Source of the DNA: an uncultured delta proteobacterium
GTDB lineage: Bacteria; Desulfobacterota; BSN033; UBA1163
Direction of reading: 5' to 3'
Length of the DNA stretch: 64,000 nt
NCBI GenBank assembly: GCA_963708295.1
Contig: CAVPSJ010000017.1
Location: forward strand, 1 to 64,000
Shown here: positions 1 through 64,000 of the stretch, piece by piece
Layout of the letters: each line of letters starts with the position of its first letter
How positions within the stretch are numbered: the first letter of the stretch is position 1
Translations under genes and position numbers: made by a program
Notes under the pieces: model-generated
Seen by the model: the letters and a program-made list of their open reading frames with translations, nothing else
Told to the model about the DNA's origin: nothing
Database searches by the model: none

Positions 1-406
1 AGGATCTCAGATAATGGATTTCATCGTTCCCTTTAATGTGAATGGATTTGGGGCTCATGTGGCTGCCGGGGATCTCGATGGGGATGGACGAGCGGAGATC
101 ATTGTGGGAGCGGGGCCGGATCCGAGGAAGAAGGCAGAGGTGGTGATCGTTTACCATGAGGATGGTGAATATGAATTTAGGAGATTTACCGCCTATCAGG
201 GGTTGCTGTTCGGGGTGAATGTCGGAGCGGTAGATATCGACGGAGATGGGATTTCGGAGATCGTAACGGGGCCCGGGCCTGACCTGAGGAGCAAATCGAA
301 AGTAAGGATCTTCCGGAAAGATGGGACGCTGATCAAAGAGTTCCAGGCCTATCCGGATAATATTAGGTTTGGCGTAAAGGTCTCAACAGGAGGGATTGGG
401 GAGTAG
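1..406 (+). CDS. FG-GAP/VCBS repeat protein, C-terminal part (frame open to window start)
   Basis: Motifs VAAGDLDGDGRAEIIVGAGP and VGAVDIDGDGISEIVTGPGP. Confidence 0.8.
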   Translation, partial: GSQIMDFIVPFNVNGFGAHVAAGDLDGDGRAEIIVGAGPDPRKKAEVVIVYHEDGEYEFRRFTAYQGLLFGVNVGAVDIDGDGISEIVTGPGPDLRSKSKVRIFRKDGTLIKEFQAYPDNIRFGVKVSTGGIGE

Positions 407-539
407 TGAGTTGCTGATCCTCTGCACCCTCAGCGGCTCTGCGGTGAGAATCCTGTTTTGGACAAGCATGAGACAGTATCGAATAAAAAAAATTGGGAAA
501 AGACCAGGAGATAAATGGTCGATTCCCAATTTTTAGAAT

Positions 540-640
540 CCGTTTCACCCTATTTACTGATGAGAGTCAGAACTCGAAAACTTTCACCAAAGTGTCATGA
601 TGGGCTTGGGTTAAGAGGTGACGATTTCCATTTGAAAGAG
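540..640 (+). repeat. Multi-box element, degenerate C-A copy
   Basis: TTCACC at ~583, then GGTGACGATTTCCATTTGAAAG (A box at 623). Confidence 0.45.
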
Positions 641-669
641 AGTAGAACGAACCTATAGGAAAAGTTGTT

Positions 670-1721
670 TTAGCGATAGAGAACGGTGCCTTCGGGAGCC
701 ATTTGACCTTTCGCAAGGTCAGTTCCTCTTCCTCCCTGAGCCCAAGATTTGTAGCGAAGGTAGTTAGATTGGGATTTCCAGACCTGGAGAATAGGCGGTT
801 CCTTAATCAGGTTAAAAAGTTCTCTGGCCTTATGTCTATCTTTCGCCAGGCAAGCAAATAACGCAAAATTGTTGATATTCCACTGATCTGGATATCGCTT
901 GAGGACATCATCAATTCCTTTTTTCATTTTTTCCCATACAACATTAGAATCAATAAAAAGCTTTTCACCATATTGATATTGGGAAGCAGCCCAATAAATC
1001 CGTGCATACATCCCCAGACCTTCCTGTTCCTTTGTTCTTGAAACTGCGGAATTTGCGAATTCTTCAATCTCTTTCTGCGTTTCCATGCCATTTTGGAGCG
1101 AAATAGTTTATTGCTGCAAAATATAATTGGTAGTAGAGAGGCTCTTTTTTTAGCCCTTCGTCGATGATTTTCTGGAATTCAGATCTATCCACGCTTAAAC
1201 CAGTAGCTATAGCTGCCATGACCTCATACCAGTGTGGATCTGCACTTGCTATCTCTCTATGTTTCTCTAAGAAGGCTTTACCATTAATGAGATGTTCATG
1301 AAAAGGTTGCCAAGCTTCTTCAGGTACTGTATTTGCAAAACCACCCCCTCTAAACTTCCATGCATATCGCTTCATTACAATTCCGTGAGATATATAGGGA
1401 GTTGGTGATTGTGGATATTCCTTAATCCATCCTTCGGTCCTGGACTTTATGGAATTCCAATAATTTTCGTCCTTTGCATTTATATTCGCGCCATCATTAA
1501 TCCCGTAATAAAACGTCGTCAGCTTCCATAGCCCGCTCGGTGTTCTGCTTTTGTTCACCCTATATTCTTGAGCAAGTTTTTCAAGCTCCGTAAAATTTCT
1601 GCTGCTCAATAAGAATCCCTGTGTTCCTATCGCTTTCCTTTCTTCAGTTTCTCCAGCAATCAAGGTATTTGAGGCTATTGTTATAAAAAAGGAAAATCAG
1701 CACCAGTATTCTTGTTTTCAT
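670..1721 (-). CDS. DUF4034-like secreted protein, split by frameshifts (ORFs 1064-1663 and 670-1086)
   Basis: AGGAGG RBS and ATG at 1721 with signal-peptide-like start; motifs SGLWKL, YAWKFRGGGFANTV, EPLYYQLY, PKWHG; continues in another frame. Confidence 0.65.
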
Positions 1722-2050
1722 GTCCTCCTCACTCTTATTACTTTTTATTAGGACAACTCAAAATCTTTCGATCTCCTGTCCCCTTGCAGACAAATGCAGC
1801 AAATTTCTTGCCAGAAAACTAAAACTTATAGTCTTTATCCATAACATATTGGAAAACAGATATATTTGAACTCCAGGAAGGGCGAGTATTTAAGATGAAA
1901 GGACTACTACCCATGCTCTTCAGCAGTCCATTTTTGCTCATAAGAGGCTAAGAATTCACCATTTTTTTGATTCTCTCTTTGATTTGATTGGCTTGAAAAT
2001 CGCTAAACCAGCGAGCTTACCATAACGACGAAGAATTTCGGATTTACTGT

Positions 2051-2236
2051 CATATCGATTACCATTTGGAATCGAGTACGCTCTTCCATGTACGATCCGG
2101 CTCTCGATTACAGGAAGTACTAACTGAAATTTCTTTTTCGAGATTTTTGGAGCAGGTTGATACCAAAATTTGGCGAGTGCACCTACTTATCTTCGATAGC
2201 AAGGTAATCTGGAAGTTGATGATTACCAGTTGAAGT
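2051..2236 (+). repeat. Multi-box element, complete long form (A-B-C-A)
   Basis: GATTAC 2057, CAGGAAG 2111, CACCTAC 2180, GATTAC 2221 (spacing 54/69/41). Confidence 0.9.
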
Positions 2237-2240
2237 AAAT

Positions 2241-2270
2241 AAAAAAGGCAGGAACATTACAGATCCTGCC
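2241..2270 (-). terminator. Intrinsic terminator abutting the repeat
   Basis: GGCAGG...CCTGCC stem with T-tract on minus strand, downstream of 2304-2726. Confidence 0.75.
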
Positions 2271-2303
2271 CTTGGTTTTTAACAATTTCATGTGGATTTA
2301 TTT

Positions 2304-2726
2304 TCAAAGTCCATCCATTTCTTTGCGGCGATTTTTCACCTCTTGCTCCAAGACCTTGGCGGATAAAGATCGGGTGATGATGAGACGCAATTCATCAATA
2401 TCGAAAGGTTTGGTCACGTATTCATAGGCTCCAAGCTTCATTGCTTCAACGGCTGTTTTCACCGTTTTTGTGGCCGTAATCATAATCACAACCATTTTCG
2501 GGTCATTCTGCTTGATTCTTTCCAAAACTTTTAAACCATCCAGGTCGGGTAAAATGATATCGAGAAGGATAACGTCTGGAGAGTGCTCTTTGATTTTGGA
2601 AAATGCCTCTTCGGCGTTTCTGGCTAAAAACACCTCATAATCATTCTTTAAAATCATCTTGAGAGATTCTCTGGCTCCAATTTCATCATCAACGATTAAT
2701 ACACTTCTCATTTTTCCTACCAACAT
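2304..2726 (-). CDS. Response regulator receiver domain (NtrC-like N-terminus only)
   Basis: VLIVDDE, DVILLDIILPD, MITA, AMKLGAYEYVTKPF. Confidence 0.85.
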   Translation of the reverse strand: MLVGKMRSVLIVDDEIGARESLKMILKNDYEVFLARNAEEAFSKIKEHSPDVILLDIILPDLDGLKVLERIKQNDPKMVVIMITATKTVKTAVEAMKLGAYEYVTKPFDIDELRLIITRSLSAKVLEQEVKNRRKEMDGL

Positions 2727-2827
2727 AACAAACCAAACAAAAAAAACCCCATTCCTTTTTCAGAAATTGGGTCTAAATTGAATCCTTACCCATGTTAGGG
2801 GAGGTGTAGTGTCCATGGTTTTCCTCT

Positions 2828-2900
2828 CTAAAGTGAAGTTTGAAAAACACACTTTCAGGAAAGAAGCCTTGAAAAGGGGGATTACTTGCTACACCTGCCC
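2828..2900 (+). repeat. Multi-box element, B-C short form
   Basis: TTTCAGGAAAGAAGCCTTGAAAAGGGGGATTACTTGCTACACCTGC closely matches 37275-37320. Confidence 0.65.
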
Positions 2901-2927
2901 GTCAGTAGCCTGAGGTGTGCTTGGCAA

Positions 2928-3134
2928 TTAATCATTTCTGGTGGGAATATTCGTATCTTTTCCTACCTCAATTTTAATGAGCCCAAATCCCCCGCATTTT
3001 TGGCAACATTTACGTTTTGGATTTATTGAAAATCCTTTGCCGTCACACAAGGGACATAATACCATACCGATTTTTTCCGGATCAAAAGTTTTATTCAAAT
3101 TAATTTTCCCCCGTTTTTCTAAGAGTTGCCTCAT
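2928..3134 (-). CDS. Small Cys-rich zinc-finger protein (CxxCxGxG type)
   Basis: CPLCDGKG and CQKCGGFG motifs. Confidence 0.55.
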   Translation of the reverse strand: MRQLLEKRGKINLNKTFDPEKIGMVLCPLCDGKGFSINPKRKCCQKCGGFGLIKIEVGKDTNIPTRND

Positions 3135-3227
3135 TGATTAGTTTTATTTAACCCCTAAAGGTTCTCTCCCTTCCTTCAAAAAATCCTTTTTGGATAGTCG
3201 ATTGAAATCGTTTTACGAAGTGTTTTT

Positions 3228-3539
3228 TTAATTCAATAAAGAAGAAATCACTTGATCTGATTGTCCCCAGCCATTTTTCTTATCTATTTTTCCCCATGCC
3301 ATTCCCTCACACCGAATTATATTTTCAATCGTAAGTCCCCAAACATCTCCAATCTCCTGTGCACTCCACGGTTCATTGATCAAACAACAACAGTTTCCTA
3401 TCTCAAGGGCCCTATCCGTGATTTTGAAGTTCTCTGGATTAAGGTTTAACCCTTCCCAGAAAAGGTTGTGGGGACATTGATACTTAATACAAGGCATAGG
3501 AACAAGCCGTCGTGTGCACATCTCTTTACCCTCCTCCAC
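3228..3539 (-). CDS. Cys-rich protein with sigma70 region-4-like HTH
   Basis: PCIKYQCPHNL and CCC followed by WSAQEIGDVWGLTIENIIRCE. Confidence 0.5.
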   Translation of the reverse strand: MEEGKEMCTRRLVPMPCIKYQCPHNLFWEGLNLNPENFKITDRALEIGNCCCLINEPWSAQEIGDVWGLTIENIIRCEGMAWGKIDKKNGWGQSDQVISSLLN

Positions 3540-3590
3540 AGGAATTCTTAAATCGTTACACTTAAGCTGAAGAAAACGAGCAGCAATAAG

Positions 3591-3880
3591 TTTACTTACT
3601 TATGGCTTCTTAGGGTCTTTCTCTGTCTTGATTACTCTTTGTTCATAAGGTTCAGACATAAGCCGCTTCCAATCATCAAGTGGTCTTTCACCTTTGCCAC
3701 CCTCAGGATGCCATTCCTTAATCCGTCTTGGCTTAGATTTACTGTTTGTCATAATTGCCATTTGTCTTTGCCTCCTTTTGAGGCTTAACATACTTCGTCA
3801 GTTTGTACCAGACCCTATTAGGCCCTGCCCCTTTATCTGAGACCTCAAACTCAGCGTGTATCTTTTCAATGGTCATTCAC
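3591..3880. repeat. ~290 bp module duplicated at 43813-44102
   Basis: Near-identical by direct comparison. Confidence 0.9.
3600..3761 (-). CDS. Small hypothetical protein (53 aa), duplicated at 43822-43983
   Basis: AGGAGG RBS before ATG at 3761; second near-identical copy keeps the frame. Confidence 0.5.
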   Translation of the reverse strand: MAIMTNSKSKPRRIKEWHPEGGKGERPLDDWKRLMSEPYEQRVIKTEKDPKKP

Positions 3881-4011
3881 TTCTTTTAACCCAGGACACA
3901 AAATGGAAAAGGAACGGAAGGAAACAAGTAAGAAAAGCTGAGGGGAAGAAAGTAAAAGAATTGGCGCACAAATCCGCTACATTGAATAATGCTTCATTCC
4001 CATTCTCGGCA

Positions 4012-4155
4012 TCAACCCTTTTGCCTGATTCGATTCTCTAAAATAACCTGATCGACAATCTCTCCGCAGAAAATGCATCTCCATCCAAAAAACTCTTCAA
4101 GCGGATTGTAAAAATTCTCATAAGCCATAAGACCACCGCATCGATTGCATTTCAT
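4012..4155 (-). CDS. 47-aa zinc-ribbon protein (absent from ORF track)
   Basis: AAGGAGG RBS; MKCNRCGGLMAYENF...WRCIFCGEIVDQVILENR with two CxxC. Confidence 0.75.
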   Translation of the reverse strand: MKCNRCGGLMAYENFYNPLEEFFGWRCIFCGEIVDQVILENRIRQKG

Positions 4156-4477
4156 GGTATCCTCCTTACGTCTTCATCTCTTCGACGATTTTAGCCTACT
4201 ATAAAGTTCCTGTTGTTTCGGGCTGATCTTTATTTTCTTTGGTTCCTCTGCTCTTCTCTGTGCCAGGACTTTATTCCTCTCAAATCACTTCAAAACTAAG
4301 ATAATCATGGACTGAAAATATATCAACCAACATTCATGATTGGAATTACAAATAAACATAGTCAGCTATTATATCAATATGTTAGAAGGGGGATTACTTA
4401 GATGTTTAGAGGAGATCGGGTGATTGCCCCAAAAGAGGACACACACTAAAGGCTAAGGTTAGGGTAGGCTTTTTTAT

Positions 4478-4635
4478 TATCCTGGAAAATATCTAATCTG
4501 ATACCTGCCTTAAAAATACCCAAGGCTGAGGGTTTCACCACAAGTCTACAGCCTAAGATAACGCTGGAAGTCAACGGTTACTGGTAGAAACACTGAATAG
4601 CGTGAATCGAATATAGCACCAGTTACCAGGGGGAG
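4478..4635 (+). repeat. Multi-box element, degenerate B-C-A-B
   Basis: CACCAC 4536, GGTTACTGGTAGAAAC 4576, CAGG 4627 (spacing 40/51). Confidence 0.45.
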
Positions 4636-4689
4636 TCAAAAGCCTCTCTTCTGCTCAAAAAGGTCGTATTTCAAATTGCTTGTCTGCAT

Positions 4690-5001
4690 TTACAGCAGGG
4701 CTGGACTGAATACATCATAGATTAACAATTCCTCGGTCACGTCAAAAATTTTATGTTTCGTCCCTTTTGGAACGCGGACAACGATGCCAGGTTCTAATGA
4801 AAATTTTTCAGCCCCATCCACCCACATGGCAGCTTTCCCAGCCAGCGGATAAAGAATATCGTCTTGGTTTGGATGAATATGTTCGGCTACTTCTTTCCCC
4901 GCTGGGATTTTGACTAGCCTGCAGGTCACGCCCAAACCGTGCTCTTTCTCAGAAATAAAGGGTTTGATTTGTACCCCTCCGCGGTGGGGCGAGAGACCCA
5001 A
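4690..5001 (-). CDS. Cupin domain protein
   Basis: HIHPNQDDILYPLAG and VPKGTKH motifs. Confidence 0.8.
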   Translation of the reverse strand: MGLSPHRGGVQIKPFISEKEHGLGVTCRLVKIPAGKEVAEHIHPNQDDILYPLAGKAAMWVDGAEKFSLEPGIVVRVPKGTKHKIFDVTEELLIYDVFSPALL

Positions 5002-5143
5002 GGAATTTTTTCCATTAAATGATAAGCTCCCAAGATAACCTCCTCGCGTAATTTATTAGCAAGGAAACCGCAACTAAACGGGCTTGAAGTACCCGACTAA
5101 CTGATAACCTTTTATTGGATCATGCAGTAGAGTTCGTAACCTA

Positions 5144-5293
5144 TCACGTTTTATTTCCCTCATATGTTCCTCTTCCAAAGATGAGGATAACTTTCTCAAA
5201 AACACTTGCTACCCTGTAAGCACGCTCCTTTCCGATTCTCCTTTTGAGCCAGTAATAAACGGACAAGTTTTTGTTAATCAAGAAACCCCTCAT
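5144..5293 (-). CDS. 49-aa basic small protein MRGFLINKNLSVYYWLKRR...
   Basis: GGAGG RBS; homologous ORF at 44895-45038 and decayed copy at ~28150-28260. Confidence 0.6.
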   Translation of the reverse strand: MRGFLINKNLSVYYWLKRRIGKERAYRVASVFEKVILIFGRGTYEGNKT

Positions 5294-5593
5294 TCACACC
5301 TCCATTTATACTTTTTTGAAAATAGCTCCTTCTATACCACAATGTGGCATTTCCGTCAAGGAAAACATCTATCCTATCACTTAAGATTCAAAAGTGCATA
5401 GGTTTTGGTGGATTTAAAGCTGAAAAGTGCATAGCCTGATTTATGGTAAAAGAACCTTCCCCGGAGCTGCTATCTTTTAAAGACTGAAACGGGAGATGGG
5501 CTTAATCTGAAGAGAAGCACGTTACTCCCTTTTAACACTTTATCATCGGGCCGAATCTTCTGGAAATACCACTTTTCGTTGTTATCAACCCAA

Positions 5594-6890
5594 TCAAGAG
5601 ATGCATCGATGTATTTCAGTGTGCTTTTCCAGCAATATTAAGTAACAGGAAAAGCAGGCCCGCCTGAGGTTTATAGGATAAACTCTTAAAAGAGATGGAA
5701 TATGCCGAAGGATCGAAGAGAAGGGGATTGAAACTCGCTTTGGACATAATGGTGTCCCTCGGCAAGCTCCTGGGGAGTCATGTTCTTGGGTTGAAATACG
5801 ACAGTATGGTGGTCGTGATGGCTCCAATCGTGAGATATGATTCGTCCCTGATTTTTAAAACACTGGTATAGTTGTGTCCCGGGATAGGGCGTCAGAACAT
5901 GTAAAGCCATCGTTGGAAGTTTATTTCTCGCCAAAAACTCCAGGGTATCATCAAAAATGGCTTTCGTCTCCGTATCAAATCCCAAAATAATGGAGGGGTG
6001 AAAGGCGATACCATTATCTTGGATAATTTTGATAGCCTTCTCAGTTTCTTCTATAGATTAAGCGTTTTTTTCATCCCCATCAGGCTTGAAGGTGATCTAG
6101 ACTCAAGCCCAAAGAATAAAGCCGCACAGCCGGAGGAGCGACATAATTTCAACATGTCTTTGTCTCTCGCCAAGGATATGGAACTTTGTCCTATCCATCT
6201 GATGCCCAGGGGTGTTGAAGCTTCAAATAATTCTTTGGAATATTCCGGGTGTCCAGCAACATTATCGTCTAAGATCAAAACGTCTTTGAACCGGATTGCT
6301 TGTATCCTCAACGACCGTGGAAACCGGTTGTGCCTAATTTTCCCCCCGTCGAGATCCGTCACCGAACAGAATTCACGGCGTACGGACACCCTCTGGTCGT
6401 CAACAAACCTAAACAGTTGAATAGCGCCGTGTCAATGTGAAGATTTCGCCTTGGGGAAGGATACTTTGAAAGATCAGGTTCTGGTACATGGTAGAATTTC
6501 TCGAGGCTTTCCCTTTCTAAAATCGTTGATGATATCTGCCCAACAGCCTTCTGCCTCTCCGATGACAACTGCATCGGCGTGCTGGATGGCTTCTTGTGGC
6601 AGGATAGTAGGATGAATTCCACCGAGAACGACTTTCGCCCCTCTTTGTCTAAATAGATCAGATAATTGATAGCTTCTATTTGCCGTTGCAGTCATGCAAG
6701 AAATTCCAACCAGGTCGAAGTCCAAAGAAAAATCTATCTCTCTGATTTCTTCATCTACAACAGTAATATCAACATCATTCGGCGTCAGTGAGGCCAGAAT
6801 GTGTAGACCTAATTGAGGTATTTTAAGAGCTTTTGGCACCTTTGCCAATTTACCAAACTTATGAGAAGGTGAAACCAATAAGAGTTTCAT
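5594..6890 (-). CDS. B12-binding radical SAM protein, multiply frameshifted
   Basis: PQLGLHILASLTP, VVLGGIHPT, IGEAE, TTRGCPY-C-EFC and LTPYPGT across ORFs 6474-7049, 6359-6622, 6051-6389, 5686-5985. Confidence 0.75.
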
Positions 6891-7089
6891 TACTACGCCC
6901 TCGTTTCTTACAAAAATATTTAAGGGTGGTATCCCATCTAACGAAACCTCGGGATTAATCTTCCCCTGTGAAGATTCTGGATGCCCTTCCTTATTGATGC
7001 AGAAAGTGAGGCGAATGTACCAAGAATGGAATTGTATGTCAAGCCGCATAAAAAACCGGCATAAAAAATCGCAAGAGAGGGAGCGGTTT

Positions 7090-7180
7090 TTAGACCAGTA
7101 TCACAGATAACGATTAGCAAATGAAATCTTGCATCATGGTCGAAGTCTGTCAGCCAACGATTACAGGAAGTACTAAATAA
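7090..7180 (+). repeat. Multi-box element, A-B half
   Basis: A 7112, B 7164; spacer nearly identical to copies at 11524 and 39885. Confidence 0.8.
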
Positions 7181-7269
7181 TCTATTATGAGTTTTAGATT
7201 TTAGTATGAGCAAAATATAAACTTTACGAGACGATTCGAATATGATGGGCCTTTGTCTGTACCTCGTGC

Positions 7270-7470
7270 CCTCACCCGGCTGTCACGGTTTGGGATGGAG
7301 GAGCCGAGATCACTGTTGGAGCTGGGCTGGATCGCAGGAAGAAAGCAGAGATGGTGATCCTTTATCAAGAGGATCTTCCGGAAAGATGGGGCGCTGATCA
7401 AAGAGTTCCAGGCCTGTCCGGATAATATAGGGTTTGGCGTAAAGGTCTGAACAGGGAAAATGGGGAGGTT
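7270..7470 (+). pseudogene. Internally deleted, decayed copy of the 3' end of the FG-GAP gene (1-406)
   Basis: Matches ~55-162 joined at AGGAT to ~305-403. Confidence 0.75.
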
Positions 7471-7525
7471 AGAAGAAATAGAATGTGATGGGGCGGGTGT
7501 CAAATCTGCAAAAGAAGAACGCACA

Positions 7526-7906
7526 CTAGAACCCAAAATTGAGACCTACTCCAAGCCTGCTGTAGCGCAAATCAGACCCGGGGGCCTTGAAAATCGGGAG
7601 CGGCGGTGTCCCCGGCTCTTTTTCTCCGGGTGAAGATTGACCTCTGCCGACTGAACTCAATCTTAAATCAAGAGAGAGTGACCCGGAGAGGGGAATGATT
7701 AGATCGGTACCACCGCGGACATTCTCGGGATTGTGGCTCAAATGGCTATGGGGGGGGAAATCCTTTGCGCTAATAGAAAAGGTCATCCCGCCGTCGCCGG
7801 CGTTCGCCACTGAGCATACCGACATGGCTGCAATCATTAATCCGACGATGAAGAACTCCTTCTTCAGTGTCGTTGATAAATTCTTCGTAGTGACCATATT
7901 AAACAA
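7526..7906 (-). CDS. Secreted hypothetical protein
   Basis: Signal-peptide-like N-terminus; C-terminal LGVGLNFGF. Confidence 0.5.
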   Translation of the reverse strand: MFNMVTTKNLSTTLKKEFFIVGLMIAAMSVCSVANAGDGGMTFSISAKDFPPHSHLSHNPENVRGGTDLIIPLSGSLSLDLRLSSVGRGQSSPGEKEPGTPPLPIFKAPGSDLRYSRLGVGLNFGF

Positions 7907-8119
7907 TAAGACATGAAATAAACATTGTCAAGAATACTCGCTCAAACCATATCAGTAGATTCAGGGGGCGTGCCCACCAGGACCATGTCCTGATCTAACG
8001 TAACCATAAGAGTCAACATGTCAAATAAAGAATCGAGTTAGCAATGTAAACCGACCCATACTTTCTCTAAGTCCTCACGACCTAACCCCACTCCTTAAAA
8101 CATTCGAGACAATCGCTGC

Positions 8120-8233
8120 CTAGCAACAAGAAGGATAATCAGAGCAGCAAAGATCATAGCAACAGCAATCATAGGTAGCAGAAGCTTTTGTTTTCGCTTT
8201 CTTCGCATCTAATTTTTTGTCTTTTTTGTTCAT
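8120..8233 (-). CDS. 37-aa peptide with Lys-rich N-terminus and Cys-rich tail (absent from ORF track)
   Basis: AGGAGG 8 nt upstream; MNKKDKKLDAKKAKTKASATYDCCCYDLCCSDYPSCC. Confidence 0.55.
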   Translation of the reverse strand: MNKKDKKLDAKKAKTKASATYDCCCYDLCCSDYPSCC

Positions 8234-8399
8234 CCTTAACACCTCCTATCTGTTTACAATTTAATCACTAAACTTAACAATTCAAGGTCAAAGAAAGAAA
8301 TTCATAGAATTACTTAACTTTCCCTCCACTCATTTTAGAATGGTCTCGGATACAAGTTTTCCCAATCCCAGAGAAACCTTCCCTTATGGTTATGGGTAG

Positions 8400-8585
8400 T
8401 AGAAGGATACCGTTGAAGACAATTATGGCCAACGGGGTTGAGGACAACGACAACTTTTCAATCAGGGGGACAGTCTTTGAGGGCTATCGGCGCCGAGGAG
8501 GGGGCCATATCCAAGGATCGAGGATTACAGATTGAAAACAGGCGCGACGAAAAGCTCAGCCGATTTCAAAAATGATTGGAAGGAT
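8400..8585 (+). repeat. Multi-box element, degenerate
   Basis: GATTACAGATTGAAAA at 8523 with TTGGAAG 53 bp later; weaker A-B pair at ~8405-8465. Confidence 0.35.
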
Positions 8586-8992
8586 GCCATTCTTTTTAAG
8601 GCAATTCTAATCTGCGCACTCATTCGTTTTTAAGAATCTCGTTTCTGATAGGGCCATTTCCAGCGCCGATTCAGCCATGACCAGGTGGCTGGGGTACCGT
8701 CGGACTGAAATGACGATTCTTTTCCCCCATTGGCACCCCCTATCCAATGATGCAAATTCTCAGGTGCGTCCATCAAATCGGAAGGTCAAGCTGGAACTGA
8801 GGATAACGATGAGTTCTGCTGCCGCGCATCTGACCCTACCGCAAATAACACATTTGATCCGGCGTCAGCAGAGAACAAAGATCTTCTTACGTTTTATGCC
8901 TTGCAACCCGCGGTTGTCCTCAGCAGCCCAACCTCAAGGGCGGACCCGAATCCAATGATGTTAAGGGCGAATTACGGAATGTGAAAACCGCT

Positions 8993-9916
8993 TCATCCGT
9001 CGGTCGACGTGGCGATTTTGTCGCCGGGTTTTGGCTGAGTTTTCCAGCGGAGATGAATCCAGATCCACTGGTCAGGATGGCGGCGGACTTCCTGCTCAAT
9101 GATCGTGGTATACTGCTGCGTGGCGCGGCGGAGGTCGTCCTCCCCACGGCCGGCCGGTGGCTCGATGGCGGGTAACACGCGCAGATGATGTCGGCCATCG
9201 GACGTGCGGTGGATAAACACAGGAACCACCGGCGCCTGCGTGACCGCGGAGATGAACGCCAGACCCGGCGTAGTGCAGGCGGGCCAACCGAAGAAGGTAA
9301 CAAAGACGCCCTGGTCGTGCGGCCGATTCTGATCCAGAATGAATCCGAGCAACCCGCCGCCTTTCAGCGCCTTGAAACAGCCGCGCATGGAGTCATGGGA
9401 AAGCACGATTTTGACACCATAGCGCTCGCGGAGACGCATCCACAGGCGGTTGACCGCAGGGTTTTTGATTTTCTTGGAGATGATGGTGAGCGGATAGCCG
9501 CGCTGGGCGGTGAATATGGCAAGCAGGTCAAAATTGCCGAGGTGCGCGGTAAGCATGAGAGCGCCCTTGCCGCGCCGGAGCACACCTTGGACGATCTCCT
9601 CGCCCTCGATGGTGATGAGTTGGCAGAGGTCATCACCAGCGCCGCCGGCTAGGCGCAGAACTTCGACATAGTTGATGGCGAAGTTGCGGTACATGGCGTC
9701 GAGAATCCGCTGTCGTTCATTTTCAGAGCGTTCCGGCAAACTGCGGCGGAGCGCGGCCAGCGCTTCCGAGCGACGGTAGCGGATGACAGAGCCATAAATC
9801 CAGCCCAGCCCTCGGGCCAGGCGCAGCGCGGCCGGATGGGATAGACGCCCGAGGCCGCCGGTGATAGCATCGAGGATCAAGGACAGGATGAGGCTCATGT
9901 CTGTTTTCTTATTCAA
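8993..9916 (-). CDS. Lipid A biosynthesis (LpxL/HtrB-like) acyltransferase
   Basis: TAHLGNFD, GFILDQ, FFG, PDQWIWIHLRWK; GC-rich. Confidence 0.85.
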   Translation of the reverse strand: MNKKTDMSLILSLILDAITGGLGRLSHPAALRLARGLGWIYGSVIRYRRSEALAALRRSLPERSENERQRILDAMYRNFAINYVEVLRLAGGAGDDLCQLITIEGEEIVQGVLRRGKGALMLTAHLGNFDLLAIFTAQRGYPLTIISKKIKNPAVNRLWMRLRERYGVKIVLSHDSMRGCFKALKGGGLLGFILDQNRPHDQGVFVTFFGWPACTTPGLAFISAVTQAPVVPVFIHRTSDGRHHLRVLPAIEPPAGRGEDDLRRATQQYTTIIEQEVRRHPDQWIWIHLRWKTQPKPGDKIATSTDG

Positions 9917-9996
9917 AGGCTCAAAGAATTAACTAATTACTGAGTGAAACATCCATCATGTCCTTGAGATACCCAAATATCTGAAAGAAGCCGGGT

Positions 9997-11401
9997 CTAT
10001 ATCCTTCTTCTTGTTTTTCGTCTGGCCAACCCGTACATGAGAAGGGGTAGATTAAAAAATGCATTCGTCAAGTCGCGACGGCTCACAAGCCCAATTCGCC
10101 GCGCTTTTCTGATGATATGGAAGACCTGCGGCAGATCGTAAAACTCAGACCGGATCCGGTTCCGGATTTGCTTCAACTCTTTTCGCCCGTATTGGTCCGA
10201 ATAGACGGAGCCGCCGATACGGTTGTAATAGTACCCCGGCGTTTCTTCAACGACCTCTTTGAGAGGTGAAAACTTCTCAACCCGGAGTTTCTGGAAACTG
10301 ATGGAATCCAGCTTGATCTCCTTGGCGAACTTCGGGATGTAGAGCATCTCTTCGAGCGTCTCGCCGATGTTGCCGTAGATGAAGTACCCATGCAGATAGA
10401 AGTCGTACTGTGTCAGGGTTGAAAAAGCCTCCCGGACCTGCTGCTGGGTGATGCCTTTTTGGAGCTGATCCAAGATCCTGTCGTGCGGCGACTCGACCCC
10501 GATCAAAAAGACCTTGAATCCCGCTTTTTGGGCCTTGTCCAGGACACGCCGATGTTTCGCGACATCAATCCGGGCCTGGACCACAAAGATCTTCTTGATC
10601 TGGTTCTGGATAATCAGATCGCAAAGCTGCTCGCTCCTCCCCGGGTTCGTGAAGAAGTTGTCATCGCTGAAGAGAACGACATCCGCCGTCACCGTCTTCA
10701 GCTCTTCGACGACAGATTCGACGGTTCGCTCCGTGTAGTTCCTCTTCTGCCCGAGAGGGTTGAGACTGAACGTGCAGAATTTGCAGTTGAACGGACATCC
10801 CCTCGTGGTCAGTATCGTGTCGAAGGTGTGACTGCTGATTTGAATACCGAACTTCATCATGTGATAATCGTGTTTTCTCAGGGACCGGTCAGGAAACGGA
10901 ATCTTCGTGATGTCGGGCAGGGGGTGGATTTCGTTGTGGACGATACTTCCGTTCTTCCGATAGGAAAGCCCGCGAATATCCTTGGACGGGACTCCCGTCA
11001 CGATCTGTTTGATAATATCTTCTCCCTCACCCCGTACGATCATATCGATATTCGGACAACGGTCAAACAGGTACTGGACCTCCTCCGTCGCTTTATACCC
11101 TCCGACAACGGTGCAGACCTCGAGAGGCAGCTGGGAGACGAAATCACAGATTTCCTCGAACCGAGATTCCCATCGGATGCTCACGCAGAGTAGATCGATC
11201 TCGTTTCTTATGAAATCGCTGAGTGCCTTAGGGTCCTGGTAGGCCTTCTCATACCGAAGGTCGAGAAGAGTCAGCTTACCAACCAGGTCTTTCATGCTTG
11301 CGGCGATGTATTCCAGTCCGGTCGGAGGGAAAACCCCGATGGTTGCGGTCGCATCCCCGAAATAGGGGTTAAGGGCAAGAACATGCTTATACTTGATCAT
11401 G
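9997..11401 (-). CDS. B12-binding radical SAM protein
   Basis: PPTGLEYIAA, VRGEGE, TTRGCPFNCKFC, FSDDNF. Confidence 0.85.
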
Positions 11402-11449
11402 TCAAGATTTTTAGCGGCAATGATAAAAACTAGTTTGGAGCTGCAAAAA

Positions 11450-11478
11450 ATATAAGAAATGCGGAGTCTTATGTCAAG
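11450..11478 (-). promoter_or_regulatory. sigma70 promoter of the radical SAM module
   Basis: Minus strand TTGACA-17 bp-TATATT. Confidence 0.6.
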
Positions 11479-11504
11479 CAGAAAAGACACAAGGCAAAAA
11501 GGTA

Positions 11505-11702
11505 AGCTAGTATCGTAGGTAACGATTACTAAATCAAATCTTGCATCATGTTCGAAATCTACCAGTCAACGATTACAGGAAGAACTAAATGACATTTCCT
11601 TTTCGAGATTTTTGGAGCAGGCCGATGGTAAAAATTGGCGACTTCACCTACAAATCCTCAGCCTGTGCCATTACCTGGCGTTGAGGATTACTGGTAGAAA
11701 CC
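11505..11702 (+). repeat. Multi-box element, complete long form
   Basis: A 11524, B 11576, C 11645, A 11686 (52/69/41). Confidence 0.9.
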
Positions 11703-11814
11703 AGCGTCTGAGTTGGATTATATATGGAGACCGTATCATTATGTTTTAGAGTGGCTGGAAACAGCAAATATATAGGAGATATTGAACCCTCGCAAAAAGG
11801 CAGTTCTTTGGCGG

Positions 11815-14031
11815 TTAAGCATTCCGGCCCAGCGGCCACGAAGCAAAGATGGTCGTCCCCTTTCCTTCGGCGGACTCGATGTTGAAAGAACCACCGGAAA
11901 GCTCAGCTCGTTCCCTCATGCTGTCAAGTCCCAATCCCTTGGCAGTCCCCTTCCGGGAATAGGCCTCCCTCAGGTCGAACCCTTGACCACTATCCCGGAT
12001 TACCAACTCTATATTCTGCTTGGCTTTCCGTAAGGAAAGAAGCACCAACAATGCCTTGCTGTGTTTGGCGGTATTGTTTAGGGCCTCTTGTAAGACCCTG
12101 TAAATCACTATCTTCAGTGATTCAGGTATTTCATGTTCCTCAATATCAATCTCCCTTTTGATCCGGATATTCGAATAAGTTGATTCAAATTGTCGGCAGA
12201 ACCAGTTGATGGTCGCCAGGATCCCCAGATCGTCTAACATCGAAGGCCTAAGAGACATCTGGATCCTTCGGGCTTCCTCGATTGTTCCCTGCAGGATCGG
12301 GATGACATTGTTCAAGGCAACCTTTGCTTGAGGATTGTCGTCAACCATTTGGTTGAGTACATCTTCCATCTTGAATTTGGCGGCAGCCAGGGATGCTCCC
12401 ATGCTGTCGTGGATTTCCCCGGCAATCATCATTCTTTCTCTCTCCTGAACGTTGAGGAGTGCTGTAGACAGCAGCCGAAGGCGATTTTCCGATTCTCTTA
12501 ATGCTTCTTCTGCCCGCTTGCGCTCAGTGATGTCACGAGCGGCAGCAAAGACGCCCTGGACCTCTCCGGCCTTGTTTCTATAAACCGCGGCATTGTACAA
12601 CACATCTGTGATTTTGCCCGAAGTGTGCCGGACGGCAAGGGGATAATCCCTAACAAATCCCTTTGAAAATACCTGCTTGTATCCTTCCCTTGCCTTCTCG
12701 GGTTCGGCAAAGTAATCTGAAAAATCGCTTCCGATCAGGATGTCTCTGGAGAGACCGGTAGCTAACTCTGTGGCCCTGTTCACATCCATGATCTTGCCAT
12801 CCCTGCTGATGGTGACCAGAGGGTCGAGGCTTGCTTCGATGAGACTCCGGGCGTACAGGGATGCCTCCTGTAGGGCGAGTTCAGCCCGTTCGCGCTCTGA
12901 CATTTCAACTTGCAATGTTTCAACAACGCTCATAAGTTCTGAGGTTCGCCCCTGAACCCTTGTTTCCAACTCGTCACGGGATCTTCGGAGTTCCTCTTCC
13001 ATCCGCTTGCGCTCGGTGATGTCGTGAGCAACGACGAATGCCCCTTCAGGTTTTCCATCTTTGTACGTGAAGGTCATGTTCAGGACACCGTAGACTTCCC
13101 GTCCGTCTTTCGTTTTTGATTTGTATTCCACAGATTCGCTAATTGCTTCCCCCGCAAGTTTCCGCCTGATTCTCTCCCGGAAAACAGCCTTCCCTTCATC
13201 GTCCAGCAAGTCAAACGGGTTCATTGCAAGCAGCTCTTCCCTCGTGTACCCAAGAAACTGGCACATTGCATCATTGACGCTTTTGAACGCGGGACGCTGA
13301 AAATCGATCTCATAGAGCATGCTTGGCGCGTATTTTATGAGAAGCCGTGATTTCTCCTCGGCTTGTCTGACCTCCAAGAGTAGGCGCTTGTTCACCATCA
13401 GTACCAGACCGTAGGTGAGAAGAATGAACAGTATTTGATAAGAGATCAAAATAAGGGATTCAAAGGCGCCGGAACGGAAATAATCGCTTGCTGGGTGTCC
13501 ACCGGTGATAAATCCGATTATCCGGACGACACTAACCAGGCAGTAAGCCCCAAAAACCATGCCCACGCCAAACGTCAACTGGCGCATACCGGGCTCGACT
13601 CTGTACACCAACCACATGTACTGAAAACAGATAATCAATAACCCCGCTGACAGATTCAGAGTTCTCGCTGCCAGGTTGGGTTGAATAAGGGTAAAATAGG
13701 CGTGAACACAAGCAAAAGCTGCCAGCAGGACATAATTGTGGACTTGCGAGGTCTTCTTCCCAACAAAGTTTACAAGGCCCATATAGCCCAGGATGGCTCC
13801 CCCAATCACCAGGGTATTAGAGAGAACCATTGACATCCAGTCGGGGATGCTGCCACGCATGATGATCAGAAACACCGCCGCTGTTTGAAAGGCGAAATCG
13901 GCGACCCAAAAGCCCATGCCCGCAAACCGTTTACGACTCTGATGCCACAACAGCAAGATGACCAGCATGCAGATAATATCAATAACCACATTGCTGAAGA
14001 CGAGTGTTCGCATGTCAAGTAAAATCATCAA
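11815..14031 (-). CDS. Membrane PAS/PAC sensor histidine kinase (HisKA_3 type)
   Basis: Multi-TM N-terminus, two PAS domains ending DITERK, EIHDSMG, QEALNNTAKH, DSGQGF, GLGL. Confidence 0.9.
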   Translation of the reverse strand: MMILLDMRTLVFSNVVIDIICMLVILLLWHQSRKRFAGMGFWVADFAFQTAAVFLIIMRGSIPDWMSMVLSNTLVIGGAILGYMGLVNFVGKKTSQVHNYVLLAAFACVHAYFTLIQPNLAARTLNLSAGLLIICFQYMWLVYRVEPGMRQLTFGVGMVFGAYCLVSVVRIIGFITGGHPASDYFRSGAFESLILISYQILFILLTYGLVLMVNKRLLLEVRQAEEKSRLLIKYAPSMLYEIDFQRPAFKSVNDAMCQFLGYTREELLAMNPFDLLDDEGKAVFRERIRRKLAGEAISESVEYKSKTKDGREVYGVLNMTFTYKDGKPEGAFVVAHDITERKRMEEELRRSRDELETRVQGRTSELMSVVETLQVEMSERERAELALQEASLYARSLIEASLDPLVTISRDGKIMDVNRATELATGLSRDILIGSDFSDYFAEPEKAREGYKQVFSKGFVRDYPLAVRHTSGKITDVLYNAAVYRNKAGEVQGVFAAARDITERKRAEEALRESENRLRLLSTALLNVQERERMMIAGEIHDSMGASLAAAKFKMEDVLNQMVDDNPQAKVALNNVIPILQGTIEEARRIQMSLRPSMLDDLGILATINWFCRQFESTYSNIRIKREIDIEEHEIPESLKIVIYRVLQEALNNTAKHSKALLVLLSLRKAKQNIELVIRDSGQGFDLREAYSRKGTAKGLGLDSMRERAELSGGSFNIESAEGKGTTIFASWPLGRNA

Positions 14032-14159
14032 TCTCCCCCGAGGATAGAAATAATATCGTTATGGTTGATAGTATCTGGAAGACAAGCTTAAAAAAATAAT
14101 GCTATTCTAAAATGGATTGATGGTCAAGGTGGAAAATTCCTTCAAAATTTTATCCCATA

Positions 14160-14332
14160 TTACTGATTTCGGCTTGAAATATTGCATTCTGAAGGAAGAT
14201 ACCAAAAACAATATTTCAGGAAGAACTCACCGGGTCAAAGGAAAATGCGACACCTCAGCAGAGTTTTGGGGAGGACACCTCTAATCTATACAATCAACAG
14301 GCTCAAGAAGTTGACGATTACCATGAGAAAGC
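14160..14332 (+). repeat. Multi-box element, complete
   Basis: A 14165, B 14217, C 14276, A 14316; perfect 10-bp inverted repeat TGAAATATTG/CAATATTTCA. Confidence 0.85.
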
Positions 14333-14696
14333 GAGGATAAAAAGGGAGAACATTGATTTTGGTTATTTGACGAAATTATATCCCCTCTATTAGCAAAAAG
14401 CGACAAGGTGACGCAATTCGATTAAATCACGAGAATAGAAATTTAGGGCACGGCTAATGTCGCCTTTTTACATAGAAAGCAACAAAAATGAATGGGAGCG
14501 ATGTTCTAATTTTGATCTGTCTGACTAATGTCTTTTCTCCATCTTGGCTGCCCCCATCTTATTAAACCACCCCTCATAGAGGATTAATTCTGGATGTTCA
14601 GGGAAAGAGTTGTAATCCTTGGCAACCACCTTCTTTGATGCCGCTTGAGCTGCGCTAAAGACCCTTCCCCAAAACCCATTATGGGGCTAAAAGAAA

Positions 14697-15326
14697 TTAG
14701 TACATGCGTTTGCGGTGGGCGTTCTTAACCCAGCGCGCGATATCCTTTGGTTTGTCAAAGTCGAACGACTTTTCTCCCTTGCCTACCGGTTGCATGTCAA
14801 CTACGTCGACATGGTATATATTATATTTCTTCTGCTTCTTACCTGGATAGTTGGGATTAAGCTCAATAACAGCAGCACCCATGCCGAGGGGGCCTCCATG
14901 TCCCGAACCGGTCGCAATGTAAAAGAAGACCGTGCTACCGGGTTCCTTTAGCGTCTCGATTTTTTGCTGTATCTCGGCTTCGGCAAAAATGGTGGTATCG
15001 GAGCTTACCCTCTTCTTCTCTTCCAATTTGACCTGTTTCAACCCCTCATCGAACCACCCCTCGTAGATTATTAAATCTGGGCGCTCATCAAGAGAAGTGT
15101 AGTCCTTCACCTCTACTTTCTTTGCCAGTGCTTCAGACTCGTCGAAAACCCTAATATTAAACACCTTCTCCTCAGTTGCGCTCTTACGCATCACAGACTT
15201 AAGAAGCTTCGCCAAATCGGGGTCCATTTTTCTTTCGGCGAGCAAATGCTTCTCGACCAACCCTGGTATCGCCTGTGGTTTTTTCAGTTTTTCTTCCTCT
15301 TTCGCTGATTTCTTATTCCAGAACAT
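14697..15326 (-). CDS. Hypothetical protein
   Basis: GGAGG RBS before MFWNKK; long open frame. Confidence 0.65.
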   Translation of the reverse strand: MFWNKKSAKEEEKLKKPQAIPGLVEKHLLAERKMDPDLAKLLKSVMRKSATEEKVFNIRVFDESEALAKKVEVKDYTSLDERPDLIIYEGWFDEGLKQVKLEEKKRVSSDTTIFAEAEIQQKIETLKEPGSTVFFYIATGSGHGGPLGMGAAVIELNPNYPGKKQKKYNIYHVDVVDMQPVGKGEKSFDFDKPKDIARWVKNAHRKRMY

Positions 15327-15819
15327 TTTTTTATACCTCCTTCCTTGGTTGTGTTGCTTTCCATCGCCCTGTAAAATCTCTTGTTTTAGCACCTGTTTGT
15401 GCTACTTTGCTCCGCTTTCTCGTGGCAACACATCTCTTTGCGAACTGATGCAGCGCATCAATTGCAGAATTGGTGTGTCGTTTTTCGGGCAAAGGAGGCA
15501 ACAGATTGCCCCCTCAATCAGTAACCGTACCTTTCATGCTGCAACGCAGCCTCTCCATTAAACTGCCGTCAGTAGGGATATTCGCCCGGAGTGTCTATCC
15601 CCAATCTGAAATCCCGATCTAGCTCCGGGTGCGTATCCACCAGGAACACGCTCCCGTGACAAGCGCTCAAGGCAAGGATAGCTACAATGATTAGAGCCAC
15701 CATTCTCCCCATCTTTAATCTCCTTCATTGACCTGACCATTAGGCCTTGTCGACCGTCCAAAAGTGTACCTATGAAGACCGACCTGAGAAAGAATAAAGA
15801 AGAAGGATGGATGGTTGGT

Positions 15820-16152
15820 TTAGCAGCGGAGAGCAGGCGTTATTTGAGTGTACGACGTTAACGGAGACAAAAAGAGGCTGGACATCCTGCCGAAGTGAGT
15901 CCAGGGAGGTAGCGCGTCAGAAGAGACTGTGGGCACGAAAACCTTGAACTCCCTCTCGCAGGTTGATGAGTCTTCATCCCCAAAGTCTTCAAAGCTCATA
16001 TCAGAAGAAAGTAAAACGGTTCTTGACAGATCAACGTAAAGAGAATAAGCCATTAGCACCGGAATTAATAGAGATATTCCAAGAATTAGAACGGGATGAA
16101 TATGTTTTAGTCGGTCCATTGTCATAGAAATTTGTTTCCGTGACCTCCTCAC
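15820..16152 (-). CDS. Hypothetical membrane-anchored protein
   Basis: One hydrophobic helix. Confidence 0.4.
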   Translation of the reverse strand: MRRSRKQISMTMDRLKHIHPVLILGISLLIPVLMAYSLYVDLSRTVLLSSDMSFEDFGDEDSSTCEREFKVFVPTVSSDALPPWTHFGRMSSLFLSPLTSYTQITPALRC

Positions 16153-16414
16153 GAAAGGGTTGGCTTCATCGGGATTAAGTTTGATTAGACTCTCTTTCTT
16201 AGTGAGGCCCTTAAAATTCTATTAAGGCAGATAGGATATTGACCGATGAATTGATTCAAATTTCTGAAGGAAAATGTAATATCAAGTTCAAATTTTAAAG
16301 GTCTTTTCCCAACCACCACCCCCTCTGGAAAGAGAAAGTTTATTAGGGATTTGAATTCATAATACAAAAAGCAACAATTTTGTCAATACAAAAAACAGGT
16401 TGTGAAAATTATCT

Positions 16415-16482
16415 TTTGAGGATTATCACTTGAAATCTGGCATACCGATATGGATTCTCGACTTGAGGACTTCAGGAAACAA
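16415..16482 (+). repeat. Multi-box element, A-B half
   Basis: GATTATCACTTGAAAT 16421, CAGGAAA 16473 (52). Confidence 0.7.
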
Positions 16483-16799
16483 TGTTGCATCGCTACCCCT
16501 CGGTTGCCTAATAAATAGGTAGTCAGACCGACCACAGATTCACATGGGATACTCCAAAGAGTGAAGATTTCTTTTGAAAGTCATTGGATCATGTCCTCTT
16601 CCATCCATGCAGACGAACTTCCCACAAAATGTTTCTTGATGACTTCATCCCGAAATTAGCAGAGGCATCTCGAAAAATCAGAGGAATCCCACTTAGGAGA
16701 GACAAGCCCTCGATCTAATAAAAAGGTGAAAGGCAGGATTGGAAAACTTACTCATAAGCACCTGATCCAGAAGAAGAATTGAAGAGAAGGCCATGAGGG

Positions 16800-16975
16800 A
16801 TTATCGGAAGAGGATAGGATCAAAACCCACCGTGTTCACTCAACACAGCACCTACAAGTCATCGCTCAACGATGAGATCATGGGCTGCGGATTACGGTTT
16901 GAAATCACGTATCCAGGTGAACATATGAAAATGAAATCCTCGCTTTTTTGAGGTGTCGGAAACAGAGGGTTTATA
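16800..16975 (+). repeat. Multi-box element, C-A plus extension shared with 22667-22790
   Basis: CACCTAC 16849, GATTACGGTTTGAAAT 16890 (41). Confidence 0.75.
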
Positions 16976-17055
16976 GCAGGTATCGTTAACTCTGAAGAAT
17001 ACACTGAGGATACACCGATAACAGTTCTCGTAGCCGCCTCGATTGCAACTTTCAT

Positions 17056-17805
17056 TTAATCGTAAGGTTGGCGAGGAGGTTCAGGTCTATCCCCGGGGGG
17101 CCGGGGCTTAGGTCCGGGGCCTTTTCTCACAGGACTGAAGCTTTTGGCCGGAATGCCACGACTGATGTCGCTGCGAAGCTGAAAAGCGCTCTCCGAGATG
17201 CCGCCCGTAACTTTTTCGGCGGGGAGCAACCCCCGGTACCAGAGTAAGCGCTCGACGAAACGGCTGAGCACGTGAACAAGGGGCACGTGGAGGTGCGCTC
17301 CCTCCAGCAGGCACAGGGCTTCGCCGATCGCTTCAAAGGTGCACAGGCCACCTGTCGACTGCCTCTTGCGCAGACGGTACTTTGAGACCAGCCCTTCCGG
17401 CAAAGTGACCCTCGGTACTTTTGCCAGGCCGGCCACCCGGCGCACCATGCGGCGCGCTTGTCGCCAGGTGCCATCTGGCACGATCAACCGGATCGGGCGA
17501 TCGTCTTCTTGGGCCAACTGTGGATCGAGTACGCGGGCATGGGCGTCAGGGAACAGGACGAAGGCCCTGTGCGTGGGCTCGAACCAATCGTGCACATCGA
17601 GCATCCTACCCCGCTCGCCGTGGATGCACAGGACGCTGTTGGGCAGCATGAGCGTGGCCAGATAGCCCGTGTTCGACGTGCGCCACTGCTCGGTTTCGTG
17701 CATGATAATCGCGACTTGTGTGCGCGTGTTGATCGGCTGTATGTCTGCGCAAAGGCAAAGCGATGCGTGCATGTGGCAACGGCTGCAGTACTTGCTTTTG
17801 ACCAT
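17056..17805 (-). CDS. DTW-domain tRNA-uridine aminocarboxypropyltransferase (TapT/YfiP-like)
   Basis: CSRC...CLC, HETE..RTSNTG, LFP, DGTWRQA, LCTFEA. Confidence 0.85.
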   Translation of the reverse strand: MVKSKYCSRCHMHASLCLCADIQPINTRTQVAIIMHETEQWRTSNTGYLATLMLPNSVLCIHGERGRMLDVHDWFEPTHRAFVLFPDAHARVLDPQLAQEDDRPIRLIVPDGTWRQARRMVRRVAGLAKVPRVTLPEGLVSKYRLRKRQSTGGLCTFEAIGEALCLLEGAHLHVPLVHVLSRFVERLLWYRGLLPAEKVTGGISESAFQLRSDISRGIPAKSFSPVRKGPGPKPRPPGDRPEPPRQPYD

Positions 17806-17965
17806 CGGTTGCTCCCATCCGTGCTAATATACTAATATGCGGCTGAGCCGCCTCTCCTAAAGGTGCGTGTGGCCCTCTAGTGCCTGTTCCTTTGTGCATT
17901 ATCCGAACAAATCTGCACAATGATAAAGTTCCAAATTCTTGAGCACCACCCTTCGCCCTCCACAG

Positions 17966-18643
17966 TCACACGTTCGAAGCGCTCTGCGTCAGCCGAAGGT
18001 CAAATGAAAGGGCCTCGACGACTTCATTTGTCGTCACAATGGCACCGGCGTAGTTTGGGATATTGACGTCGAGAGCAGCGTGCATTTCCTCATCCGAGTA
18101 GTCTGCGGTCGCGTCTTTTACCATCGTGACCTCGTAGCCAAGCTCAGCGGCATAGCGAACAGTTGCCTCCACGCAGGTGTGGGCTATGAGCCCGATGATG
18201 ATGAGCTTTTGGATGCCGTGCTTCTTGAGCTGCAAATCCAAATCTGTGTTGGCGAAACCACTGGAACCCCAATGCTCCTGGGCAACGATTTCGCCCGGTA
18301 GCGGCACGAACTCGCGGCGGATCTCGCCGCCCCATGTGCCGTATTCGAATGTTTTGCGCATCCAGGCTGCCTTCTGAACCGGCATAATGTACTTCCAGGT
18401 TTCATAGTCGCCAGCACGGTAGCGGTGATGCAGCGCATAGAAGACGCGAAGTTTCGCCTCCCGCGCTGCGTTCAGAACTTGTAGCATGTGCGGAATACAC
18501 TTGTTTGCTTCTGCCACGCTCTTGAAGCGATCCCACACCTTGCCGCCTTCGGATATGAAATCGTTATACGGATCAATAACGAGCAGCGCAGTGAGCTCTT
18601 TGTCGAGCTTTAGATTGGTCATGCTTTTTCCTCCTGCGTTCAC
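17966..18643 (-). CDS. Isochorismatase-family cysteine hydrolase
   Basis: ALLVIDPYNDF, SGFANTDL, GLIAHTCVEAT. Confidence 0.9.
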   Translation of the reverse strand: MNAGGKSMTNLKLDKELTALLVIDPYNDFISEGGKVWDRFKSVAEANKCIPHMLQVLNAAREAKLRVFYALHHRYRAGDYETWKYIMPVQKAAWMRKTFEYGTWGGEIRREFVPLPGEIVAQEHWGSSGFANTDLDLQLKKHGIQKLIIIGLIAHTCVEATVRYAAELGYEVTMVKDATADYSDEEMHAALDVNIPNYAGAIVTTNEVVEALSFDLRLTQSASNV

Positions 18644-19251
18644 CCAAGTTCCGTGTGCTGGTTGAACGTGGCCGCCAGGTCACCCAACATGCGCGCGAGG
18701 GCCATTTCGGCTTCGCGCGTCTGGAAGCCGCGTTTCATCGCGGCTTTGATCCGGTCCTGCGCTTCAGGGTTGCGCACGGCCTTTTCCACGTTGGCGCGTT
18801 CCTTTTCGAAACCGAACTCAGGTGTATGCACACCAATCACGATCAGGCCCGCGTCTTTGTATTTCGCCGCCCAGCTTTTGATGTAGGGCAACTCCCGCAG
18901 GCTGTTGATGCAGGAGTAGGTCCAAAAATTGACCAGCACAACCTTTCCGCGAAGCGATTGGCGGTTCAGGGGAGCGGAGTTGAGCCAGGTGACCGCGCCT
19001 CCCAGCTCTGGCATGGGGCCTTCGTCGGCGAGGGCGGCGTTTGCCGCGGACACAATCGGGTTATGTGAGTGCAAGATCATGGTGATTACGACTCCGATCA
19101 TCAAAGTCAGGACCAGGCCGCGGCGAATCCAAACCGAGAACCACAAAGAACGTTTCATGGCAGAAATTCCACATTGACGAGAAAATCGTGTTACGGCGTG
19201 TACGGGGTGATGCCCGTCAAAAGCACGAGAGATCACGGCGTTGTCGCTCAA
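18640..19251 (-). pseudogene. DipZ-like thioredoxin domain, truncated and fused to a foreign C-terminus
   Basis: WLNSAPL, GKVVLVNFWTYSCINSLR, GVHTPEFGFE; similarity stops at NVEKAVR. Confidence 0.65.
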
Positions 19252-20195
19252 TATCCGGACGGCACCTCCGCGTATGCAATGCCGGTGAGGTTTCCTTCAG
19301 CAACCAGCAACGTCCTCCGGTTCGACCCATCGAGATTGGCGCTGTAGACCGAGCCGCCGAAGTCGGTAATGAACATTCGACCGCCCTTCAGGTCCAAAGC
19401 CAGGCCGATGCCTTCCATCAAATGGGTGAAAAGGATCTCAGGCTCCTTGCCATTTTCGGCCTCCGGGTCCATGGGTGCACGGTTCACCGTGTTGCCACGC
19501 GGCGGGTCCCCGCGGTCGGTCCAATACAGCGTCCGATTAACCGGATCGAGGTCCAGATCGATCGGCTCCGGAAGATTGTCATAAAGAAGCTCAATGTCCC
19601 TGCGGTTCTCGGCCGACTGACCTTGCGGAACTTGGATGTTGGCCCGAAAAATTCGACCCAAACCCGCGTCGTGACCACCCTTCTGCGTCCAATAGAACTT
19701 GCCGCCGTCAGTGTCCACCGCAATGCCGACACACCATTTCCTCTGATCCGATCCCGGCCGCGAATCGCCCGCGCTCGTATCCACGAGAGTTTCGATTTCC
19801 GAGCCGTCCAGGTTTGCCCGCATCACGCGCATGCCTTCCCGGTCCGACCAGTAAAGCTTGCCGCTCCTCTTCTCCAGCTGGAGCTGCTTCGGCGTGAACG
19901 TGCCGCCAGGCGGAACGATGGTGATCATGTTCTTGCCATTGAGATCCGACCGCATGATCGAGCCATCATTCCTCTTGGGATCACCCATATTGGTCCAGTA
20001 GATGTGCCCAGCGGCGACATCGAGCACCAGGCCATCGGGCAACTTCCGGCCTTCGTTGATGATGGTCTTCAAATCGGAGCCATCAGGGTTTGCGGACAGT
20101 ATGCGGCCGGCGCCGAGGTCCAGGAAGAAGAGCCTACCGGACGTGGGTGCGTTTTTCGCCTCTGCGTCTGTCGGTGTGGAAGCTATCGCGCTCAT
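19248..20195 (-). CDS. YWTD/LDL-receptor class B beta-propeller protein
   Basis: Repeated IYWTN, LYWSD, FYWTQ, LYWTD and ANLDGS. Confidence 0.85.
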   Translation of the reverse strand: MSAIASTPTDAEAKNAPTSGRLFFLDLGAGRILSANPDGSDLKTIINEGRKLPDGLVLDVAAGHIYWTNMGDPKRNDGSIMRSDLNGKNMITIVPPGGTFTPKQLQLEKRSGKLYWSDREGMRVMRANLDGSEIETLVDTSAGDSRPGSDQRKWCVGIAVDTDGGKFYWTQKGGHDAGLGRIFRANIQVPQGQSAENRRDIELLYDNLPEPIDLDLDPVNRTLYWTDRGDPPRGNTVNRAPMDPEAENGKEPEILFTHLMEGIGLALDLKGGRMFITDFGGSVYSANLDGSNRRTLLVAEGNLTGIAYAEVPSGY

Positions 20196-20311
20196 GTAAC
20201 GAATCTCCTCGCTAACGTGTCTATGTGGTCTCGAGTGAAAAAGGTCAGAGACCAACGTCGGTGCCGAGTTCAGAAATCCAGGGCGACGATCAGTCGGGCT
20301 GCGTATCCGTG

Positions 20312-21133
20312 TCATCGTCGTCCGCCCGCCCGAGCGCAGGGAGGTACCGGCCGAAGTTCAATTCGAAGTCGCTCCGAACGACCGTAACCGATACTACGGA
20401 CCTTGGCACGGCGCGCCTGCGCACTGGGCAAGGCCAGGGTTGGGAAGAACATGTCGTTGCTCGACTGAAGCTCGGTAGCTGTCGGCGTCCCGAACCGATT
20501 GATCTGGGCCTTCGCCGCGGCTAGCGCTTCACGGTCGAACGAGGCCAGACGCCGGACGAGCGTATCGACAAACGAGTCGAGGTCGTCATCGTCCAGCGTG
20601 CGGTTCACCCAGCCATAGCGCTCGGCGATATCAGCATCGAAATCGTCGCCGCTGAGGACGATCTCAAGTGCGCGCGAGCGGCCGACCAAGCGCGGGAGCC
20701 ATTCCAGCGCTCCGCCGCCCGGGACCAGTCCGACGCCGATCTCGGGGTTGCCGAATAGGGCGCTTTGCCGGCTGGCGAAGCGCATGTCGCAGGCCAGCAC
20801 GAACTCGTTACCGATGCCGCGCGTGCGGCCGCGAATCTTGGCGATGCTCACGACTGGCGTGGACGAGAGGCGCAGCACAAAGTCGCGCCAAAGGCCCAGC
20901 ACCTCTGGCCGTTCAGCTGCCTTGGATACGTCGAGATGGGCGATGAAAAAATCGGGATTCGCCGACTGGAACACTACGACCTTCACGGACGGGTCCGCCT
21001 CGAGGTCGGTCATTAGCGCTCCCAATTCGACGATCGTTGTGGGAACAAACATGTTGATCGGCGGGTTGCTGAAGGTGATCGTCCACCGGCCCGGATAGGT
21101 ACGGTCGATGTTGAACTGCGAATGGTCAGGCAT
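20312..21133 (-). CDS. Enoyl-CoA hydratase/isomerase family protein (likely frameshift near 3' end)
   Basis: RGIGNEFVLACDMRFA, PEIGVGLVPGGG. Confidence 0.85.
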   Translation of the reverse strand: MPDHSQFNIDRTYPGRWTITFSNPPINMFVPTTIVELGALMTDLEADPSVKVVVFQSANPDFFIAHLDVSKAAERPEVLGLWRDFVLRLSSTPVVSIAKIRGRTRGIGNEFVLACDMRFASRQSALFGNPEIGVGLVPGGGALEWLPRLVGRSRALEIVLSGDDFDADIAERYGWVNRTLDDDDLDSFVDTLVRRLASFDREALAAAKAQINRFGTPTATELQSSNDMFFPTLALPSAQARRAKVRSIGYGRSERLRIELRPVPPCARAGGRR

Positions 21134-21163
21134 GGCGCATCTTCTCCTCTCTTGTGAAAAAAC

Positions 21164-22407
21164 CTACCGCAGCGATCTGAAGCCCGCGCGAACCTCTTCT
21201 GAAAAGAGCTTCGGCTGTTCCCAGGCCGCAAAGTGCCCGCCCTTGGGGAGCTTGTTGTAGTGAATGAGCTTGGGATACGCCTGCTCTGCCCAGCTCCGCG
21301 GGGCCGGATAGAGTTCGTCAGGGAAGACGCTCACGGCAACCGGGACGTTGACGCCTTTGACATTGAAGAACCGACGTTTGCCCCAGTTCTCCCAATAGAG
21401 GCGGGCGCCGGAAAGCGCCGTGTTCGTCAACCAGGTGATCGTGATGTTGTCGAGGATGTCGTCGCGCGTGAGGCCTTCGGATTGCTCCTTGAAAGACGCG
21501 TGAGATCAGCTCGTAGCTGCGCGCGTCGTGATCAAGGAAATACGCCGCCAGGCCGACGGGGGAATCCGCAATTCCGTACAACGTCTGCGGCCGCAGCCCC
21601 ATCTGGAACCCGTAGGCGATTCCCTTTTGATAGACGAAGCTGCAGACGCTCGTAGGCGACCTTCTCATCGGCCGAGAGACCCGATGGCGCCGGCGCGCCG
21701 GAAAAAGCCGCCTTGTCAATGTCGAGTGGAAAGATGCCAGGCATGTTGGTGTGAATGCCGAGCAATTCCGGAGGCGCCTGCACGCCCATGAGTTCGGTGA
21801 TGATCGCGCCCCAATCGCCACCTTGCGCCACGAATTTCGTGTACCCGAGGCGCTTCATCAGCACGACCCAGGCACGTGCAATGTGGGCGGGGTCCCAGCC
21901 GGTAGTGGTCGGCCTGCCTGAAAACCCGTAGCCCGGCATCGACGGAATCACCACATGGAAGGCGTCCGATGCGCTCGCCGCCGTGTGCCGTGGGATTGGT
22001 CAGCGGATCGATAATCTTCATCTGCTCGATGATCGAGCCGGGCCATCCGTGCGTGACGATGAGCGGCAACGCATTTTCATGTTTCGAACGAACGTGAATG
22101 AAATGAATGTCGAGTCCATCGATCTCGGTGATGAATTGCGGCAGGGCGTTCAGTCTCGCCTCGACACTTGCGCCAGTCGTACTCTGTCGCCCAATAGCGC
22201 GCGAGCGCCTGAATCGTCGCGAGCTGCACGCCTTGCGTTGCATCCGTGACCGTTTCCCGTTCAGGCCACTTGTGTCGCGTTGATGCGCCTGCGCAATTCG
22301 GTGAGTTCCGCTTCCGGAACATTCACATGAAACGGACGAATCGCATTCTTGTCAGCTGCCTGCTTGCTGCCTTGTTGTGTAGCACTGGTTTGGGTCATGG
22401 TATTCAT
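21164..22407 (-). CDS. Epoxide hydrolase (EHN + alpha/beta hydrolase), multiply frameshifted
   Basis: IRPFHVNV, YDWRK, DIHFIH, THGWPGS, PSMPGYGFS, QGGDWG, GGHFAAWEQP across frames. Confidence 0.85.
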
Positions 22408-22539
22408 TTTTCATTCCTCCTTTCTGTTAAATCCAATACGGTAACCAGGAAGTTCCTCTCATTTTATATTTAATCATCGGTTTTTCGAATTTCAAGGGAA
22501 TGATATTCGTCCAGAATTTTAACGCCTTGGGGGATAGTC

Positions 22540-22808
22540 CTTGAAGATTATCGTTTGAAATGTTGCACTCTGAAGGAAGATACCAAAATCAACATTTCAG
22601 GAAGAACTAAATGAAATTTCCTTTTTGAGATTTTTGGAACAGGTCGATAGTAAAATTCGGCGAGTACACCTACAAATCGTTGTTCAACGATGACATCTCG
22701 GGCTGCGGATTACGAGTTGAAATCATGTATCGCAGTTGAACATATGGAAACCAAATCCTGGCTTTTTTGAAGTGCGGAAAAAAAGGGTAGCAGATGGTTA
22801 CACCTCTC
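22540..22808 (+). repeat. Multi-box element, complete long form plus start of a second unit
   Basis: A 22546, B 22598, C 22667, A 22708, further C-like CACCTC 22801. Confidence 0.9.
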
Positions 22809-22983
22809 CGAAGGCGACATATAATGCTACGTGGATATTCCTTTCACTCGCTAATTCATAAATGACTCTATTTCGTATGACAGTTATTGCTAAAAGGGCG
22901 CATAACTTCAACTGCGCACCAGAATCTTATATCATAATTGCATCGCAACCCTACAAATCTGAGCAAAGGAGCAGCCTTGATCC

Positions 22984-25890
22984 ATGAAAATCACGTCCCA
23001 GATATTCCAAGCCTACCTCAAATGCAACACTAAGTGCTGGCTCATCTCTCTCGGCAAAAAAGGCAAGGGGAACGAGTATGCCGCTTGGGTCAGAGATCGA
23101 AACGTTTCCTGTTATAGTGCGGGAATTAAACGCTTGTTTGAAGGACTACCAAAAAAGGAATGCCTTTTCCCATCTGACCAAAGAGGATTTGAAGATGCCT
23201 GGATGGCGTTGGGCTGCGAGACTTGCTGGTCGAATCTGATTTCAGTGATACCAAAACTTATAGTTTCCAGAAACTGTTGAATCGTTCACATATGAAAATA
23301 GCTTCTCAGGAATATCCGTCTGCTTCCTCGAGCGCTAGAGTTGCGTTGGCCACTCATCTTCAGGCCGTTGAACGGATTGGTTCCAAACGGGAAAGAAGAG
23401 CCACCCAATATGTTCCCATTCGCTTTATTTCGAGGTACAAGATCACCCAAGCCGATAGGCTAGTGTTGGGATTTGATGCACTCACCCTGTCGAAAGCGCT
23501 CGGGCATAACGTAATTTATGCCAAAATCATCCGAGGAGATGATTACAGCGTATCGAAAGTGAAGACCATCGTTCTATTGGGTAAGGTTCGGAAGCGAGTT
23601 GAAAAGATTGTCACTCTACTGGAGAACCCTTTTCCACCGGACCTCGTACTGAACCGAAATTGTTCCGAGTGTGAGTTCAAATCCGAGTGCCATCAAAAGG
23701 CCATCGAGAAGGATGATCTAAGCCTGTTACAAGGTATGACAGCAAAGGAACGTGAGATGAATCATAGGAAAGGGATCTTCACTGTCAACCAGCTTTCCTA
23801 CACCTTTCGTCCCCGTCGGCGACCAAAACGGCATAGAGGAAAAAGGGAAAAATACCACCATTCACTAAAGGCATTGGCGATTCGGGAGAACAAAATACAT
23901 GTAGCGGGAAACCCTGAACTTAAAATCGATGGTACGCCTGTCTGTTTCGACGTAGAAGCACTCCCTGATCGGGGTTTTTACTACTTGATTGGCCTTCGAA
24001 TCAGAAACAACTCCTCAGCCGATCAATACAGTCTTTGGGCAGACAGTGTTAATGACCAGGAAGTCATCTGGCGACAGTTCTTGGATATTTTGGCATCCGT
24101 TGAAAACCCTGTTCTCATTCATTACGGTAGCTTTGAAACCACTTTTCTTAGGGATATGACGAAGCGTTATGGTAAACCTCCGGAGGGCTCTGTTGCAGCC
24201 AATGCCATCAAATCTGCTGTGAACTTGTTATCAGTGATATTCGGGCAGATTTACTTCCCCTGTTATTCCAATGGACTTAAAGATATTTCGAGATTTCTCG
24301 GTTTCGAGTGGTCTGACCCAAATGCAAGCGGGATTCAAGCTATCCTGTGGCGAGAAAGATTGGCATAATTCACATGAGGGTGTCTTCAAGGAAAAACTTA
24401 TCACTTACAATTCGGAGGATTGTGAAGCAATTTGCCGAGTAATGGATTGTTTAATCAATATAAGTAACCGCAATTCAGGAAGTCTCCGGCACATCTGCGA
24501 ATGATTTCGTCTCACATCGATTCTTTGCCTAGCGCATTTCCCTTTCGTTATCGGAAAATCCAGTTTGCCTTCCCCGAACTTGAAGAGATAAACAGTGCTG
24601 CATACTGGGATTACCAGAGAGAGCGTTTACTTCTAAAGTCCAACAGCTCTCCTAAAACAGCTGCGCGAAGAGTAGCAAAAAGCAGAAGAATAAAACTCCG
24701 CCCTAATAAAGTGATTTCTTTTCCAGCCCCTTCCCAGTGTCCCACCTGTGGAAAAACAAAGATCTACAAGCACCAGGCCTATACGAAGACAATTCTCGAT
24801 TTAAAATATAACAACTCAGGAATTAAGAGATGGATCACAAAATACTTGTATTGCAGGTATCGATGCTGCCGCTTGTAACACAGTGTTTTTTGCTTCAGAG
24901 CGACCTTGGAACCGCAGCGAGAAATTTGGCAAAAATCTTTTGACGATGACCATCTATCTCAATATCGGGCTTCGAGTACCTCAACAGAGAGTTGCCACAT
25001 TTTTCAACGAAATATTGGGCCTCAGTTTCTCTCGGGCCGTCCCAAATAGATTCAAGTCCATTTTAGCCCTATATTATAAACCAGCCACCGAGAAACTTTG
25101 GAAAAGATCATTGGTGGCGGTTTAATTCACGCTGATGAGACGAAGGTGAATATAAAGGGACAAATAGGGTACGTTTGGGCGTTCTCCAATCTGAAGGAAG
25201 TTGTGTATTTGTATACCCCCACTCGCGAAGGCGAGTTGGGTTCTTGAACTCTTAAAGGAATTCAAGGGAGTTTTGGTTTCCGATTTCTACTCAGTCTATG
25301 ATTCACTGGACTGTCCACAGCAGAAGTGTTTGATTCATCTGATTCGTGACATGAATGACGATCTTCTCAAAGAACCTTTTAATACTGAAATGAAATCCCT
25401 TGTGGCTGACTTTGCAGCTCTCGTCAAGCCGATGATAGAAACAGTGGATAGGTTCGGCTTAAAGGCACGCTTCTTACGAAAACACAAAAAAGATGTGAAG
25501 CGATTTTTTAAGTCACTTTCACAACAAGATTTCCGCACGGATGCCGCTGCAAAATGCAAAGTACGACTCCTGAAGAACCGAAAGCAGCTATTTACATTTC
25601 TCGATTACGATAACATTCCTTGGAATAACAATAACGCAGAACATGCGGTTAAAGCGTTTGTTTATCTGCGCCGAGATATCCGTGGTAATTCAACTGAAAG
25701 CGGTATTCGTGACTATCTTATACTTCTAAGTTTATGCGAGACCTGTCGGATCAAGGGGTTGAGTTTCCTAGAATTCCTTAGATCTCAGGAAACAGACATC
25801 GACGCCTTTGCTCAAAAGCGGTTAGGAACAGTTGAAAAGATTAGCCTTGTCTGGGAACCCAAGAACTTTACTCAAACTGAAGATATCTGA
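22984..25890 (+). mobile_element. TM0106-type RecB/Cas4-like nuclease + RNase H-like domain + IS66-family transposase, split by frameshifts
   Basis: YLKCNTK, NCSECEFKSEC, FDVEA, IHYGSFE, YNSEDC, CPTCG, IHADET (~25125), GVLVSDFY, QKCLIHLIRD, PWNNNNAEHAVK. Confidence 0.8.
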
Positions 25891-25945
25891 TTGAAATCCT
25901 CAACAAGGGCGGGAAATTCCACCTTGGCGATTTCAGGAAGTACTC
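25862..25945 (+). repeat. Multi-box element, A-B half overlapping the transposase stop codon
   Basis: GATATCTGATTGAAAT 25882, CAGGAAG 25934 (52); left flank matches 47881-47915. Confidence 0.75.
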
Positions 25946-26011
25946 TTCGGAGACAAAAAAGGGAGGACCCTCTCTGATCTTCCCTCTGATATCCAGCAAA
26001 TAAATATAAAT

Positions 26012-26449
26012 CTATTTTTGATCTTTCTCGTGATTTGAAGTCAGAATAAATATTCCATTAGGGTCTATGACACGGTAGGAATAGTCACTCCTTACCTTGC
26101 CTAAAAGGTCTTTAGTATTGTTCCCTCGCTCCTTTAACCTTCTCTCAATAATTTTCCCGCGGAACTGTATTGATTTGGAAGAAGGTTCTCTATAATAAAT
26201 ACTAAATGTTGCTCTCCTGTTTTGTGCAGAAAAAGATCTTTTTAAATCCGTCTTTCCTTTTGTTACCGCAAAATGTACATCGAATAGCATTTTAATTACG
26301 AATGTAACAACGAATATAAGAATAATCAACAAACCGATTAAGTAGAGCCAATGATTGCTATCCCATGGCGTATGATTTAACTCACTTGCTAATGCTGAAT
26401 TATCAATCATCTGAATCAAGATTGACAACCATAAAATAAGGCGTATCAT
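26012..26449 (-). CDS. Membrane protein with C-terminal 'ERR'-family domain
   Basis: Hydrophobic N-terminus then FSIYYRE...GKIIERR...IFI. Confidence 0.55.
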   Translation of the reverse strand: MIRLILWLSILIQMIDNSALASELNHTPWDSNHWLYLIGLLIILIFVVTFVIKMLFDVHFAVTKGKTDLKRSFSAQNRRATFSIYYREPSSKSIQFRGKIIERRLKERGNNTKDLLGKVRSDYSYRVIDPNGIFILTSNHEKDQK

Positions 26450-26503
26450 TGAGTCCCACCATTCTAGATCGTTGGATATTGAACCACTTTTTTTGATACT
26501 TAT

Positions 26504-26737
26504 TCAATTGTTATTTAAAGCCAGATCAGTCCAAAGAATTCCGCCTGAAAGGCTGTCTATTGCCACTCGCTTGAAGAACATGTTCTTGCTATCCACATTG
26601 TCACCCAAAAGCGATTTTCCCCAATTCATGACGGAGTCCCTCGTTATTCTCATTGGGTTCTTTCTTCTTTCTGGGAGAATCCCGATGAACTCGTAGCCTT
26701 TCTTCTTATTGAATGTGTATAACTCGTAGGCCAACAT
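26504..26737 (-). CDS. Small 'ERR'-family hypothetical protein
   Basis: YELY...GILPERRKNPMRIT..SVMNWGK; similar to 27936-28142. Confidence 0.7.
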   Translation of the reverse strand: MLAYELYTFNKKKGYEFIGILPERRKNPMRITRDSVMNWGKSLLGDNVDSKNMFFKRVAIDSLSGGILWTDLALNNN

Positions 26738-26782
26738 ACACAGAATGGGTGGGGGGTTCCCCTAATCTCCCCCCCGAAGGTG

Positions 26783-27031
26783 CTAGAGTTTGACAGGAGA
26801 CATATAAGAATTTGGAAACTCCTCATTCACATTTCCATTAGATTTTATCAGGCCCAAGATACTGCCGAGAAGCATATGAGATGTAGAACCACACACCGGG
26901 CACGCTGAATTCCTTACGATATGCTCACAGTTAATGCACAACCGCGCCTCGTTAAAAGGAATCGCTGGCATGGTCGAGGATTCTACGTCTGATACCTCAA
27001 CACCTAAAGCCTTCAAAAGTCTTTCTACCAT
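26783..27031 (-). CDS. Small zinc-ribbon protein
   Basis: CINC...CPVCGS; GAGG RBS. Confidence 0.6.
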   Translation of the reverse strand: MVERLLKALGVEVSDVESSTMPAIPFNEARLCINCEHIVRNSACPVCGSTSHMLLGSILGLIKSNGNVNEEFPNSYMSPVKL

Positions 27032-27180
27032 ATTAACCTCATTTTGGGGCCGCTCTCATCTTAGCGAAGAGGTCATACTGTTTCCAAAATTTCGCCCATC
27101 CATATTATTGGGCTTCGCAAATGATGATGGTGCATTCACCGGTGTCTTCGATTTTTCATCCGTATAAACCGAAAAACTCT

Positions 27181-27730
27181 TAATGCGAATTTATTCTTCT
27201 TTCCCGCAATTGCTCCTCAGTAAACAGATAGCTTCTCCGCAGGCACTATGGAATCTTCTTCCCAGATCAACTTATCGGGGACGATAAAGATCGCATTTTT
27301 ATCTTTTACCATTTGGCCAAACATCAATTTTGCCCATCTTATGCCAGATTCAAATTGGCTTCTTCCTCTTGAACCCCTCCTTCTCTCTGTTAATACAGCC
27401 ATAAGTTCGCCTTTTTTAAGTTCATAATCCTTATAATAAACTTTATAGATTATCATCTTGCTCCCGGCTCATATATTCAGTTCTTCTAAAACCAGATATA
27501 TTGTAAAGAGAGCAAAACTCGTACCAAGTAATGTCACTATGTCTGTTCGTTCCAATTATTGAAAACGGATGATAATTCATGGTAATTTAAATAAACTCTA
27601 ATCAATTTTGTATTACCGTTGATGAAAGCCTAAGTGGAAAAGATGTTCCCAAGAGTTCCAAATCCCTTCCTGATAATGCGGAACCATTCCTGCACCCTTT
27701 ATTGATTTAGGATTGAAATCTTCTATTTTG
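27181..27730. repeat. ~550 bp module duplicated at 33565-34111
   Basis: High identity by direct comparison, ending inside the A-B spacer. Confidence 0.9.
27217..27456 (-). CDS. Small 'ERR'-family protein (paralog of 33480-33839)
   Basis: MIIYKVYYKDYELKKGELMAVLTERR. Confidence 0.65.
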   Translation of the reverse strand: MIIYKVYYKDYELKKGELMAVLTERRRGSRGRSQFESGIRWAKLMFGQMVKDKNAIFIVPDKLIWEEDSIVPAEKLSVY

Positions 27731-27880
27731 AGGAGAAATTCGAAGATCGCGGTTGCAGGAAGAACTAAATGAAATTTCTTTTTCGAGATTTTTGGACCAC
27801 ATTGAATAGAAACAGTTGCCGACTTCACCTACTCACCGATAGTGAGATGATCTCAAAGTTGGGGATTCCCGAAAGAAAGC
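27700..27880 (+). repeat. Multi-box element, complete long form
   Basis: A 27704, B 27756, C 27826, A 27864. Confidence 0.85.
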
Positions 27881-27883
27881 AAC

Positions 27884-27913
27884 AAAAAGGCAGAGCCATC
27901 TCTGACCCTGCCT
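27884..27913 (-). terminator. Intrinsic terminator abutting the repeat
   Basis: AAAAAGGCAG...CTGCCT. Confidence 0.65.
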
Positions 27914-27935
27914 CGCTCTTTGTGCCCTGGATAAA

Positions 27936-28142
27936 TCAAGAAGTGTGACTCAACCCTTTCTGTACTTCTATTTCAATAAAATAGGTATTATTAATGTCAA
28001 CGTAATGGCCCACAATCAACTTTCCCCAATTCATAATTGATTGGTAGCTTATTCTTACTGCGTCCTTTCTCCTCTCATACAGAATGCCAACCAGATGAAA
28101 CTCCTTGTAATCACCATTTAAGTAGAATTCATAAGTTACCAT
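27936..28142 (-). CDS. Small 'ERR'-family hypothetical protein
   Basis: YEFY...GILYERRKDAVRISYQSIMNWGK. Confidence 0.65.
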   Translation of the reverse strand: MVTYEFYLNGDYKEFHLVGILYERRKDAVRISYQSIMNWGKLIVGHYVDINNTYFIEIEVQKGLSHTS

Positions 28143-28311
28143 GGTCTGCTACACCCGTTCTCTTCCAGAGATAAGATAAGGATAATCTTCTCAAAGTGTT
28201 TGCCACCCTGAAAGCCCTCTCTTTTCAGATTCTCCTTCTGAGCCAAAAATAGAGAGATAAAGGGCAGAGCCGAAATCACTCTGCCCTTCCCTTCCTAAAT
28301 TAAATATTGAT

Positions 28312-28983
28312 CTACTTCTTAAAAATTCTCTTCCTTCCATATCCTGCCAGACCAATCAACCCAGAACCGAGGAGGAGCATGGTGGCGGGTTCGGGAGCGG
28401 AGACTGGGCCTGGCCTAAGTGTGCCTAGAACGATGTCGTCGAGCGTAAAGTCGTTTCCGAAAAATGCGGTATTCTGGTTGACCAGGGACAGGGTTGCCGT
28501 TGTGCTCGCTCCTGAATTCCATTCCGCATAGAACTGCTGCCACAACCCTGTGGTTGTAGACGCCGTGAATGGCATTCCGATTAAGTCTCCGTTGATGCTG
28601 AAGTTAAGGATAGCTGGACTCCCGGGGTAGGCAGATGCCGCCCACGCCGATAAATAGTAATTGGTGTTTGGCACCACGGTGACTGGCGGCATGGCCAAAA
28701 GGTTGACATTGGGATTCACGGCTCCGTTCACTATCATCATATAGTTACCCCCATGGGCTGAGTAACTAGCCCATAAAGGATGCGAATTGGGGTTAGTATT
28801 AACGGAGTAGATTCCCTGAGGCATGTAATTGCTTGGGCTGTAAGTGTAGGCGCTGGAGAAAAAAGTATTTCCACTCTCAAAGTCTCCGTTTTGAATGAGA
28901 TTGAGGGCGAGACCTGTCCTTGCCCCTAAAGCAAGTGCGGCCACAGTAGCCATTATGACGGTGAGCTTCTTTAGCTCAATCAT
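28312..28983 (-). CDS. PEP-CTERM sorting domain protein
   Basis: Signal peptide, NLIQNGDFESG, C-terminal APEPATMLLLGSGLIGLAGYGRKR. Confidence 0.9.
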   Translation of the reverse strand: MIELKKLTVIMATVAALALGARTGLALNLIQNGDFESGNTFFSSAYTYSPSNYMPQGIYSVNTNPNSHPLWASYSAHGGNYMMIVNGAVNPNVNLLAMPPVTVVPNTNYYLSAWAASAYPGSPAILNFSINGDLIGMPFTASTTTGLWQQFYAEWNSGASTTATLSLVNQNTAFFGNDFTLDDIVLGTLRPGPVSAPEPATMLLLGSGLIGLAGYGRKRIFKK

Positions 28984-29197
28984 TTTTATCCTCCTTTCAC
29001 TCTGCCTTGCATAGATATCTAAGCAACATTTGGGCCACATCGCGTCAATTACGTTAACTTGTAAACAAATGGCAGTTGGCGCCAATTGAAATAAAAAGTC
29101 TGCCGAATCTAACTGTTACGAGCAGACCCAAAAGTGGAAACAGTTTTCTAATAAGTCCCGCATTGTTTCCGTTAAACAGAAAAGTCCCTGCCACTCC

Positions 29198-29372
29198 TTA
29201 TTGATTACTATTTGTTAAATCGAAAGGTGGAAATTGAAAATCACTTTTTCAGGAAATATTAAATGAAATTTTCTTTTTGAGAGTTTTTGAGCAGGTTGAT
29301 AGTAGAATTTGGCGAGTACACCTCCTTCACAATAACAAGTCAGTCTGATAGCTGACGATTACGGATTGAAAT
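29198..29372 (+). repeat. Multi-box element, complete long form
   Basis: A 29203, B 29250, C 29319, A 29357 (GATTACGGATTGAAAT). Confidence 0.85.
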
Positions 29373-29451
29373 ACCTGAGTACAAAATTATCCGGCCATCG
29401 TCGATGGCATCAGTAAACAAACAATATCGAGGCAAATAAGATTCGCGGAGG

Positions 29452-30717
29452 CTATCGTCTGGCTATAAATGCCAAGACGAACAACACAATAAAACCGATC
29501 ACGAATCCACGGGGGAATCGATCGATCAGGCGGCTGATTCCATAGCTTATCGGCAAAGCAACAAGAAAAACCATTCCAGCCTTAACCATGACCGGTCCTT
29601 CCGGCCAGACCATCAAGACATCCTGGAAAAAGTTCACAAAGAAGATATGGGACAGGTAGATGTTGTAGGAGTTTGCCGCAAAGGCTTGGTTGAACCTGGA
29701 TGGGCTATTCCAGTATTGGCGGGCGTATGCGATGAAAATGACAAGAAACACCAGACACACCAATGTCCGAATGAATGAGAAGGCAAGCAGGTGTCCGGAA
29801 GGAAGCTGGTGAGACGTCAAAGGATGGGCAAATACGTCTTGGCCGATAATAAAGAATCCTACCGTCAGTAGAACACCAAGGGGAACCCAGATGAAAAGCT
29901 GGCGAGGGAACTCATTCCACGCAAACCACTGTCTTGAATAGGCAAACACTCCTAATATAAAGCATGCGATGAACGAAACCAGACTTCCGGGTTGGAATTG
30001 CCAGAGAAGAGCAATCGTGATCCATGACATATCAGGGGTGAAGAGAATGACGATAAAATAGCCCAGTGAGGTCAAGACCGCTACTGCAAGGAATGCTTTC
30101 AAGATGCATTTATTGGAGGCAGGCGATTTGATTCGGGGGCTGCCAGAAGGCCCCATCCCTTTGTTTCTCATGGCCTCAAAGAGACAAAGTGCGATGAAGA
30201 AGGTGATAAGCAGTGAAAGGAACCAAAAATGCATTTGACTCACCCGCTCGGCTGTATATGGCCCGATTTGATATGCCCCAATGCTCTTGATATACGCTAT
30301 CCAGTATTGCCAAAAGGGGGGAACTGAATGGCCCACGTCCGCCTTTTTCTGTAAAAGGTGTTGTAAGAGGGGAACAATGATGAGAATGGCCAGCAGCCAG
30401 GGTACCCCCAACCGCCTGAACTTCCCTTTAAGGAACTTCCAGGTTCCCTGTTTCAGCAAAGAAGGGAGGGCGAAGTAACCGGCCACGAAAAAAAAGACTG
30501 GCATCATAAACACATCGAAGAGTTGCCTGATCATATCCGCGATCGTTGAGCTTCCATCGTGAACTGACCAATGAGGAGTGATGGTGCTGTATGCTGCGAC
30601 AGCATGATAGAGGACGACTGACAACATTGCCAGGTTGCGCACCCTATCAAAGAATAACAACCGGTTGTTGGATGAGCTCACTGTTCTGTTCATTTCAAAC
30701 CACCTTTTTTCGCACAA
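29452..30717 (-). CDS. Acyltransferase-3 family membrane protein (OpgC/MdoC-like)
   Basis: RLLFFDRVR, H, FMMPVFFFVAGYF, HFWFL, SYNIYLSH. Confidence 0.85.
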   Translation of the reverse strand: MCEKRWFEMNRTVSSSNNRLLFFDRVRNLAMLSVVLYHAVAAYSTITPHWSVHDGSSTIADMIRQLFDVFMMPVFFFVAGYFALPSLLKQGTWKFLKGKFRRLGVPWLLAILIIVPLLQHLLQKKADVGHSVPPFWQYWIAYIKSIGAYQIGPYTAERVSQMHFWFLSLLITFFIALCLFEAMRNKGMGPSGSPRIKSPASNKCILKAFLAVAVLTSLGYFIVILFTPDMSWITIALLWQFQPGSLVSFIACFILGVFAYSRQWFAWNEFPRQLFIWVPLGVLLTVGFFIIGQDVFAHPLTSHQLPSGHLLAFSFIRTLVCLVFLVIFIAYARQYWNSPSRFNQAFAANSYNIYLSHIFFVNFFQDVLMVWPEGPVMVKAGMVFLVALPISYGISRLIDRFPRGFVIGFIVLFVLAFIARR

Positions 30718-30821
30718 CCGTAACAGTTAATTTAAGATTAAGTTATTCATAGTGGTCGAGCCATAGCTGCATTGTTCATTTGCAGTTGTAATATACACCT
30801 TCTTATAAAATTAGTGAACAG

Positions 30822-30897
30822 AAGATTAGAGGAAGAAGTCCTCGTTTCCCAAAATCCAGCCGATCAAAACACCAAATTTGAAGCTTTCACCTACCTA
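30822..30897 (+). repeat. Multi-box element, B-C, interrupted after C
   Basis: B-C spacer matches 50175-50240; CACCTAC 30888. Confidence 0.65.
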
Positions 30898-30986
30898 TAC
30901 GTAACAAAATGGATTGACCGTTAGAACGGCTAAGGGTCATGATCTATTCTGCTTTTTCTTGAAAAAGAAAAGGAGGAGGAGGAGAA

Positions 30987-31568
30987 ATGACCCAGGGACA
31001 GTTGATCACCAATGAATCAACCAGAAGTGAGGATGAAGTACTACGTGGCCAGCGCCTTTTACTCACCCCCATCGACCGCATCCTTCAGAAGCTCTCTTGT
31101 CTGGAGCTTCCTGGCAAGGAACACTTCGAGTGCTATATGCGCCACAAGTGGCGCCTGAACCACAAGCCGAGGACCCTCGCCAGTTCTTTTACGTCCGCCA
31201 GGCTCTTCCTGGACTTTTATGGAAAGTCAGGCAAGAGAGAAATCGAGCAAATAGAACGGGTTGATCTGGAAGGCTTCATCGAGCACGAGCAGGACCGGGG
31301 ATTACGGATCTCCACAGTGCGAACGAGGCTTGCGTGTATTATCGCATTTGTGCATTTTCTGATGGAACAAGATGTCATCCCCGGATCCCTTCTTAAGCGG
31401 GGCATCAAGCTGAAGCTGCCGGACGTTCTGCCCCGGGCCATGAACCCCTCCGATGTGAGAAAGCTTCTCTCGGTGATGGACGACATCCGGGACCGGGCCC
31501 TGTTTCTTCTCCTTTTACGGACAGGGATACGGATCGGCGAGGCCTTGGGACTGAGGAAAACCAAATGA
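30987..31568 (+). pseudogene. Tyrosine recombinase (XerD/phage-integrase type), truncated by the repeat
   Basis: SAM-like N-domain, LPRAM, RDRALFLLLLRTGIRIGEAL; HxxR, H/W and Y regions absent. Confidence 0.85.
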
Positions 31569-31678
31569 AATTTTCTTTTGGAGATTTTTGGAGCAGGTTG
31601 ATAGTAGAATTTGGCGAGTACAGCTCCTACTCTACGATGGTGAGTTGATCTCGGAGTTGGTGATTACCGGAGGAAATA
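31551..31678 (+). repeat. Multi-box element, B-C-A long form fused into the integrase
   Basis: GAGGAAA 31553, CAGCTCC 31621, GATTAC 31662. Confidence 0.85.
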
Positions 31679-31681
31679 AAC

Positions 31682-31712
31682 AAAAAAGGCTGAGCTATTT
31701 CTAGCCCTGCCT
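31682..31712 (-). terminator. Intrinsic terminator abutting the repeat
   Basis: AAAAAAGGC...GCCT stem of the same family. Confidence 0.5.
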
Positions 31713-31873
31713 GTAATTCTTGTTAGCTAGATTTGTTTCTCAATCTCAGTAGCCTAATAATGATTTGCATATAAATACCTCAGCTTATTTGGTATCAGAT
31801 CGAAAGGTTCCAAACTAACTTACTCGATGATTTTTTGAAATGAGTGACATCGTCATTTTCCTGAAGGTCAGCA

Positions 31874-33520
31874 TCAGGCCGATCTCCCGTTCATAATCGG
31901 ATTCCAGGCAATTTGGGAGAATCTCTCTTGCCGGTGTTCACGGACATACATTTCTGCGAGCGCAACCTTCTTTCCTCCATACATTTCTTTAATCAATGCT
32001 CTATCTATTTTATGGTTCTGATTTTTGGGGAGGCTTTCAGTATATATCATACTTTTGGGGATCATGTAATTTGGCAAATATTTACTAAGGTGCTTTCTGA
32101 TCTCTTTATGGCAATCTCTATCACCTGAGTAAATGAGTCTCAGTTCTTGGATCTTGTCCTTTACGTATAGAGGGATGACGACATTCTCTTTAACAAGCGG
32201 TAATAACGACAGAATGTGTTCAATTTCACCCAATTCAATTCTATACCCCATGAACTTTATTTGCTGATCCTTACGGCCATGAATAAAATAGCCCACCTTT
32301 GGGCTAAAGGATGCGATGTCACCAGTTCGGTAATACCTTTCTCCTTGGTCGGTAACACCAAAAGCATTTCTCGTCCTCTCTGGATCATTCCAGTATCCGG
32401 CACCTACCTGAGGCCCTACAATCAATAGTTCTCCTTTATTCTGCTCATTCGGGAAATCTGTTCTGTCCAAGATGAACCTGTTATTCGCAATAGTAAAACC
32501 AATAGGAAACAAATTTTCCTTTACAATTAATGGCCGACTAAAAGTGTGCAGGGCTGTATAGAAGGTGGTCTCTGTCGGTCCATAAGAATTATGGAATCTC
32601 GCTTGAGGTAATAAACTCATCATCTTGGTCAAAACGTTGACCGGTATCGATTCTCCGCCAAGATGGATATCCCTCAATTTGACTAATAATTTGGGCTGGA
32701 TTAAGTTGCTATCGACCAGCGAACTCAGAGTGGATGGAAGCAAAAACATCTTTGTAATCCCGTAGTCATAGGTAAGCTTCAAAACGTCTCTCGGGAATAA
32801 TATCTCCTCAGGATACACCCCTAACGTTCCTCCCGAGCATAGGACTGTTAACATTTCCGCCAGTGCCATATCGAAGCCGTTTGCATTAAGGGTACTCCCT
32901 ACTTCCCCAGGTCCATAACCAAAAGTCTGTATTGTATAATTTATTATGTTATACAAATTTCCGTGTGTTATCATTGCTCCTTTAGGCACTCCGGTGGACC
33001 CCGAGGTATATAATATTGAAGCCAAATCTTCTGAAGAAAGCGAAGGGAAATTCTTCATATCCTTCAGTGATTCTTCCCTAAAGCCTATTTTCTCATAGCT
33101 GTTATATCCGTTATCATCAAGATAGACTGCTCTAAACTGATTATTCAACAGTTTTTCACATTCTTGGTAATGTCCAATCGAATGGCGATCGATAAAAACG
33201 TAGAATGGGGCAATATCTTTCACTGTTCTGGCTAGTCTTGTAGACGGCGTCTTTGTTTCCAATGGGACATAGACACCCCCAGCCTGCATAATTCCAATAA
33301 TGGCGGGATACAAATAAATAGACTTGTTCATCATGACAACGACTCTATCACCTTTTTTAATTCCTGATTTTAATAGAAAACCTGATATTGTGCTTGATAG
33401 ATCCTGCAGATCCTTGTAGGTCCACATGTTATCATAAATTCTTATGGCCACGTTTGACTGATAGAGGGAAAAACACTTCTTAATAAGATCCACTAATGTT
33501 TGCATATTCACATCTCCCAA
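31874..33520 (-). CDS. Stand-alone amino-acid adenylation domain protein (DltA-like)
   Basis: YTSGSTGVPKG, SYGPTET, YRTGD, GRKDQQIKFMGYRIELGEIE, LPKNQNHKIDR. Confidence 0.9.
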   Translation of the reverse strand: MGDVNMQTLVDLIKKCFSLYQSNVAIRIYDNMWTYKDLQDLSSTISGFLLKSGIKKGDRVVVMMNKSIYLYPAIIGIMQAGGVYVPLETKTPSTRLARTVKDIAPFYVFIDRHSIGHYQECEKLLNNQFRAVYLDDNGYNSYEKIGFREESLKDMKNFPSLSSEDLASILYTSGSTGVPKGAMITHGNLYNIINYTIQTFGYGPGEVGSTLNANGFDMALAEMLTVLCSGGTLGVYPEEILFPRDVLKLTYDYGITKMFLLPSTLSSLVDSNLIQPKLLVKLRDIHLGGESIPVNVLTKMMSLLPQARFHNSYGPTETTFYTALHTFSRPLIVKENLFPIGFTIANNRFILDRTDFPNEQNKGELLIVGPQVGAGYWNDPERTRNAFGVTDQGERYYRTGDIASFSPKVGYFIHGRKDQQIKFMGYRIELGEIEHILSLLPLVKENVVIPLYVKDKIQELRLIYSGDRDCHKEIRKHLSKYLPNYMIPKSMIYTESLPKNQNHKIDRALIKEMYGGKKVALAEMYVREHRQERFSQIAWNPIMNGRSA

Positions 33521-33839
33521 TTAAGCATCCGGGCATTTTGGGATGGGCTAAACGGAAAAAGTCATAATGCGAATTTATTCTTCTTTCCCGCAATTGCTCC
33601 TTAGTGAATAAGAGCTTCTCCGCAGGCACTATGGAATCTTCTTTCCAGATCAACTTATCGGGGACGACAAAGATCGCATTTTTATCTTCTACCATTTGGC
33701 CAAACATCGATTTTGCCCATTTGATACCAGATTCAAGTTGGCTTCCTCCCCTTAAACCCCTCCTTCTCTCTGTTAATGTAGCTATAAGCTCGCCTTTCTT
33801 AAGTTCATAATCCTTATAAAAAACTTTATAGATTATCAT
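33480..33839 (-). CDS. Small 'ERR'-family protein
   Basis: Paralog of 27217-27456. Confidence 0.6.
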   Translation of the reverse strand: MIIYKVFYKDYELKKGELIATLTERRRGLRGGSQLESGIKWAKSMFGQMVEDKNAIFVVPDKLIWKEDSIVPAEKLLFTKEQLRERRINSHYDFFRLAHPKMPGCLIGRCEYANISGSY

Positions 33840-34079
33840 CTTGCCCCCGACTCATATATTCAGTTCTTCTAAACCAGATATATCGTAAAGGAGCAAAACT
33901 CATACCAAGTAATGCCACTGTGTCCGTTGGGTCCAATTGTTGGAAACAGTTGCTAATTAATGGTAATTTGAATAAATTCTTATAAATTTCGTATTCCCAT
34001 TGATGAAAGCCTAAGTGGAAAAGATGTTCCCAAAAGTTCCGAATCCCTTCCTGATAATGCGGAACCATTCTTGCACCCT

Positions 34080-34203
34080 TTATTGATTTACGATCAAAAT
34101 CTTCTATTTTGAAAGGTGGAAATTGAAAATTACTCTTTCAGGAAATACTAAATGAAATTTTCTTCTGGGTGATTTTGAAGTTTGGCGATTACCGAAGGAA
34201 ATA
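34080..34203 (+). repeat. Multi-box element with internal deletion of box C
   Basis: A 34085, B 34139, A 34187. Confidence 0.8.
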
Positions 34204-34207
34204 AACA

Positions 34208-34240
34208 AAAAAGGCAGGACCATCCCTAGTCCTGCCCTTT
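34208..34240 (-). terminator. Intrinsic terminator abutting the repeat
   Basis: AAAAAAGGCAGGAC...GTCCTGCC. Confidence 0.75.
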
Positions 34241-34267
34241 AGCAGCCGTCTCCCTTTTCATTCGTTA

Positions 34268-34537
34268 CTATTTTCTTATGCGCTCAAAGCAAATGACCCC
34301 ATTTGAACCCACTATGTGTTGTGTGGTGAATTCAGATATGTAGAACACTTGCCAACCATCATACCCTTGTAATATTCTCTTCAGTTCATTGGCGTCTCTC
34401 ATATCACAAGGTTCACATCGTGTTTGGACGTCACCACCTTCCAGTCTTGACTGGCGAAGACTCGAAGTGACATTAGCACCAGCACAGCCCATGACAGCAA
34501 CACATAATAACGAAACGGCAATTAGTAATCTCTTCAT
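34268..34537 (-). CDS. Small lipoprotein
   Basis: AGGAG RBS, lipobox VMGC. Confidence 0.7.
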   Translation of the reverse strand: MKRLLIAVSLLCVAVMGCAGANVTSSLRQSRLEGGDVQTRCEPCDMRDANELKRILQGYDGWQVFYISEFTTQHIVGSNGVICFERIRK

Positions 34538-34771
34538 TTTTTTCTCCTCCTTTTCTTAGGTTTTACGAATTTCTCCTCTCGTAACTGCTTGGTATGATGA
34601 CTGGCTTCATCTGATACACAAAATCCAACGATGTGTCAATAAGAAAATTAGGGGTCACATGCCATTATGTGGAAATCTGTTTCTAATGGTTTAAAGAGAT
34701 TGAATAGAGGAAGACAAATCGTGCTGTTGCCTCCAAGTTTATTTAAAACTCCCCGATTCTATCTTCATTTT

Positions 34772-34853
34772 ATTGATAGTAAAATTTGGCGAGCACACCT
34801 ACTTATCTGCGAAGCGAGCCAACCTCGAACCTTGATGATTACGGAAAGAAACG
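34772..34853 (+). repeat. Multi-box element, partial C-A
   Basis: TTGATAGTAAAATTTGGCGAG-CACCTAC 34796, GATTAC 34837 (41). Confidence 0.8.
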
Positions 34854-34931
34854 AAGTATAACGCCGGAGTTAATCTGCCCGCCGCCACATTCAGTAGACG
34901 ACAAGATTTCTCCTTTCTATTCAGAAGGACT

Positions 34932-35387
34932 TTATAGGCCCACCGGCATGTCGTAAGGATGCGGACGGCCTTTGCCCGTCTCGACAAATTCCTTGAGGCT
35001 AAGCAGGAAAAGCACCCAGTGCATCGAGGACTGAGGGAACACTTTGGCATCCTCGCGCCATTTTGAGTGGCGAAGGTGAAGAAACGTTTTGTCGCCTTCG
35101 CGGAAGATTTTCCATTCAATTTCGGTGTTGACCCAATCAGGATCGCTCCGCTCAGTTGCGCGCCACCGCACGAGTTCATCAACCTTCAGAGTGGTTACAA
35201 CCATCTCCTTTAACAATTTCCCATAAAACCAGAATTCCAATTTCTTCCCGACGGCAGATTCCCCCCGCGTCTCGGTGGTCCACCAATGCGCAAGCTTTTT
35301 CACATCGGTTAACGCTTGGTAAAGCTCGCCTGGGGAAGCTTTGATAATAATTTCATGCCAGATTTCACGATATGCCATTGAAAACAC
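34932..35387 (-). CDS. SRPBCC/Aha1-like domain protein
   Basis: LYQALTD..LAHWWT, VRWR, WVNTEI, LRHSKW, LLSLKEFVETGKG. Confidence 0.85.
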   Translation of the reverse strand: MFSMAYREIWHEIIIKASPGELYQALTDVKKLAHWWTTETRGESAVGKKLEFWFYGKLLKEMVVTTLKVDELVRWRATERSDPDWVNTEIEWKIFREGDKTFLHLRHSKWREDAKVFPQSSMHWVLFLLSLKEFVETGKGRPHPYDMPVGL

Positions 35388-35539
35388 CTCCTTTGGTTTA
35401 CCGCACTTTCCTTTTAAATTCCCGACCGCTTAATAAGAAAATGTCCATACTACTCCGAAAAATCAAGTATGACAATTCAATAGTATCCTATTGTTAAAAG
35501 CGCTCCCAACTCGATTTCAGATTTCTTCATGAAATTATA

Positions 35540-35690
35540 CCATTGATTCACGCTTGAAAATGTTGTATCGAAGACTGAAAATTAGAAAACAAGACTTCAG
35601 GAAGTTATCTTCGGAAAAAGGGATGCGGATAACACCTACGAATGTTCGCTCCAAGGTATCTCGGATGGTTAGCGATTACGGATAGAAATC
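35540..35690 (+). repeat. Multi-box element, complete short form
   Basis: A 35545, B 35598, C 35633, A 35674 (53/35/41). Confidence 0.85.
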
Positions 35691-35764
35691 TTTATGAATA
35701 AAAGGCAGGGCATCATTCCTCACTTTATGCCTTTGGGTTATGACACCAATCTATTTCTTTCCTG

Positions 35765-37063
35765 CTATTGAGGAGGCTTGATCTCTCTTTTCAGTTCATC
35801 CAACCAGTACCCGTTCTTGTGGTCATACGTTCTTACCACGACCTTGTCAGGATAAAGATACAAGGAGTTAGTCCAAAGATTATGGTGGACTTTCCCACCA
35901 GAATGATTTTCCGCCATAATGCTTGCCCCCGTCATGTCAGGGTTTGGAATAACGACGACCCGTCGTTCGTACTGATTAATCTTATGATTAAAACTCTCAT
36001 GGGTCGGTGCAATATGGACGTGGCCTGATACCCAAAGAAATATCTGAGGATTGTCTTGAATAACGTTATGAATCTTCCTCCGTGGCTGGGCGATACCAGA
36101 CTTGTCGTCGTCAATGAATAAAGTATTACCAATTTTAAAATTACCCCGCAAGGTCCCCTTTAATGGTGCATGAAAGAAAATGATTGTAGGAACGTCTTTG
36201 TTCTTCTTTAGCTCTGACTGCCACCAATCAATCTGCTTTCCTGACATTTCACAAACATTGTCTGAGTATAGGTCGTCCACTGACAAAAAGATAAGATGGT
36301 AGGGGCCGACTCTTTTGCTGTAAAAAATCTCCTGCAATGAAAAGGTTTCTTTGAACCGTTCGAGTTTTCTTTTCCGGATGGAGTAATTGGCAGATACTCT
36401 TTTTCCTGGGGAATTATCTTCATAATGATAATCATGGTTTCCAACGATTGGGTAAAAGGGCTTTTTTAACTGGCTCAGAAATTTCTTGGCATAAGCGTAT
36501 TCTTCAATAGTTCCATGCTCCTCACATATATCTCCCGTAGCCACAGCCATATCTACGTCAGGCCAGGAATTGATGTCTTCGATTGCCTTTTCCTTCATTG
36601 TGGCGTTTTTTCCGGGAAGGTGAAGGTCAGAGAGAACAACAATCCGGTGATAGTTTTTCTCTTTCGATTCCGGTTGGCTCACCAATTTTATTTCGCCCGA
36701 AAGGCTGCTACTTTCGTTGCCATCTTTATCTTTCACCCAAATCTTCACAATCCGATAGGGTTTATGTTCCTGTGAAATCACTTTCCATCGGAGGGGGATC
36801 AGTCCCTTTTGTTTCTCTTTGATATCTGGCCGGATTGGATATTCGACAACATCTTTTTTCATCTCACCGTTTTGGGTTTCCCAGGTGTTCTCAATAAAAG
36901 CCTTGTCAACGTTCCCCTCAAATTCAACGGTGATAGTAAACCATTCTCCTATGACCACAGGATCTGTTAAGAACCGTAGATTGGATATCTTGGGGAGTTC
37001 AGCCTGAGCCTGCACAAAGGTACTTAATAGCAATATCAGAGCAAAAAAGATCGTCCTTTTCAT
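35765..37063 (-). CDS. Secreted calcineurin-like metallophosphoesterase with N-terminal beta domain
   Basis: SDLH, TGD, GNHD, HAP, SGHVH; signal peptide. Confidence 0.85.
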   Translation of the reverse strand: MKRTIFFALILLLSTFVQAQAELPKISNLRFLTDPVVIGEWFTITVEFEGNVDKAFIENTWETQNGEMKKDVVEYPIRPDIKEKQKGLIPLRWKVISQEHKPYRIVKIWVKDKDGNESSSLSGEIKLVSQPESKEKNYHRIVVLSDLHLPGKNATMKEKAIEDINSWPDVDMAVATGDICEEHGTIEEYAYAKKFLSQLKKPFYPIVGNHDYHYEDNSPGKRVSANYSIRKRKLERFKETFSLQEIFYSKRVGPYHLIFLSVDDLYSDNVCEMSGKQIDWWQSELKKNKDVPTIIFFHAPLKGTLRGNFKIGNTLFIDDDKSGIAQPRRKIHNVIQDNPQIFLWVSGHVHIAPTHESFNHKINQYERRVVVIPNPDMTGASIMAENHSGGKVHHNLWTNSLYLYPDKVVVRTYDHKNGYWLDELKREIKPPQ

Positions 37064-37221
37064 TTCATCCGACCTCCAGATTCGATTCAACATGGTTACT
37101 AAAGCGAGCATTGATTTGGTTTTTCGAGTGAGTCACTTTGGGTAATTTGAATATCAAAATATATTGGACTTGTCAAATATAGAATTCGGTTAGGTTTAAC
37201 CATGGAAGACGGCACTCGAAA

Positions 37222-37371
37222 TCATTGAATACCGGTTGAAATGTTGCAATATACTGTGAAATTGGAAAATCACTCTTTCAGGAAGGAGGCCTTGAAAAGG
37301 GGATTACTTGTTTGACCTACTACATTGCAATGGGGAGACGATCTGGGAGTTGATGATTTCCGTTAGAAAGA
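37222..37371 (+). repeat. Multi-box element, complete short form
   Basis: A 37227, B 37279, C 37314, A 37355 (52/35/41). Confidence 0.85.
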
Positions 37372-37479
37372 AAGTATAACGGACTACTAAGCCGCGTTGG
37401 CTCGAGCGGCGAGTTAGATTCATCTCTGCCGTATTTAGTTTGTATCGGTGTTTGGATCCTTTCCTCGGCGTGTTTTCCC

Positions 37480-38373
37480 CTATCGCTTCCCCGGGTCCTC
37501 AATGGCTTTTAAGAATTTGGACTGGAGCTCCGGATCATTCAGGTCCAAGATACCCCAGATCAATCTTCCCTTCCAGAAAAGGTCTACGTCTCCATGGTAG
37601 CGATCCTTCAACCGGTAGGCCCCCTCGGAGACTGTCTTCCCCTCGTTTCCGGTCTGCTTAAGGTATTTTTCCATCATCCCGCGGCAATCCCCCGCATCCT
37701 TGCCCTCGATCACAAAGATCTTGAATTTCTTGTCGCCGACTTCGTAGTCGGCCGTGTAACCGGAATGGAGATAGGAGTACCCCAGGAAGTCTTTGGAAAC
37801 GAACTTTTCCGTGTTCTTCTTCATGCCTTCCCGCGGAAACGAGGAGAGGATCTTGGGAAGGGCAGATTTCCCGCCCAGAATCCCCTCCATCTTCCGACCG
37901 AAGGCGAGCATGGTCCGCTCATCCTCCGCCCCGGTGTTGTATCCGTTGATCTTCACGTAGTAGGGGCCGACCACGAAATTCAGGACGTTCGGCTCCTGAT
38001 AGCCCTGAGCCCCGATGTCCAGAAACCTGGCGTTGGCCAGCCGCTCCTGGCTGTAGATCCCAAAGGCCTGGGTGGAATCGCCGTGTCGGTACACTTCGAC
38101 CGTCACCGCGGCTTTCCCTTCCCCTTTATACTCCGCCACGTTCAGATCCTGGAATTCATAGGTCAGGTAGAGGTCCGCCGCCCCATTGATGTATTCATAG
38201 AGCGTCCGGGGGGAGAAGACCTGGGGTTCTCCATCCTGCTTCCACCCGCCCACTTCCGGGAAGACGAGGGTCTTCTCATCCCCCATCGCTGCCCCCTCCC
38301 AAAGAGTGCCCCCCAACAACCAAAATAGGAAGAGGAGCAGGCGGAATGTGCTCTTCGATTTTAGCCCGTTCAT
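37480..38373 (-). CDS. DUF6599-like exported protein
   Basis: LYEYINGAADLYLTY, AFGIYSQER. Confidence 0.7.
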   Translation of the reverse strand: MNGLKSKSTFRLLLFLFWLLGGTLWEGAAMGDEKTLVFPEVGGWKQDGEPQVFSPRTLYEYINGAADLYLTYEFQDLNVAEYKGEGKAAVTVEVYRHGDSTQAFGIYSQERLANARFLDIGAQGYQEPNVLNFVVGPYYVKINGYNTGAEDERTMLAFGRKMEGILGGKSALPKILSSFPREGMKKNTEKFVSKDFLGYSYLHSGYTADYEVGDKKFKIFVIEGKDAGDCRGMMEKYLKQTGNEGKTVSEGAYRLKDRYHGDVDLFWKGRLIWGILDLNDPELQSKFLKAIEDPGKR

Positions 38374-38397
38374 ACTCTTTCCCTTTCTTCCTCCCGA

Positions 38398-39603
38398 TCA
38401 GGCGATAAATTCAGAGGGAACGTCCCGGAGGCGGACGATGTTCCGCAGCCGCTCGGAAACATTCCACTGGTTCAAGCACTTGACCGGGCACGAACCGCAG
38501 TCCCCGCAGGGATTCGCGGGAAGGTTCAGGGAGGACAGCAGATCCTGGGCCTCGACCAGATTCCGGTACCCGTAGAGGTACATGTAGGCTCTCATCAGGT
38601 CCGGAATCGGGAGTTGCTTCACGCAGGCGGTGAGACAGGTTCCGCACCCCTGGCAGTACAGACCCGACTGGAGGGCGGCCAACCGGAGGTTCTCCTTCTC
38701 GGCCTTTGAGAGGGAGAAATCTCTCAGGACCTTCACATCCACCTCCAGTTGATCAAAAGTGGTGAATCCGGTGATGATGGTATGAACGTTGGCGTCCTGC
38801 AGGGCCCACTTGAGGCACGCCGGCGCGTCGATCTGCGTGTTATGGTAGGAGCCCCCTACGTTGCCCCCGATGGTCTTCATGGCGATGACCCCCAGCCCCG
38901 CCTCTGCCGCCCGGGCAATGGCTTTCTTGACCTCTTCGCCATGCTTCTGCCTGAAATTGTAGGCCGGCAGAACCACGTCATAGACCTTGGAGTCCACCGC
39001 GGCATTGATGATCTCGGGTTCATTCCGGTGGGTGGTAATTCCGATGAAGCGGATCTTGCCCGCTTTCTTGGCTTTCACCAAAGCGTTCAAAACCGGCTCA
39101 TAGAGAGCGGTCTCCTTCACCCAAACTCCGTGGTGGTGGTAGATGTCTATATAATCCAGCCCCAGGCTCCTGAGGCTGGTATCGATCTTCTGGGCGTAGG
39201 CTTCTTCCGTGGCTTCTTCCGTGTAGAGGCCGGTCGTCTGGTTAATGGCGAGGCGGGCTTTGGTGGCGATGGCGAAGGAATCCCGGGGACGGCCCTTGAG
39301 AACTTCGCCGATCATGGATTCATTCGTGCCCCGCTGGTAGGTTTGAGCGGTATCCAGGTAGTACAAGCCGTTACTCAAGGCCGCACGAACGAGCGCCGGA
39401 TTACTGGTATTCATGACCCCCATGGTGATGACCGGGAGTTTCATCCCTGTCTTTCCCAGGGTACGGTAGGTGATTTTCTCTTCTTTCTTCTCCTGGCCTT
39501 TCGCCGGCGAGCTCTTTTCGTTGGCGCCGAGATAGACGAATCCTCCCAACCCGGCGGCCGTGGACTTCAAGAAATCCCTTCTGCCCATTCCCTTCTTGCT
39601 CAT
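38398..39603 (-). CDS. Tat-exported aldo/keto reductase with C-terminal Fe-S cluster
   Basis: GRRDFLK, YRTLGKTG, LDTA..Y, CQGCGTC...C, CGDCGSC..KC. Confidence 0.9.
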   Translation of the reverse strand: MSKKGMGRRDFLKSTAAGLGGFVYLGANEKSSPAKGQEKKEEKITYRTLGKTGMKLPVITMGVMNTSNPALVRAALSNGLYYLDTAQTYQRGTNESMIGEVLKGRPRDSFAIATKARLAINQTTGLYTEEATEEAYAQKIDTSLRSLGLDYIDIYHHHGVWVKETALYEPVLNALVKAKKAGKIRFIGITTHRNEPEIINAAVDSKVYDVVLPAYNFRQKHGEEVKKAIARAAEAGLGVIAMKTIGGNVGGSYHNTQIDAPACLKWALQDANVHTIITGFTTFDQLEVDVKVLRDFSLSKAEKENLRLAALQSGLYCQGCGTCLTACVKQLPIPDLMRAYMYLYGYRNLVEAQDLLSSLNLPANPCGDCGSCPVKCLNQWNVSERLRNIVRLRDVPSEFIA

Positions 39604-39861
39604 CCCTGAACCCTCCATTCCCTTCCAGGCGATTACCCGGCCCTAAGGCCGGCTGGACCTCCACTTATAAAAAAAGAAAAACCCTTCCCCGTGTTAAAAA
39701 AGATGCCTTTACCGATCTTCGGATGTGCCCAAGGAAGCAAATCCGAAGATTGCTGACAGGGATTCAAAATGATCGCTTAAAGAATAATTTAACACTACCC
39801 CTCTCTTCTATCAAGGCATTATCTGGCCCCTTCAAGAGAAGAATGTCGCGCGGAGGAAAGT

Positions 39862-39996
39862 CTTAGGCCAGTATTCGAGATAAGGATTACCAAAATGAAA
39901 TCTTGTATCATGGTCGAAGTCTGTCAGCCAACGATTACAGGAAATACTAAATGGAATTTCCTTTTTGAGATATTTGGAGCAGGTTGATAGTAAAAT
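39862..39996 (+). repeat. Multi-box element, A-B and most of long B-C spacer, fused into gene 39924-40763
   Basis: A 39885, B 39938, abrupt switch to GC-rich coding DNA after TAAAAT (39996). Confidence 0.85.
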
Positions 39997-40763
39997 CCGG
40001 TCCAGAGGGTTGACGCCCAGTTCAGGAAAGTCGCCGTAAGCTCAGGGGTGGAAGCGACGGGTCGGTGCGCCTGATAGGCTTCTCGGACCGACCGGAAAGT
40101 CTTCGGATCGAAGTATCCCTCGATCGTGGGAAGCCCGAGCTCGCTTGCCACGTGCACCTGCCGTGATTGGCCGTCGGCGTCGCGTAGCACCCGGATACCA
40201 GGAGCCCAGACGTCGAAGCCCGTTTCCACTGCCCGCTTTCTCACCGCGATGTTGACTAGGCGATGCTGCACATGGCCGTATTCCCCCCAATTGTTGTGTG
40301 TGATCACACGTTTGATCGGTGGCGCAAAGTAGGGTCGAAGGTGAGGCTTGATGGTCGCCAAGTTAACAATTGGGGCACGCTTGCAGAAATCAGTGAAGAC
40401 CTCGGCCCAAATGTCGTTGTCGACGGACCCCCAGATAGGAGTCCATCGCACGCGATAATTAAGCTCTGCGGGGAGGCTCTGGACGAGATCCTGAAATACT
40501 GGCGCGGCGGGGTAAGCTGCAAGAAGAAACTTGGTTGCAACGGGCCAGAATGGTAACATCCAGAGCACGTCGTCGTCCTGGTGGGCAAAGACAACGAGGG
40601 TCTGGCCATCGCTGAAGATCGCGACTGACTCTTGACCTCCATCTGTTGCGCGGAGTGTGCTCTGAGCAGATTTAGGTTTATAGTCTTTATGAGTGGAAGC
40701 ACATCCAAATAAAAAAACTGAAATGGAAATAAGCAATATCATGAGAAGCAATTTTTTATACAT
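39924..40763 (-). pseudogene. Lipoprotein leader + PIG-L/LmbE-like deacetylase fragment, truncated by the repeat
   Basis: LFGC lipobox, FAHQDDD, ITHNNWGEYGHVQH; last ~23 aa come from the repeat. Confidence 0.6.
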
Positions 40764-40880
40764 ATTAACCTCTTTTTCTATATTGAAGGTATGGTTTCGG
40801 ATCGAATAGGCTTTGAGTTATCAATAATTTCCTTCTTCAGTAATTGTATCAGTTAAATTCGCAGCCACAATCTTTATCAC

Positions 40881-42269
40881 TCAAAAACCGGCAACATCAC
40901 CGACACCACTACGAAGTGAGAACCATGCAAGCTGGAGAAACGTGTCGTCTGGCTTCCGTGTGTATTTCACTTCACCGATTTTCATTGAGCCCGATTTGTC
41001 CAACATATTCGTCCCGCGGATCTTCCAGGCGTTGACGATATAAGAGCTGATCCGGTTGGAGGCGCCCCTTTCGCTTCCCGTAAGGCTGTTGCGAACTGCG
41101 ACGGCCAGATCCTTATATATCACCCGCACCGTACCGCTTGCACGGCCTGCAGTCACATTGACATCAAATGTTGCATTTTGAAGGATACCGGATTTGATAC
41201 GCAAGCTTTCGCCAACTTCAAGGAAGGAATTGAGTCTGGTCAAGTCCATGAGATCCAGTGAGCCCGAGTATCGGAACGAGATGTCAGGGGATGCGACCGG
41301 AATAACCATGAGGATTTTCATCGTACTGGTCTTCATAAAGTTCCCCTGCGCGTGAACGACTGCAGTAGCAGCAGGGGCGGCATGATTGGTAATCCCTTCT
41401 GCCAACATCTGTATTGAATCAAACGTCACCTCGGCTGGCGCCGAGCCGATGATATACCTCTCTGCGTACTTCAACCGCCCATTCATGATGTTCAGGCTAT
41501 CGACCTGTGTAATTTTCTTTATCGATGAAAGAGCTTCGTTCGGCATCAGGGGTTTTGAAGCGTTCATGTTGTAGGGCGTGTCCATGTTGACCAAAATATC
41601 GAAGGACGCATCGTTGACTTTCACCGAATGAGCACGGTAGGTCTTCCCTTGCAGCAGTCCGAGACAGTCCGCACCCGTTACTCTGCTTTGAGGAAGAACG
41701 ATCCGGAATCGGGTCCTTCTGAACTTGCTACCTGCAAAGAATTTATCATCTTCGACCAAGGGATGAAGCTCCAATGCCTCAGCCAATATCTCTGAATCTG
41801 GTACCGATACACGCAGCCGTGCACACCGAAGTTCATACTGTGACTGCCGAAAGTTCAGCGCAATTTCTCGTGCCTCTGCAACGGAGCCGTTAAAGTCTTT
41901 AGGAGCAATATCTCCTCGCCCAAGAATCTGCAGCCAACCCATCCCGCTCACAGAGAACTTAGCAATACTGCACGAAAAGGTAGAATCAATCGACGTTAGT
42001 GCTATGGAGTCGCATCCGATGCGGTTCTTCCATATACTGTAATGCACGCCTGCAATCCGTATCGAGTATGCTGGATACGCTCTCGTGAATGCCTTTATGA
42101 TTTGGTTTTTGAGGTACCCGTTGATATATGTACCAGGAAAGAAAAGCAGTACCAGCGCACAAATGAGTACAACGACCCCGACAGCAAGGCCGGCATACGC
42201 CGTGACTTTTCGCAGTGACAGCTTACTCCGGTTGGCCGGTCCATGATTCATCGGCATCGGTATCATCAA
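40881..42269 (-). CDS. Membrane-anchored hypothetical protein (AsmA/DUF748-like)
   Basis: N-terminal TM, beta-rich body. Confidence 0.6.
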   Translation of the reverse strand: MMIPMPMNHGPANRSKLSLRKVTAYAGLAVGVVVLICALVLLFFPGTYINGYLKNQIIKAFTRAYPAYSIRIAGVHYSIWKNRIGCDSIALTSIDSTFSCSIAKFSVSGMGWLQILGRGDIAPKDFNGSVAEAREIALNFRQSQYELRCARLRVSVPDSEILAEALELHPLVEDDKFFAGSKFRRTRFRIVLPQSRVTGADCLGLLQGKTYRAHSVKVNDASFDILVNMDTPYNMNASKPLMPNEALSSIKKITQVDSLNIMNGRLKYAERYIIGSAPAEVTFDSIQMLAEGITNHAAPAATAVVHAQGNFMKTSTMKILMVIPVASPDISFRYSGSLDLMDLTRLNSFLEVGESLRIKSGILQNATFDVNVTAGRASGTVRVIYKDLAVAVRNSLTGSERGASNRISSYIVNAWKIRGTNMLDKSGSMKIGEVKYTRKPDDTFLQLAWFSLRSGVGDVAGF

Positions 42270-42380
42270 CCTTCTTTCTTTTTTTCGGTACCCACATAGA
42301 CCTTTTAATGGACGACCGTTGATAAGAACTCGCTTTTGGATGAATTAAGAATATAAAAGAGGGAGCTGTATGTCAATAAA

Positions 42381-42600
42381 GAACCGATGATTAAATTCAG
42401 CCGCGAAGCGGGTGCAGATAAGGTCTAAAACGGGCTTGGACTTGGCGGAGAGAATAAGGAAGCTACGAGAAACCCTTCCCTAAATTGCGATTTCAAAGGC
42501 TTGAGTCGAGAGCGCCCCAAGAACTCAAGAAGCCTTATCAAGTTTACTTAAATAACTTAAGAATGCCCCGTGAAGAGTGTAGGCCTGATATTCAAGCTTT
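42381..42600 (+). repeat. ~220 bp diverged direct repeat, copy 1 (copy 2 at 43211-43450)
   Basis: Shared GAACCGATGATTAAATTC...TTACTTAAATAAC...TGAAGAGTGTAGGCCTGA. Confidence 0.8.
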
Positions 42601-42629
42601 TCTTCTTAGCAACGGTACGAGCAGGGGAG

Positions 42630-42944
42630 TTACTTTTTGCTTAAACTCTTGACATAATCAACGATGGTTATGATCTGGTCCTTGGTAAGCACTTTCTCGA
42701 AGCTGGGCATTTTGTCCTTGCCCTTTTCGATGATCGCGATCATCTCGGCCTTGTTCATCTGACTGGCGGGCAGGTAGAGTTTCGTAGGATCAATATTCAA
42801 CATTTTCGCCCTTCTCGTATTCGTCTTGGCATCACCCCCGTGGCAAGTTGTGCACTTAGCCTTGTAGTCAGCCTTGCCATCGGCGAGGGCGATCATGGGT
42901 GTGGCGAACACAATAAGAACGAGCGAGATCAACAATTTTTTCAT
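42630..42944 (-). CDS. Monoheme c-type cytochrome
   Basis: Signal peptide, CTTCH, GKDKMPSF. Confidence 0.9.
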   Translation of the reverse strand: MKKLLISLVLIVFATPMIALADGKADYKAKCTTCHGGDAKTNTRRAKMLNIDPTKLYLPASQMNKAEMIAIIEKGKDKMPSFEKVLTKDQIITIVDYVKSLSKK

Positions 42945-43089
42945 TGTCTCTCCTTCCTTTTTTGATCATTATAATATATCTAATACAAGAAACATGTAGA
43001 GTCAACAAAATCAGGTATGCCACCTCCTTGATCCACCCTCAATGTGTGTTTGACATGCTAAGTTAGAGTTCTGCCATTTCGTATTTCGC

Positions 43090-43155
43090 CTGGTTCAAAT
43101 TGAAATCATGTATGGATGGGTTCAGATCGAAAAACGATATTTTTTCAGAAAGTGC
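43090..43155 (+). repeat. Multi-box element, degenerate A-B
   Basis: ATTGAAATCATGTAT...TTTCAGAAAG. Confidence 0.5.
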
Positions 43156-43210
43156 TCTTGTGCGGGGAGTCTGGCAACATTTGGGGAAACGCTGTGGCTT
43201 GGGATGACCC

Positions 43211-43450
43211 GAACCGATGATTAAATTCGGCAGCGAAGCGGTTACGGATGAAGATCAAAAGGGACTTGGATTTAGCAGAGAGAATGAGGAACTTATTAGA
43301 AGCCGATCCCTAAATACCAGTATAGCAACCCTGATCCGAAAGCGCCCCCTGAATTCAAGAAGTCTTCCTAAGGTTACTTAAATAACACAAGTCCGTCCCC
43401 GTAATCCTGCCAAAAATGCATGAAGAGTGTAGGCCTGACCCCCAAGTTTT
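43211..43450 (+). repeat. ~220 bp diverged direct repeat, copy 2
   Basis: See 42381-42600. Confidence 0.8.
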
Positions 43451-43821
43451 CAGATTAGAGTCCACTGAAAGGGAGGGGAGAAGTCATTGGGTCTGCCGAA
43501 CAACAATGAGTGAAAATTTGTGGTTGCAATAAATAAAAAAAGCAGGGCCCGTTTCTGACCCCGCCTCGCTCGTTGGCAATCGATCAAAAACACTATTTTT
43601 TAACAAAAGCGGCTTAATGAAACGGAGAGAGTGGTTGCTCCGAAAGAGGACACATACTTAAGCTGAGGAAAACGAACAGGCAAAAGTTTAAGGTCTACTC
43701 ATTTCCACTTAAATTGTCCTGAACGGAACTTAATCTGAAGGAGATTGTTAATTGAACCCTCGACCTACCGATTACGAAACCTGAAAAATGATATTTATTG
43801 CATCTGGTGTATTTTACTTAC

Positions 43822-43983
43822 TTATGGCTTCTTAGGGTCTTTCTCTGTCTTGATTACTGTTTGTTCATAAGGTTCAGACATGAGCCGCTTCCAATCATCA
43901 AGTGGTCTGTCACCTTTGCCACTCTCAGGATGCCATTCCTTAATCCGTCTTGGCTTAGATTTACTGTTTGTCTTAATTGCCAT
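43822..43983 (-). CDS. Small hypothetical protein, duplicate of 3600-3761
   Basis: Near-identical translation. Confidence 0.5.
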   Translation of the reverse strand: MAIKTNSKSKPRRIKEWHPESGKGDRPLDDWKRLMSEPYEQTVIKTEKDPKKP

Positions 43984-44194
43984 TTGTCTTTGCCTCCTTT
44001 TGAGGCTTAACATACTTCGTCAGTTTGTACCAGACCCTATTAGGCCCTACCCCTTTATCTGAGACCTCAAACTCAGCGTGTATCTTTTCAATGGTCATTC
44101 CACTTCCTTTAAGCCAGCGAATGTGATGCATAAATTTGCATCAGGCCACTTCTCCCATATAAGATGCATTGCCTAGTCTTCTGTGGATTTTCTT

Positions 44195-44260
44195 CCGGTT
44201 ATTACAACTTGGAATCTTGTTTGGAATCGAGATTTCCAAAAATCAGGACTTCAGAAAGTA
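44195..44260 (+). repeat. Multi-box element, A-B half
   Basis: TATTACAACTTGGAAT 44200, CAGAAAG 44252 (52). Confidence 0.55.
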
Positions 44261-44416
44261 AGCGAGCGAGGACGATATTACCCAAATTCTGGGAAGCGGC
44301 AAGAGCTATGAATAAAAGGCTTAATTAATACGTCTTAAAAGTAAAGATGTTTGGCGGATAGAGAAAAATAGCGAGTTTAAATTCTTTGGATTAAAATAGC
44401 AGAGGAGGTAAAAAAA

Positions 44417-44755
44417 ATGAAAAGAATTGTATTAATAGGCACTTTATTGCTGGTCTTTGTCCTGACAGCCGGCACAGCTTCGGCTCGGGTCATTTTGCCT
44501 CCCGGGTGGCCTTTCCTCCCACCAATCATCACTCCCCCGGTAATTGAAGCACCTCCCCCAGCTTATTACCCCGATACTTATGGCTATTACTCATACCCCT
44601 ATGGTTATTATGGTTCTCGGAGTCCGGGTTACTGGGGTTATGGTGGACGGGGTTATTATGGTTCTCGGGGTCCGAGTTACCGGGGTCATGGGGGAAGGGG
44701 TTATTATGGTTCTCGGAGTCCAAGTTACCAAGGTCATGGGGGGTATCGCCGATAG
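44417..44755 (+). CDS. Secreted Pro/Gly/Tyr-rich protein with three 16-aa tandem repeats
   Basis: GAGGAGG RBS, signal peptide, GYYGSRxPxYxGxGG x3 (48-bp unit). Confidence 0.75.
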   Translation: MKRIVLIGTLLLVFVLTAGTASARVILPPGWPFLPPIITPPVIEAPPPAYYPDTYGYYSYPYGYYGSRSPGYWGYGGRGYYGSRGPSYRGHGGRGYYGSRSPSYQGHGGYRR

Positions 44756-44894
44756 CACTTTTTCCGATCAACTGCACTATATAATGACGGAATCGTACCA
44801 TTCTCCACCTTCATTGACTTGAATCGGGTGGGTCGGGTTTTTGGGTTTGAGCGGGTTAAAATTAGATTAGCTAGGCTCATTTTAAGGGGAGCAG

Positions 44895-45038
44895 ATGAGA
44901 GGTTTCTCAATTAACAAAAACCTATGTCTTTATTATTGGCTGAGAAAGAGAGTTAGAAAGAGGCAAACCTATAGGGTGTCCAATACTCTCGAAAAGGTTA
45001 TCCTGATTTTTGGAAGAGAATATATACAACTTTTTTGA
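44895..45038 (+). CDS. 47-aa basic small protein, paralog of 5144-5293; 3' end runs into the repeat
   Basis: MRGFSINKNLCLYYWLRKRVRKRQTYRVSNTLEKVILIFGR. Confidence 0.55.
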   Translation: MRGFSINKNLCLYYWLRKRVRKRQTYRVSNTLEKVILIFGREYIQLF

Positions 45039-45133
45039 GATTTGTCGAGCAGGTTGATAGTGAAATTTGGCGACTTCAGCTACAAACCGTGAGGATCAGT
45101 CTCCATTAAGGGTTGATGATTTCGGATTGAAAG
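45008..45133 (+). repeat. Multi-box element, B-C-A long form
   Basis: CAGCTAC 45077, GATTTCGGATTGAAAG 45118 (41). Confidence 0.8.
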
Positions 45134-45253
45134 ACAGGGTACAGCAATGTCTGAATAGTCTTCCGCAAACTTAACAAGCACCAATGGTAGAGGTTGTCTT
45201 ACCTACTCCCCCTTTTTGGTTCGCTATCGCTATGGTCTTCATTTTCTACCCCG

Positions 45254-45499
45254 TTATTGGTAAGGTGTTATCTTTCCTTCCCGAACATCTTTAAAAAACT
45301 TCTCGATGAGGTCCGTTCTCTCTTCCTCTGATTCGCAGGTTTCTACTATCTCCATTAATTCCACTAACACTTTTTCATTAACAGCCCTCATTTTTCTCCC
45401 TGTCGCTGTAAATATCTTTCTCGCAATTTCCGTCGCTTCTTTTTTCCGCTTCATTTCTCCCATCAATTCGTCTAACTTATCATCAACACTTTTTCCCAT
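45254..45499 (-). CDS. Small helical hypothetical protein
   Basis: Open frame with upstream GGAGG. Confidence 0.5.
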   Translation of the reverse strand: MGKSVDDKLDELMGEMKRKKEATEIARKIFTATGRKMRAVNEKVLVELMEIVETCESEEERTDLIEKFFKDVREGKITPYQ

Positions 45500-45607
45500 G
45501 CCTCTTGTTCCTCCATATGTAAGCCCTGGTTACTCTCTTTGCTGTATTTACTTAGTTTACACATGCTAAGATTTATAACCAAATATGAATGGAAGCGTCA
45601 ACTAAAC

Positions 45608-46218
45608 TATTGATTACCATTTGGAAGAGCGTATCGAAGGACAAAAACCACTCTTTCAGCTTACTAAATGAAATTTCATTTTCGAGATTCTTGGAGCAGG
45701 TTGATAGTAAAATTTGCTGACTTCACCTCCTACTCTTTGAGTATGTTATAAGGGTATAGGAATGGGTTTAGCTCATTCAAAAGGAAGAGGCAGGAGGACT
45801 TGAGTTTCACCTGGGTCATTGAATCCTCTTTGTAGTGTGTCCCTGCCTCCCCAAGCCATGATAGGTTGGTTGGGTCAAAGAACCCTTGTGATGATGGAGG
45901 TTTGGTGGGGAGGCATTTCCTGCCCTTCCGATCAGCAGGCTATCCAAGAGAGGCAACCGTCATGTGAGGCGTGTGATTTTCCTGATGACCCTTTGTGCGG
46001 TGAGAAGCCGTAATATCTTTAGGGAGTACTTCGTCAAGAGAAAAGAAGAAGGCCTGCCGCCCAAGAAGGCTATCCTTGCTACTGCTCACAAACTGCTGAG
46101 AGTTCTTTTTGCCAGGCTAACCCGTAAATCTTACTTTCGAACGGAGGTGGTTGAAGCATAGTTGACTACAAAGAGTGGGGATGATGCTGTTCAGAAGTTG
46201 AGGATCTCGGATGAAAGT
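45608..46218 (+). repeat. Multi-box element split by an IS110 derivative
   Basis: A 45612, B 45657, C 45724; A 46203 after the insert. Confidence 0.8.
45740..46177 (+). mobile_element. Internally deleted IS110-family element (438 bp)
   Basis: Transposase C-terminus (FREYFVKRKEEGLPPKKAILATAHKLLRVLFA); TG core at both junctions; right end has TTGACT, left end has TATAAG. Confidence 0.8.
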
Positions 46219-46234
46219 GTGTATGTTGTGAGCT

Positions 46235-47299
46235 TCAATTTTGTCTCCCTGAAGCCTTACGAAGATCATCAAGGAAGTCTCCTGGAATTTGAAAACCTAA
46301 TTCTTCCGCCCTGGTAACATCCTCCCAAGACTTGTCATATTTTCCCTTAGAATAATAGGCTTTCGCCCGATTGTAATAGAGCAACCCGAAATAAGGATCG
46401 ATCTCCAGGGCCTTGTTATAATCCGAGATCGCCAGATCATATTGACGTTCCATCGCATAAGCAGCTCCCCGATTCGTGTAAGCCAAAGTATATCTGGGGT
46501 TGATCTCTAAGGCTTCGTTATAGTTCGAGATGGCTCGACCATATTGCTGTTTCAACGAATAAACCCATCCCCGATTGTTATAGGCTTCTGCAAACCTTGG
46601 GTTGATCTTCAGGGCATTATTGTAATCAGCGATGGCCTGCTCATATTGGCCGGTGCTGCGATAGGCATTTCCGCGATTGTAGTAGGTTTCTGCATCTCCT
46701 GGGTTGATCTTCAGGGCCTCGTTATAATCCGAGATCGCCAGATCATATTGAAGTTTCTTCGCATAGGCAATCCCCCGATTCCTGTAAATCAGCGTACGTC
46801 TCGGATTGATTTTCAAGGCCTTGTTATAATCCGAGATCGCAAGGTCATATTGACCTTTATTATGATAGGCATCTCCCCGATTGTTATAGGCCTCAGCAAA
46901 TCCCGGGTTGATCTTCAGGGCATTATTGTAATCAGCGATGGACAGATCAAATTGGCCTTTGCTGTAATAGGCAATCCCCCGATTGTTATAGGCTTCAGCA
47001 AATCTCGGGTTGATCTTCAGGGCATTATTGTAATCAGCGATGGCCTGGTCAAATTGGCCTTTGCTGCGATAGGCATCTCCCCGATTGTTAAAGGCTTCAG
47101 CAAATCTCGGGTTGATCTTCAGGGCATTATTGTAATCGAGGATGGACAGATCAAATTGGCCGTTGCTGTAATAGGCAATCCCCCGATTGTTGTAGGCCTC
47201 AGCATTCCTCGAGTTGATCTCCAGGGTCGTTGTTTCAGTTTTTTCAGGGATAGTCTGACAGCCAACGATTAAAGAAACGGCCATAACTAAAATCGTCAA
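46235..47299 (-). CDS. TPR-repeat lipoprotein
   Basis: IVGC lipobox; ~9 repeats of AEAYNNRG...AIADYNxALKINP. Confidence 0.9.
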   Translation of the reverse strand: MTILVMAVSLIVGCQTIPEKTETTTLEINSRNAEAYNNRGIAYYSNGQFDLSILDYNNALKINPRFAEAFNNRGDAYRSKGQFDQAIADYNNALKINPRFAEAYNNRGIAYYSKGQFDLSIADYNNALKINPGFAEAYNNRGDAYHNKGQYDLAISDYNKALKINPRRTLIYRNRGIAYAKKLQYDLAISDYNEALKINPGDAETYYNRGNAYRSTGQYEQAIADYNNALKINPRFAEAYNNRGWVYSLKQQYGRAISNYNEALEINPRYTLAYTNRGAAYAMERQYDLAISDYNKALEIDPYFGLLYYNRAKAYYSKGKYDKSWEDVTRAEELGFQIPGDFLDDLRKASGRQN

Positions 47300-47880
47300 T
47301 AGAGCAAAAAGTTTATTTCTCGTTTCCTTCTCCTTCTACTTCCTGCAATGCGCAGATAACTCATTCCTAATTGTATCAAGGTTTGGCCCGTTTAGGCTGG
47401 AGTGGCAAAGTCGGACAACATTGCTCCTAAATTTGGTAGTGTACTTGCACCGAGATGCGGATATTCCGCATCTGGCCGTGGATCAAAACGGCCCTCCACA
47501 TTCAAATCTTGTTAATATAATAAGGACTTGGTTTGGGATGGGTTGAATATACAAAAAAATGCAGCTCCAACGTCCTTGCACTTGTATTCCAGTCTATTCT
47601 TAGAGGGCAAGTACAACAATGGGTTCAATGCCGTATTTTGAGTTAAGAATGACTGCATTTTTGGGCTACAAATTATTGTAGGGGCAAGAAGTCGGATGTT
47701 ACCGTTCTATAGATATCCGCTTGACCATGTCGAGCGTAACCGCTCAATCTCGTTTTGGTTCTCCATGGCAATTCTCCATCCCTTGCTACCTCACACCAAT
47801 TCTAGGGAGAAGGACATGGGAAAACACAATACGTTATTGATCGATTTCCCGGCCCAAAATAGTGAATAGCTTGCCACCTG

Positions 47881-48078
47881 CACTTTACCCAAACTGAAGA
47901 TATCTATTTGAAATCTGCATTGGAAGGGAAGAGGGGCGTTTCATTGATTTCAGAAAGTACTAGATGAAATTTCCTTTTCGAGATTGTCGGAGCGGGGCGA
48001 TAGTAAGATTTGGCGAGTACACCTACCTATCTTCGATGTGAGCTAAGCTTCAACCTTGATGATTACGGGGAGAAAGAT
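47881..48078 (+). repeat. Multi-box element, complete long form
   Basis: A 47899, B 47951, C 48020, A 48061 (52/69/41). Confidence 0.9.
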
Positions 48079-48147
48079 TGCATTGATAAGGTTTACACAG
48101 GTTTGCGGACTAGAGGAAGGAGTATTCAGAAAAAGGGGTTACGTTTC

Positions 48148-48558
48148 CTAAACTTTCTGATAGGATTTGACCAACCCTTCAAGCTCCATATGATTCAAAG
48201 AAGTCTTGACAAGAAAACGATCGGCCCCAAATCGGGAAGCTGCTTCCCGATATTCTGGTTTATCATAACTTGAAAGAATGAGAATGGTAATATTGGGATG
48301 AGTTGCTTTGATTTTCTTGGTGAGTTTCAGGCCATTTTCTCCGGGTAATCGAATATCCATGAAGATGAGATCTGGAAGGAATGTGTCGACTTTCTGCAAA
48401 GCCTCAATTCCACCTGCCGCCTCGTCAATGGCTGTCGTAGGAAGAGACGCTCGCAGAGTCGTCCTGAAGATTTGTCGAAAAGGATCATCATTATCCACTA
48501 TTAAGATTCTAAACTTCTTCATTGCTGCCGAGGGATTTATTTTCATAGCTTCCTCCAC
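48148..48558 (-). CDS. Stand-alone response regulator receiver
   Basis: ILIVDND, DLIFMDIRLPGENG, FLVK. Confidence 0.85.
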   Translation of the reverse strand: MEEAMKINPSAAMKKFRILIVDNDDPFRQIFRTTLRASLPTTAIDEAAGGIEALQKVDTFLPDLIFMDIRLPGENGLKLTKKIKATHPNITILILSSYDKPEYREAASRFGADRFLVKTSLNHMELEGLVKSYQKV

Positions 48559-48639
48559 CTCCCCGGAAAGATAAAATCTAGCTAAGCTTCTGGGGTTAAT
48601 AATACAGAAGATGAATCTTTTGTCAATCTCAAAATGAGG

Positions 48640-48843
48640 TTGTAATTATTAATAATTTATATAATTTACTAATTTTATTCTTATATTTATTATTTTACTA
48701 ATTTTATATATATAGTAACTAAATATAAAATAAAAATAATTAAAAATATTAAGTATAATTTTAGTGTTTTTAAAGTTATATATATAATTTAATTTTAATT
48801 TTTGTTTAATAATACAGATAATATATATGAATTATTAGTATAT
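48640..48843. other. Extremely AT-rich tract
   Basis: ~200 bp almost devoid of G/C. Confidence 0.9.
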
Positions 48844-48858
48844 GAAGGGAGGTAAAAG

Positions 48859-49128
48859 CTACGAACCGAATCTGTGAGCTGCGCGCAGGCGGGCTTTGGC
48901 GGCTTCAACCTCGCGATTCCTGGGAGAAGCGGTGGTCACGAGCGAGCCGAGCAATTTGGAGGAGGCCTTTGCGACTTCGTCGACCGCACGATGGAACGCG
49001 TCTTTGTTCGCAGCGGAAGGCTTAGCAAATCCGCTGATCTTCCGAACGAATTGCAGAGCCGCCATGCGGATCTCGTCATCCGTCGCCGGCGGTTCGAAGT
49101 TGTACAGCATCTTGATGTTTCTACACAC
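48859..49128 (-). CDS. DUF2277 family protein
   Basis: MCRNIKMLYNFEPPATDDEIRMAALQFVRKISG. Confidence 0.85.
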   Translation of the reverse strand: MCRNIKMLYNFEPPATDDEIRMAALQFVRKISGFAKPSAANKDAFHRAVDEVAKASSKLLGSLVTTASPRNREVEAAKARLRAAHRFGS

Positions 49129-49414
49129 GCTATTTGCCTCCGTAATCGGCTATCGTTGCGCAAGCCCTGGGCCTGGGCTCATCGTATGAGAAATGCCAAC
49201 TGATCTCGCGTCCGTGAATCGCCCCGAACGACGAGGTAAGTCGCCGAGCTGCAGTCTTTGGATTTCAAACAACGGCTATTCTCGGAGCGCGAAAAAGGCA
49301 GAACCTTCACTTTGAGAGTCGAGAGGACCTTCACATCTGAGAGTCCAAGATAATTGAGGATCTTTAGATGAAGTAATTCCTAATTCTCAATTCCGGCAGT
49401 CCCTGTCGCCTCTT

Positions 49415-49748
49415 TCATATTCCAATGTTCGATAAGGTATTGCAGATCGAATTGACAATCCCCACAAGCTTAGGATGGGAATTCTCGAACCTTTCCACAG
49501 AGGTAGAAAGCCCCTCCAAGGATAGTTTGAAAAGTTGCGGATTCTTCTCCTCACGTATTGCTTCGTGAATTGAGACTTCGGTAAAACCGATAATACTCTG
49601 GGCGTCCTCGGCGTCGGTCTTGGAGAGTTGGGAAACTTCGGTCTTCAAAGTGGAAAGCAGATTTAGTAATTCCTTCTTTCTTTCGTCATTTAAAGACTTG
49701 GCCTTTTTGATCCTCGCTTCAATCTGGGTAATTGTCTCCTCGACCATA
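49415..49748 (-). CDS. DUF4404-like helical protein
   Basis: SVERFENSHPKLVGIVNSICNTLSNIGI. Confidence 0.75.
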
Positions 49749-50117
49749 TTTTCATCCTTTCTTCCAGGCACTCAATAAGGGAAACTGATGAGGGTCTCTG
49801 GATCCCTTTCTGGAAGGAGCCAGGTAAGCACTTAATGACTCAGGGTGGCTTTGGATTCTAGGGCCCGCCCTCGTGCAATGATTAGAACTCGCTTTTGATT
49901 GTGTTAAATATACGAAAAAACGGAATTTTATGTCAAGCGAAAAGGACCACAAGATATGCATAGAAAGAAAGTTTTGTCAGGTTTTGAAATTACTTGACCC
50001 TTCCAAATCAAGATAGGTCAAGATAGAGTTAAATCCTCCTCTTCTACTTTTTAGATTAAAAACATTAAAATCAACCATTTTGTCAATCCCAAAAATGAGA
50101 TTGTGGAGATTATTGTT

Positions 50118-50289
50118 TGGAGGATTGTCATTTGAAATCTTGCATGTGCGGATGGTTTTTCAGAATCTCTCTTTCAGGAAGGAGTCTTCGTTTTCCCAAA
50201 TCCCGCCGATCAAAAAAACTATGTTGAAGTTTCACCTACCTATCTTCAGTGAAAGGATGATCAGGGAGTTGATGATTACGGGATGAAGC
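50118..50289 (+). repeat. Multi-box element, complete intermediate form
   Basis: A 50123, B 50175, C 50233, A 50274 (52/58/41). Confidence 0.85.
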
Positions 50290-50410
50290 AAAGTGAGTTT
50301 ATAAATCTCATTTTGTGGAAGAACGAAAAAGGGATGCAGTCCAATAGGCATGAGAGCTGCACCCCTTCCTTTCAAACTTACAAATCAATTCCCGAAAGAC
50401 TCCAATCAAA

Positions 50411-52222
50411 CTAATCTGGATTTATGGTCAGAGGAATATCGGACGCTTCTCCTCCCCAGCCCATGCCATAGGTACTTCCATCGGAAGAGTGAATAATCCA
50501 CCAGCCGCCATTGCTACTCTGGTAAATGGCGACATCCGTCTTTCCATCACCATCGTAATCCCCGGGCACAGGGGTGAATCCAGATCCGCCCCATCCCACT
50601 CCATAAGCCCCTACTTGCCCCTGTGGTCCAGTACCCGAAGAGGGAGTGATCCACCAACCACCGTTCGTGGTATTGTAGATGGCGATGTCTGTTTTTCCAT
50701 CCCCATCATAATCGCCGGGAACAGGTTTGAATGCTGATCCACCCCAGCCTATTCCATAGGCTGGAATGCCAGAAGAGGGAATGATCCACCACGCACCTCC
50801 CGTGGTATCATAGATGGCAATGTCTGTTTTTCCATCCCCATCATAATCGCCAGGAACAGGTTTGAAAGCTGATCCACCCCAACCCACTCCATAGGCCCCC
50901 ACTTGTCCTTGTGGCCCTACCCCTGAAGAGGGGATAATCCACCAGGCACCCGTTGTGGAATTGTAAATGGCAATATCGGTCTTTCCATCCCCATCATAAT
51001 CTCCAGGGACAGGTTTGAAAGCAGATCCACCCCAGCCTATTCCATAGGATGGAATACCAGAGGAGGGGATGATCCACCACGCACCGCCCGTGGTATCGTA
51101 AATTGCAATATCTGTTTTTCTATCTCCATCGTAATCTCCGGGAACGGGTTTGAATCCAGGTCCACCCCAGCCATAGCCATAGGCAGGAGAGCCTGAAGAA
51201 AGAGTGACCCACCAAACACCCGTGCTGGTACGGTAAAAGGCAATATCGGTCTTTAAATCACTGTCGAAGTCACAACTAATAGGCCTGCAACCACCAGGCG
51301 GCTTAAGATCGAAGACATACTGGAGGACCTCATGGGCCGCCTGTTCCGACCACATGACGGCGTTGGCTATCCTTTTGTCCAAAAGGACACCTTCATCGCC
51401 CTGTTCAATAATCCAATCCAAGCTAGGGAGGGGGGCTGGCCAGGCAAGTGCGGTGCTGTGCCGGTATGAAAGGAGGTCACTCTCCAAACTGATGGCGAAC
51501 GCGTCATCAGATGTGAAGCACCGACCAAAAATTCGAAAATCACTGAAACTCCAAGCCTTCGGTACGTAGTTAAAGTCGGTATTTTCCCAAACAAACTCAA
51601 GCTCCAAAGGCCAATCAACCTCCTGGTAACTGCCCCACAAAAGCGGTCCAAGGTGAGGAGGGTTGAGGAAGTCCTCTGCGAAATGCACGGCGTAGCCCGC
51701 ATGGACCATGGCTCGACTTCTGTTGTTATTGATTAAATCTTGCTTTGCCTTATCGGCCCAGTATTTTATCGGATTCCACACACTCAAATCTGCGAATTCG
51801 TGATTCATTAGGTTATCGAAGTCGTTTTCCCAGTCGTCTTTGAATGTGAAGCAAGGCTCATCGGTGCAACTATACCCAAATATGCCCAATTCGACTATGT
51901 CCCGACCTATCAATGCCTCGACCTGCAGGGCACCCTCCCACCACCAAGTGTTCTTAAGGCCAGGACCCGCCCCCCATATACCATCAGGTGTTGACGCTCC
52001 ATCCCTGAGGAGCTGCCGCTCTTCAGCAGAGAGATAGCCTGCCGGAAGCAAGTTGTTAGAATCCAACCAGAGGATCGCATTTTCCGCCATCATACCGTGT
52101 GCGCCTCCAGGGGGCACATCCGTCAAACCAAAGAGCGGCCCGGCCGACCACCCCTCTGCCCGCTGTTGAGTGCCCAATAAGCCAATCGCCACGCAAAGGA
52201 CTACCATTGAGGCGAGCCTCAC
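50411..52222 (-). CDS. Secreted protein: Zn-dependent phospholipase C/P1-like domain + FG-GAP repeats
   Basis: Mature N-terminal W, AHG, PD, GYAVHFAEDFLNPPH; repeated VPGDYDGDGKTDIAIY. Confidence 0.75.
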   Translation of the reverse strand: MRLASMVVLCVAIGLLGTQQRAEGWSAGPLFGLTDVPPGGAHGMMAENAILWLDSNNLLPAGYLSAEERQLLRDGASTPDGIWGAGPGLKNTWWWEGALQVEALIGRDIVELGIFGYSCTDEPCFTFKDDWENDFDNLMNHEFADLSVWNPIKYWADKAKQDLINNNRSRAMVHAGYAVHFAEDFLNPPHLGPLLWGSYQEVDWPLELEFVWENTDFNYVPKAWSFSDFRIFGRCFTSDDAFAISLESDLLSYRHSTALAWPAPLPSLDWIIEQGDEGVLLDKRIANAVMWSEQAAHEVLQYVFDLKPPGGCRPISCDFDSDLKTDIAFYRTSTGVWWVTLSSGSPAYGYGWGGPGFKPVPGDYDGDRKTDIAIYDTTGGAWWIIPSSGIPSYGIGWGGSAFKPVPGDYDGDGKTDIAIYNSTTGAWWIIPSSGVGPQGQVGAYGVGWGGSAFKPVPGDYDGDGKTDIAIYDTTGGAWWIIPSSGIPAYGIGWGGSAFKPVPGDYDGDGKTDIAIYNTTNGGWWITPSSGTGPQGQVGAYGVGWGGSGFTPVPGDYDGDGKTDVAIYQSSNGGWWIIHSSDGSTYGMGWGGEASDIPLTINPD

Positions 52223-52566
52223 CAGCCTGAATAGTCCGTGAGTTCGTAAAGTCTTCGTTTGCCTTCTCCTTCCGCGCCGTCACCGGCACTCACTTGTTTG
52301 TTGTTGCTGTTCAGCGTCCAGTTCAAGGACAGCCAGTTGTCATACAACAGGTCCTCAATCAGAGTCCAGAAGGTTTTCCTCGACAATTCGAATAATCGCT
52401 TCACGGATTGAAATGAACAATTATTATACTGCATTGTGTAATTTGTAAGAATCCTACCCATTCAGGTGCTTTTTGTCAATGAGAAATCAGGAAAGTCATG
52501 GGCTTCTCAGTATAGGGGCTGCCAATATAATCGGAAGGTTATCACAATTTGGGATTTTCTGCGAGC

Positions 52567-52662
52567 GAATAATTTCTTAAGAATGAAATGTTATATTGCG
52601 TGTCTATAATTCCTAAGGTCTATTATTCTGAGCATTCATCATTGAGGATTTCCGCCGAAAGA
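52567..52662 (+). repeat. Direct repeat ending in an A box (partner 54641-54737)
   Basis: GAATAATTTxTTAAxAAxGAAATGTTATAT...CCxAAGG shared. Confidence 0.55.
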
Positions 52663-52735
52663 ACGAATAACGGGTTCCTTAGCTGCAACGGTTAGCTGTT
52701 GGCGGAAAGATCAAGGTTAGGAATTCCCGCCTTAT

Positions 52736-53648
52736 TCAAAAATTGCTCCTATTCGGTCGTCCGGCAAGGTATTTCGACAGACGCTCATAAGACAGAAGGT
52801 AAAATGCCGCCAACCCCCGGTATGGCTTAAAGAGTGATAATTTTCTCATCGTTCCTTGTGGCGACAAACGCTGTCCGCGACCGAGATAGCGACCGACAAT
52901 ACTTCTAATACCGAGATCTTCTGCGGGGACCCGGTCCGGACGGCTTAGGCCTCGAACAAGAAAATACTCGGCCGACCAGGGCCCAAGACCCCGTACCTGG
53001 AGGAGAACAGATCGAACATCTTCGTCGGACATCGCCTCTAACTGGTCAAGATCAAGCAGTCCATTAGCCACCTTATGAGCCACTCCCTTCACATACTCTG
53101 CTTTGCGTTGAGAAAGTCCGCATGTCATAAGATCTGCCGCTGAACTCTCACTCAATCGTCTCGGGGTTGGAAAAGCCCAAAGGCCATTCACAGGGTCCCC
53201 AAACCGTTCGATCATCCGCGTTCTAATACGATAAGCAGCTGCCAAAGAGATCTGTTGCTCGGTGATGGCAATGACAAGCATTTCAAATAAAGATGCAGGT
53301 CGAATCGGCTTGAGGCCATGCAATTCTTGGGTTATCCGCCCTAAGACTGAGTGGGATGCCGTGAGCTGGTAGAATGGCAAAAGATCCAGCTCAGCGGAGA
53401 TGATCCATCTCGCTATCCGGTTGACCTCTGATGCACTGTCCGGCTAGATCGGTCCGTATCTCAAACGTAGGAGGATCACGACGGACTTGGCTCAATTCCA
53501 ACGTTGTCGGGATATCTCGGATTCTAACCGCGGAGCGAAGAACAGAGAAATCCTGGAATGGATCAGGCGAAAAACTCCTCGCAACACGCAAAGACAATTC
53601 AAAATCATGCGGACCAACTGACGAGATAGAAAACGCAGTCATGTTCAT
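52736..53648 (-). CDS. alkA: DNA-3-methyladenine glycosylase II (AlkA-like), one frameshift near 53390
   Basis: FEMLVIAITEQQIS, FPTP, GLSQRKAEY, RGLGPWSAE, EDLG. Confidence 0.8.
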
Positions 53649-53822
53649 ACCGATGGCCTATGTTCTTCATTCGCAAACTCCTAACGCAAAAATCAACCAC
53701 GAGTCTAACGAGTCGGCTGCACTGCCTTCGGCAATCAATTGGCCTTTATTTCCTGTCGCTTGTCCGTTGTGACCCCATCCTCTCTGATATTTACAGCCAG
53801 CTTACTGATTTTGCCAATGTAG

Positions 53823-54430
53823 GATATTCGACGGAAGGAGGTTGATAGTTATCTGCCGGATATCCCAGCGCGCATCCATCAAGCGCATATTCCCCAGCGG
53901 GAATATTCGAGAAGTCTGCAAAAATCAGGGTCACTATCCATTTGCATCGTTGCACTGACAAGTTGAAGACCAATACCGAGTGATGTTGCTTTCAGCCACA
54001 TATTCTGAAGGCAGTAGCTAAGCGATTGTGCGGCAACTGGAGGCATTCCTTTTCTTTCTCCGACAACAACAAAATATGGTGCATTACCGACACCGGGTAC
54101 GCCTTGTTGTCCGATTCGTTTTAGATTCTGCACAAAAGGAACAGGTCCCACCTTCTTTTCAAGTTCATCGGCCAGCTTTGCCATTCGGTTTTTGAGAATA
54201 TCCGCTGCGGCTTCCATCGCTGATGACGAGTTTCGAATCACGAATACCTTTCTAAAGTCAGGTTTCCCGGCAACCGCAAGTGCTCCAAATGGAGCTAACA
54301 GGCCCGCTTGGATTATTGCCTCAATAGCCTCTTGGCTTGGCGGGATAGAGCTAAATGCTCTTACTGAGCGCCGTGCTCTTATGATTACATCAAGGGCTGC
54401 ACTGTGTTCGGGGGTGATGTTTTCAAACAT
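53823..54430 (-). CDS. Nitroreductase family protein (frameshift near 3' end)
   Basis: RRSVRAF, AGLLAP, QNMWLKATSLGIG; C-terminus ALGYP in another frame. Confidence 0.8.
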
Positions 54431-54640
54431 CCTGTTCTCCTTTCATTTGTTGTCTTTTCTCTTATGCCTAACAATCATCATGCTACAAGGAATAATTTCT
54501 TGAATTTTATCCCCAAGAGCACTTTCTGTCAATCAATTCGGGCCTCTTAGCATTCTACCGATAAAGCGAATCATGATGGACTTCTTATCGTATTTTTACT
54601 TTCAGGATATTTCAGCGATTATAAACCCTTTATTCTATTT

Positions 54641-54782
54641 GAATAATTTGTTAAAAACGAAATGTTATATGACGTGAATATCGTTCCCAAGGGTTATGAT
54701 TATCGATTATTCACGCTCAACACTTTCCAGTTGAAACATTGTATAAACAAGGTCGCTTCAAGGTTGAGGACTTTAGGAATAA
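54641..54782 (+). repeat. Last multi-box element copy (A-B), right edge of the array
   Basis: ACTTTCCAGTTGAAAC 54722, TAGGAAT 54774 (52). Confidence 0.55.
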
Positions 54783-55038
54783 GTAAATAATCTATTTAGA
54801 ATTGTATGTAGGATGAGATTTTCATTTGACCAAAGTAATAGTTTCACAGGGCACTTGAATGCAGCCGGGACCAGGGCTCAAAAAGTTGGTGACCGCGGGT
54901 TGGTACGGAGGTCGTTCGTCCACTGAATACTCTTGACGAACGGAGGCGTTTTGGATAAATTTACTTGTCAAGTCATTTCGGGGGTGGCGCACGCAGGGCC
55001 TATCCTGAACCTACCTCTTCTCGACAGGGAGCTTTTCT

Positions 55039-55377
55039 GTGGCAAAGTTTTCAACTTGGTTTAAAGTAAAGGTAGTCCTCATCTGCATCGGCGTTATCAT
55101 CTTATTGGCCCTCTACAGCTATTTCATCCCCGATACGGTCCGGACCAGGATAACCGACGCCCAGATGGCGAAGGTCGATGGACGCTTCATGATCGCAACC
55201 GAATACCGGCCGTTCGTGAACTATGACGCGAAGTACCGTTTCAAATTCAACTCGGGTACGATCCAGAACGAAGCCATCAGGCTGAAGGGGAAGGAAGCCA
55301 AGATCAGGAAATATGGGTGGAGGGTTCCGGTATTTTCCATGTATGAAAATGTCGTTTCCATCAAAGAAGTAAAGTAG
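55039..55377 (+). CDS. DUF1523-like membrane-anchored protein
   Basis: TM, FKFNSGTIQ, YGWRVPVFSMYENVVSIK. Confidence 0.65.
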   Translation: MAKFSTWFKVKVVLICIGVIILLALYSYFIPDTVRTRITDAQMAKVDGRFMIATEYRPFVNYDAKYRFKFNSGTIQNEAIRLKGKEAKIRKYGWRVPVFSMYENVVSIKEVK

Positions 55378-55481
55378 GTTGTAGACTTCCTGCAGAGCAA
55401 AAGTAAAAGAAATCGACCCTTTCCTCGGGACGAGTCGATTCCGACCGCCAGGGGAGGGGGGGGTATAAAAAAGGTTTGCTC

Positions 55482-56486
55482 ATGACCCTTCCCATCATCG
55501 GGATCACAATGGGTGATCCGACCGGCATCGGACCGGAGATCATCGTGAAGGCTTTATCCACGGACGAGCCGTTTCGAGTCTGCCGACCCGTAGTCTTCGG
55601 CGACCATGGGGTGCTTTCAAGGGCCATCCGGATCCAAAACCTTTCCGCGACTTTGGAGGCCATCGATCGTATTCCGCGGGATGGATACGCCCCCCGGAAG
55701 ATATTTTTCTTTCCTTTAACTCAATTGGAGGTCGCTTCTCTCCGCTTCGGACAGCCGGATCGGGCGTGCGGGGAGGCAATGGTGAGATATATTGAAGCGG
55801 CGGTCAAGCGGGCAAAGGACCGAGACCTGGACGCCATCACCACCTGTCCGATCAATAAAAAGGCGATGAATGAGGCGGGTTTTTTCTTTCCCGGCCACAC
55901 GGAGCTCTTGGCCCATCTGACGGAAGCCCCGTCGGTCGCCATGATGTTTCTGGGATCGAAGTGGAGAATCGTTCTGGCGACGATTCATCTTCCTTTGAAG
56001 GATGTTTCAAGATGGATCAGCAAAGACCGCATCCTCTCAACCCTTCGCTTAACAGACGAAGGGATGAAGAAGCACTTCGGCATTCCTCACCCGAAAATCG
56101 CGGTCCTCGGCCTCAACCCCCATTGCGGAGAAGAAGGACTGCTGGGGGATGAAGAGAAAAGAGAGATCCTCCCGGCCATTGAAGAGGCGAAAGTCCTTGG
56201 AATGGATGCTGCAGGACCTTTTCCCGCCGACTCTTTTTTCAATATGTCGGGCCGTTACGCCTTTGATGCCGTCATCGCCATGTACCACGACCAGGGACTG
56301 ATCCCGATCAAGATGATAGATTTCAAGGAGGCGGTCAATTTTACTTTGGGCCTGCCTTTTGTCCGGACATCAGTCGACCACGGGACAGCTTATGACATTT
56401 CCGGAAAGGGATTGGCCGATCCGACCAATCTCGTTAAAGCCATCTTCACAGCAGCTAACCTTTCGAAATCAAAAAAAGATTATTAA
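55482..56486 (+). CDS. pdxA: 4-hydroxythreonine-4-phosphate dehydrogenase
   Basis: TMGDPTGIGPE, GHTE, LNPHCGE, YHDQG, RTSVDHGTAYDI. Confidence 0.95.
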   Translation: MTLPIIGITMGDPTGIGPEIIVKALSTDEPFRVCRPVVFGDHGVLSRAIRIQNLSATLEAIDRIPRDGYAPRKIFFFPLTQLEVASLRFGQPDRACGEAMVRYIEAAVKRAKDRDLDAITTCPINKKAMNEAGFFFPGHTELLAHLTEAPSVAMMFLGSKWRIVLATIHLPLKDVSRWISKDRILSTLRLTDEGMKKHFGIPHPKIAVLGLNPHCGEEGLLGDEEKREILPAIEEAKVLGMDAAGPFPADSFFNMSGRYAFDAVIAMYHDQGLIPIKMIDFKEAVNFTLGLPFVRTSVDHGTAYDISGKGLADPTNLVKAIFTAANLSKSKKDY

Positions 56487-56635
56487 AATTTCAACCCGAA
56501 AGAAAGGTATTGACAAAAAAAATGTTTTGAGCTAAAAAACATACTTGTGAAAATTATCTCTTGAACTAACCCATACCCCTTCTTTCTTCATTTCGTCACC
56601 TTTCAAGCAACGGGGGGAATAAAAGGAGAATCAAA

Positions 56636-57919
56636 ATGAGAGAAGTTGTGATTGTTAGCGCAGCCAGAACGGCTGTCGGTACGTTCGGGGCCTCCTTGAA
56701 AGATGTCTCGGCCATCAAATTGGGCGCCCTCGCCATCGGAGCGGCCATCAAAAAGGCCCGTTTCAAGCCGATCGTTACAAAGGAGCTTCGCGATGTCGCT
56801 CCCGATGCATTCAAGGGAGCAGGAATGACGGAGCTGGAAAAATCCCATTACAAGTGGGATGAGTCCATGCAAGGGGTTCAAGTGGATGAAGTGATTATGG
56901 GTAATGTGCTTCAGGCCGGCCAGGGACAGAATCCGGCCCGCCAGGCAATGATTCATGCGGGAGTCCCGAAGGAAACCAATGCTTTTACGGTCAGCAAGGT
57001 CTGTGCCTCCGGCATGAAAAGCATCGCATTAGGCGCTCAGTCCATCATGCTGGGGGACGCAGACGTCGTGGTGGCGGGTGGAATGGAGAACATGAGTCAG
57101 GTCCCCTATGCGTTCCCTCAGGGCCGCTGGGGAGCCAGGATGTTCAACCAGGAGATGGTCGATTTGATGGTGTTCGACGGTCTCTTTGAAATTTTCTACG
57201 GCTACCACATGGGACTCACCGCCGAAAACATCGCTGAGAAATTCGGAATATCGAGAAAGGAACAGGATGAATTAGGATTGATGAGCCACCAGAGGGCGAG
57301 GGCCGCCATCAAAAATGGACTTTTCAAGGAGGAGATCGTTCCGGTGATGATCCCGCAAAGAAAGGGTGAACCCATCATCTTCGATACGGATGAAAGACCC
57401 ATGGATACCTCACTGGAAAAGATGGGAAAGCTCCCGACCGCCTTCAAGGCCGGGGGAACTGTTACCGCGGGGAATGCTTCCGGGATCAATGACGCCGCTG
57501 CCGCTGTCGTGTTAATGTCTCTGGAAATGGCAAAGACCTTGAAATTAGAACCGATGGGCACGATTCGGTCTTACGCCGCCGGAGGGGTTGACCCGGCCTA
57601 TATGGGATTAGGCCCCATCCCTGCGGTGAGAAAAGCCCTGAAAAAGGCCGGGGTCGGTTTGAGTGACATCGGGCTGGTTGAACTGAACGAAGCTTTCGCT
57701 TCCCAGGCGATTGCGTGCATCCGGGAGCTGAAATTTGATATGGAAAAGACCAATGTCAACGGGAGCGGGATCTCCCTCGGTCATCCGATCGGATGCTCGG
57801 GAGCGAGGTTGATTGTGACGCTGCTCCACGAAATGGAGCGGAGGAAAACCAATCTTGGTCTTGCCACCCTCTGTATCGGGGGCGGCCAGGGCATGGCGAT
57901 GATTGTCGAAAGGAGTTAA
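56636..57919 (+). CDS. Acetyl-CoA C-acetyltransferase (thiolase)
   Basis: KVCASG, GNASGINDAA, NEAFA, GHPIGCSG, CIGGGQG. Confidence 0.95.
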   Translation: MREVVIVSAARTAVGTFGASLKDVSAIKLGALAIGAAIKKARFKPIVTKELRDVAPDAFKGAGMTELEKSHYKWDESMQGVQVDEVIMGNVLQAGQGQNPARQAMIHAGVPKETNAFTVSKVCASGMKSIALGAQSIMLGDADVVVAGGMENMSQVPYAFPQGRWGARMFNQEMVDLMVFDGLFEIFYGYHMGLTAENIAEKFGISRKEQDELGLMSHQRARAAIKNGLFKEEIVPVMIPQRKGEPIIFDTDERPMDTSLEKMGKLPTAFKAGGTVTAGNASGINDAAAAVVLMSLEMAKTLKLEPMGTIRSYAAGGVDPAYMGLGPIPAVRKALKKAGVGLSDIGLVELNEAFASQAIACIRELKFDMEKTNVNGSGISLGHPIGCSGARLIVTLLHEMERRKTNLGLATLCIGGGQGMAMIVERS

Positions 57920-58090
57920 ATCCGAAGCACGAAATCCCTGCCTTCGACGAAGCGGCTTCGCGCAGGCAGGCGAAATCCTAAACAAACTCGAATGACCGAA
58001 ATTCAAAATTTGGGTTTCGTTGCCTTTGAAATTTGAAAATTCGAATTTTGAAATTGTTTCGAGTTTCGATATTCGAGTTTCGAATTTTAG
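57917..58090. repeat. Heptamer-periodic imperfect inverted-repeat region
   Basis: AAATCCGAAGCACGAAATCC...AAACTCGAA versus TTCGAGTTTCGATATTCGAGTTTCGAATTT. Confidence 0.6.
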
Positions 58091-58109
58091 GACATTAAAG
58101 GGAGGCGAG

Positions 58110-58893
58110 ATGGACTATAAAAATATTCTGTTGTCCTTCGAAGGAGGAATCGGGATCCTCGCGCTGAACCGGCCGAAGGCGCTCAATGCGCTGAATATCG
58201 AGACGCTGAAGGATATCCAGGCGGGAATTCAGGAGGTGAGGGACCATTCCGAAGCGAAGGTTCTCATCATGACCGGGAGCGGAGAGAAAGCGTTCGTGGC
58301 GGGGGCCGATATCGCAGAGATGAAGGGAATGAACTCTTTTGAAGCCCTCAACTTTGCAAAATTGGGCCATCTCACCCTGAAGATGATCCAGGACCTTGAT
58401 CGACCGGTCATCGCGGCCGTCAATGGCTTTGCCCTCGGAGGAGGGACGGAGATTGCTCTTGCCTGCGATTTCATCTACGCCTCCGAGAATGCAAGATTCG
58501 GATTTCCCGAGGTGACCCTCGGCATCTTTCCGGGCTTCGGAGGGACCCAGCGACTCCCCCGTCTGATCGGGAAAGGAAAAGCAAAGGAGCTGATCCTAAC
58601 GGGGAAGATGATCACGGCTCAGGAGGCCTATCAGATGGGGATTGTGAATCGGATATTTCCCCAGGCCTCGCTGATGGAGGAGACCAAGAAAGCGGCCCTC
58701 CAGATCGCGGCCAACGGGTCCATCGGAGTGAGATTAGCCAAGATGGTAGTGGATGCCGGTTTCAATATGGATCTTGACAGAGGCGTTAAATCTGGAATCC
58801 TATGCCTTCAGCTTCGGGTTTACCACCGAAGATCAGAAGGAAGGGATGACGGCATTCGTTGAGAAGAGGAAGCCCAACTTCAAAGGGAAATAG
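58110..58893 (+). CDS. crt: Enoyl-CoA hydratase (crotonase); one extra base near 58775
   Basis: [34 protein letters not shown]; the shifted frame gives [21 protein letters not shown]. Confidence 0.9.
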
Positions 58894-58902
58894 GAGGAGA
58901 AA

Positions 58903-59703
58903 GTGAAAATCGCCGTATGCATCAAACAGGTTCCGGACACGACAGATGTGAAGATTGACCCGAAGACCAATACACTGGTCCGGGAGGGTGTGGCTAGCAT
59001 TACCAACCCCTTCGATGAGTATGCGGTCGAAGAAGCGCTTCTCATCAAAGAGAAGCACGGGGGAGAAGTCCACGTGATCAGCATGGGCCCTCCTCAGGCC
59101 TCCGAAGTGTTGAAAAACGCGCTGGCCGTAGGTGCGGATAAGGTTTATCTGGTCTCGGACAGGGCCTTTGCAGGAGCAGACACATTGGCGACGGCTTATA
59201 CGGTTGCCACGACCATTAAGAAGGTTGCCGCGGATGTGGATCTGGTGATTTGCGGAAAGCAGGCCATCGACGGGGATACGGCCCAAGTCGGGCCCGGTAT
59301 TGCCACGCGCCTGGGCATCCCGCAACTGACATATGTTTCAAAGGTCAAAGAGATTGACCCCGCAAAAAAGAGAATTGTGGTTGAACGATTGCTGGAGAAT
59401 GGAAAAGAAATTGTGGAATCCTCGCTTCCCGCATTGATCACGGTCGTTAAAGGTATCAATGAGCCGAGACTTCCTTCGCTTTTAGGGATAAAGAAGGCGG
59501 CCAAGGCGCCGATTCCTGTGTTGACCGCCAAAGATATCGGCGCGGATGAGAATCGCATCGGATTGAAGGGATCACCGACCTGGGTGACGAAGGTGTTTTC
59601 TCCCGAGGCCAGAGGCGGCGGCGGCGAGATTCTAAAAGGAGAACTCCCGGAAGTGGCTGCTCTTCTCGTGAACAAATTGATGGATACGAAACTTATCAAA
59701 TAA
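58903..59703 (+). CDS. etfB: Electron transfer flavoprotein beta subunit
   Basis: CIKQVPD, NPFDEYAVE, GKQAIDGDTAQVG. Confidence 0.95.
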   Translation: MKIAVCIKQVPDTTDVKIDPKTNTLVREGVASITNPFDEYAVEEALLIKEKHGGEVHVISMGPPQASEVLKNALAVGADKVYLVSDRAFAGADTLATAYTVATTIKKVAADVDLVICGKQAIDGDTAQVGPGIATRLGIPQLTYVSKVKEIDPAKKRIVVERLLENGKEIVESSLPALITVVKGINEPRLPSLLGIKKAAKAPIPVLTAKDIGADENRIGLKGSPTWVTKVFSPEARGGGGEILKGELPEVAALLVNKLMDTKLIK

Positions 59704-59761
59704 TAGCGCGATGCCCCATGCCCTATGCGCTTAGCTTTATTCTCGTGAGGAGGAGAATCAA

Positions 59762-60967
59762 ATGGCCAAATTGATTATCGATAAAGAGACTTGCACCGGA
59801 TGTGAATCCTGTATTTCCGCCTGCCCTTTCGGCGCACTGAGTATGAAGGAAGAGGTCGCCACGGTCGATGAGAAGTGCACCTTCTGCGGCGCCTGTGTGG
59901 ATGTCTGCCCGGTGGGTGCGATTACCTTGGAGAAAGAAGAGAAGGCCGTCACGATTGATATCGGCGCTTATAAAGACGTCTGGGTTTTTATCGAGCACGA
60001 ATTCGGCAAGGTCTCAAATGTTTCCTTCGAACTTCTCGGCGAAGGGAGGAAGCTGGCCGATGGCGTAGGAAGCAAGCTGTGCGGGATACTCTTTGGGGAC
60101 AAGGAGACCGTTGACAAATTTGCCAAAGAGGCCATTGCCTACGGGGCGGAGAAGGTCTACGTGATGGAAAGCCCGTTGCTCAAAGACTATCGCACCGATC
60201 CTTATGCCAAGGCTGCCATCGACCTCATTCGGAAATATAAACCGGAGATCGTCCTTTTCGGGGCGACCACCCAGGGTCGAGATTTTGCAGGAACGGTGGC
60301 CACCACCATCGAGGTCGGATTAACGGCCGACTGTACAGGGCTGGACATCGATCCCGAAACGAAATATCTCAAACAGACCCGGCCGGCTTTCGGCGGAAAC
60401 ATCATGGCCACGATTCTCGACTATCCCAACTACCGCCCTCAGATGTCAACCGTCCGGCCCAAGGTCTTCGCCATGCCCCCGAGGGATGATTCGAGAAAGG
60501 GAGAGGTGATTCGCGAAACGCTCCAGATGGCCGAAGATCAGATCCGGACAAAGGTTCTGGAATTCATGAAAGGGGCGGAAACGATCAATCTCGCGGATGC
60601 GGAGATCATCGTCTCAGGAGGCAGGGGGATGGGGGGGCCCGAGAATTTTAAAGTCATCCGCGAGTTGGCGGATGTTCTCGGGGCTGCCGTCGGGGCCTCT
60701 CGTGCAGCCGTCGATTCAGGCTGGGTTCCTTATGAACATCAGGTCGGGCAGACGGGGCGGACCGTTCGGCCCAAGATTTATATCGCCTGTGGAATCTCCG
60801 GTTCCATTCAACACCAGGCGGGCATGAAGACATCAGATATTATCGTCGCCATCAATAAGGATGCGGAAGCTCCCATTTTTAAGATCGCCACCTATGGAAT
60901 TGTTGCCGATCTTTTTACCGCCGTTCCCTTGGTGACGCAGGAGTTCAAAAAACGTTTGGGAAGATAG
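59762..60967 (+). CDS. etfA: Electron transfer flavoprotein alpha subunit with N-terminal 2x[4Fe-4S] domain
   Basis: CTGCESCISACP, CTFCGACVDVCP, GLTADCT, QVGQTG, GISGSIQH. Confidence 0.95.
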   Translation: MAKLIIDKETCTGCESCISACPFGALSMKEEVATVDEKCTFCGACVDVCPVGAITLEKEEKAVTIDIGAYKDVWVFIEHEFGKVSNVSFELLGEGRKLADGVGSKLCGILFGDKETVDKFAKEAIAYGAEKVYVMESPLLKDYRTDPYAKAAIDLIRKYKPEIVLFGATTQGRDFAGTVATTIEVGLTADCTGLDIDPETKYLKQTRPAFGGNIMATILDYPNYRPQMSTVRPKVFAMPPRDDSRKGEVIRETLQMAEDQIRTKVLEFMKGAETINLADAEIIVSGGRGMGGPENFKVIRELADVLGAAVGASRAAVDSGWVPYEHQVGQTGRTVRPKIYIACGISGSIQHQAGMKTSDIIVAINKDAEAPIFKIATYGIVADLFTAVPLVTQEFKKRLGR

Positions 60968-60979
60968 TTTTTTGAAAGA

Positions 60980-61150
60980 CAATCCAAATGCCAAAGTTCG
61001 CACGAAGTGATGAACCGAAGGTGAATCAAGGTCAAATCAATGCCTGAATTTCAAATGTCAAATTTACTGCTTTGGGCAGGCAGGAAATTTGATTTTTGGG
61101 ATGGGTCATTCCTTTTTTTCGTTTGAACTTTGAGCTTTGACATTTGGCAT
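60980..61150. repeat. Heptamer-periodic imperfect inverted-repeat region
   Basis: CAAATGCCAAA...CAAATGTCAAA versus TTTGAACTTTGAGCTTTGACATTTGGCATT. Confidence 0.55.
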
Positions 61151-61232
61151 TTTTCCCATCCCCTCCATTTTGTTCTTGATTTTTTCCATTCCTTTCATCA
61201 TAATGTCGAAAAGTTGCTAAAAGAGGTTTTCC

Positions 61233-62225
61233 ATGATCATCACGTGCGCCTCCTGCTTGACCAAGTTTAATTTAGACGATTCTCTAATCCAGGCGAAGGG
61301 CATCAAGGTTCGGTGTTCGCGATGCAAACATACATTCTATGTCGTTCCTCCACCGGAGACGAAACAGGAGATCATCGAGAACGCTGAATCCTTTGCCAAG
61401 TATCATGCAGATTTGATGGAACCGGGCGAGAGAAAAGAGGAGGCCCCCCCGGAGCCAATCGCCCAGGAAGAAATGGCGGTGCCAGAGACGGAAGAGGAAC
61501 CGGCATTCCTCTTTTCGAAGAAGGCTCCGATAGAGGAAGCGGAGCAATCGGCTCCCCCTCGCAAGGCGGAGGAACCGGCTCCTTTGGAAGAAGCAGGAGC
61601 ATTCCTCTTTGAAGAGCCAAGAAAGGCGGAGAGAGAGGAAACGAAGCCCGCCAAGCCGAAGACCATGATGCGGGCTGAAAAAAGAGGCCCTCTTCGATTC
61701 CTTCCGATGGGAATCATCCTGGTCCTCCTGATCTTGGGTGTCTTCTATGTATGGTCCGAGTTGAGTTCCGGCGGCAGACTCTCCTCCTATTTGGATTATT
61801 CAGTGAAGAAGATGAATGATCTTTGGACACAGCTTTGGGGGGTGGAAAAAGAAGATCTGAGCGTCGGAGATCTCAGCAGGTATGACGAGCAGGGTGAGGC
61901 CCTCACCCTGTTTATCATCGAGGGAAAAGTAAAAAATCAGTCCAAGTTCACCAAAAAGTACATCAAGGTAAGAATCATTATTTTTGATGAAGAGAAGGCC
62001 AAGCTGGCTGAGCAGGACGCGATCTGCGGCCGCATCATTCCTCGGGAAGAATTGAAGAATCTACCCCCGGAATTTTTCCAGGGGGACATGACGATTAAAC
62101 CTCAAACAGAGCAAGAGATGGTCACGCCTTCGGGCAAGACAACTCCTTTTATGGTCATTTTTAAGGATCTTTCCAGCCGGGCCAAAGATTTCAAATACGA
62201 GATCGTAGAAGCACCGAATCTTTAA
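61233..62225 (+). CDS. MJ0042-type zinc-ribbon + DUF3426 membrane protein
   Basis: CASC...VRCSRCKHTF, Glu/Pro linker, TM, IIEGKVKN...PFMVIF. Confidence 0.85.
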   Translation: MIITCASCLTKFNLDDSLIQAKGIKVRCSRCKHTFYVVPPPETKQEIIENAESFAKYHADLMEPGERKEEAPPEPIAQEEMAVPETEEEPAFLFSKKAPIEEAEQSAPPRKAEEPAPLEEAGAFLFEEPRKAEREETKPAKPKTMMRAEKRGPLRFLPMGIILVLLILGVFYVWSELSSGGRLSSYLDYSVKKMNDLWTQLWGVEKEDLSVGDLSRYDEQGEALTLFIIEGKVKNQSKFTKKYIKVRIIIFDEEKAKLAEQDAICGRIIPREELKNLPPEFFQGDMTIKPQTEQEMVTPSGKTTPFMVIFKDLSSRAKDFKYEIVEAPNL

Positions 62226-62308
62226 GAAGTAAACTGTTTTTTTACTTGACCCAAAACCCATGGTGGGATGATCGTTCAACATGAATGCTTTCGTGGAATT
62301 AATCCGTA

Positions 62309-62464
62309 TTACTTCAATATCTCCTCATCCTAGATTTTCTCAAATTTTAGCGTGTGTTTAGCCTCCTCTTAGGCCAGGAAGGCAAAGAGCTGCCTTAAGT
62401 CTTCATCCCTGCACGACGCTTTCAGGTCGTTATAAAGTTTCGCGGAATGTTCTTCGTTCTTCAT
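62309..62464 (-). pseudogene. Rubrerythrin/ferritin-like C-terminal fragment with two in-frame stops
   Basis: MKNEEHSAKLYNDL...LFAFLA*EEAKH..KFEKI*DEEIL. Confidence 0.55.
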
Positions 62465-62484
62465 TCTCCTTTTCGTTAGGGATC

Positions 62485-62811
62485 CTATTTCAACTCTGTC
62501 GGGTGAGGGGTCTTGATCACCCAAAAGGCAAGCCTCCCCTTCGACTCGTTTTGGATACTCATGGGCGACTGAAACGGAACCCGCAGGAGTTTCCCCGGAC
62601 CCATGCGGGTTGCCTCATCTCCCACATGAAAGGTTCCCTCTCCGCGGACCACCGTGAGCGTCACATTGGAGTTCGCGTTGTGTTGCGGCACTTGCTGACC
62701 GGGTTCCAGACAGACCTGATTGATCTGGAGGTACTTTTCATCCACCAGGTTGGCAAATCCTCGATCCTCTTTTTTGAAGACTTCCTTCTCCTTGAGATCG
62801 ATGACGTTCAT
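62485..62811 (-). CDS. Cupin domain protein
   Basis: LEPGQQVPQHNANS, VVRGEG. Confidence 0.8.
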   Translation of the reverse strand: MNVIDLKEKEVFKKEDRGFANLVDEKYLQINQVCLEPGQQVPQHNANSNVTLTVVRGEGTFHVGDEATRMGPGKLLRVPFQSPMSIQNESKGRLAFWVIKTPHPTELK

Positions 62812-63098
62812 AAGAACCTCCTTTCTATTACTCAAGTCTCTTGAAAAAGTTTATTACAAATATAATCCCATCCGGCATCGGAGTCTTTGACTTGAGTCAA
62901 TCTCCGGTTCCGTCGGAGTAAAGGCCTGGACATGCCCAGGACCCGATCTCTGACGGAGGGTCTCAGGGTTAATTCAGCGCGCCACAGATGGGGTCTCCTC
63001 GGCTCAGCGAAGGATGCGACGCTTCCCCTGCTGCCCGAAGGTAAGGCAGCGCGGGCGGACCGCCAAAAAGGCTCCGAGGAGGTCTCTCGGTTAAGAAC

Positions 63099-64000
63099 TT
63101 AATAAATTTCTGTGAGAAGAGGATAGTTGAAAACAAATGGGACAACAAGATTGGTATTCCGAACCCCGAACCAAATACTCCGAACTATGATCCAGCCTTG
63201 GACTTTGACTCCCTGAATATAAATTTCGACAAGGGTAAGGAAAAAGGTTGCAACCAAGGGGCCTGCGATCACGCCGATTAGTCCGAAAGCCTGAATCCCT
63301 CCCAGGACAGCAAAGAAGAGGAGCAATGGATGGATGTTGGTTCTCGCGCTGATGAAGAATGGTTTGAGAAGATTGTCCACCATGCTAATCACAAATACGC
63401 CAATGCCGAGCAACAGGATTCCTTTTAAAACGGCCCCTCCGATCAATAAGATAACGGCTGCAGGGGCCCAGATCAAAGCGGTTCCACCGATGGGGATGAA
63501 TGAAAGCAGAGCCATTGCTGTTCCCCAGAAGATAGGCGAAGGAAGGCCGAGGGCCCAGAAGGATAACCCTCCTAAGACCCCCTGGATCACGGCGATCAGG
63601 ATCCCCCCATAGATGGTGGCATAGATCATGTCCCTGAACCGTTGAATAAGAAGGTCTTTCTCTTTGGACGGGAGGGGAGCGGTCTCCTTCAATCCCTCGA
63701 AAAGGGTGCTTCCATCTTTGAAAAGATAGTAAAGGGAGAGAAGGGTGAAGAAAAATCCGGCAACAAATGTGGAGAATCCTTTGATGAGGATGGTAGTTTG
63801 GTTGAAGATGAACGTGCTGATCTGATTCAGGTTCTTTAATAAGAAAGGGACGGGATCCATGATCGAGAGGTCGACGTGCTGCCCCAATTTCGCCAGGATC
63901 CATTTGAGAATAGGGATCTCCTTGACTCTCTCGAAATAGGCCTGAAGCTCACCGGTCTTGATCATATTTTCTATCTGATGGTAGAGGCTGACCACATCGC
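63099..64000 (-). CDS. AI-2E (PerM) family transporter, 5' end outside window
   Basis: YYLFKDG, QGVLGG, IPIGG, DNLLKP, GGIQAFGLIGVIAGP. Confidence 0.9.
   Translation of the reverse strand, partial: DVVSLYHQIENMIKTGELQAYFERVKEIPILKWILAKLGQHVDLSIMDPVPFLLKNLNQISTFIFNQTTILIKGFSTFVAGFFFTLLSLYYLFKDGSTLFEGLKETAPLPSKEKDLLIQRFRDMIYATIYGGILIAVIQGVLGGLSFWALGLPSPIFWGTAMALLSFIPIGGTALIWAPAAVILLIGGAVLKGILLLGIGVFVISMVDNLLKPFFISARTNIHPLLLFFAVLGGIQAFGLIGVIAGPLVATFFLTLVEIYIQGVKVQGWIIVRSIWFGVRNTNLVVPFVFNYPLLTEIY

Follow-up and report, generated by a model that had tools for sequence, protein, structure and literature searches.

The 64,000-nt stretch analysed here (referred to as the window) comes from an uncultured relative of sulfate-reducing bacteria and carries a 55-kb row in which gene modules, unrelated to one another, each stand between copies of one short DNA connector. 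The connector is modular: an L module runs from the A box (GATTAC-N3-TTGAAAT) to the B box (TTCAGGAAG) and is followed by a variable middle (M) and by an R module made of the C box (CACCTAC), about 35 nt, GTTGAT and a second A box. Cargo ORFs lie mainly on the minus strand and GC content per kb ranges from 0.38 to 0.63. Because the start of the window coincides with the contig end, the left end of the array lies outside view. To the right the array stops at about 54.8 kb with a last degenerate L-like module (about 54705-54782, +), which is seen by eye only and finds no match with the models; the core genes pdxA, thiolase, ECH and ETF begin at 55476. Strand, composition and right-hand limit thus agree with the initial annotation of this DNA, which had claimed an integron-like cassette array punctuated by about 25-29 co-oriented copies of a multi-box site.

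A recurrent connector in and beyond the array

The boxes are enriched in the window and strongly biased in strand. The A box, allowing at most one mismatch, gave 11 matches compared to 0.16 expected, all on the + strand; the exact B box gave 7 compared to 1.08 expected, again all on the + strand; exact CACCTAC gave 14 compared to 2.66 expected, with 11 of the 14 on the + strand and 10 of these 11 at the C position of a connector copy; and GTTGATGATTAC, allowing at most two mismatches, gave 18 compared to 5.57 expected. An nhmmer model built from the ten copies that the initial annotation called complete, which match by construction, gave 25 hits with E≤10 across the window (23 with E≤0.05), every one on the + strand, in line with the copy number and orientation first claimed. 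All ten starts (2057, 11524, 14165, 22546, 27704, 29203, 35545, 37227, 47899 and 50123) gave a whole-unit alignment, in which the proposed order A, B, C, GTTGAT holds, except that an A box stands at both ends of the unit and not at one. The B-to-C spacing varies, as had been noticed, because the middle is a replaceable module. The connector repeat is real, and the observation on which the initial annotation rested stands.

Complete connectors, all on the + strand, differ in their middles and C boxes. The copy at 2057-2235 comprises L, a 62-nt common middle and R (C box 2180-2186; GTTGAT and second A box from 2215), and further complete copies lie at 11524-11700 (C box 11645-11651), 22546-22722 (22667-22673), 27704-27878 (27826-27832), 29203-29371 (C box with one change, CACCTCC) and 47899-48075 (48020-48026). 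The copies at 14165-14330 (degenerate C box) and 50123-50288 (C box 50233-50239) have other middle types, and those at 35545-35688 (C box 35633-35639) and 37227-37369 (C box GACCTAC) have a short one. At 16421-16904, L (16421-16481) and R (16848-16904, C box at 16849) are separated by a middle of about 370 nt that is a dispersed repeat in its own right, while at 44201-45132 an insert holding a + strand Gly/Tyr-rich ORF lies between L (44201-44263) and the end of a middle with R (45030-45132).

Partial copies, likewise on the + strand, make up the rest: a weak connector at 2825-2943 covering model positions 22-173, a weak R module at 4525-4590 (E = 0.15), an L module alone at 7112-7178 that matches the model, L followed directly by a conserved hairpin without R at 25882-25950, a degenerate L with middle at 30779-30894 that ends in a C box (30888-30894), L with an incomplete middle, joined to an A box through internal deletion of C-R, at 34085-34191, the end of a middle with R at 34773-34851 (C box 34796-34802), L with the common middle but no R at 39887-40000, a very weak L-like stretch at 43096-43157 (E = 2.5), and L with the common middle as far as the C position at 45612-45739. 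An A box with a decayed R body (9933-9950) lies between the start of a lipid A acyltransferase gene (9916) and a radical SAM gene, where relatives have a full R module.

A conserved, terminator-like GC hairpin often directly follows the R module. The one at 2239-2270 lies at the 3′ end of a minus-strand response-regulator gene (2304-2726), and hairpins of the same families (D15 and D20) occur at 25953-25984, 27881-27912, 31680-31711 and 34205-34236. The connector itself shows no conserved fold: when ten units were folded on both strands with RNA parameters against 50 simple shuffles, z ranged from −3.26 to +1.63 and only one of 20 folds fell below −2. DNA folds of eight L ends (z from −1.72 to +1.35) revealed no conserved subterminal hairpin, and a stem in L was confined to one subfamily. 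In the ten-copy alignment the connector ends are direct, not inverted, repeats of the A box, and the boxes are near-invariant while the spacers between them drift and vary in length. Since the boxes are short, enriched and strand-specific and the spacers vary, protein-binding sites fit better than plain repeats.

The claim that attC, CRISPR and dif do not account for the site was also borne out. Integron attC sites were rejected on the folds and the direct ends. CRISPR was set aside from its different layout, copies here being 1.5-11 kb apart with coding DNA between them; Rfam gave no match at gathering thresholds over the whole window. The best candidate for a loose dif pattern was on another contig, at C11:169518, and none fell in connectors. 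The suggested likeness to res sites falls, because the genome, at 91% completeness, gave no match to serine recombinases (PF00239).

Across the 4.95 Mb of the genome, refined models matched 33 L and 34 R modules, clustered and on both strands, with 12 and 13 of them, respectively, inside the window; 25 of the 67 modules therefore lie within 1.1% of the genome, amid foreign cargo. The predicted clustering was thus found, but copies are not limited to the window, nor is the site unique to the array: the connector family is genome-wide and genus-wide.

Two-recombinase elements integrate at the connector boxes

A mobile element of about 2.1 kb, consisting of two Xer-like tyrosine recombinase genes (intA and intB) between perfect 11-bp inverted ends, is inserted at the C box with the same short core, CACCTAC, on both flanks; unoccupied connectors have one CACCTAC each. 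IntA and IntB both match Pfam Phage_integrase (1e-36). Three full copies in the genome have common junctions, CACCTAC abutting CTATACGTAAC on the left and GTTACGTATAG abutting CACCTAC on the right, the far junction of one being cut by the contig start. The window holds a truncated copy with its C box (30888-31568, +) that keeps the left junction only. The left part of the element (30895-31556, +) begins with the 11-bp end CTATACGTAAC (30895-30905), and the truncated intA ORF (30987-31568, +, 193 aa), the only Phage_integrase match found in the window, runs into a common middle with R (31557-31676, +). A recombinase encoded outside the window had been predicted; the candidate is indeed mostly found there, save for this broken copy inside. 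The expected conserved recombinase at the array ends was not found on the right, where pdxA adjoins, and the left end is cut by the contig.

Elsewhere, 26 element loci from other genomes were compared. In 15, CACCTAC forms the left flank; nine of these also show a perfect right end, followed in every case by CACCTAC, and in seven of the nine the R module begins exactly at this right-hand heptamer. Four loci of a 54-55% lineage carry the heptamer in reverse complement on the right. A sister lineage with the same inverted ends (L078) has CTTCCTG, the reverse complement of the B heptamer, on both flanks, and L080 has it on the left; in L030 an element copy abuts a B box that is itself followed by a known middle type. 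This B lineage has a third gene, and two of its three insertions (L078 and L080) lie outside recognisable connectors. In L032 a copy is inserted within an L module's A box. Three diverged element lineages thus hit exactly the three conserved boxes; their integration uses a 7-bp crossover, located at the C box or, in sister lineages, at the B heptamer or within the A box. The enzymes using the boxes are demonstrably tyrosine recombinases, and the boxes, earlier read as recombination or insertion sites, coincide with the site-specific crossover points of integrated elements.

IntA homologues number in the thousands; among the at least 120 matches listed, all were 85-100% identical, mostly on contigs of a few kb and many on contigs of about 2.1 kb. 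Connector sequence beside the boxes resembles the 11-bp arms of the element only weakly (approximately CTAT on the R side). Beside the element, a Manganitrophaceae MAG has an R module and an Aminicenantes MAG an L module. DNA searches did not find the 85-90% intA-intB element in G003 or G008. G003 carries connectors (BLAST and nhmmer) together with a 54% element lineage, and in G008 BLAST gave no connector match; it may be, then, that the elements are simply parasites of a plentiful repeat.

Cargo polarity, turnover and breakpoints

L lies upstream and R downstream of opposite-strand cargo genes in 49 of 57 assessable cases genome-wide (21 of 23 in the window and 28 of 34 elsewhere), a count that leaves out ten modules without an ORF within 800 nt. 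Many cargo units comprise several genes and their own terminator. At one chromosomal spot between two core genes the cargo is wholly different among related species, with about 3.9 kb here, two units in G010 and about 17 kb in G003, all mutually unrelated; in each of the three genomes R and L ends enclose it, and the B box marks the limit of the variable DNA. Relatives also have individual cargo genes in common without common flanks, such as the radical SAM gene, which is present in nine genomes with unshared flanks and is followed directly 3′ by an R module in three relatives. The array as a whole occurs in none of 14 relatives, although pieces of it occur there singly, and for a 10-kb stretch of the array the share of words present in any public run never exceeded 0.15. 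Gene order is therefore not identical among relatives, as the initial annotation had expected of a cassette array. The array stands at a variable spot, since relatives carry another gene next to pdxA. Some cargo differences are unlinked to connectors, as at the joint 31744/33536, which drops an AMP-binding gene. Short metagenome contigs re-assort every module with others into a mosaic; neither excised circles nor any cargo cassette with both a filled and an empty site were found.

Where the same cargo is found more than once, homology between its copies breaks off at boxes. One pair in the genome, 3.4 kb long and 95.6% identical, begins at the C box and extends through the whole B box; the broken intA meets the next connector at its B/M boundary, with homology to full element copies ending at 31556; a relative's contig matches the window from 2174, close to the C box at 2180; and the end of a unit with a 63-aa ORF falls in the middle of an A box. 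Breakpoints are thus spread over three boxes, a pattern that a model with a single crossover explains poorly.

A proposed cassette array and alternative explanations

Because the boxes are where two-recombinase elements cut and join, the arrangement looks like an undescribed integron-like gene collection, and the initial interpretation is partly supported: the co-oriented array of unrelated, compositionally foreign modules split by a multi-box site is borne out, while for a gene-capture system the movement of cassettes by recombination at the boxes is what we infer. We put the chances at about even that the array consists of cassettes whose connectors are clusters of tyrosine-recombinase crossover sites. 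The window would then be a head-to-tail stack of mobile cassettes, each unit reading on the + strand M, C box, R (GTTGAT and A box, often with the hairpin), minus-strand cargo, A box, L and B box, so that the multi-box site would be the joint of two units, the L-B end of one and, after M, the C-R-A start of the next. The boxes would serve as putative core sites of Xer-like tyrosine recombinases of the family carried as the intA-intB pair on the small 11-bp-ended elements. Acting in trans on two directly repeated boxes, the same enzymes may excise a cassette as a circle with one complete connector, which could re-insert at a box elsewhere; the arrays would be co-oriented because the non-palindromic cores fix orientation. 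Several results count against this reading: the contigs gave neither circles nor filled and empty sites, the right end of the array has no recombinase gene, the 85-90% element was not found in the connector-bearing G003, the likeness of connector sequence to the element arms is faint, breakpoints involve three boxes, two B-lineage insertions lie outside connectors, and some cargo differences are unlinked to connectors.

Rather unlikely, in our assessment, is that the connector is a mosaic intergenic repeat of the BIME/BOX kind with a role at transcript ends or starts, or none, the cargo being swapped by homologous recombination after gene transfer and the elements using a safe landing site. 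BIME and BOX are mosaic intergenic repeats, and mobile elements that target repeats are well known, with insertion sequences or introns aimed at REP or attC sites. The connectors resemble them in being modular with a variable middle, in dispersal between genes over at least ten contigs on both strands, in modules that also occur separately and are re-assorted in metagenome contigs, in the R-side hairpin, and in offering a landing site to a specialised mobile element; that G003 has connectors where the 85-90% element was not found also speaks for such a repeat. Against it stand the strong clustering in islands of foreign cargo, the fixed 5′/3′ polarity, the three element lineages at exactly three boxes, the want of palindromic units or a conserved fold, and promoters at connectors that are not enriched (31 compared to 26±4.9 expected). 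The near-invariance of the short boxes alone while spacers drift counts against it too, because homologous recombination would not select them.

We regard as improbable that the cargo units are non-autonomous relatives of IS200/IS605 elements moved as single strands by a Y1 transposase, with GTTGAT as the target at the left end and the B box as the right cleavage site. One canonical Y1 gene (130 bits) does occupy a cargo position (C8:110535-111180) between R-A and degenerate L-B ends, and its homologue in G024 (90%) shares 612 nt that begin at TGTTGAT with the A box and reach the B box. Members of this family are typically strictly co-oriented, and the last five bases of GTTGAT match the ISDra2 target. 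Yet no conserved subterminal hairpins appeared in 8 L ends or 20 whole-unit folds, the transposase is single-copy here and was not found in the connector-bearing G011 and G013, and a 42% homologue in G044 is oriented opposite to the modules. Very improbable indeed is a sedentary integron array minus its integrase (CALIN), whose attC sites would be unusually long. The array resembles such clusters in its co-oriented and mostly small cargo modules, which adjoin core genes and are separated by repeats of 140-180 nt, in cargo varying between relatives, in having one conserved recombination-type site per unit and in a tyrosine recombinase as candidate enzyme, but the fold and end-symmetry tests already contradict it. 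The units here have no hairpin symmetry, showing direct A boxes at both ends and separate B and C cores, and many are multi-gene units with a terminator of their own; IntI, attI and a common promoter are all missing, and the candidate IntA and IntB score only 78.5 and 112 bits with the integron-integrase model (cut-off 265).

Other systems share features with the proposed cassettes. Some elements integrate at dif in a Xer-dependent manner, and tycheposon satellites and Dehalococcoides ssrA islands are tandem integrase-less islands at one att site. These islands likewise are cargo-only modules arranged head to tail between direct att-like repeats, whereas the repeat here is a composite of several cores at many loci and not a tRNA or tmRNA fragment. 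Resistance modules flanked by Xer sites are described for Acinetobacter plasmids (PMC7399989). Xer-dependent modules also have no recombinase of their own, are bounded by short tyrosine-recombinase sites and can stack in arrays; in contrast, the boxes here are unlike dif (the only dif-like candidate being the one on C11), the sites are co-oriented and not alternating, and the array is not at a recognisable terminus. By description, SEs resemble the small element: they too carry intA and intB, their end motifs are short, imperfectly inverted and serve as core-type sites, and the crossover region is short (6 bp in SEs, 7 bp here). They differ in having four core genes, 19-bp end motifs, cargo and a preference for T-rich targets, while the element here consists of just the two Xer-like genes, joined by a third in the B lineage, between 11-bp ends that are perfect.

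Returning to the cassette reading, it is possible, if on balance doubtful, that the array reflects a gene-capture system distinct from integrons, built on a composite site of about 180 nt with several 7-bp cores (A, B and C), in which lineages of the Xer-like pair breed true for one core each, because the circle junction of their own element takes that core along, and shuffle cargo in trans. Such a system would build arrays of more than 50 kb in Thermodesulfobacteriota-like bacteria and, given the Manganitrophaceae and Aminicenantes MAGs, would spread to other phyla.

Anatomy and distribution of the connector

The multi-box site, hereafter called the connector, is built from the motifs named in the initial annotation, which recur in the window far beyond chance expectation. 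The A-box pattern (≤1 mismatch) gave 11 matches, all on the + strand, against 0.16 expected; the B box, TTCAGGAAG, had 7 exact matches, on the + strand only, against 1.08; and the C box, CACCTAC, had 14 against 2.66, with 10 of its 11 + strand matches occupying the C-box position within a connector. GTTGATGATTAC (≤2 mismatches) was found 18 times against 5.57 expected. The ten copies reported as complete could be aligned over their full length, and a profile trained on them matched the window 25 times, with 23 of the matches at E≤0.05 and every one on the + strand, in agreement with the ~25-29 co-oriented copies claimed. An Rfam search of the window for a known RNA class returned no match at the gathering score.

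The connector has a modular build. Its L module (~60 nt) runs from the A box (GATTAC-N3-TTGAAAT) to the B box, and its R module (~56 nt) comprises the C box, ~35 variable nt, GTTGAT and another A box. The B and C boxes flank a replaceable middle, M, with a common form of ~60 nt, short forms of ~27 nt, a 370-nt form that is a dispersed repeat in its own right, and others. L and R modules frequently occur singly, and a conserved GC hairpin directly follows many R modules. A sigma-70 scan of the connectors revealed no promoter enrichment, and by-eye tests of sigma-54 spacing gave no fit. The common middle can be read as a 21-residue start, which we take to resemble the N-terminus of xenobiotic acetyltransferases; a small protein was rejected here, as 4 of the 13 copies with E≤1 contain stops, and no full-length gene for this reading frame appeared in the 40 rows examined, all from the window's own contig, C17.

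Refined profiles run over the 4.95-Mb genome detected 33 L and 34 R modules, clustered and on both strands, so that connectors are not restricted to the array; the window, 1.1% of the genome, contains 12 L and 13 R modules, or 37% of the total. Of the cargo-side ORFs that could be assessed, 21 of 23 in the window and 28 of 34 elsewhere lay on the strand opposite to the module (ten modules without an ORF within 800 nt were left out), which places L upstream and R downstream of the cargo wherever the element is found. A BLAST search with a single copy detected the connector family in 12 of 14 further genomes from the genus and, among ten other genera sampled from the family, in two.

The array gives way to core metabolism at 55476, where pdxA begins, confirming the proposed stop before core genes. 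The window covers the opening 64 kb of its contig, so the left end of the array is out of view; no integrase was found at the right end. An attempt to join contig C4 of the same genome to the window start was given up, as the two could not be demonstrated to abut; the gene beside pdxA in relatives is the counterpart of C4:1052150-1053115. An unrelated dispersed repeat family lies in a thiolase-ECH intergenic region at 57916-58091, with units of ~36 nt and ~60 nt that occur in dozens of copies (≤97% identity) across the relatives searched, all five of them. Seven paralogous ORFs of 316-338 aa elsewhere in the genome, with weak Y1-transposase matches, might be its partners.

Cargo genes and their breakpoints

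Cargo between connectors is mostly encoded on the minus strand, varies in GC content from 0.38 to 0.63 per kb and is functionally unrelated from gene to gene, in keeping with the initial description of dissimilar modules: annotated products include response regulators, radical SAM enzymes, a lipid A acyltransferase, a PAS kinase, a DTW protein, an isochorismatase, an AMP-binding enzyme, a phosphoesterase, an aldo-keto reductase, a cytochrome c, and TPR and FG-GAP proteins. Three cargo genes are internally repetitive: a Gly/Tyr-rich ORF at 44417-44755 (+) with 24-nt repeats, the TPR protein at 46235-47299 (−) with six 102-nt repeats, and the FG-GAP protein at 50411-52222 (−) with 288- and 135-nt repeats. 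The array also encloses, at 23223-25890 (+), what is left of an IS66-type transposase region: an ORF of RNase H-like type, a zinc ribbon of ISL3 type and a fragment of DDE_Tnp_IS66. At 5466-7017 is a decayed copy of a ~440-aa gene with B12-binding and radical SAM N-terminal matches; the gene is multi-copy in relatives (one of these genomes, G010, has three copies at 85-86%). A ~300-nt unit with a 63-aa minus-strand ORF occurs at 3591-3894 and 43813-44117 and at C15:290844-291148 in the same genome; these copies are 96-97% identical to each other, and the unit recurs at 93-98% identity, often in several copies, in eight or more relatives, being far more conserved than core genes.

Indirect evidence suggests that cargo units move at the boxes. 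Two 3.4-kb copies in the genome, 95.6% identical, begin at the C box and match through the final base of the B box, past which they diverge. The junction between a broken intA gene in the window and the connector that follows it falls precisely on the B/M boundary, a contig of a relative (G009) matches the window from 2174 on, 6 bases before a C box, and the lipid A acyltransferase gene adjoins an R module at the C position. The end of the 63-aa-ORF unit common to the window and C15 falls in the middle of an A box, and a Y1-transposase unit shared with another genome (G024) extends from GTTGAT and the A box to the B box. At one conserved spot between two core genes, the window's genome (~3.9 kb), G010 (two units) and a further relative, G003 (~17 kb), hold unrelated cargo between an R end and an L end, the variable DNA ending at the B box; two more relatives (G011, G007) have other DNA there and no modules.

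A radical SAM cargo gene was found in nine genomes with flanks unshared in all 36 pairs, save two short extra hits in one pair, and an R module lies directly 3′ of it in three relatives. The array as a whole was present in none of 14 relatives, and pieces of its first 20 kb were scattered singly among them, often in multiple copies. Neither an excised circle nor a base-exact pair of filled and empty cassettes was found in the genomes and public runs, the best of which contain no more than 0.15 of the words sampled from a 10-kb stretch. Four of these runs are short contigs in which connector and recombinase parts reach hundreds-fold summed depth and cargo is thin; they contained many mosaic joints and no interpretable circle junction. 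In contigs of two public runs, position 31744 is linked to 33536 by 9 unrelated letters, with no connector at the breakpoints, which implies other populations without the AMP-binding enzyme gene there. A 390-nt difference between window 3557-3591 and a G009 contig proved not to be a connector.

A two-recombinase element at the C box

The ORF at 30987-31568 encodes the first 193 residues of a tyrosine recombinase and is the only such remnant in the window. In the intact copies, which lie elsewhere in the genome on contigs C5, C8 and C12, two Xer-like genes, intA (337 aa) followed by intB (311 aa), make up a ~2.1-kb element with perfect 11-bp inverted ends and CACCTAC on both flanks; the candidate enzyme is mostly encoded outside the window, as had been suggested. 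G010 has four copies with the same ends and flanks. Among 26 loci fetched from genomes of other species (four being these same G010 copies), the left flank was CACCTAC in 15, and the right flank was also CACCTAC in all nine of those with a perfect right end; in seven of these nine an R module starts exactly at the right-hand heptamer. At four loci, all belonging to a 54-55% lineage, the right flank carries the heptamer in reverse complement, and at two the left flank is CTTCCTG; the others show one other heptamer, no visible ends (three) or a start at the end motif (one). Since CACCTAC stands on both flanks of the element and connectors without the element carry a single heptamer, we identify the C box as a core for site-specific crossover.

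Reverse-complemented, the B heptamer reads CTTCCTG. This sequence lies on both flanks of the element at one fetched locus (L078) and on the left flank at another (L080), and a copy in relative G019 (L030) adjoins a B box that has a known M type after it. Another G019 copy (L032) is placed inside the A box of an L module. Insertions at C, B and A boxes with the same ends imply that three lineages use three conserved boxes; the 7-bp core seems to change between recombinase lineages, with the binding arms constant. The B-box lineage has an element of ~3.4 kb with a third ORF after intB (L078, about 4430-4740), and a similar ORF follows the recombinase pair at locus L074.

Homologues of IntA number thousands in metagenomes; at least 120 of them, all those listed, are 85-100% identical, mostly on contigs of a few kb and many of ~2.1 kb, a pattern that is the mark of a multi-copy mobile element. 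Copies also occur in MAGs labelled Aminicenantes, with an L module adjoining, and Manganitrophaceae, with an R module adjoining (L075, L076), which could reflect horizontal spread or binning error. The other intact tyrosine recombinases of the window's genome are two Xer-like genes and one further integrase. No serine recombinase was found in that genome, which is 91% complete; this speaks against the resemblance to resolvase res sites first proposed. Its best dif-like candidate (loose pattern) lies away from the array, at C11:169518.

Competing readings and known systems

We consider the chances about even that this is a cassette array in which each connector is a cluster of tyrosine-recombinase cores, which enzymes of the intA-intB family would serve in trans. 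The main rival reading, unlikely but deserving serious weight, takes the connector for a mosaic intergenic repeat that homologous recombination shuffles and that intA-intB elements only exploit; consistent with this, contigs from public runs contain L-M, C-R and A-hairpin modules re-assorted in nature, and a DNA search did not find the 85-90% element in G003 or in another relative, G008. G003 does have a 54% lineage. An IS200/IS605-like mechanism was also tried, as the single canonical Y1 transposase gene of the window's genome (C8:110553-111071; L058/L059) occupies the cargo position of a connector-bounded unit; a Y1 transposase as driver was judged improbable, eight L ends folding as DNA no better than shuffles (z −1.72 to +1.35).

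Integrons are the textbook route for stacking and swapping single genes and are tied to IntI and one kind of folded site. The co-oriented foreign modules of the integron-like array originally envisaged stand, but attC sites and an integrase at the right end are absent. Whole units also folded no better than shuffles (z below −2 in 1 of 20 folds), a stem of 10 bp in L, supported by a single compensatory change, was confined to one subfamily among 40 distinct L copies, and unit ends are direct rather than inverted repeats. The unfolded units and L ends rule out an attC-like or RNA-like fold, and together with the direct-repeat ends they support the earlier judgement that the site is not attC, leaving an atypical integron highly improbable. 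Under the cassette-array reading, a result similar to that of integrons would be reached by a composite site that does not fold and has several short cores, and by Xer-like recombinase pairs borne on their own small mobile elements.

The array is a member of none of the closest known systems, namely integrons, Xer-site modules and the two-recombinase SEs of Vibrio, the last of which (PMC9345347) come closest to the small intA-intB element only. The available portion of a tyrosine recombinase survey (PMC8138268) names trio and Tn554-type groups, with no pair element of this kind among them, and the literature, as far as searched, yielded no description of this connector or of the small intA-intB element. 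If the cassette-array reading is correct, it would widen the known mechanisms of gene capture, account for large islands of foreign genes in the genomes of these bacteria, and offer a recombinase family with a lineage-variable 7-bp core and constant binding arms. Our results suggest that uncultured sediment and wetland bacteria stack genes much as integrons do, by other parts.

Follow-up and report, generated by a model that had tools for sequence, protein, structure and literature searches.

The mosaic REP/BIME elements of enterobacteria are targeted by specific insertion sequences, some IS elements using REP sequences as targets. Among tyrosine-recombinase transposons, Tn916 and CTnDOT provide a precedent for coupling sequences and Tn554 a multi-recombinase comparator. 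Recombinase trios (RIT; PMC8138268) and strand-biased circularizing elements (PMC9345347) are further tyrosine-recombinase comparators, the tycheposon islands of Prochlorococcus are a comparator for tandem accretion (10.1101/2020.12.28.424599), and the dif modules of Acinetobacter carry pdif sites, 28-bp dif-like sequences (11-6-11) in alternating orientation on plasmids, that are recombined by host XerC/XerD (PMC6449649, PMC13141974, PMC11705084).

Here we analyse a composite repeat in an uncultured delta proteobacterium, centred on a 64,000-nucleotide stretch of its DNA (the window); a literature search found no published description of this repeat system. We put at about even odds (roughly 0.5) the reading in which the repeat serves the recombinase family of a mobile element, Y2, as a scaffold: its crossover sites stand in direct repeat, and arms, cores and cargo reassort there. 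If true, this may be an undescribed bacterial way of shuffling gene cassettes, since mosaic joins fall at 7-mers also used as Y2 insertion sites.

Anatomy and spread of the composite repeat

About 22 copies of the repeat, with every motif on the plus strand, lie between positions 2,053 and 50,291 of the window, separated by minus-strand transcription units. A full copy consists of an AB arm (the box GATTAC-N4-TGAAAT, about 35 variable nt, then TTTCAGGAAG), a middle piece or core (70 nt and conserved, or else 30-57 or 370 nt long) and a C arm (CACCTAC followed by some 35 variable nt and the box GATTACGG-N2-TGAAA). Searches with nhmmer matched 16 AB arms, 12 cores and 16 C arms in the window, and 56, 20 and 56, respectively, in the whole 4.9-Mb genome. 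The range 7090-48078 given in a preliminary description covers part of the array, which has further copies at 2053-2238 and 50121-50291:

2053..2238, +, full composite of AB arm, 70-nt core and C arm (nhmmer AB 2053-2117, core 2110-2187, C 2180-2238)
2243-2270, minus-strand terminator right after this composite
4540..4592, +, lone degenerate C arm (nhmmer C, E = 0.048)
7108..7170, +, AB arm alone, allele I; core ends 8 nt past CAGGAAG
11520..11702, +, full composite of allele I-related AB arm, 70-nt core and C arm
14161..14331, +, AB arm allele II, 57-nt short core, C arm
16417..16907, +, AB arm allele III, 370-nt long core, C arm allele X; B site CAGGAAA at 16472-16478, CACCTAC at 16849-16855, extension to ~16985
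22542..22725, +, full composite of AB allele II, 70-nt core and C arm allele X
25878..25940, +, AB arm alone, adjoining IS66/ISL3 transposase fragments
27230..27731, +, ~500-bp cargo end, duplicate of 33613-34112 (620 nt, 88.9% in a longer alignment)
27700..27881, +, full composite (nhmmer and sequence)
29203..29373, +, composite of variant box A, 70-nt core and C arm; the donor-like partner of copy 34085 in its right half
30888..31565, +, what is left of Y2, the element with two recombinases: CACCTAC, terminal repeat CTATACGTAAC, a promoter region and int1 up to about codon 190; abuts a core at the CAGGAAG-like GAGGAAA
31556..31680, +, 70-nt core and C arm (nhmmer and sequence)
31685-31711, minus-strand terminator beyond this core and C arm
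33613..34112, +, ~500-bp cargo end, second copy
34081..34204, +, recombinant composite, resembling 27704 on its left and 29222 on its right; the stretch between mid-core and box C is deleted
34773..34852, +, final 30 nt of a core, and C arm
35542..35689, +, AB arm, 28-nt short core, C arm; CACCTAC at 35633-35639
37224..37372, +, AB arm, 29-nt short core, C arm
39881..40000, +, AB arm allele I and 70-nt core truncated at 40000
44201..44258, +, AB arm alone (nhmmer E = 0.0028)
45030..45134, +, partial core and C arm
45612..45731, +, degenerate AB arm and 70-nt core
47895..48077, +, full composite
50121..50291, +, AB arm, 52-nt short core, C arm; final composite in the array

Pfam-supported genes within 1-52 kb of the window number 24 on the minus strand and 5 on the plus strand, four of the latter being mobile-element genes. 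Outside the array, arms also bracket solitary units at many scattered loci, and in these C..AB units the cargo is almost always on the strand opposite to the arms, which sit just outside promoter-like and terminator-like sites. Cassette units are mostly 1-6 kb, hold one to a few genes without an integrase remnant, and range in G+C from 0.39 to 0.615 in the window; units between the 70-nt cores differ in G+C, the cores themselves being 85-90% identical, and several unrelated core types occupy the same slot. The arms do not fold (mean MFE z = -0.27 and -0.72 for the two strands of AB, -0.44 and +0.17 for C), and we found no RNAalifold consensus structure, end hairpin or Rfam match for them. The genome encodes three RAYT-like genes above the NCBIfam cut-off, none near an arm, and no tRNA gene was found in the window.

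C arms are present in 41 of 55 family genomes, with 10 to 91 matches in each genus genome. Relatives carry cassettes in other orders and places, and the array is absent beside the conserved pdxA backbone in six of them, being specific to this genome at that locus.

Mosaic alleles and recurrent junctions

The repeat copies are recombinant mosaics with exchange inside the element, as the preliminary description had proposed: the histories of a copy's two arms show no linkage (Mantel r = 0.007, P = 0.44, 10 copies), and one arm allele stands beside differing cores and partners. Background spacer identity is 0.46, with a 95th percentile of 0.70 (595 and 630 pairs). A 36-nt A-B string thought to recur at ~7128, ~11540 and ~39902 is exact at 7128-7163 and has one mismatch at 39902-39937, none being expected (100 shuffles); the ~11540 copy, which differs at 5 of 36 aligned positions and is not within three mismatches, is a related but different allele. 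Allele I spacer identities are 0.97 (7108 versus 39881), 0.85 and 0.82. The second allele is joined to different B-C spacers as described, 14165-14227 and 22546-22608 being 87% identical (spacer identity 0.88); the 14161 copy continues into the 57-nt short core and an unrelated C arm (14224-14331), and the 22542 copy into a 70-nt core and another C arm (22605-22725). Likewise, the C-A allele common to 16849 and 22667 (16849-16912 versus 22667-22730, 84%, with likeness reaching ~16985/22780) follows a 370-nt core at 16849 and a 70-nt core at 22667; some arm alleles have 25-75 nt of common sequence past the box. The left module reported for 27704 and 34085 also recurs (27230-27490 versus 33613-33873, 93%; 27510-27731 versus 33891-34112, 89%), and the right half of 34085 matches 29222 from ..TTCTATTTTG onward with three differences in 53 aligned positions.

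Breaks in paralogous and orthologous homology recur at two 7-mers, CAGGAAG and CACCTAC, with paralog junctions offset by -4, +2 and +4 at CACCTAC and by -2 and +2 at CAGGAAG. Matches to contigs G009:C39 (9936-11582) and G004:C80 stop on the last base of CAGGAAG; G009:C292 begins homology with the right-hand cassette at 2174, 6 nt ahead of CACCTAC, and G009:C287 begins at 11641, 4 nt ahead of it. A G009 ortholog is colinear until CACCTAC and then has another arm and cargo. Among the 42 matches listed for 16100-17000, 14 start at 16463-16481 and 6 at 16848-16849, and 7 end at 16469-16482 and 9 at 16844-16867. Because cores are conserved and arms variable, some of these alignment ends mark only conservation boundaries. 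Metagenome contigs change partner at 35639, 37281 and 37358: five from run X1 match through 35639, beyond which their C arm is a different one, contigs from X2 and X8 join 35625 to 22667, and one from X1 joins 37281 (a B site) to 31568 (the start of a 70-nt core). Runs X1, X4 and X8 yielded 7, 6 and 12 contigs, respectively, with loose ends before 34187. The preliminary description had placed exchange in the A-B spacer and near B and C. B, at CAGGAAG, stands; the second recurrent junction is instead CACCTAC, ~47 nt upstream of the C box of that description and within its B-C spacer; and exchange within the A-B spacer appears once, in the 34085 copy, where it looks like homologous exchange. Metagenome contigs also contain chimeric cores, which together with this within-spacer switch fit homologous exchange.

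The further idea that each half-site travels with its neighbouring cassette describes some cases but is not the rule inside this genome. A paralogous cassette (G000:C15:100811-101826) is colinear with the 50121..50291 copy from 4 nt before CACCTAC, at 82.6% over 1 kb (C15:100815 versus window 50229); half-site and cassette also stay together in G009:C292 versus window 2174-3557, in G009:C39 versus window 9936-11582 and in C5 versus C8. In this genome, left flanks are common to 2 of 15 pairs with similar AB arms versus 3 of 580 other pairs, and right flanks to 2 of 15 pairs with similar C arms versus 1 of 615: sharing is enriched, yet not the rule. The overall interpretation of the preliminary description, which named no enzyme, is thus partly supported, and the Y2 recombinase pair is now a candidate for one.

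Element Y2 and possible origins of the mosaics

Y2 is a 2.2-kb element with two overlapping genes for Xer-like tyrosine recombinases, int1 and int2, both with R..HxxR..H..Y motifs. Perfect inverted repeats of 11 bp form its ends, and direct repeats of 7 bp flank it. In several genera the insertion point is CACCTAC in a C arm; one copy sits at CAGGAAG, and one or two interrupt a box. The 7-mer flanking the left terminal repeat is CACCTAC at 14 of 20 loci, with TTCCTAC, CAGGAAG, CTTCCTG, CGGATTG, GTAGGTG and CTTGCCA at one locus each. In seven of the eight elements with both ends visible, the 7-bp flanks are identical; in the other, inside a box, five of seven positions match (CGGATTG/CGGGATG). 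By nhmmer, a C arm adjoins Y2 at nine loci (L019, L020, L022, L033, L034, L035, L039, L041 and L042, of which L034 and L042 overlap on a single contig); at L026 an AB arm stops exactly at the Y2 end, and at L037 one is broken within its box by Y2. Decayed copies lie in or beside repeats at window 30888-31565 (L041), C11:217494-217600 and C17:393554-393895, and in metagenome contigs int1 continues past 31556. Among the 41 genomes searched for both, 11 have an int1 match and all 11 have C arms (7 to 91 matches), and all 12 without any C arm lack int1, a co-occurrence that is descriptive only, as the genomes are kin. Genus genomes mostly have many arms and Y2 only as fragments: int1 matched in only three of six searched, each match partial, broken or distant. 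No Y2 match was found at E <= 1e-20 among 72,556 plasmid records. No circular form was seen, and a search for an empty/filled site pair in three comparisons met broken synteny and found no pair.

In the reading we favour, each full copy would hold four site-specific recombination sites, box A, B (CAGGAAG), C0 (CACCTAC) and box C, with a possible common form GA(T/G)TA - 7 nt - AA(A/C)T, delimiting three exchangeable pieces: the spacers A-B and C0-C and the core between them. Successive repeats are separated by minus-strand transcription units that are self-contained, each with promoter, genes and terminator. Joined to one another, the ends of Y2 would make up a classical core site, GTTACGTATAG-CACCTAC-CTATACGTAAC, and its insertion at these sites would duplicate 7 bp. 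Its Xer-like recombinase pair may then recombine like sites in different copies, so that arms, cores and cargo are excised, inserted and swapped, which would account for the 50-kb array and its mosaic alleles; homologous exchange, between 70-nt cores and between spacers alike, would contribute more mosaics. In favour of this reading stand the clustering of the copies on one strand, the gene orientation, the motifs, flanks and targets of Y2, the junctions at the 7-mers, the unlinked arms, the uneven G+C and shifting places of the cassettes, and the co-occurrence of int1 with C arms. Against it stand the lack of an empty/filled site pair, the sequence shared past the box by some arm alleles, the conservation boundaries that some alignment ends mark, the genus genomes with many arms but only Y2 fragments, the within-spacer switch and chimeric cores, and the dissimilarity of the chromosomal site arms to the Y2 terminal repeats. 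Also against it, across 16 units the 7-mers of boxes C and A around the same cargo agree on average at 3.6 of 7 positions versus 3.7 when shuffled (P = 0.67); as they are no more alike than shuffled pairs, the boxes are weakly supported as crossover points.

It is possible, though on balance we doubt it, that arms and cores are a host-maintained intergenic mosaic family like REP/BIME, with a role in transcription or DNA organisation, spread and reassorted at its conserved motifs through template switching, gene conversion or homologous recombination, and merely targeted by Y2 as an insertion element. High intergenic copy number, fixed orientation relative to flanking genes, combinatorial build from several core types, the within-spacer switch and chimeric cores, the dissimilar boxes around one cargo and the many genomes with arms and no intact Y2 all suit this explanation. 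Against it, the arms have neither fold nor consensus structure and the RAYT-like genes lie elsewhere; the junction motifs are 7-12 nt, short by the standards of RecA-type exchange, and their 7-mers are identical to those flanking Y2; and arms move with whole transcription units of foreign G+C.

An improbable origin for the array is tandem accretion, in which integrative elements serially entered one attachment site, each leaving an att copy (a 70-nt core with element-specific arms) before its integrase gene decayed. Cores of 85-90% identity between units of differing G+C, hybrid arms resembling successive attL/attR junctions, the three decayed Y2 copies and the restriction of the array at this locus to one genome would follow. 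The small units mostly lack integrase remnants, however, arms flank single units at dispersed loci, unrelated cores fill one slot, the window lacks a tRNA gene, and Y2 is an insert with its own inverted repeats rather than the cargo's integrase.

Very improbably, single-strand transposons of the IS200/IS605 type have C and AB arms as their two ends and are moved by a Y1 (HUH) transposase that cuts after TTAC in the GATTAC boxes. TTAC is the IS608 target, all window copies share one orientation, the sole gene of a 645-nt C..AB unit (G000:C8:110534-111179) encodes an IS200-type transposase (NF033573, 138 bits versus a cut-off of 55), and C..AB units in G044 and G005 contain IS200-like genes. However, a 90% ortholog in G024 shares the gene body alone, with no arms nearby; multi-copy IS200 of G003, G053 and G010 lack arms in 3.4-kb loci; transposase homologs (E <= 1e-20) occur in 14 of 55 family genomes versus 41 of 55 for C arms, and within the genus in 5 of 15 versus 15 of 15, this genome counted; and end hairpins are absent. 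The favoured reading rejects both REP/RAYT and IS200 ends as the identity of the repeat.

Already disfavoured, and as remote, is duplication of the arms with genes as cis-regulatory leaders or trailers, shared alleles then reflecting gene duplication rather than exchange: allele I does precede two paralogous B12/radical-SAM genes (6474-7049 and 9997-11490), and arms do sit beside promoter-like and terminator-like sites, but allele I at 39881 precedes an unrelated aldo-keto reductase gene, flanks are unrelated in 13 of 15 similar-arm pairs, the arms of a copy are unlinked, and Rfam matches and folds are absent.

Comparison with known systems

The array resembles an integron in its ~20 co-oriented cassettes, its repeats with conserved ends and a variable middle, its candidate recombinases of the Xer/IntI branch, its cores as counterparts of ORF-less cassettes, and the differing cassette order and content of relatives. 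An integron was rejected, because the sites do not fold and IntI is absent. The sites have no hairpins or R''/L''-L'/R' boxes and number four direct repeats per junction rather than one attC; two recombinase genes, scoring far under IntI models, are carried on a mobile inverted-repeat element rather than a fixed intI-attI platform; cassettes have their own promoter-like and terminator sites; and single arms are scattered over dozens of further loci.

Dif modules are likewise discrete gene modules bounded by short sites for paired Xer-type recombinases, are shuffled among contexts and have sites targeted by an IS family. The present sites differ in being chromosomal direct repeats with 7-nt centres, no dif-like arms and additional spacer and core pieces, and in having element-borne candidate enzymes. 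Tycheposon islands share strain specificity, cargo modules split by repeated attachment-site relics, and decayed tyrosine recombinase genes; here the tRNA target is absent, units are much smaller and mostly lack an integrase, and arms are dispersed genome-wide.

Like other tyrosine-recombinase transposons, Y2 is small, encodes only tyrosine recombinases and is flanked by a short repeat of overlap length, and its one copy with unequal flanks recalls the coupling sequences of Tn916/CTnDOT. It differs in having two recombinases, not one or three, in 11-bp perfect inverted repeats that would join as a symmetric core site, in its absence from the plasmid records searched, and in strongly preferring CACCTAC as its target in a repeat family of the host. 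With REP/BIME the repeat shares an extragenic, oriented, high-copy and combinatorial build from few motifs and targeting by a specific mobile element; unlike them, it has no palindromic hairpin and no adjacent RAYT-like gene, its arms bound whole transcription units, and its junctions coincide with the probable 7-bp crossover sequence of a recombinase.

Modules and contents of the array

The composite repeat is divided into three profile-defined modules, an AB arm, a middle piece or 'core' and a C arm, and a full copy holds four proposed sites: box A, B (CAGGAAG), C0 (CACCTAC) and box C. About 22 copies lie at 2,053-50,291 of the window, every one on the plus strand. The window comprises 64 kb at the start of contig C17 (597 kb), part of a 4.9-Mb metagenome-assembled genome, of which it makes up 1.3%; genome-wide we found 56 AB-arm, 20 core and 56 C-arm matches, with 16, 12 and 16 respectively in the window.

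Modules of the composite repeat (all on the plus strand)
AB arm, 63 nt: box A (GATTAC-N4-TGAAAT), about 35 variable nt, then TTTCAGGAAG
Core, commonest type, 70 nt: well conserved
Core, short types, 28-57 nt, at 14224, 35605, 37286 and 50182: unrelated to the 70-nt type
Core, long type, 370 nt, 16479-16848
C arm, 59 nt: CACCTAC, about 35 variable nt, then box C (GATGATTACGG-N2-TGAAA)

Genes between the repeats read mainly from the minus strand, which carries 24 of the 29 Pfam-supported open reading frames (ORFs) in the first 52 kb; four of the five on the plus strand are mobile-element genes. Terminator-like hairpins (family D15) stand directly outside box C, and a strong promoter-like site lies at 11477-11449, just beyond box A and within the cargo, so that each inter-repeat interval looks like a self-contained transcription unit. 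G+C content per 2 kb spans 0.39-0.615. The backbone from pdxA (55.47 kb) rightwards is common to relatives, and within 9-20 kb to the left of pdxA six relatives lack the array, the sole match being one AB arm in a single genome (G011); the array is therefore not a conserved platform. Relatives carry other arrays elsewhere.

Several individual cassettes and repeats merit description. The long core at 16479-16848, between CAGGAAA and CACCTAC, contains no ORF of at least 60 aa and matches no Rfam family at E ≤ 1. Most genomes of the genus have several copies of it (70-90% identity), always between an AB and a C arm where inspected. A second cassette-like array occupies 265,596-315,526 of the same contig, outside the window, with 26 blastn matches to a repeat of about 190 nt spaced 1-3 kb apart. 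This repeat starts where a truncated AB arm stops (288041), its final 80 nt or so also precede a CACCTAC-type site on contig C4, and a piece of about 100 nt has 25 or more copies in each of two relatives (G003 and G010); the repeat seems to be a further type of core. One cassette slot of the window (22984-25890, between repeats at 22725 and 25878) is occupied by plus-strand mobile-element fragments, namely an RNase_H_2-like protein of 381 aa, an ISL3 zinc ribbon and the C-terminal part of an IS66 transposase. Paralogous B12-binding radical-SAM cassettes lie at 5466-7049 and 9997-11490; the former is broken into three ORFs here and has 1.5-kb matches at 85-90% in G008, G006, G003 and at three places in G010. 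Further along are a Gly/Tyr-rich ORF (44417-44755) with a 24-nt coding period at 44603-44746 and a TPR-protein ORF (46235-47299) with 102-nt repeats at 46395-47204. An element of 256-300 nt, 98% identical between 3591-3878 and 43813-44100 and present again at C15:290844-291148 of this genome, has several copies at 93-98% identity in at least seven genomes of the genus, and could be a MITE-like or conserved non-coding element.

Mosaic alleles and the ends of homology

The preliminary description had read the copies as mosaics of shared spacer alleles with crossovers inside the repeat. Its four allele observations are confirmed, one of them after a correction. Spacers of random copies are far less alike (mean identity 0.46, 95th percentile 0.70) than the likenesses on which that reading was built, which are thus not due to chance. 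Arms at 14165 and 22546 are 87% identical, yet run into unlike cores and unlike C arms; the C arms at 16849 and 22667 are 84% identical, and their likeness continues some 75 nt rightwards behind a 370-nt and a 70-nt core, respectively. The copy at 34085 has about 500 bp and box A in common with the copy at 27704 (93% and 89%), and about 11 nt into the spacer changes to the allele of 29222, with 3 differences in 53 positions. One 36-nt A-B allele had been listed at three places: 7128 matches it exactly and 39902 with one mismatch, whereas the copy near 11540 differs at 5 of 36 positions and is related to this allele without being the same. Comparing segments, as the same description had proposed, we found that A-B and C-arm spacer likeness are uncorrelated among 10 two-armed copies (r = 0.007, Mantel P = 0.44); the two arms of one copy have separate histories.

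The further proposal that each half-site travels with its neighbouring cassette held across genomes and only sometimes within this one. Pairs of copies with similar AB arms have a left flank in common in 2 of 15 cases, against 3 of 580 other pairs, and pairs with similar C arms a right flank in 2 of 15, against 1 of 615. Between genomes, cassettes do carry arms: 2174-3557 recurs at 93% on contig C292 of the relative G009, beginning 6 nt upstream of CACCTAC, and 9936-11582 recurs on contig C39 of G009 in a match that stops at the final base of CAGGAAG. The order of cassettes on C292 differs from that of the same cassettes in the window.

Homology endpoints recur at two 7-mers, CAGGAAG and CACCTAC. 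Among the listed matches, 42 overlap 16100-17000; at the B site CAGGAAA (16472-16478) 14 of them begin at 16463-16481 and 7 finish at 16469-16482, and at CACCTAC (16849-16855) 6 begin at 16848-16849 and 9 finish at 16844-16867. Across a span of 850 nt, 36 of 84 match ends among those listed thus fall within about 12 nt of one or other site. When the 70-nt core, itself conserved, is present in both partners, a match that stops at a 7-mer marks a conservation boundary only, and the cases with different cores are the informative ones. Within the genome, the 370-nt core stops 2-4 nt inside CACCTAC, a 3.4-kb duplicate on contigs C5 and C8 stops 2 nt past CAGGAAG, and a paralogous cassette at C15:100811 is colinear with the window (50229) starting 4 nt upstream of CACCTAC. 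Among relatives, a G004 match (contig C80) to a unit on C14 finishes at the last base of CAGGAAG. At a locus on C19, the G009 ortholog is colinear to CACCTAC and then has another arm and other cargo; this genome has there an 'empty' 100-nt unit consisting of CACCTAC, a spacer, one box, a spacer and CTGGAAG.

Metagenome assemblies contain comparable joints. In one run, five contigs follow the window as far as 35639, where CACCTAC ends, and continue into another arm; contigs from two runs connect 35625 with 22667; and one contig connects 37281, at a B site, with the start of a 70-nt core. Because these joints, from four runs of four studies, lie on short assembled contigs of at least 90% likeness, they represent alternative neighbours in communities and not activity in this organism; of the words sampled from 27000-36999, no sequencing run contains a fraction above 0.15. 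In two metagenome runs, each belonging to a different study, contigs also connect 31744 with 33536 through 9 other letters, and so are without the AMP-ligase gene at 31874-33520; these boundaries lie away from the repeat sites.

A two-recombinase element at the repeat sites

An ORF at about 30987-31568 corresponds to the N-terminal 190 codons of a tyrosine recombinase and runs into a core. Its full-length counterpart, int1, belongs to a 2.2-kb element that we call Y2, which carries two overlapping Xer-like recombinase genes, int1 and int2, with intact catalytic motifs (Pfam PF00589, 1.4e-35 and 1.4e-36). Full copies are present on C8, on C5 (95.6% over 3.4 kb) and on C12 (no difference from C8 as far as the contig runs), and their flanks differ. 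On C12 the Y2 copy, inside which the contig stops, is preceded by an AB arm and a core. Y2 ends in perfect 11-bp terminal inverted repeats, CTATACGTAAC and GTTACGTATAG, with CACCTAC flanking both sides, and so has the catalytic residues, defined ends, short flanking repeat and multiple loci that mark a tyrosine-recombinase mobile element. Joining the ends would yield GTTACGTATAG-CACCTAC-CTATACGTAAC, arranged like a classical tyrosine-recombinase core site. On XerC/XerD equivalog models the two recombinases score 138-191 bits, below the cut-offs of 330-335, and int1 has no relative in plasmid records. The IntDes recombinases of Desulfovibrio, considered as a match, are a different group with an arm-binding domain (PMC8138268).

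Y2 is repeatedly placed at sites of the composite repeat. The flanking 7-mer is CACCTAC at 14 of the 20 loci with a Y2 left end, seven of the eight elements with both ends visible have identical 7-bp flanks, and a C arm adjoins Y2 at nine loci by profile search (two of them, L034 and L042, overlap on one contig). Other placements extend the range of sites: Y2 abuts the final base of an AB arm (CAGGAAG) in G006:C140, splits box A of a full repeat in G019:C20 (flanks CGGATTG and CGGGATG), and survives as a remnant abutting a box (CAGGATG) at about 393,500 of C17. A relative of Y2 with 50% identity in G004 has a CTTGCCA flank on both sides. The flank CTTCCTG at locus L032 was not counted as a B site, no arm being detected adjoining it. 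From these placements, the A, B and C landmarks of the preliminary description and CACCTAC are all places of Y2-family recombination, and alignment of the sites suggests a common form, GA(T/G)TA-N7-AA(A/C)T.

Arms are more widespread than recombinases. A sequence-only model of the C arm matched 41 of 55 family genomes, in 17 of 21 genera, and genus genomes have 10 to 91 C-arm matches each among the matches listed, which are not copy numbers. Relatives of int1 occur in 11 of 41 family genomes and 8 of 21 genera, many at contig ends or broken. Both features were sought in 41 genomes: C arms are present in each of the 11 that match int1, and none of the 12 that lack a C arm matches int1, a co-occurrence that is descriptive only because the genomes are kin.

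Accounts of the exchange and known systems

To us the likeliest account of these observations, with a probability of about one in two, combines two processes: Y2-type recombinases would exchange material site-specifically where their sites are directly repeated, and homologous exchange between cores and between spacers would add further mosaics. Three observations weaken this account: the arms of the chromosomal sites are unlike the Y2 ends, many genomes have arms and only fragments of Y2, and some arm alleles continue 25-75 nt past the box. The boxes also fail a direct prediction, since as matched crossover points the 7-mers of two boxes flanking one cargo agree at 3.6 of 7 positions, no more than the 3.7 of shuffled pairs. 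No circle was found, nor a pair of empty and filled sites at the three loci tried, where synteny is broken; at C15:100815 and C8:110534 the conserved flank ends 60-100 nt short of CACCTAC, with the second flank adjacent in no relative, and at the C14 locus the cassette itself recurs in G004 and G012.

The main rival, which we consider unlikely, is a host repeat family resembling BIMEs that reassorts by homologous means and is merely targeted by Y2. Like REP/BIME elements, the present repeat is extragenic, high-copy and a mosaic of motif combinations, but its unit is not an imperfect palindrome by RNAalifold and minimum free energy (MFE) z-scores. RAYT-like genes passing the NF047646 cut-off are encoded at C6:70920, C5:149812 and C16:103291 (ORFs of 316-324 aa), with about five weaker paralogs. 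In the genome-wide arm list C6 has no arm, and the C5 and C16 genes have none within several kb, so the repeat is not of the REP/RAYT type; these genes may be paired with other repeat families, for example a multi-copy element of about 145 nt at locus L068 (9210-9355).

Site-specific exchange by Y2-type recombinases would have a bolder form, which we judge less likely than not: a non-integron cassette system in which a mobile Xer-like pair swaps self-contained transcription units, ORF-less cores and arm segments among four direct-repeat sites. The sites would be double-stranded with 7-bp crossover regions; the system would build arrays with at least 20 cassettes and scatter tens of sites through each genome.

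Integrons have intI beside attI at the array end, and their attC sites are imperfect inverted repeats that fold as single strands. Co-oriented cassettes are found here too, with minus-strand genes between plus-strand repeats, and the cassettes have promoter-like and terminator-like sites of their own. The sole recombinase gene of the array is the truncated int1, mid-array, and the array's left end runs off the contig. Neither Y2 recombinase is an integron integrase (TIGR02249, cut-off 265, gives 78 bits for int1 and 111 for int2, and NF011946, cut-off 435, gives 59 and 64), and genome-wide the highest TIGR02249 score, 86 bits, stays below the cut-off. RNAalifold found no consensus pairs in 35 AB and 36 C arms on either strand, mean MFE z-scores of the arms lie between -0.72 and +0.17 with at most 20% of copies below -2, and a 12-bp stem occurs in allele II only. 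Without folding or IntI the arms are not attC, and the same RNAalifold and z-score results rule out a folded site or structured RNA. The pdif sites of dif modules, recombined by the host's chromosomal XerC/XerD, are 28-bp dif-like sequences in which a 6-bp centre separates two 11-bp arms, and their orientation alternates; here the sites are direct repeats on one strand, the Y2 flanking repeat is 7 bp, the consensus has no palindromic arms around the chromosomal 7-mers, and the candidate enzymes are borne on an element.

IS200-type transposition is likewise rejected. A 645-nt C..AB unit at C8:110534-111179 (L069, 2035-2679) has as its only cargo a Y1 transposase gene (172 aa, NF033573 138 bits), and IS200-like genes lie within C..AB units in G044:C213 and G005:C69. 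The arms are not IS200/IS605 ends: they have no hairpins, and arms are absent both from a 90% ortholog of this Y1 gene and from the IS200 elements that three genomes hold in multiple copies. C arms are found in 41 of 55 genomes and Y1 homologs in 14. As mobilising enzymes IS200 (Y1) and RAYT are both rejected. Rfam gives no match at gathering scores across the whole window and none at E ≤ 1 on 16380-17000 and 22500-22800, and no tRNA or tmRNA is present in the window. The 70-nt core has an SD-like AGGAAG and an ATG frame, but TGA stands at codon 6 in at least 4 of 18 full copies and the ATG is missing in 3, so we reject it as coding; nor did two scanned copies have a recurrent sigma-70-like site that would make the repeat a promoter.

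On either reading, Y2, an element with two recombinase genes, exactly defined ends and a target 7-mer, is unreported, and the repeat family, in 41 of 55 genomes of one bacterial family, is a concrete new object; a full-text literature search, covering sources other than subscription journals, found no account of such repeats or such an element. If the cassette-system reading is true, it would offer a new recombinase and site set to study, account for strain-specific islands among anaerobes of sediments and wetlands, a widespread group, and widen the picture of how accessory genes are assembled. To our knowledge, site-specific shuffling of single genes in bacteria is known from integrons and, more recently, from the dif modules of Acinetobacter, and these are the nearest described systems. 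Beside them the present one would be a third, with a different architecture: several direct-repeat sites, no folded DNA, an element-borne recombinase pair and cassettes that bring their own promoter and terminator.
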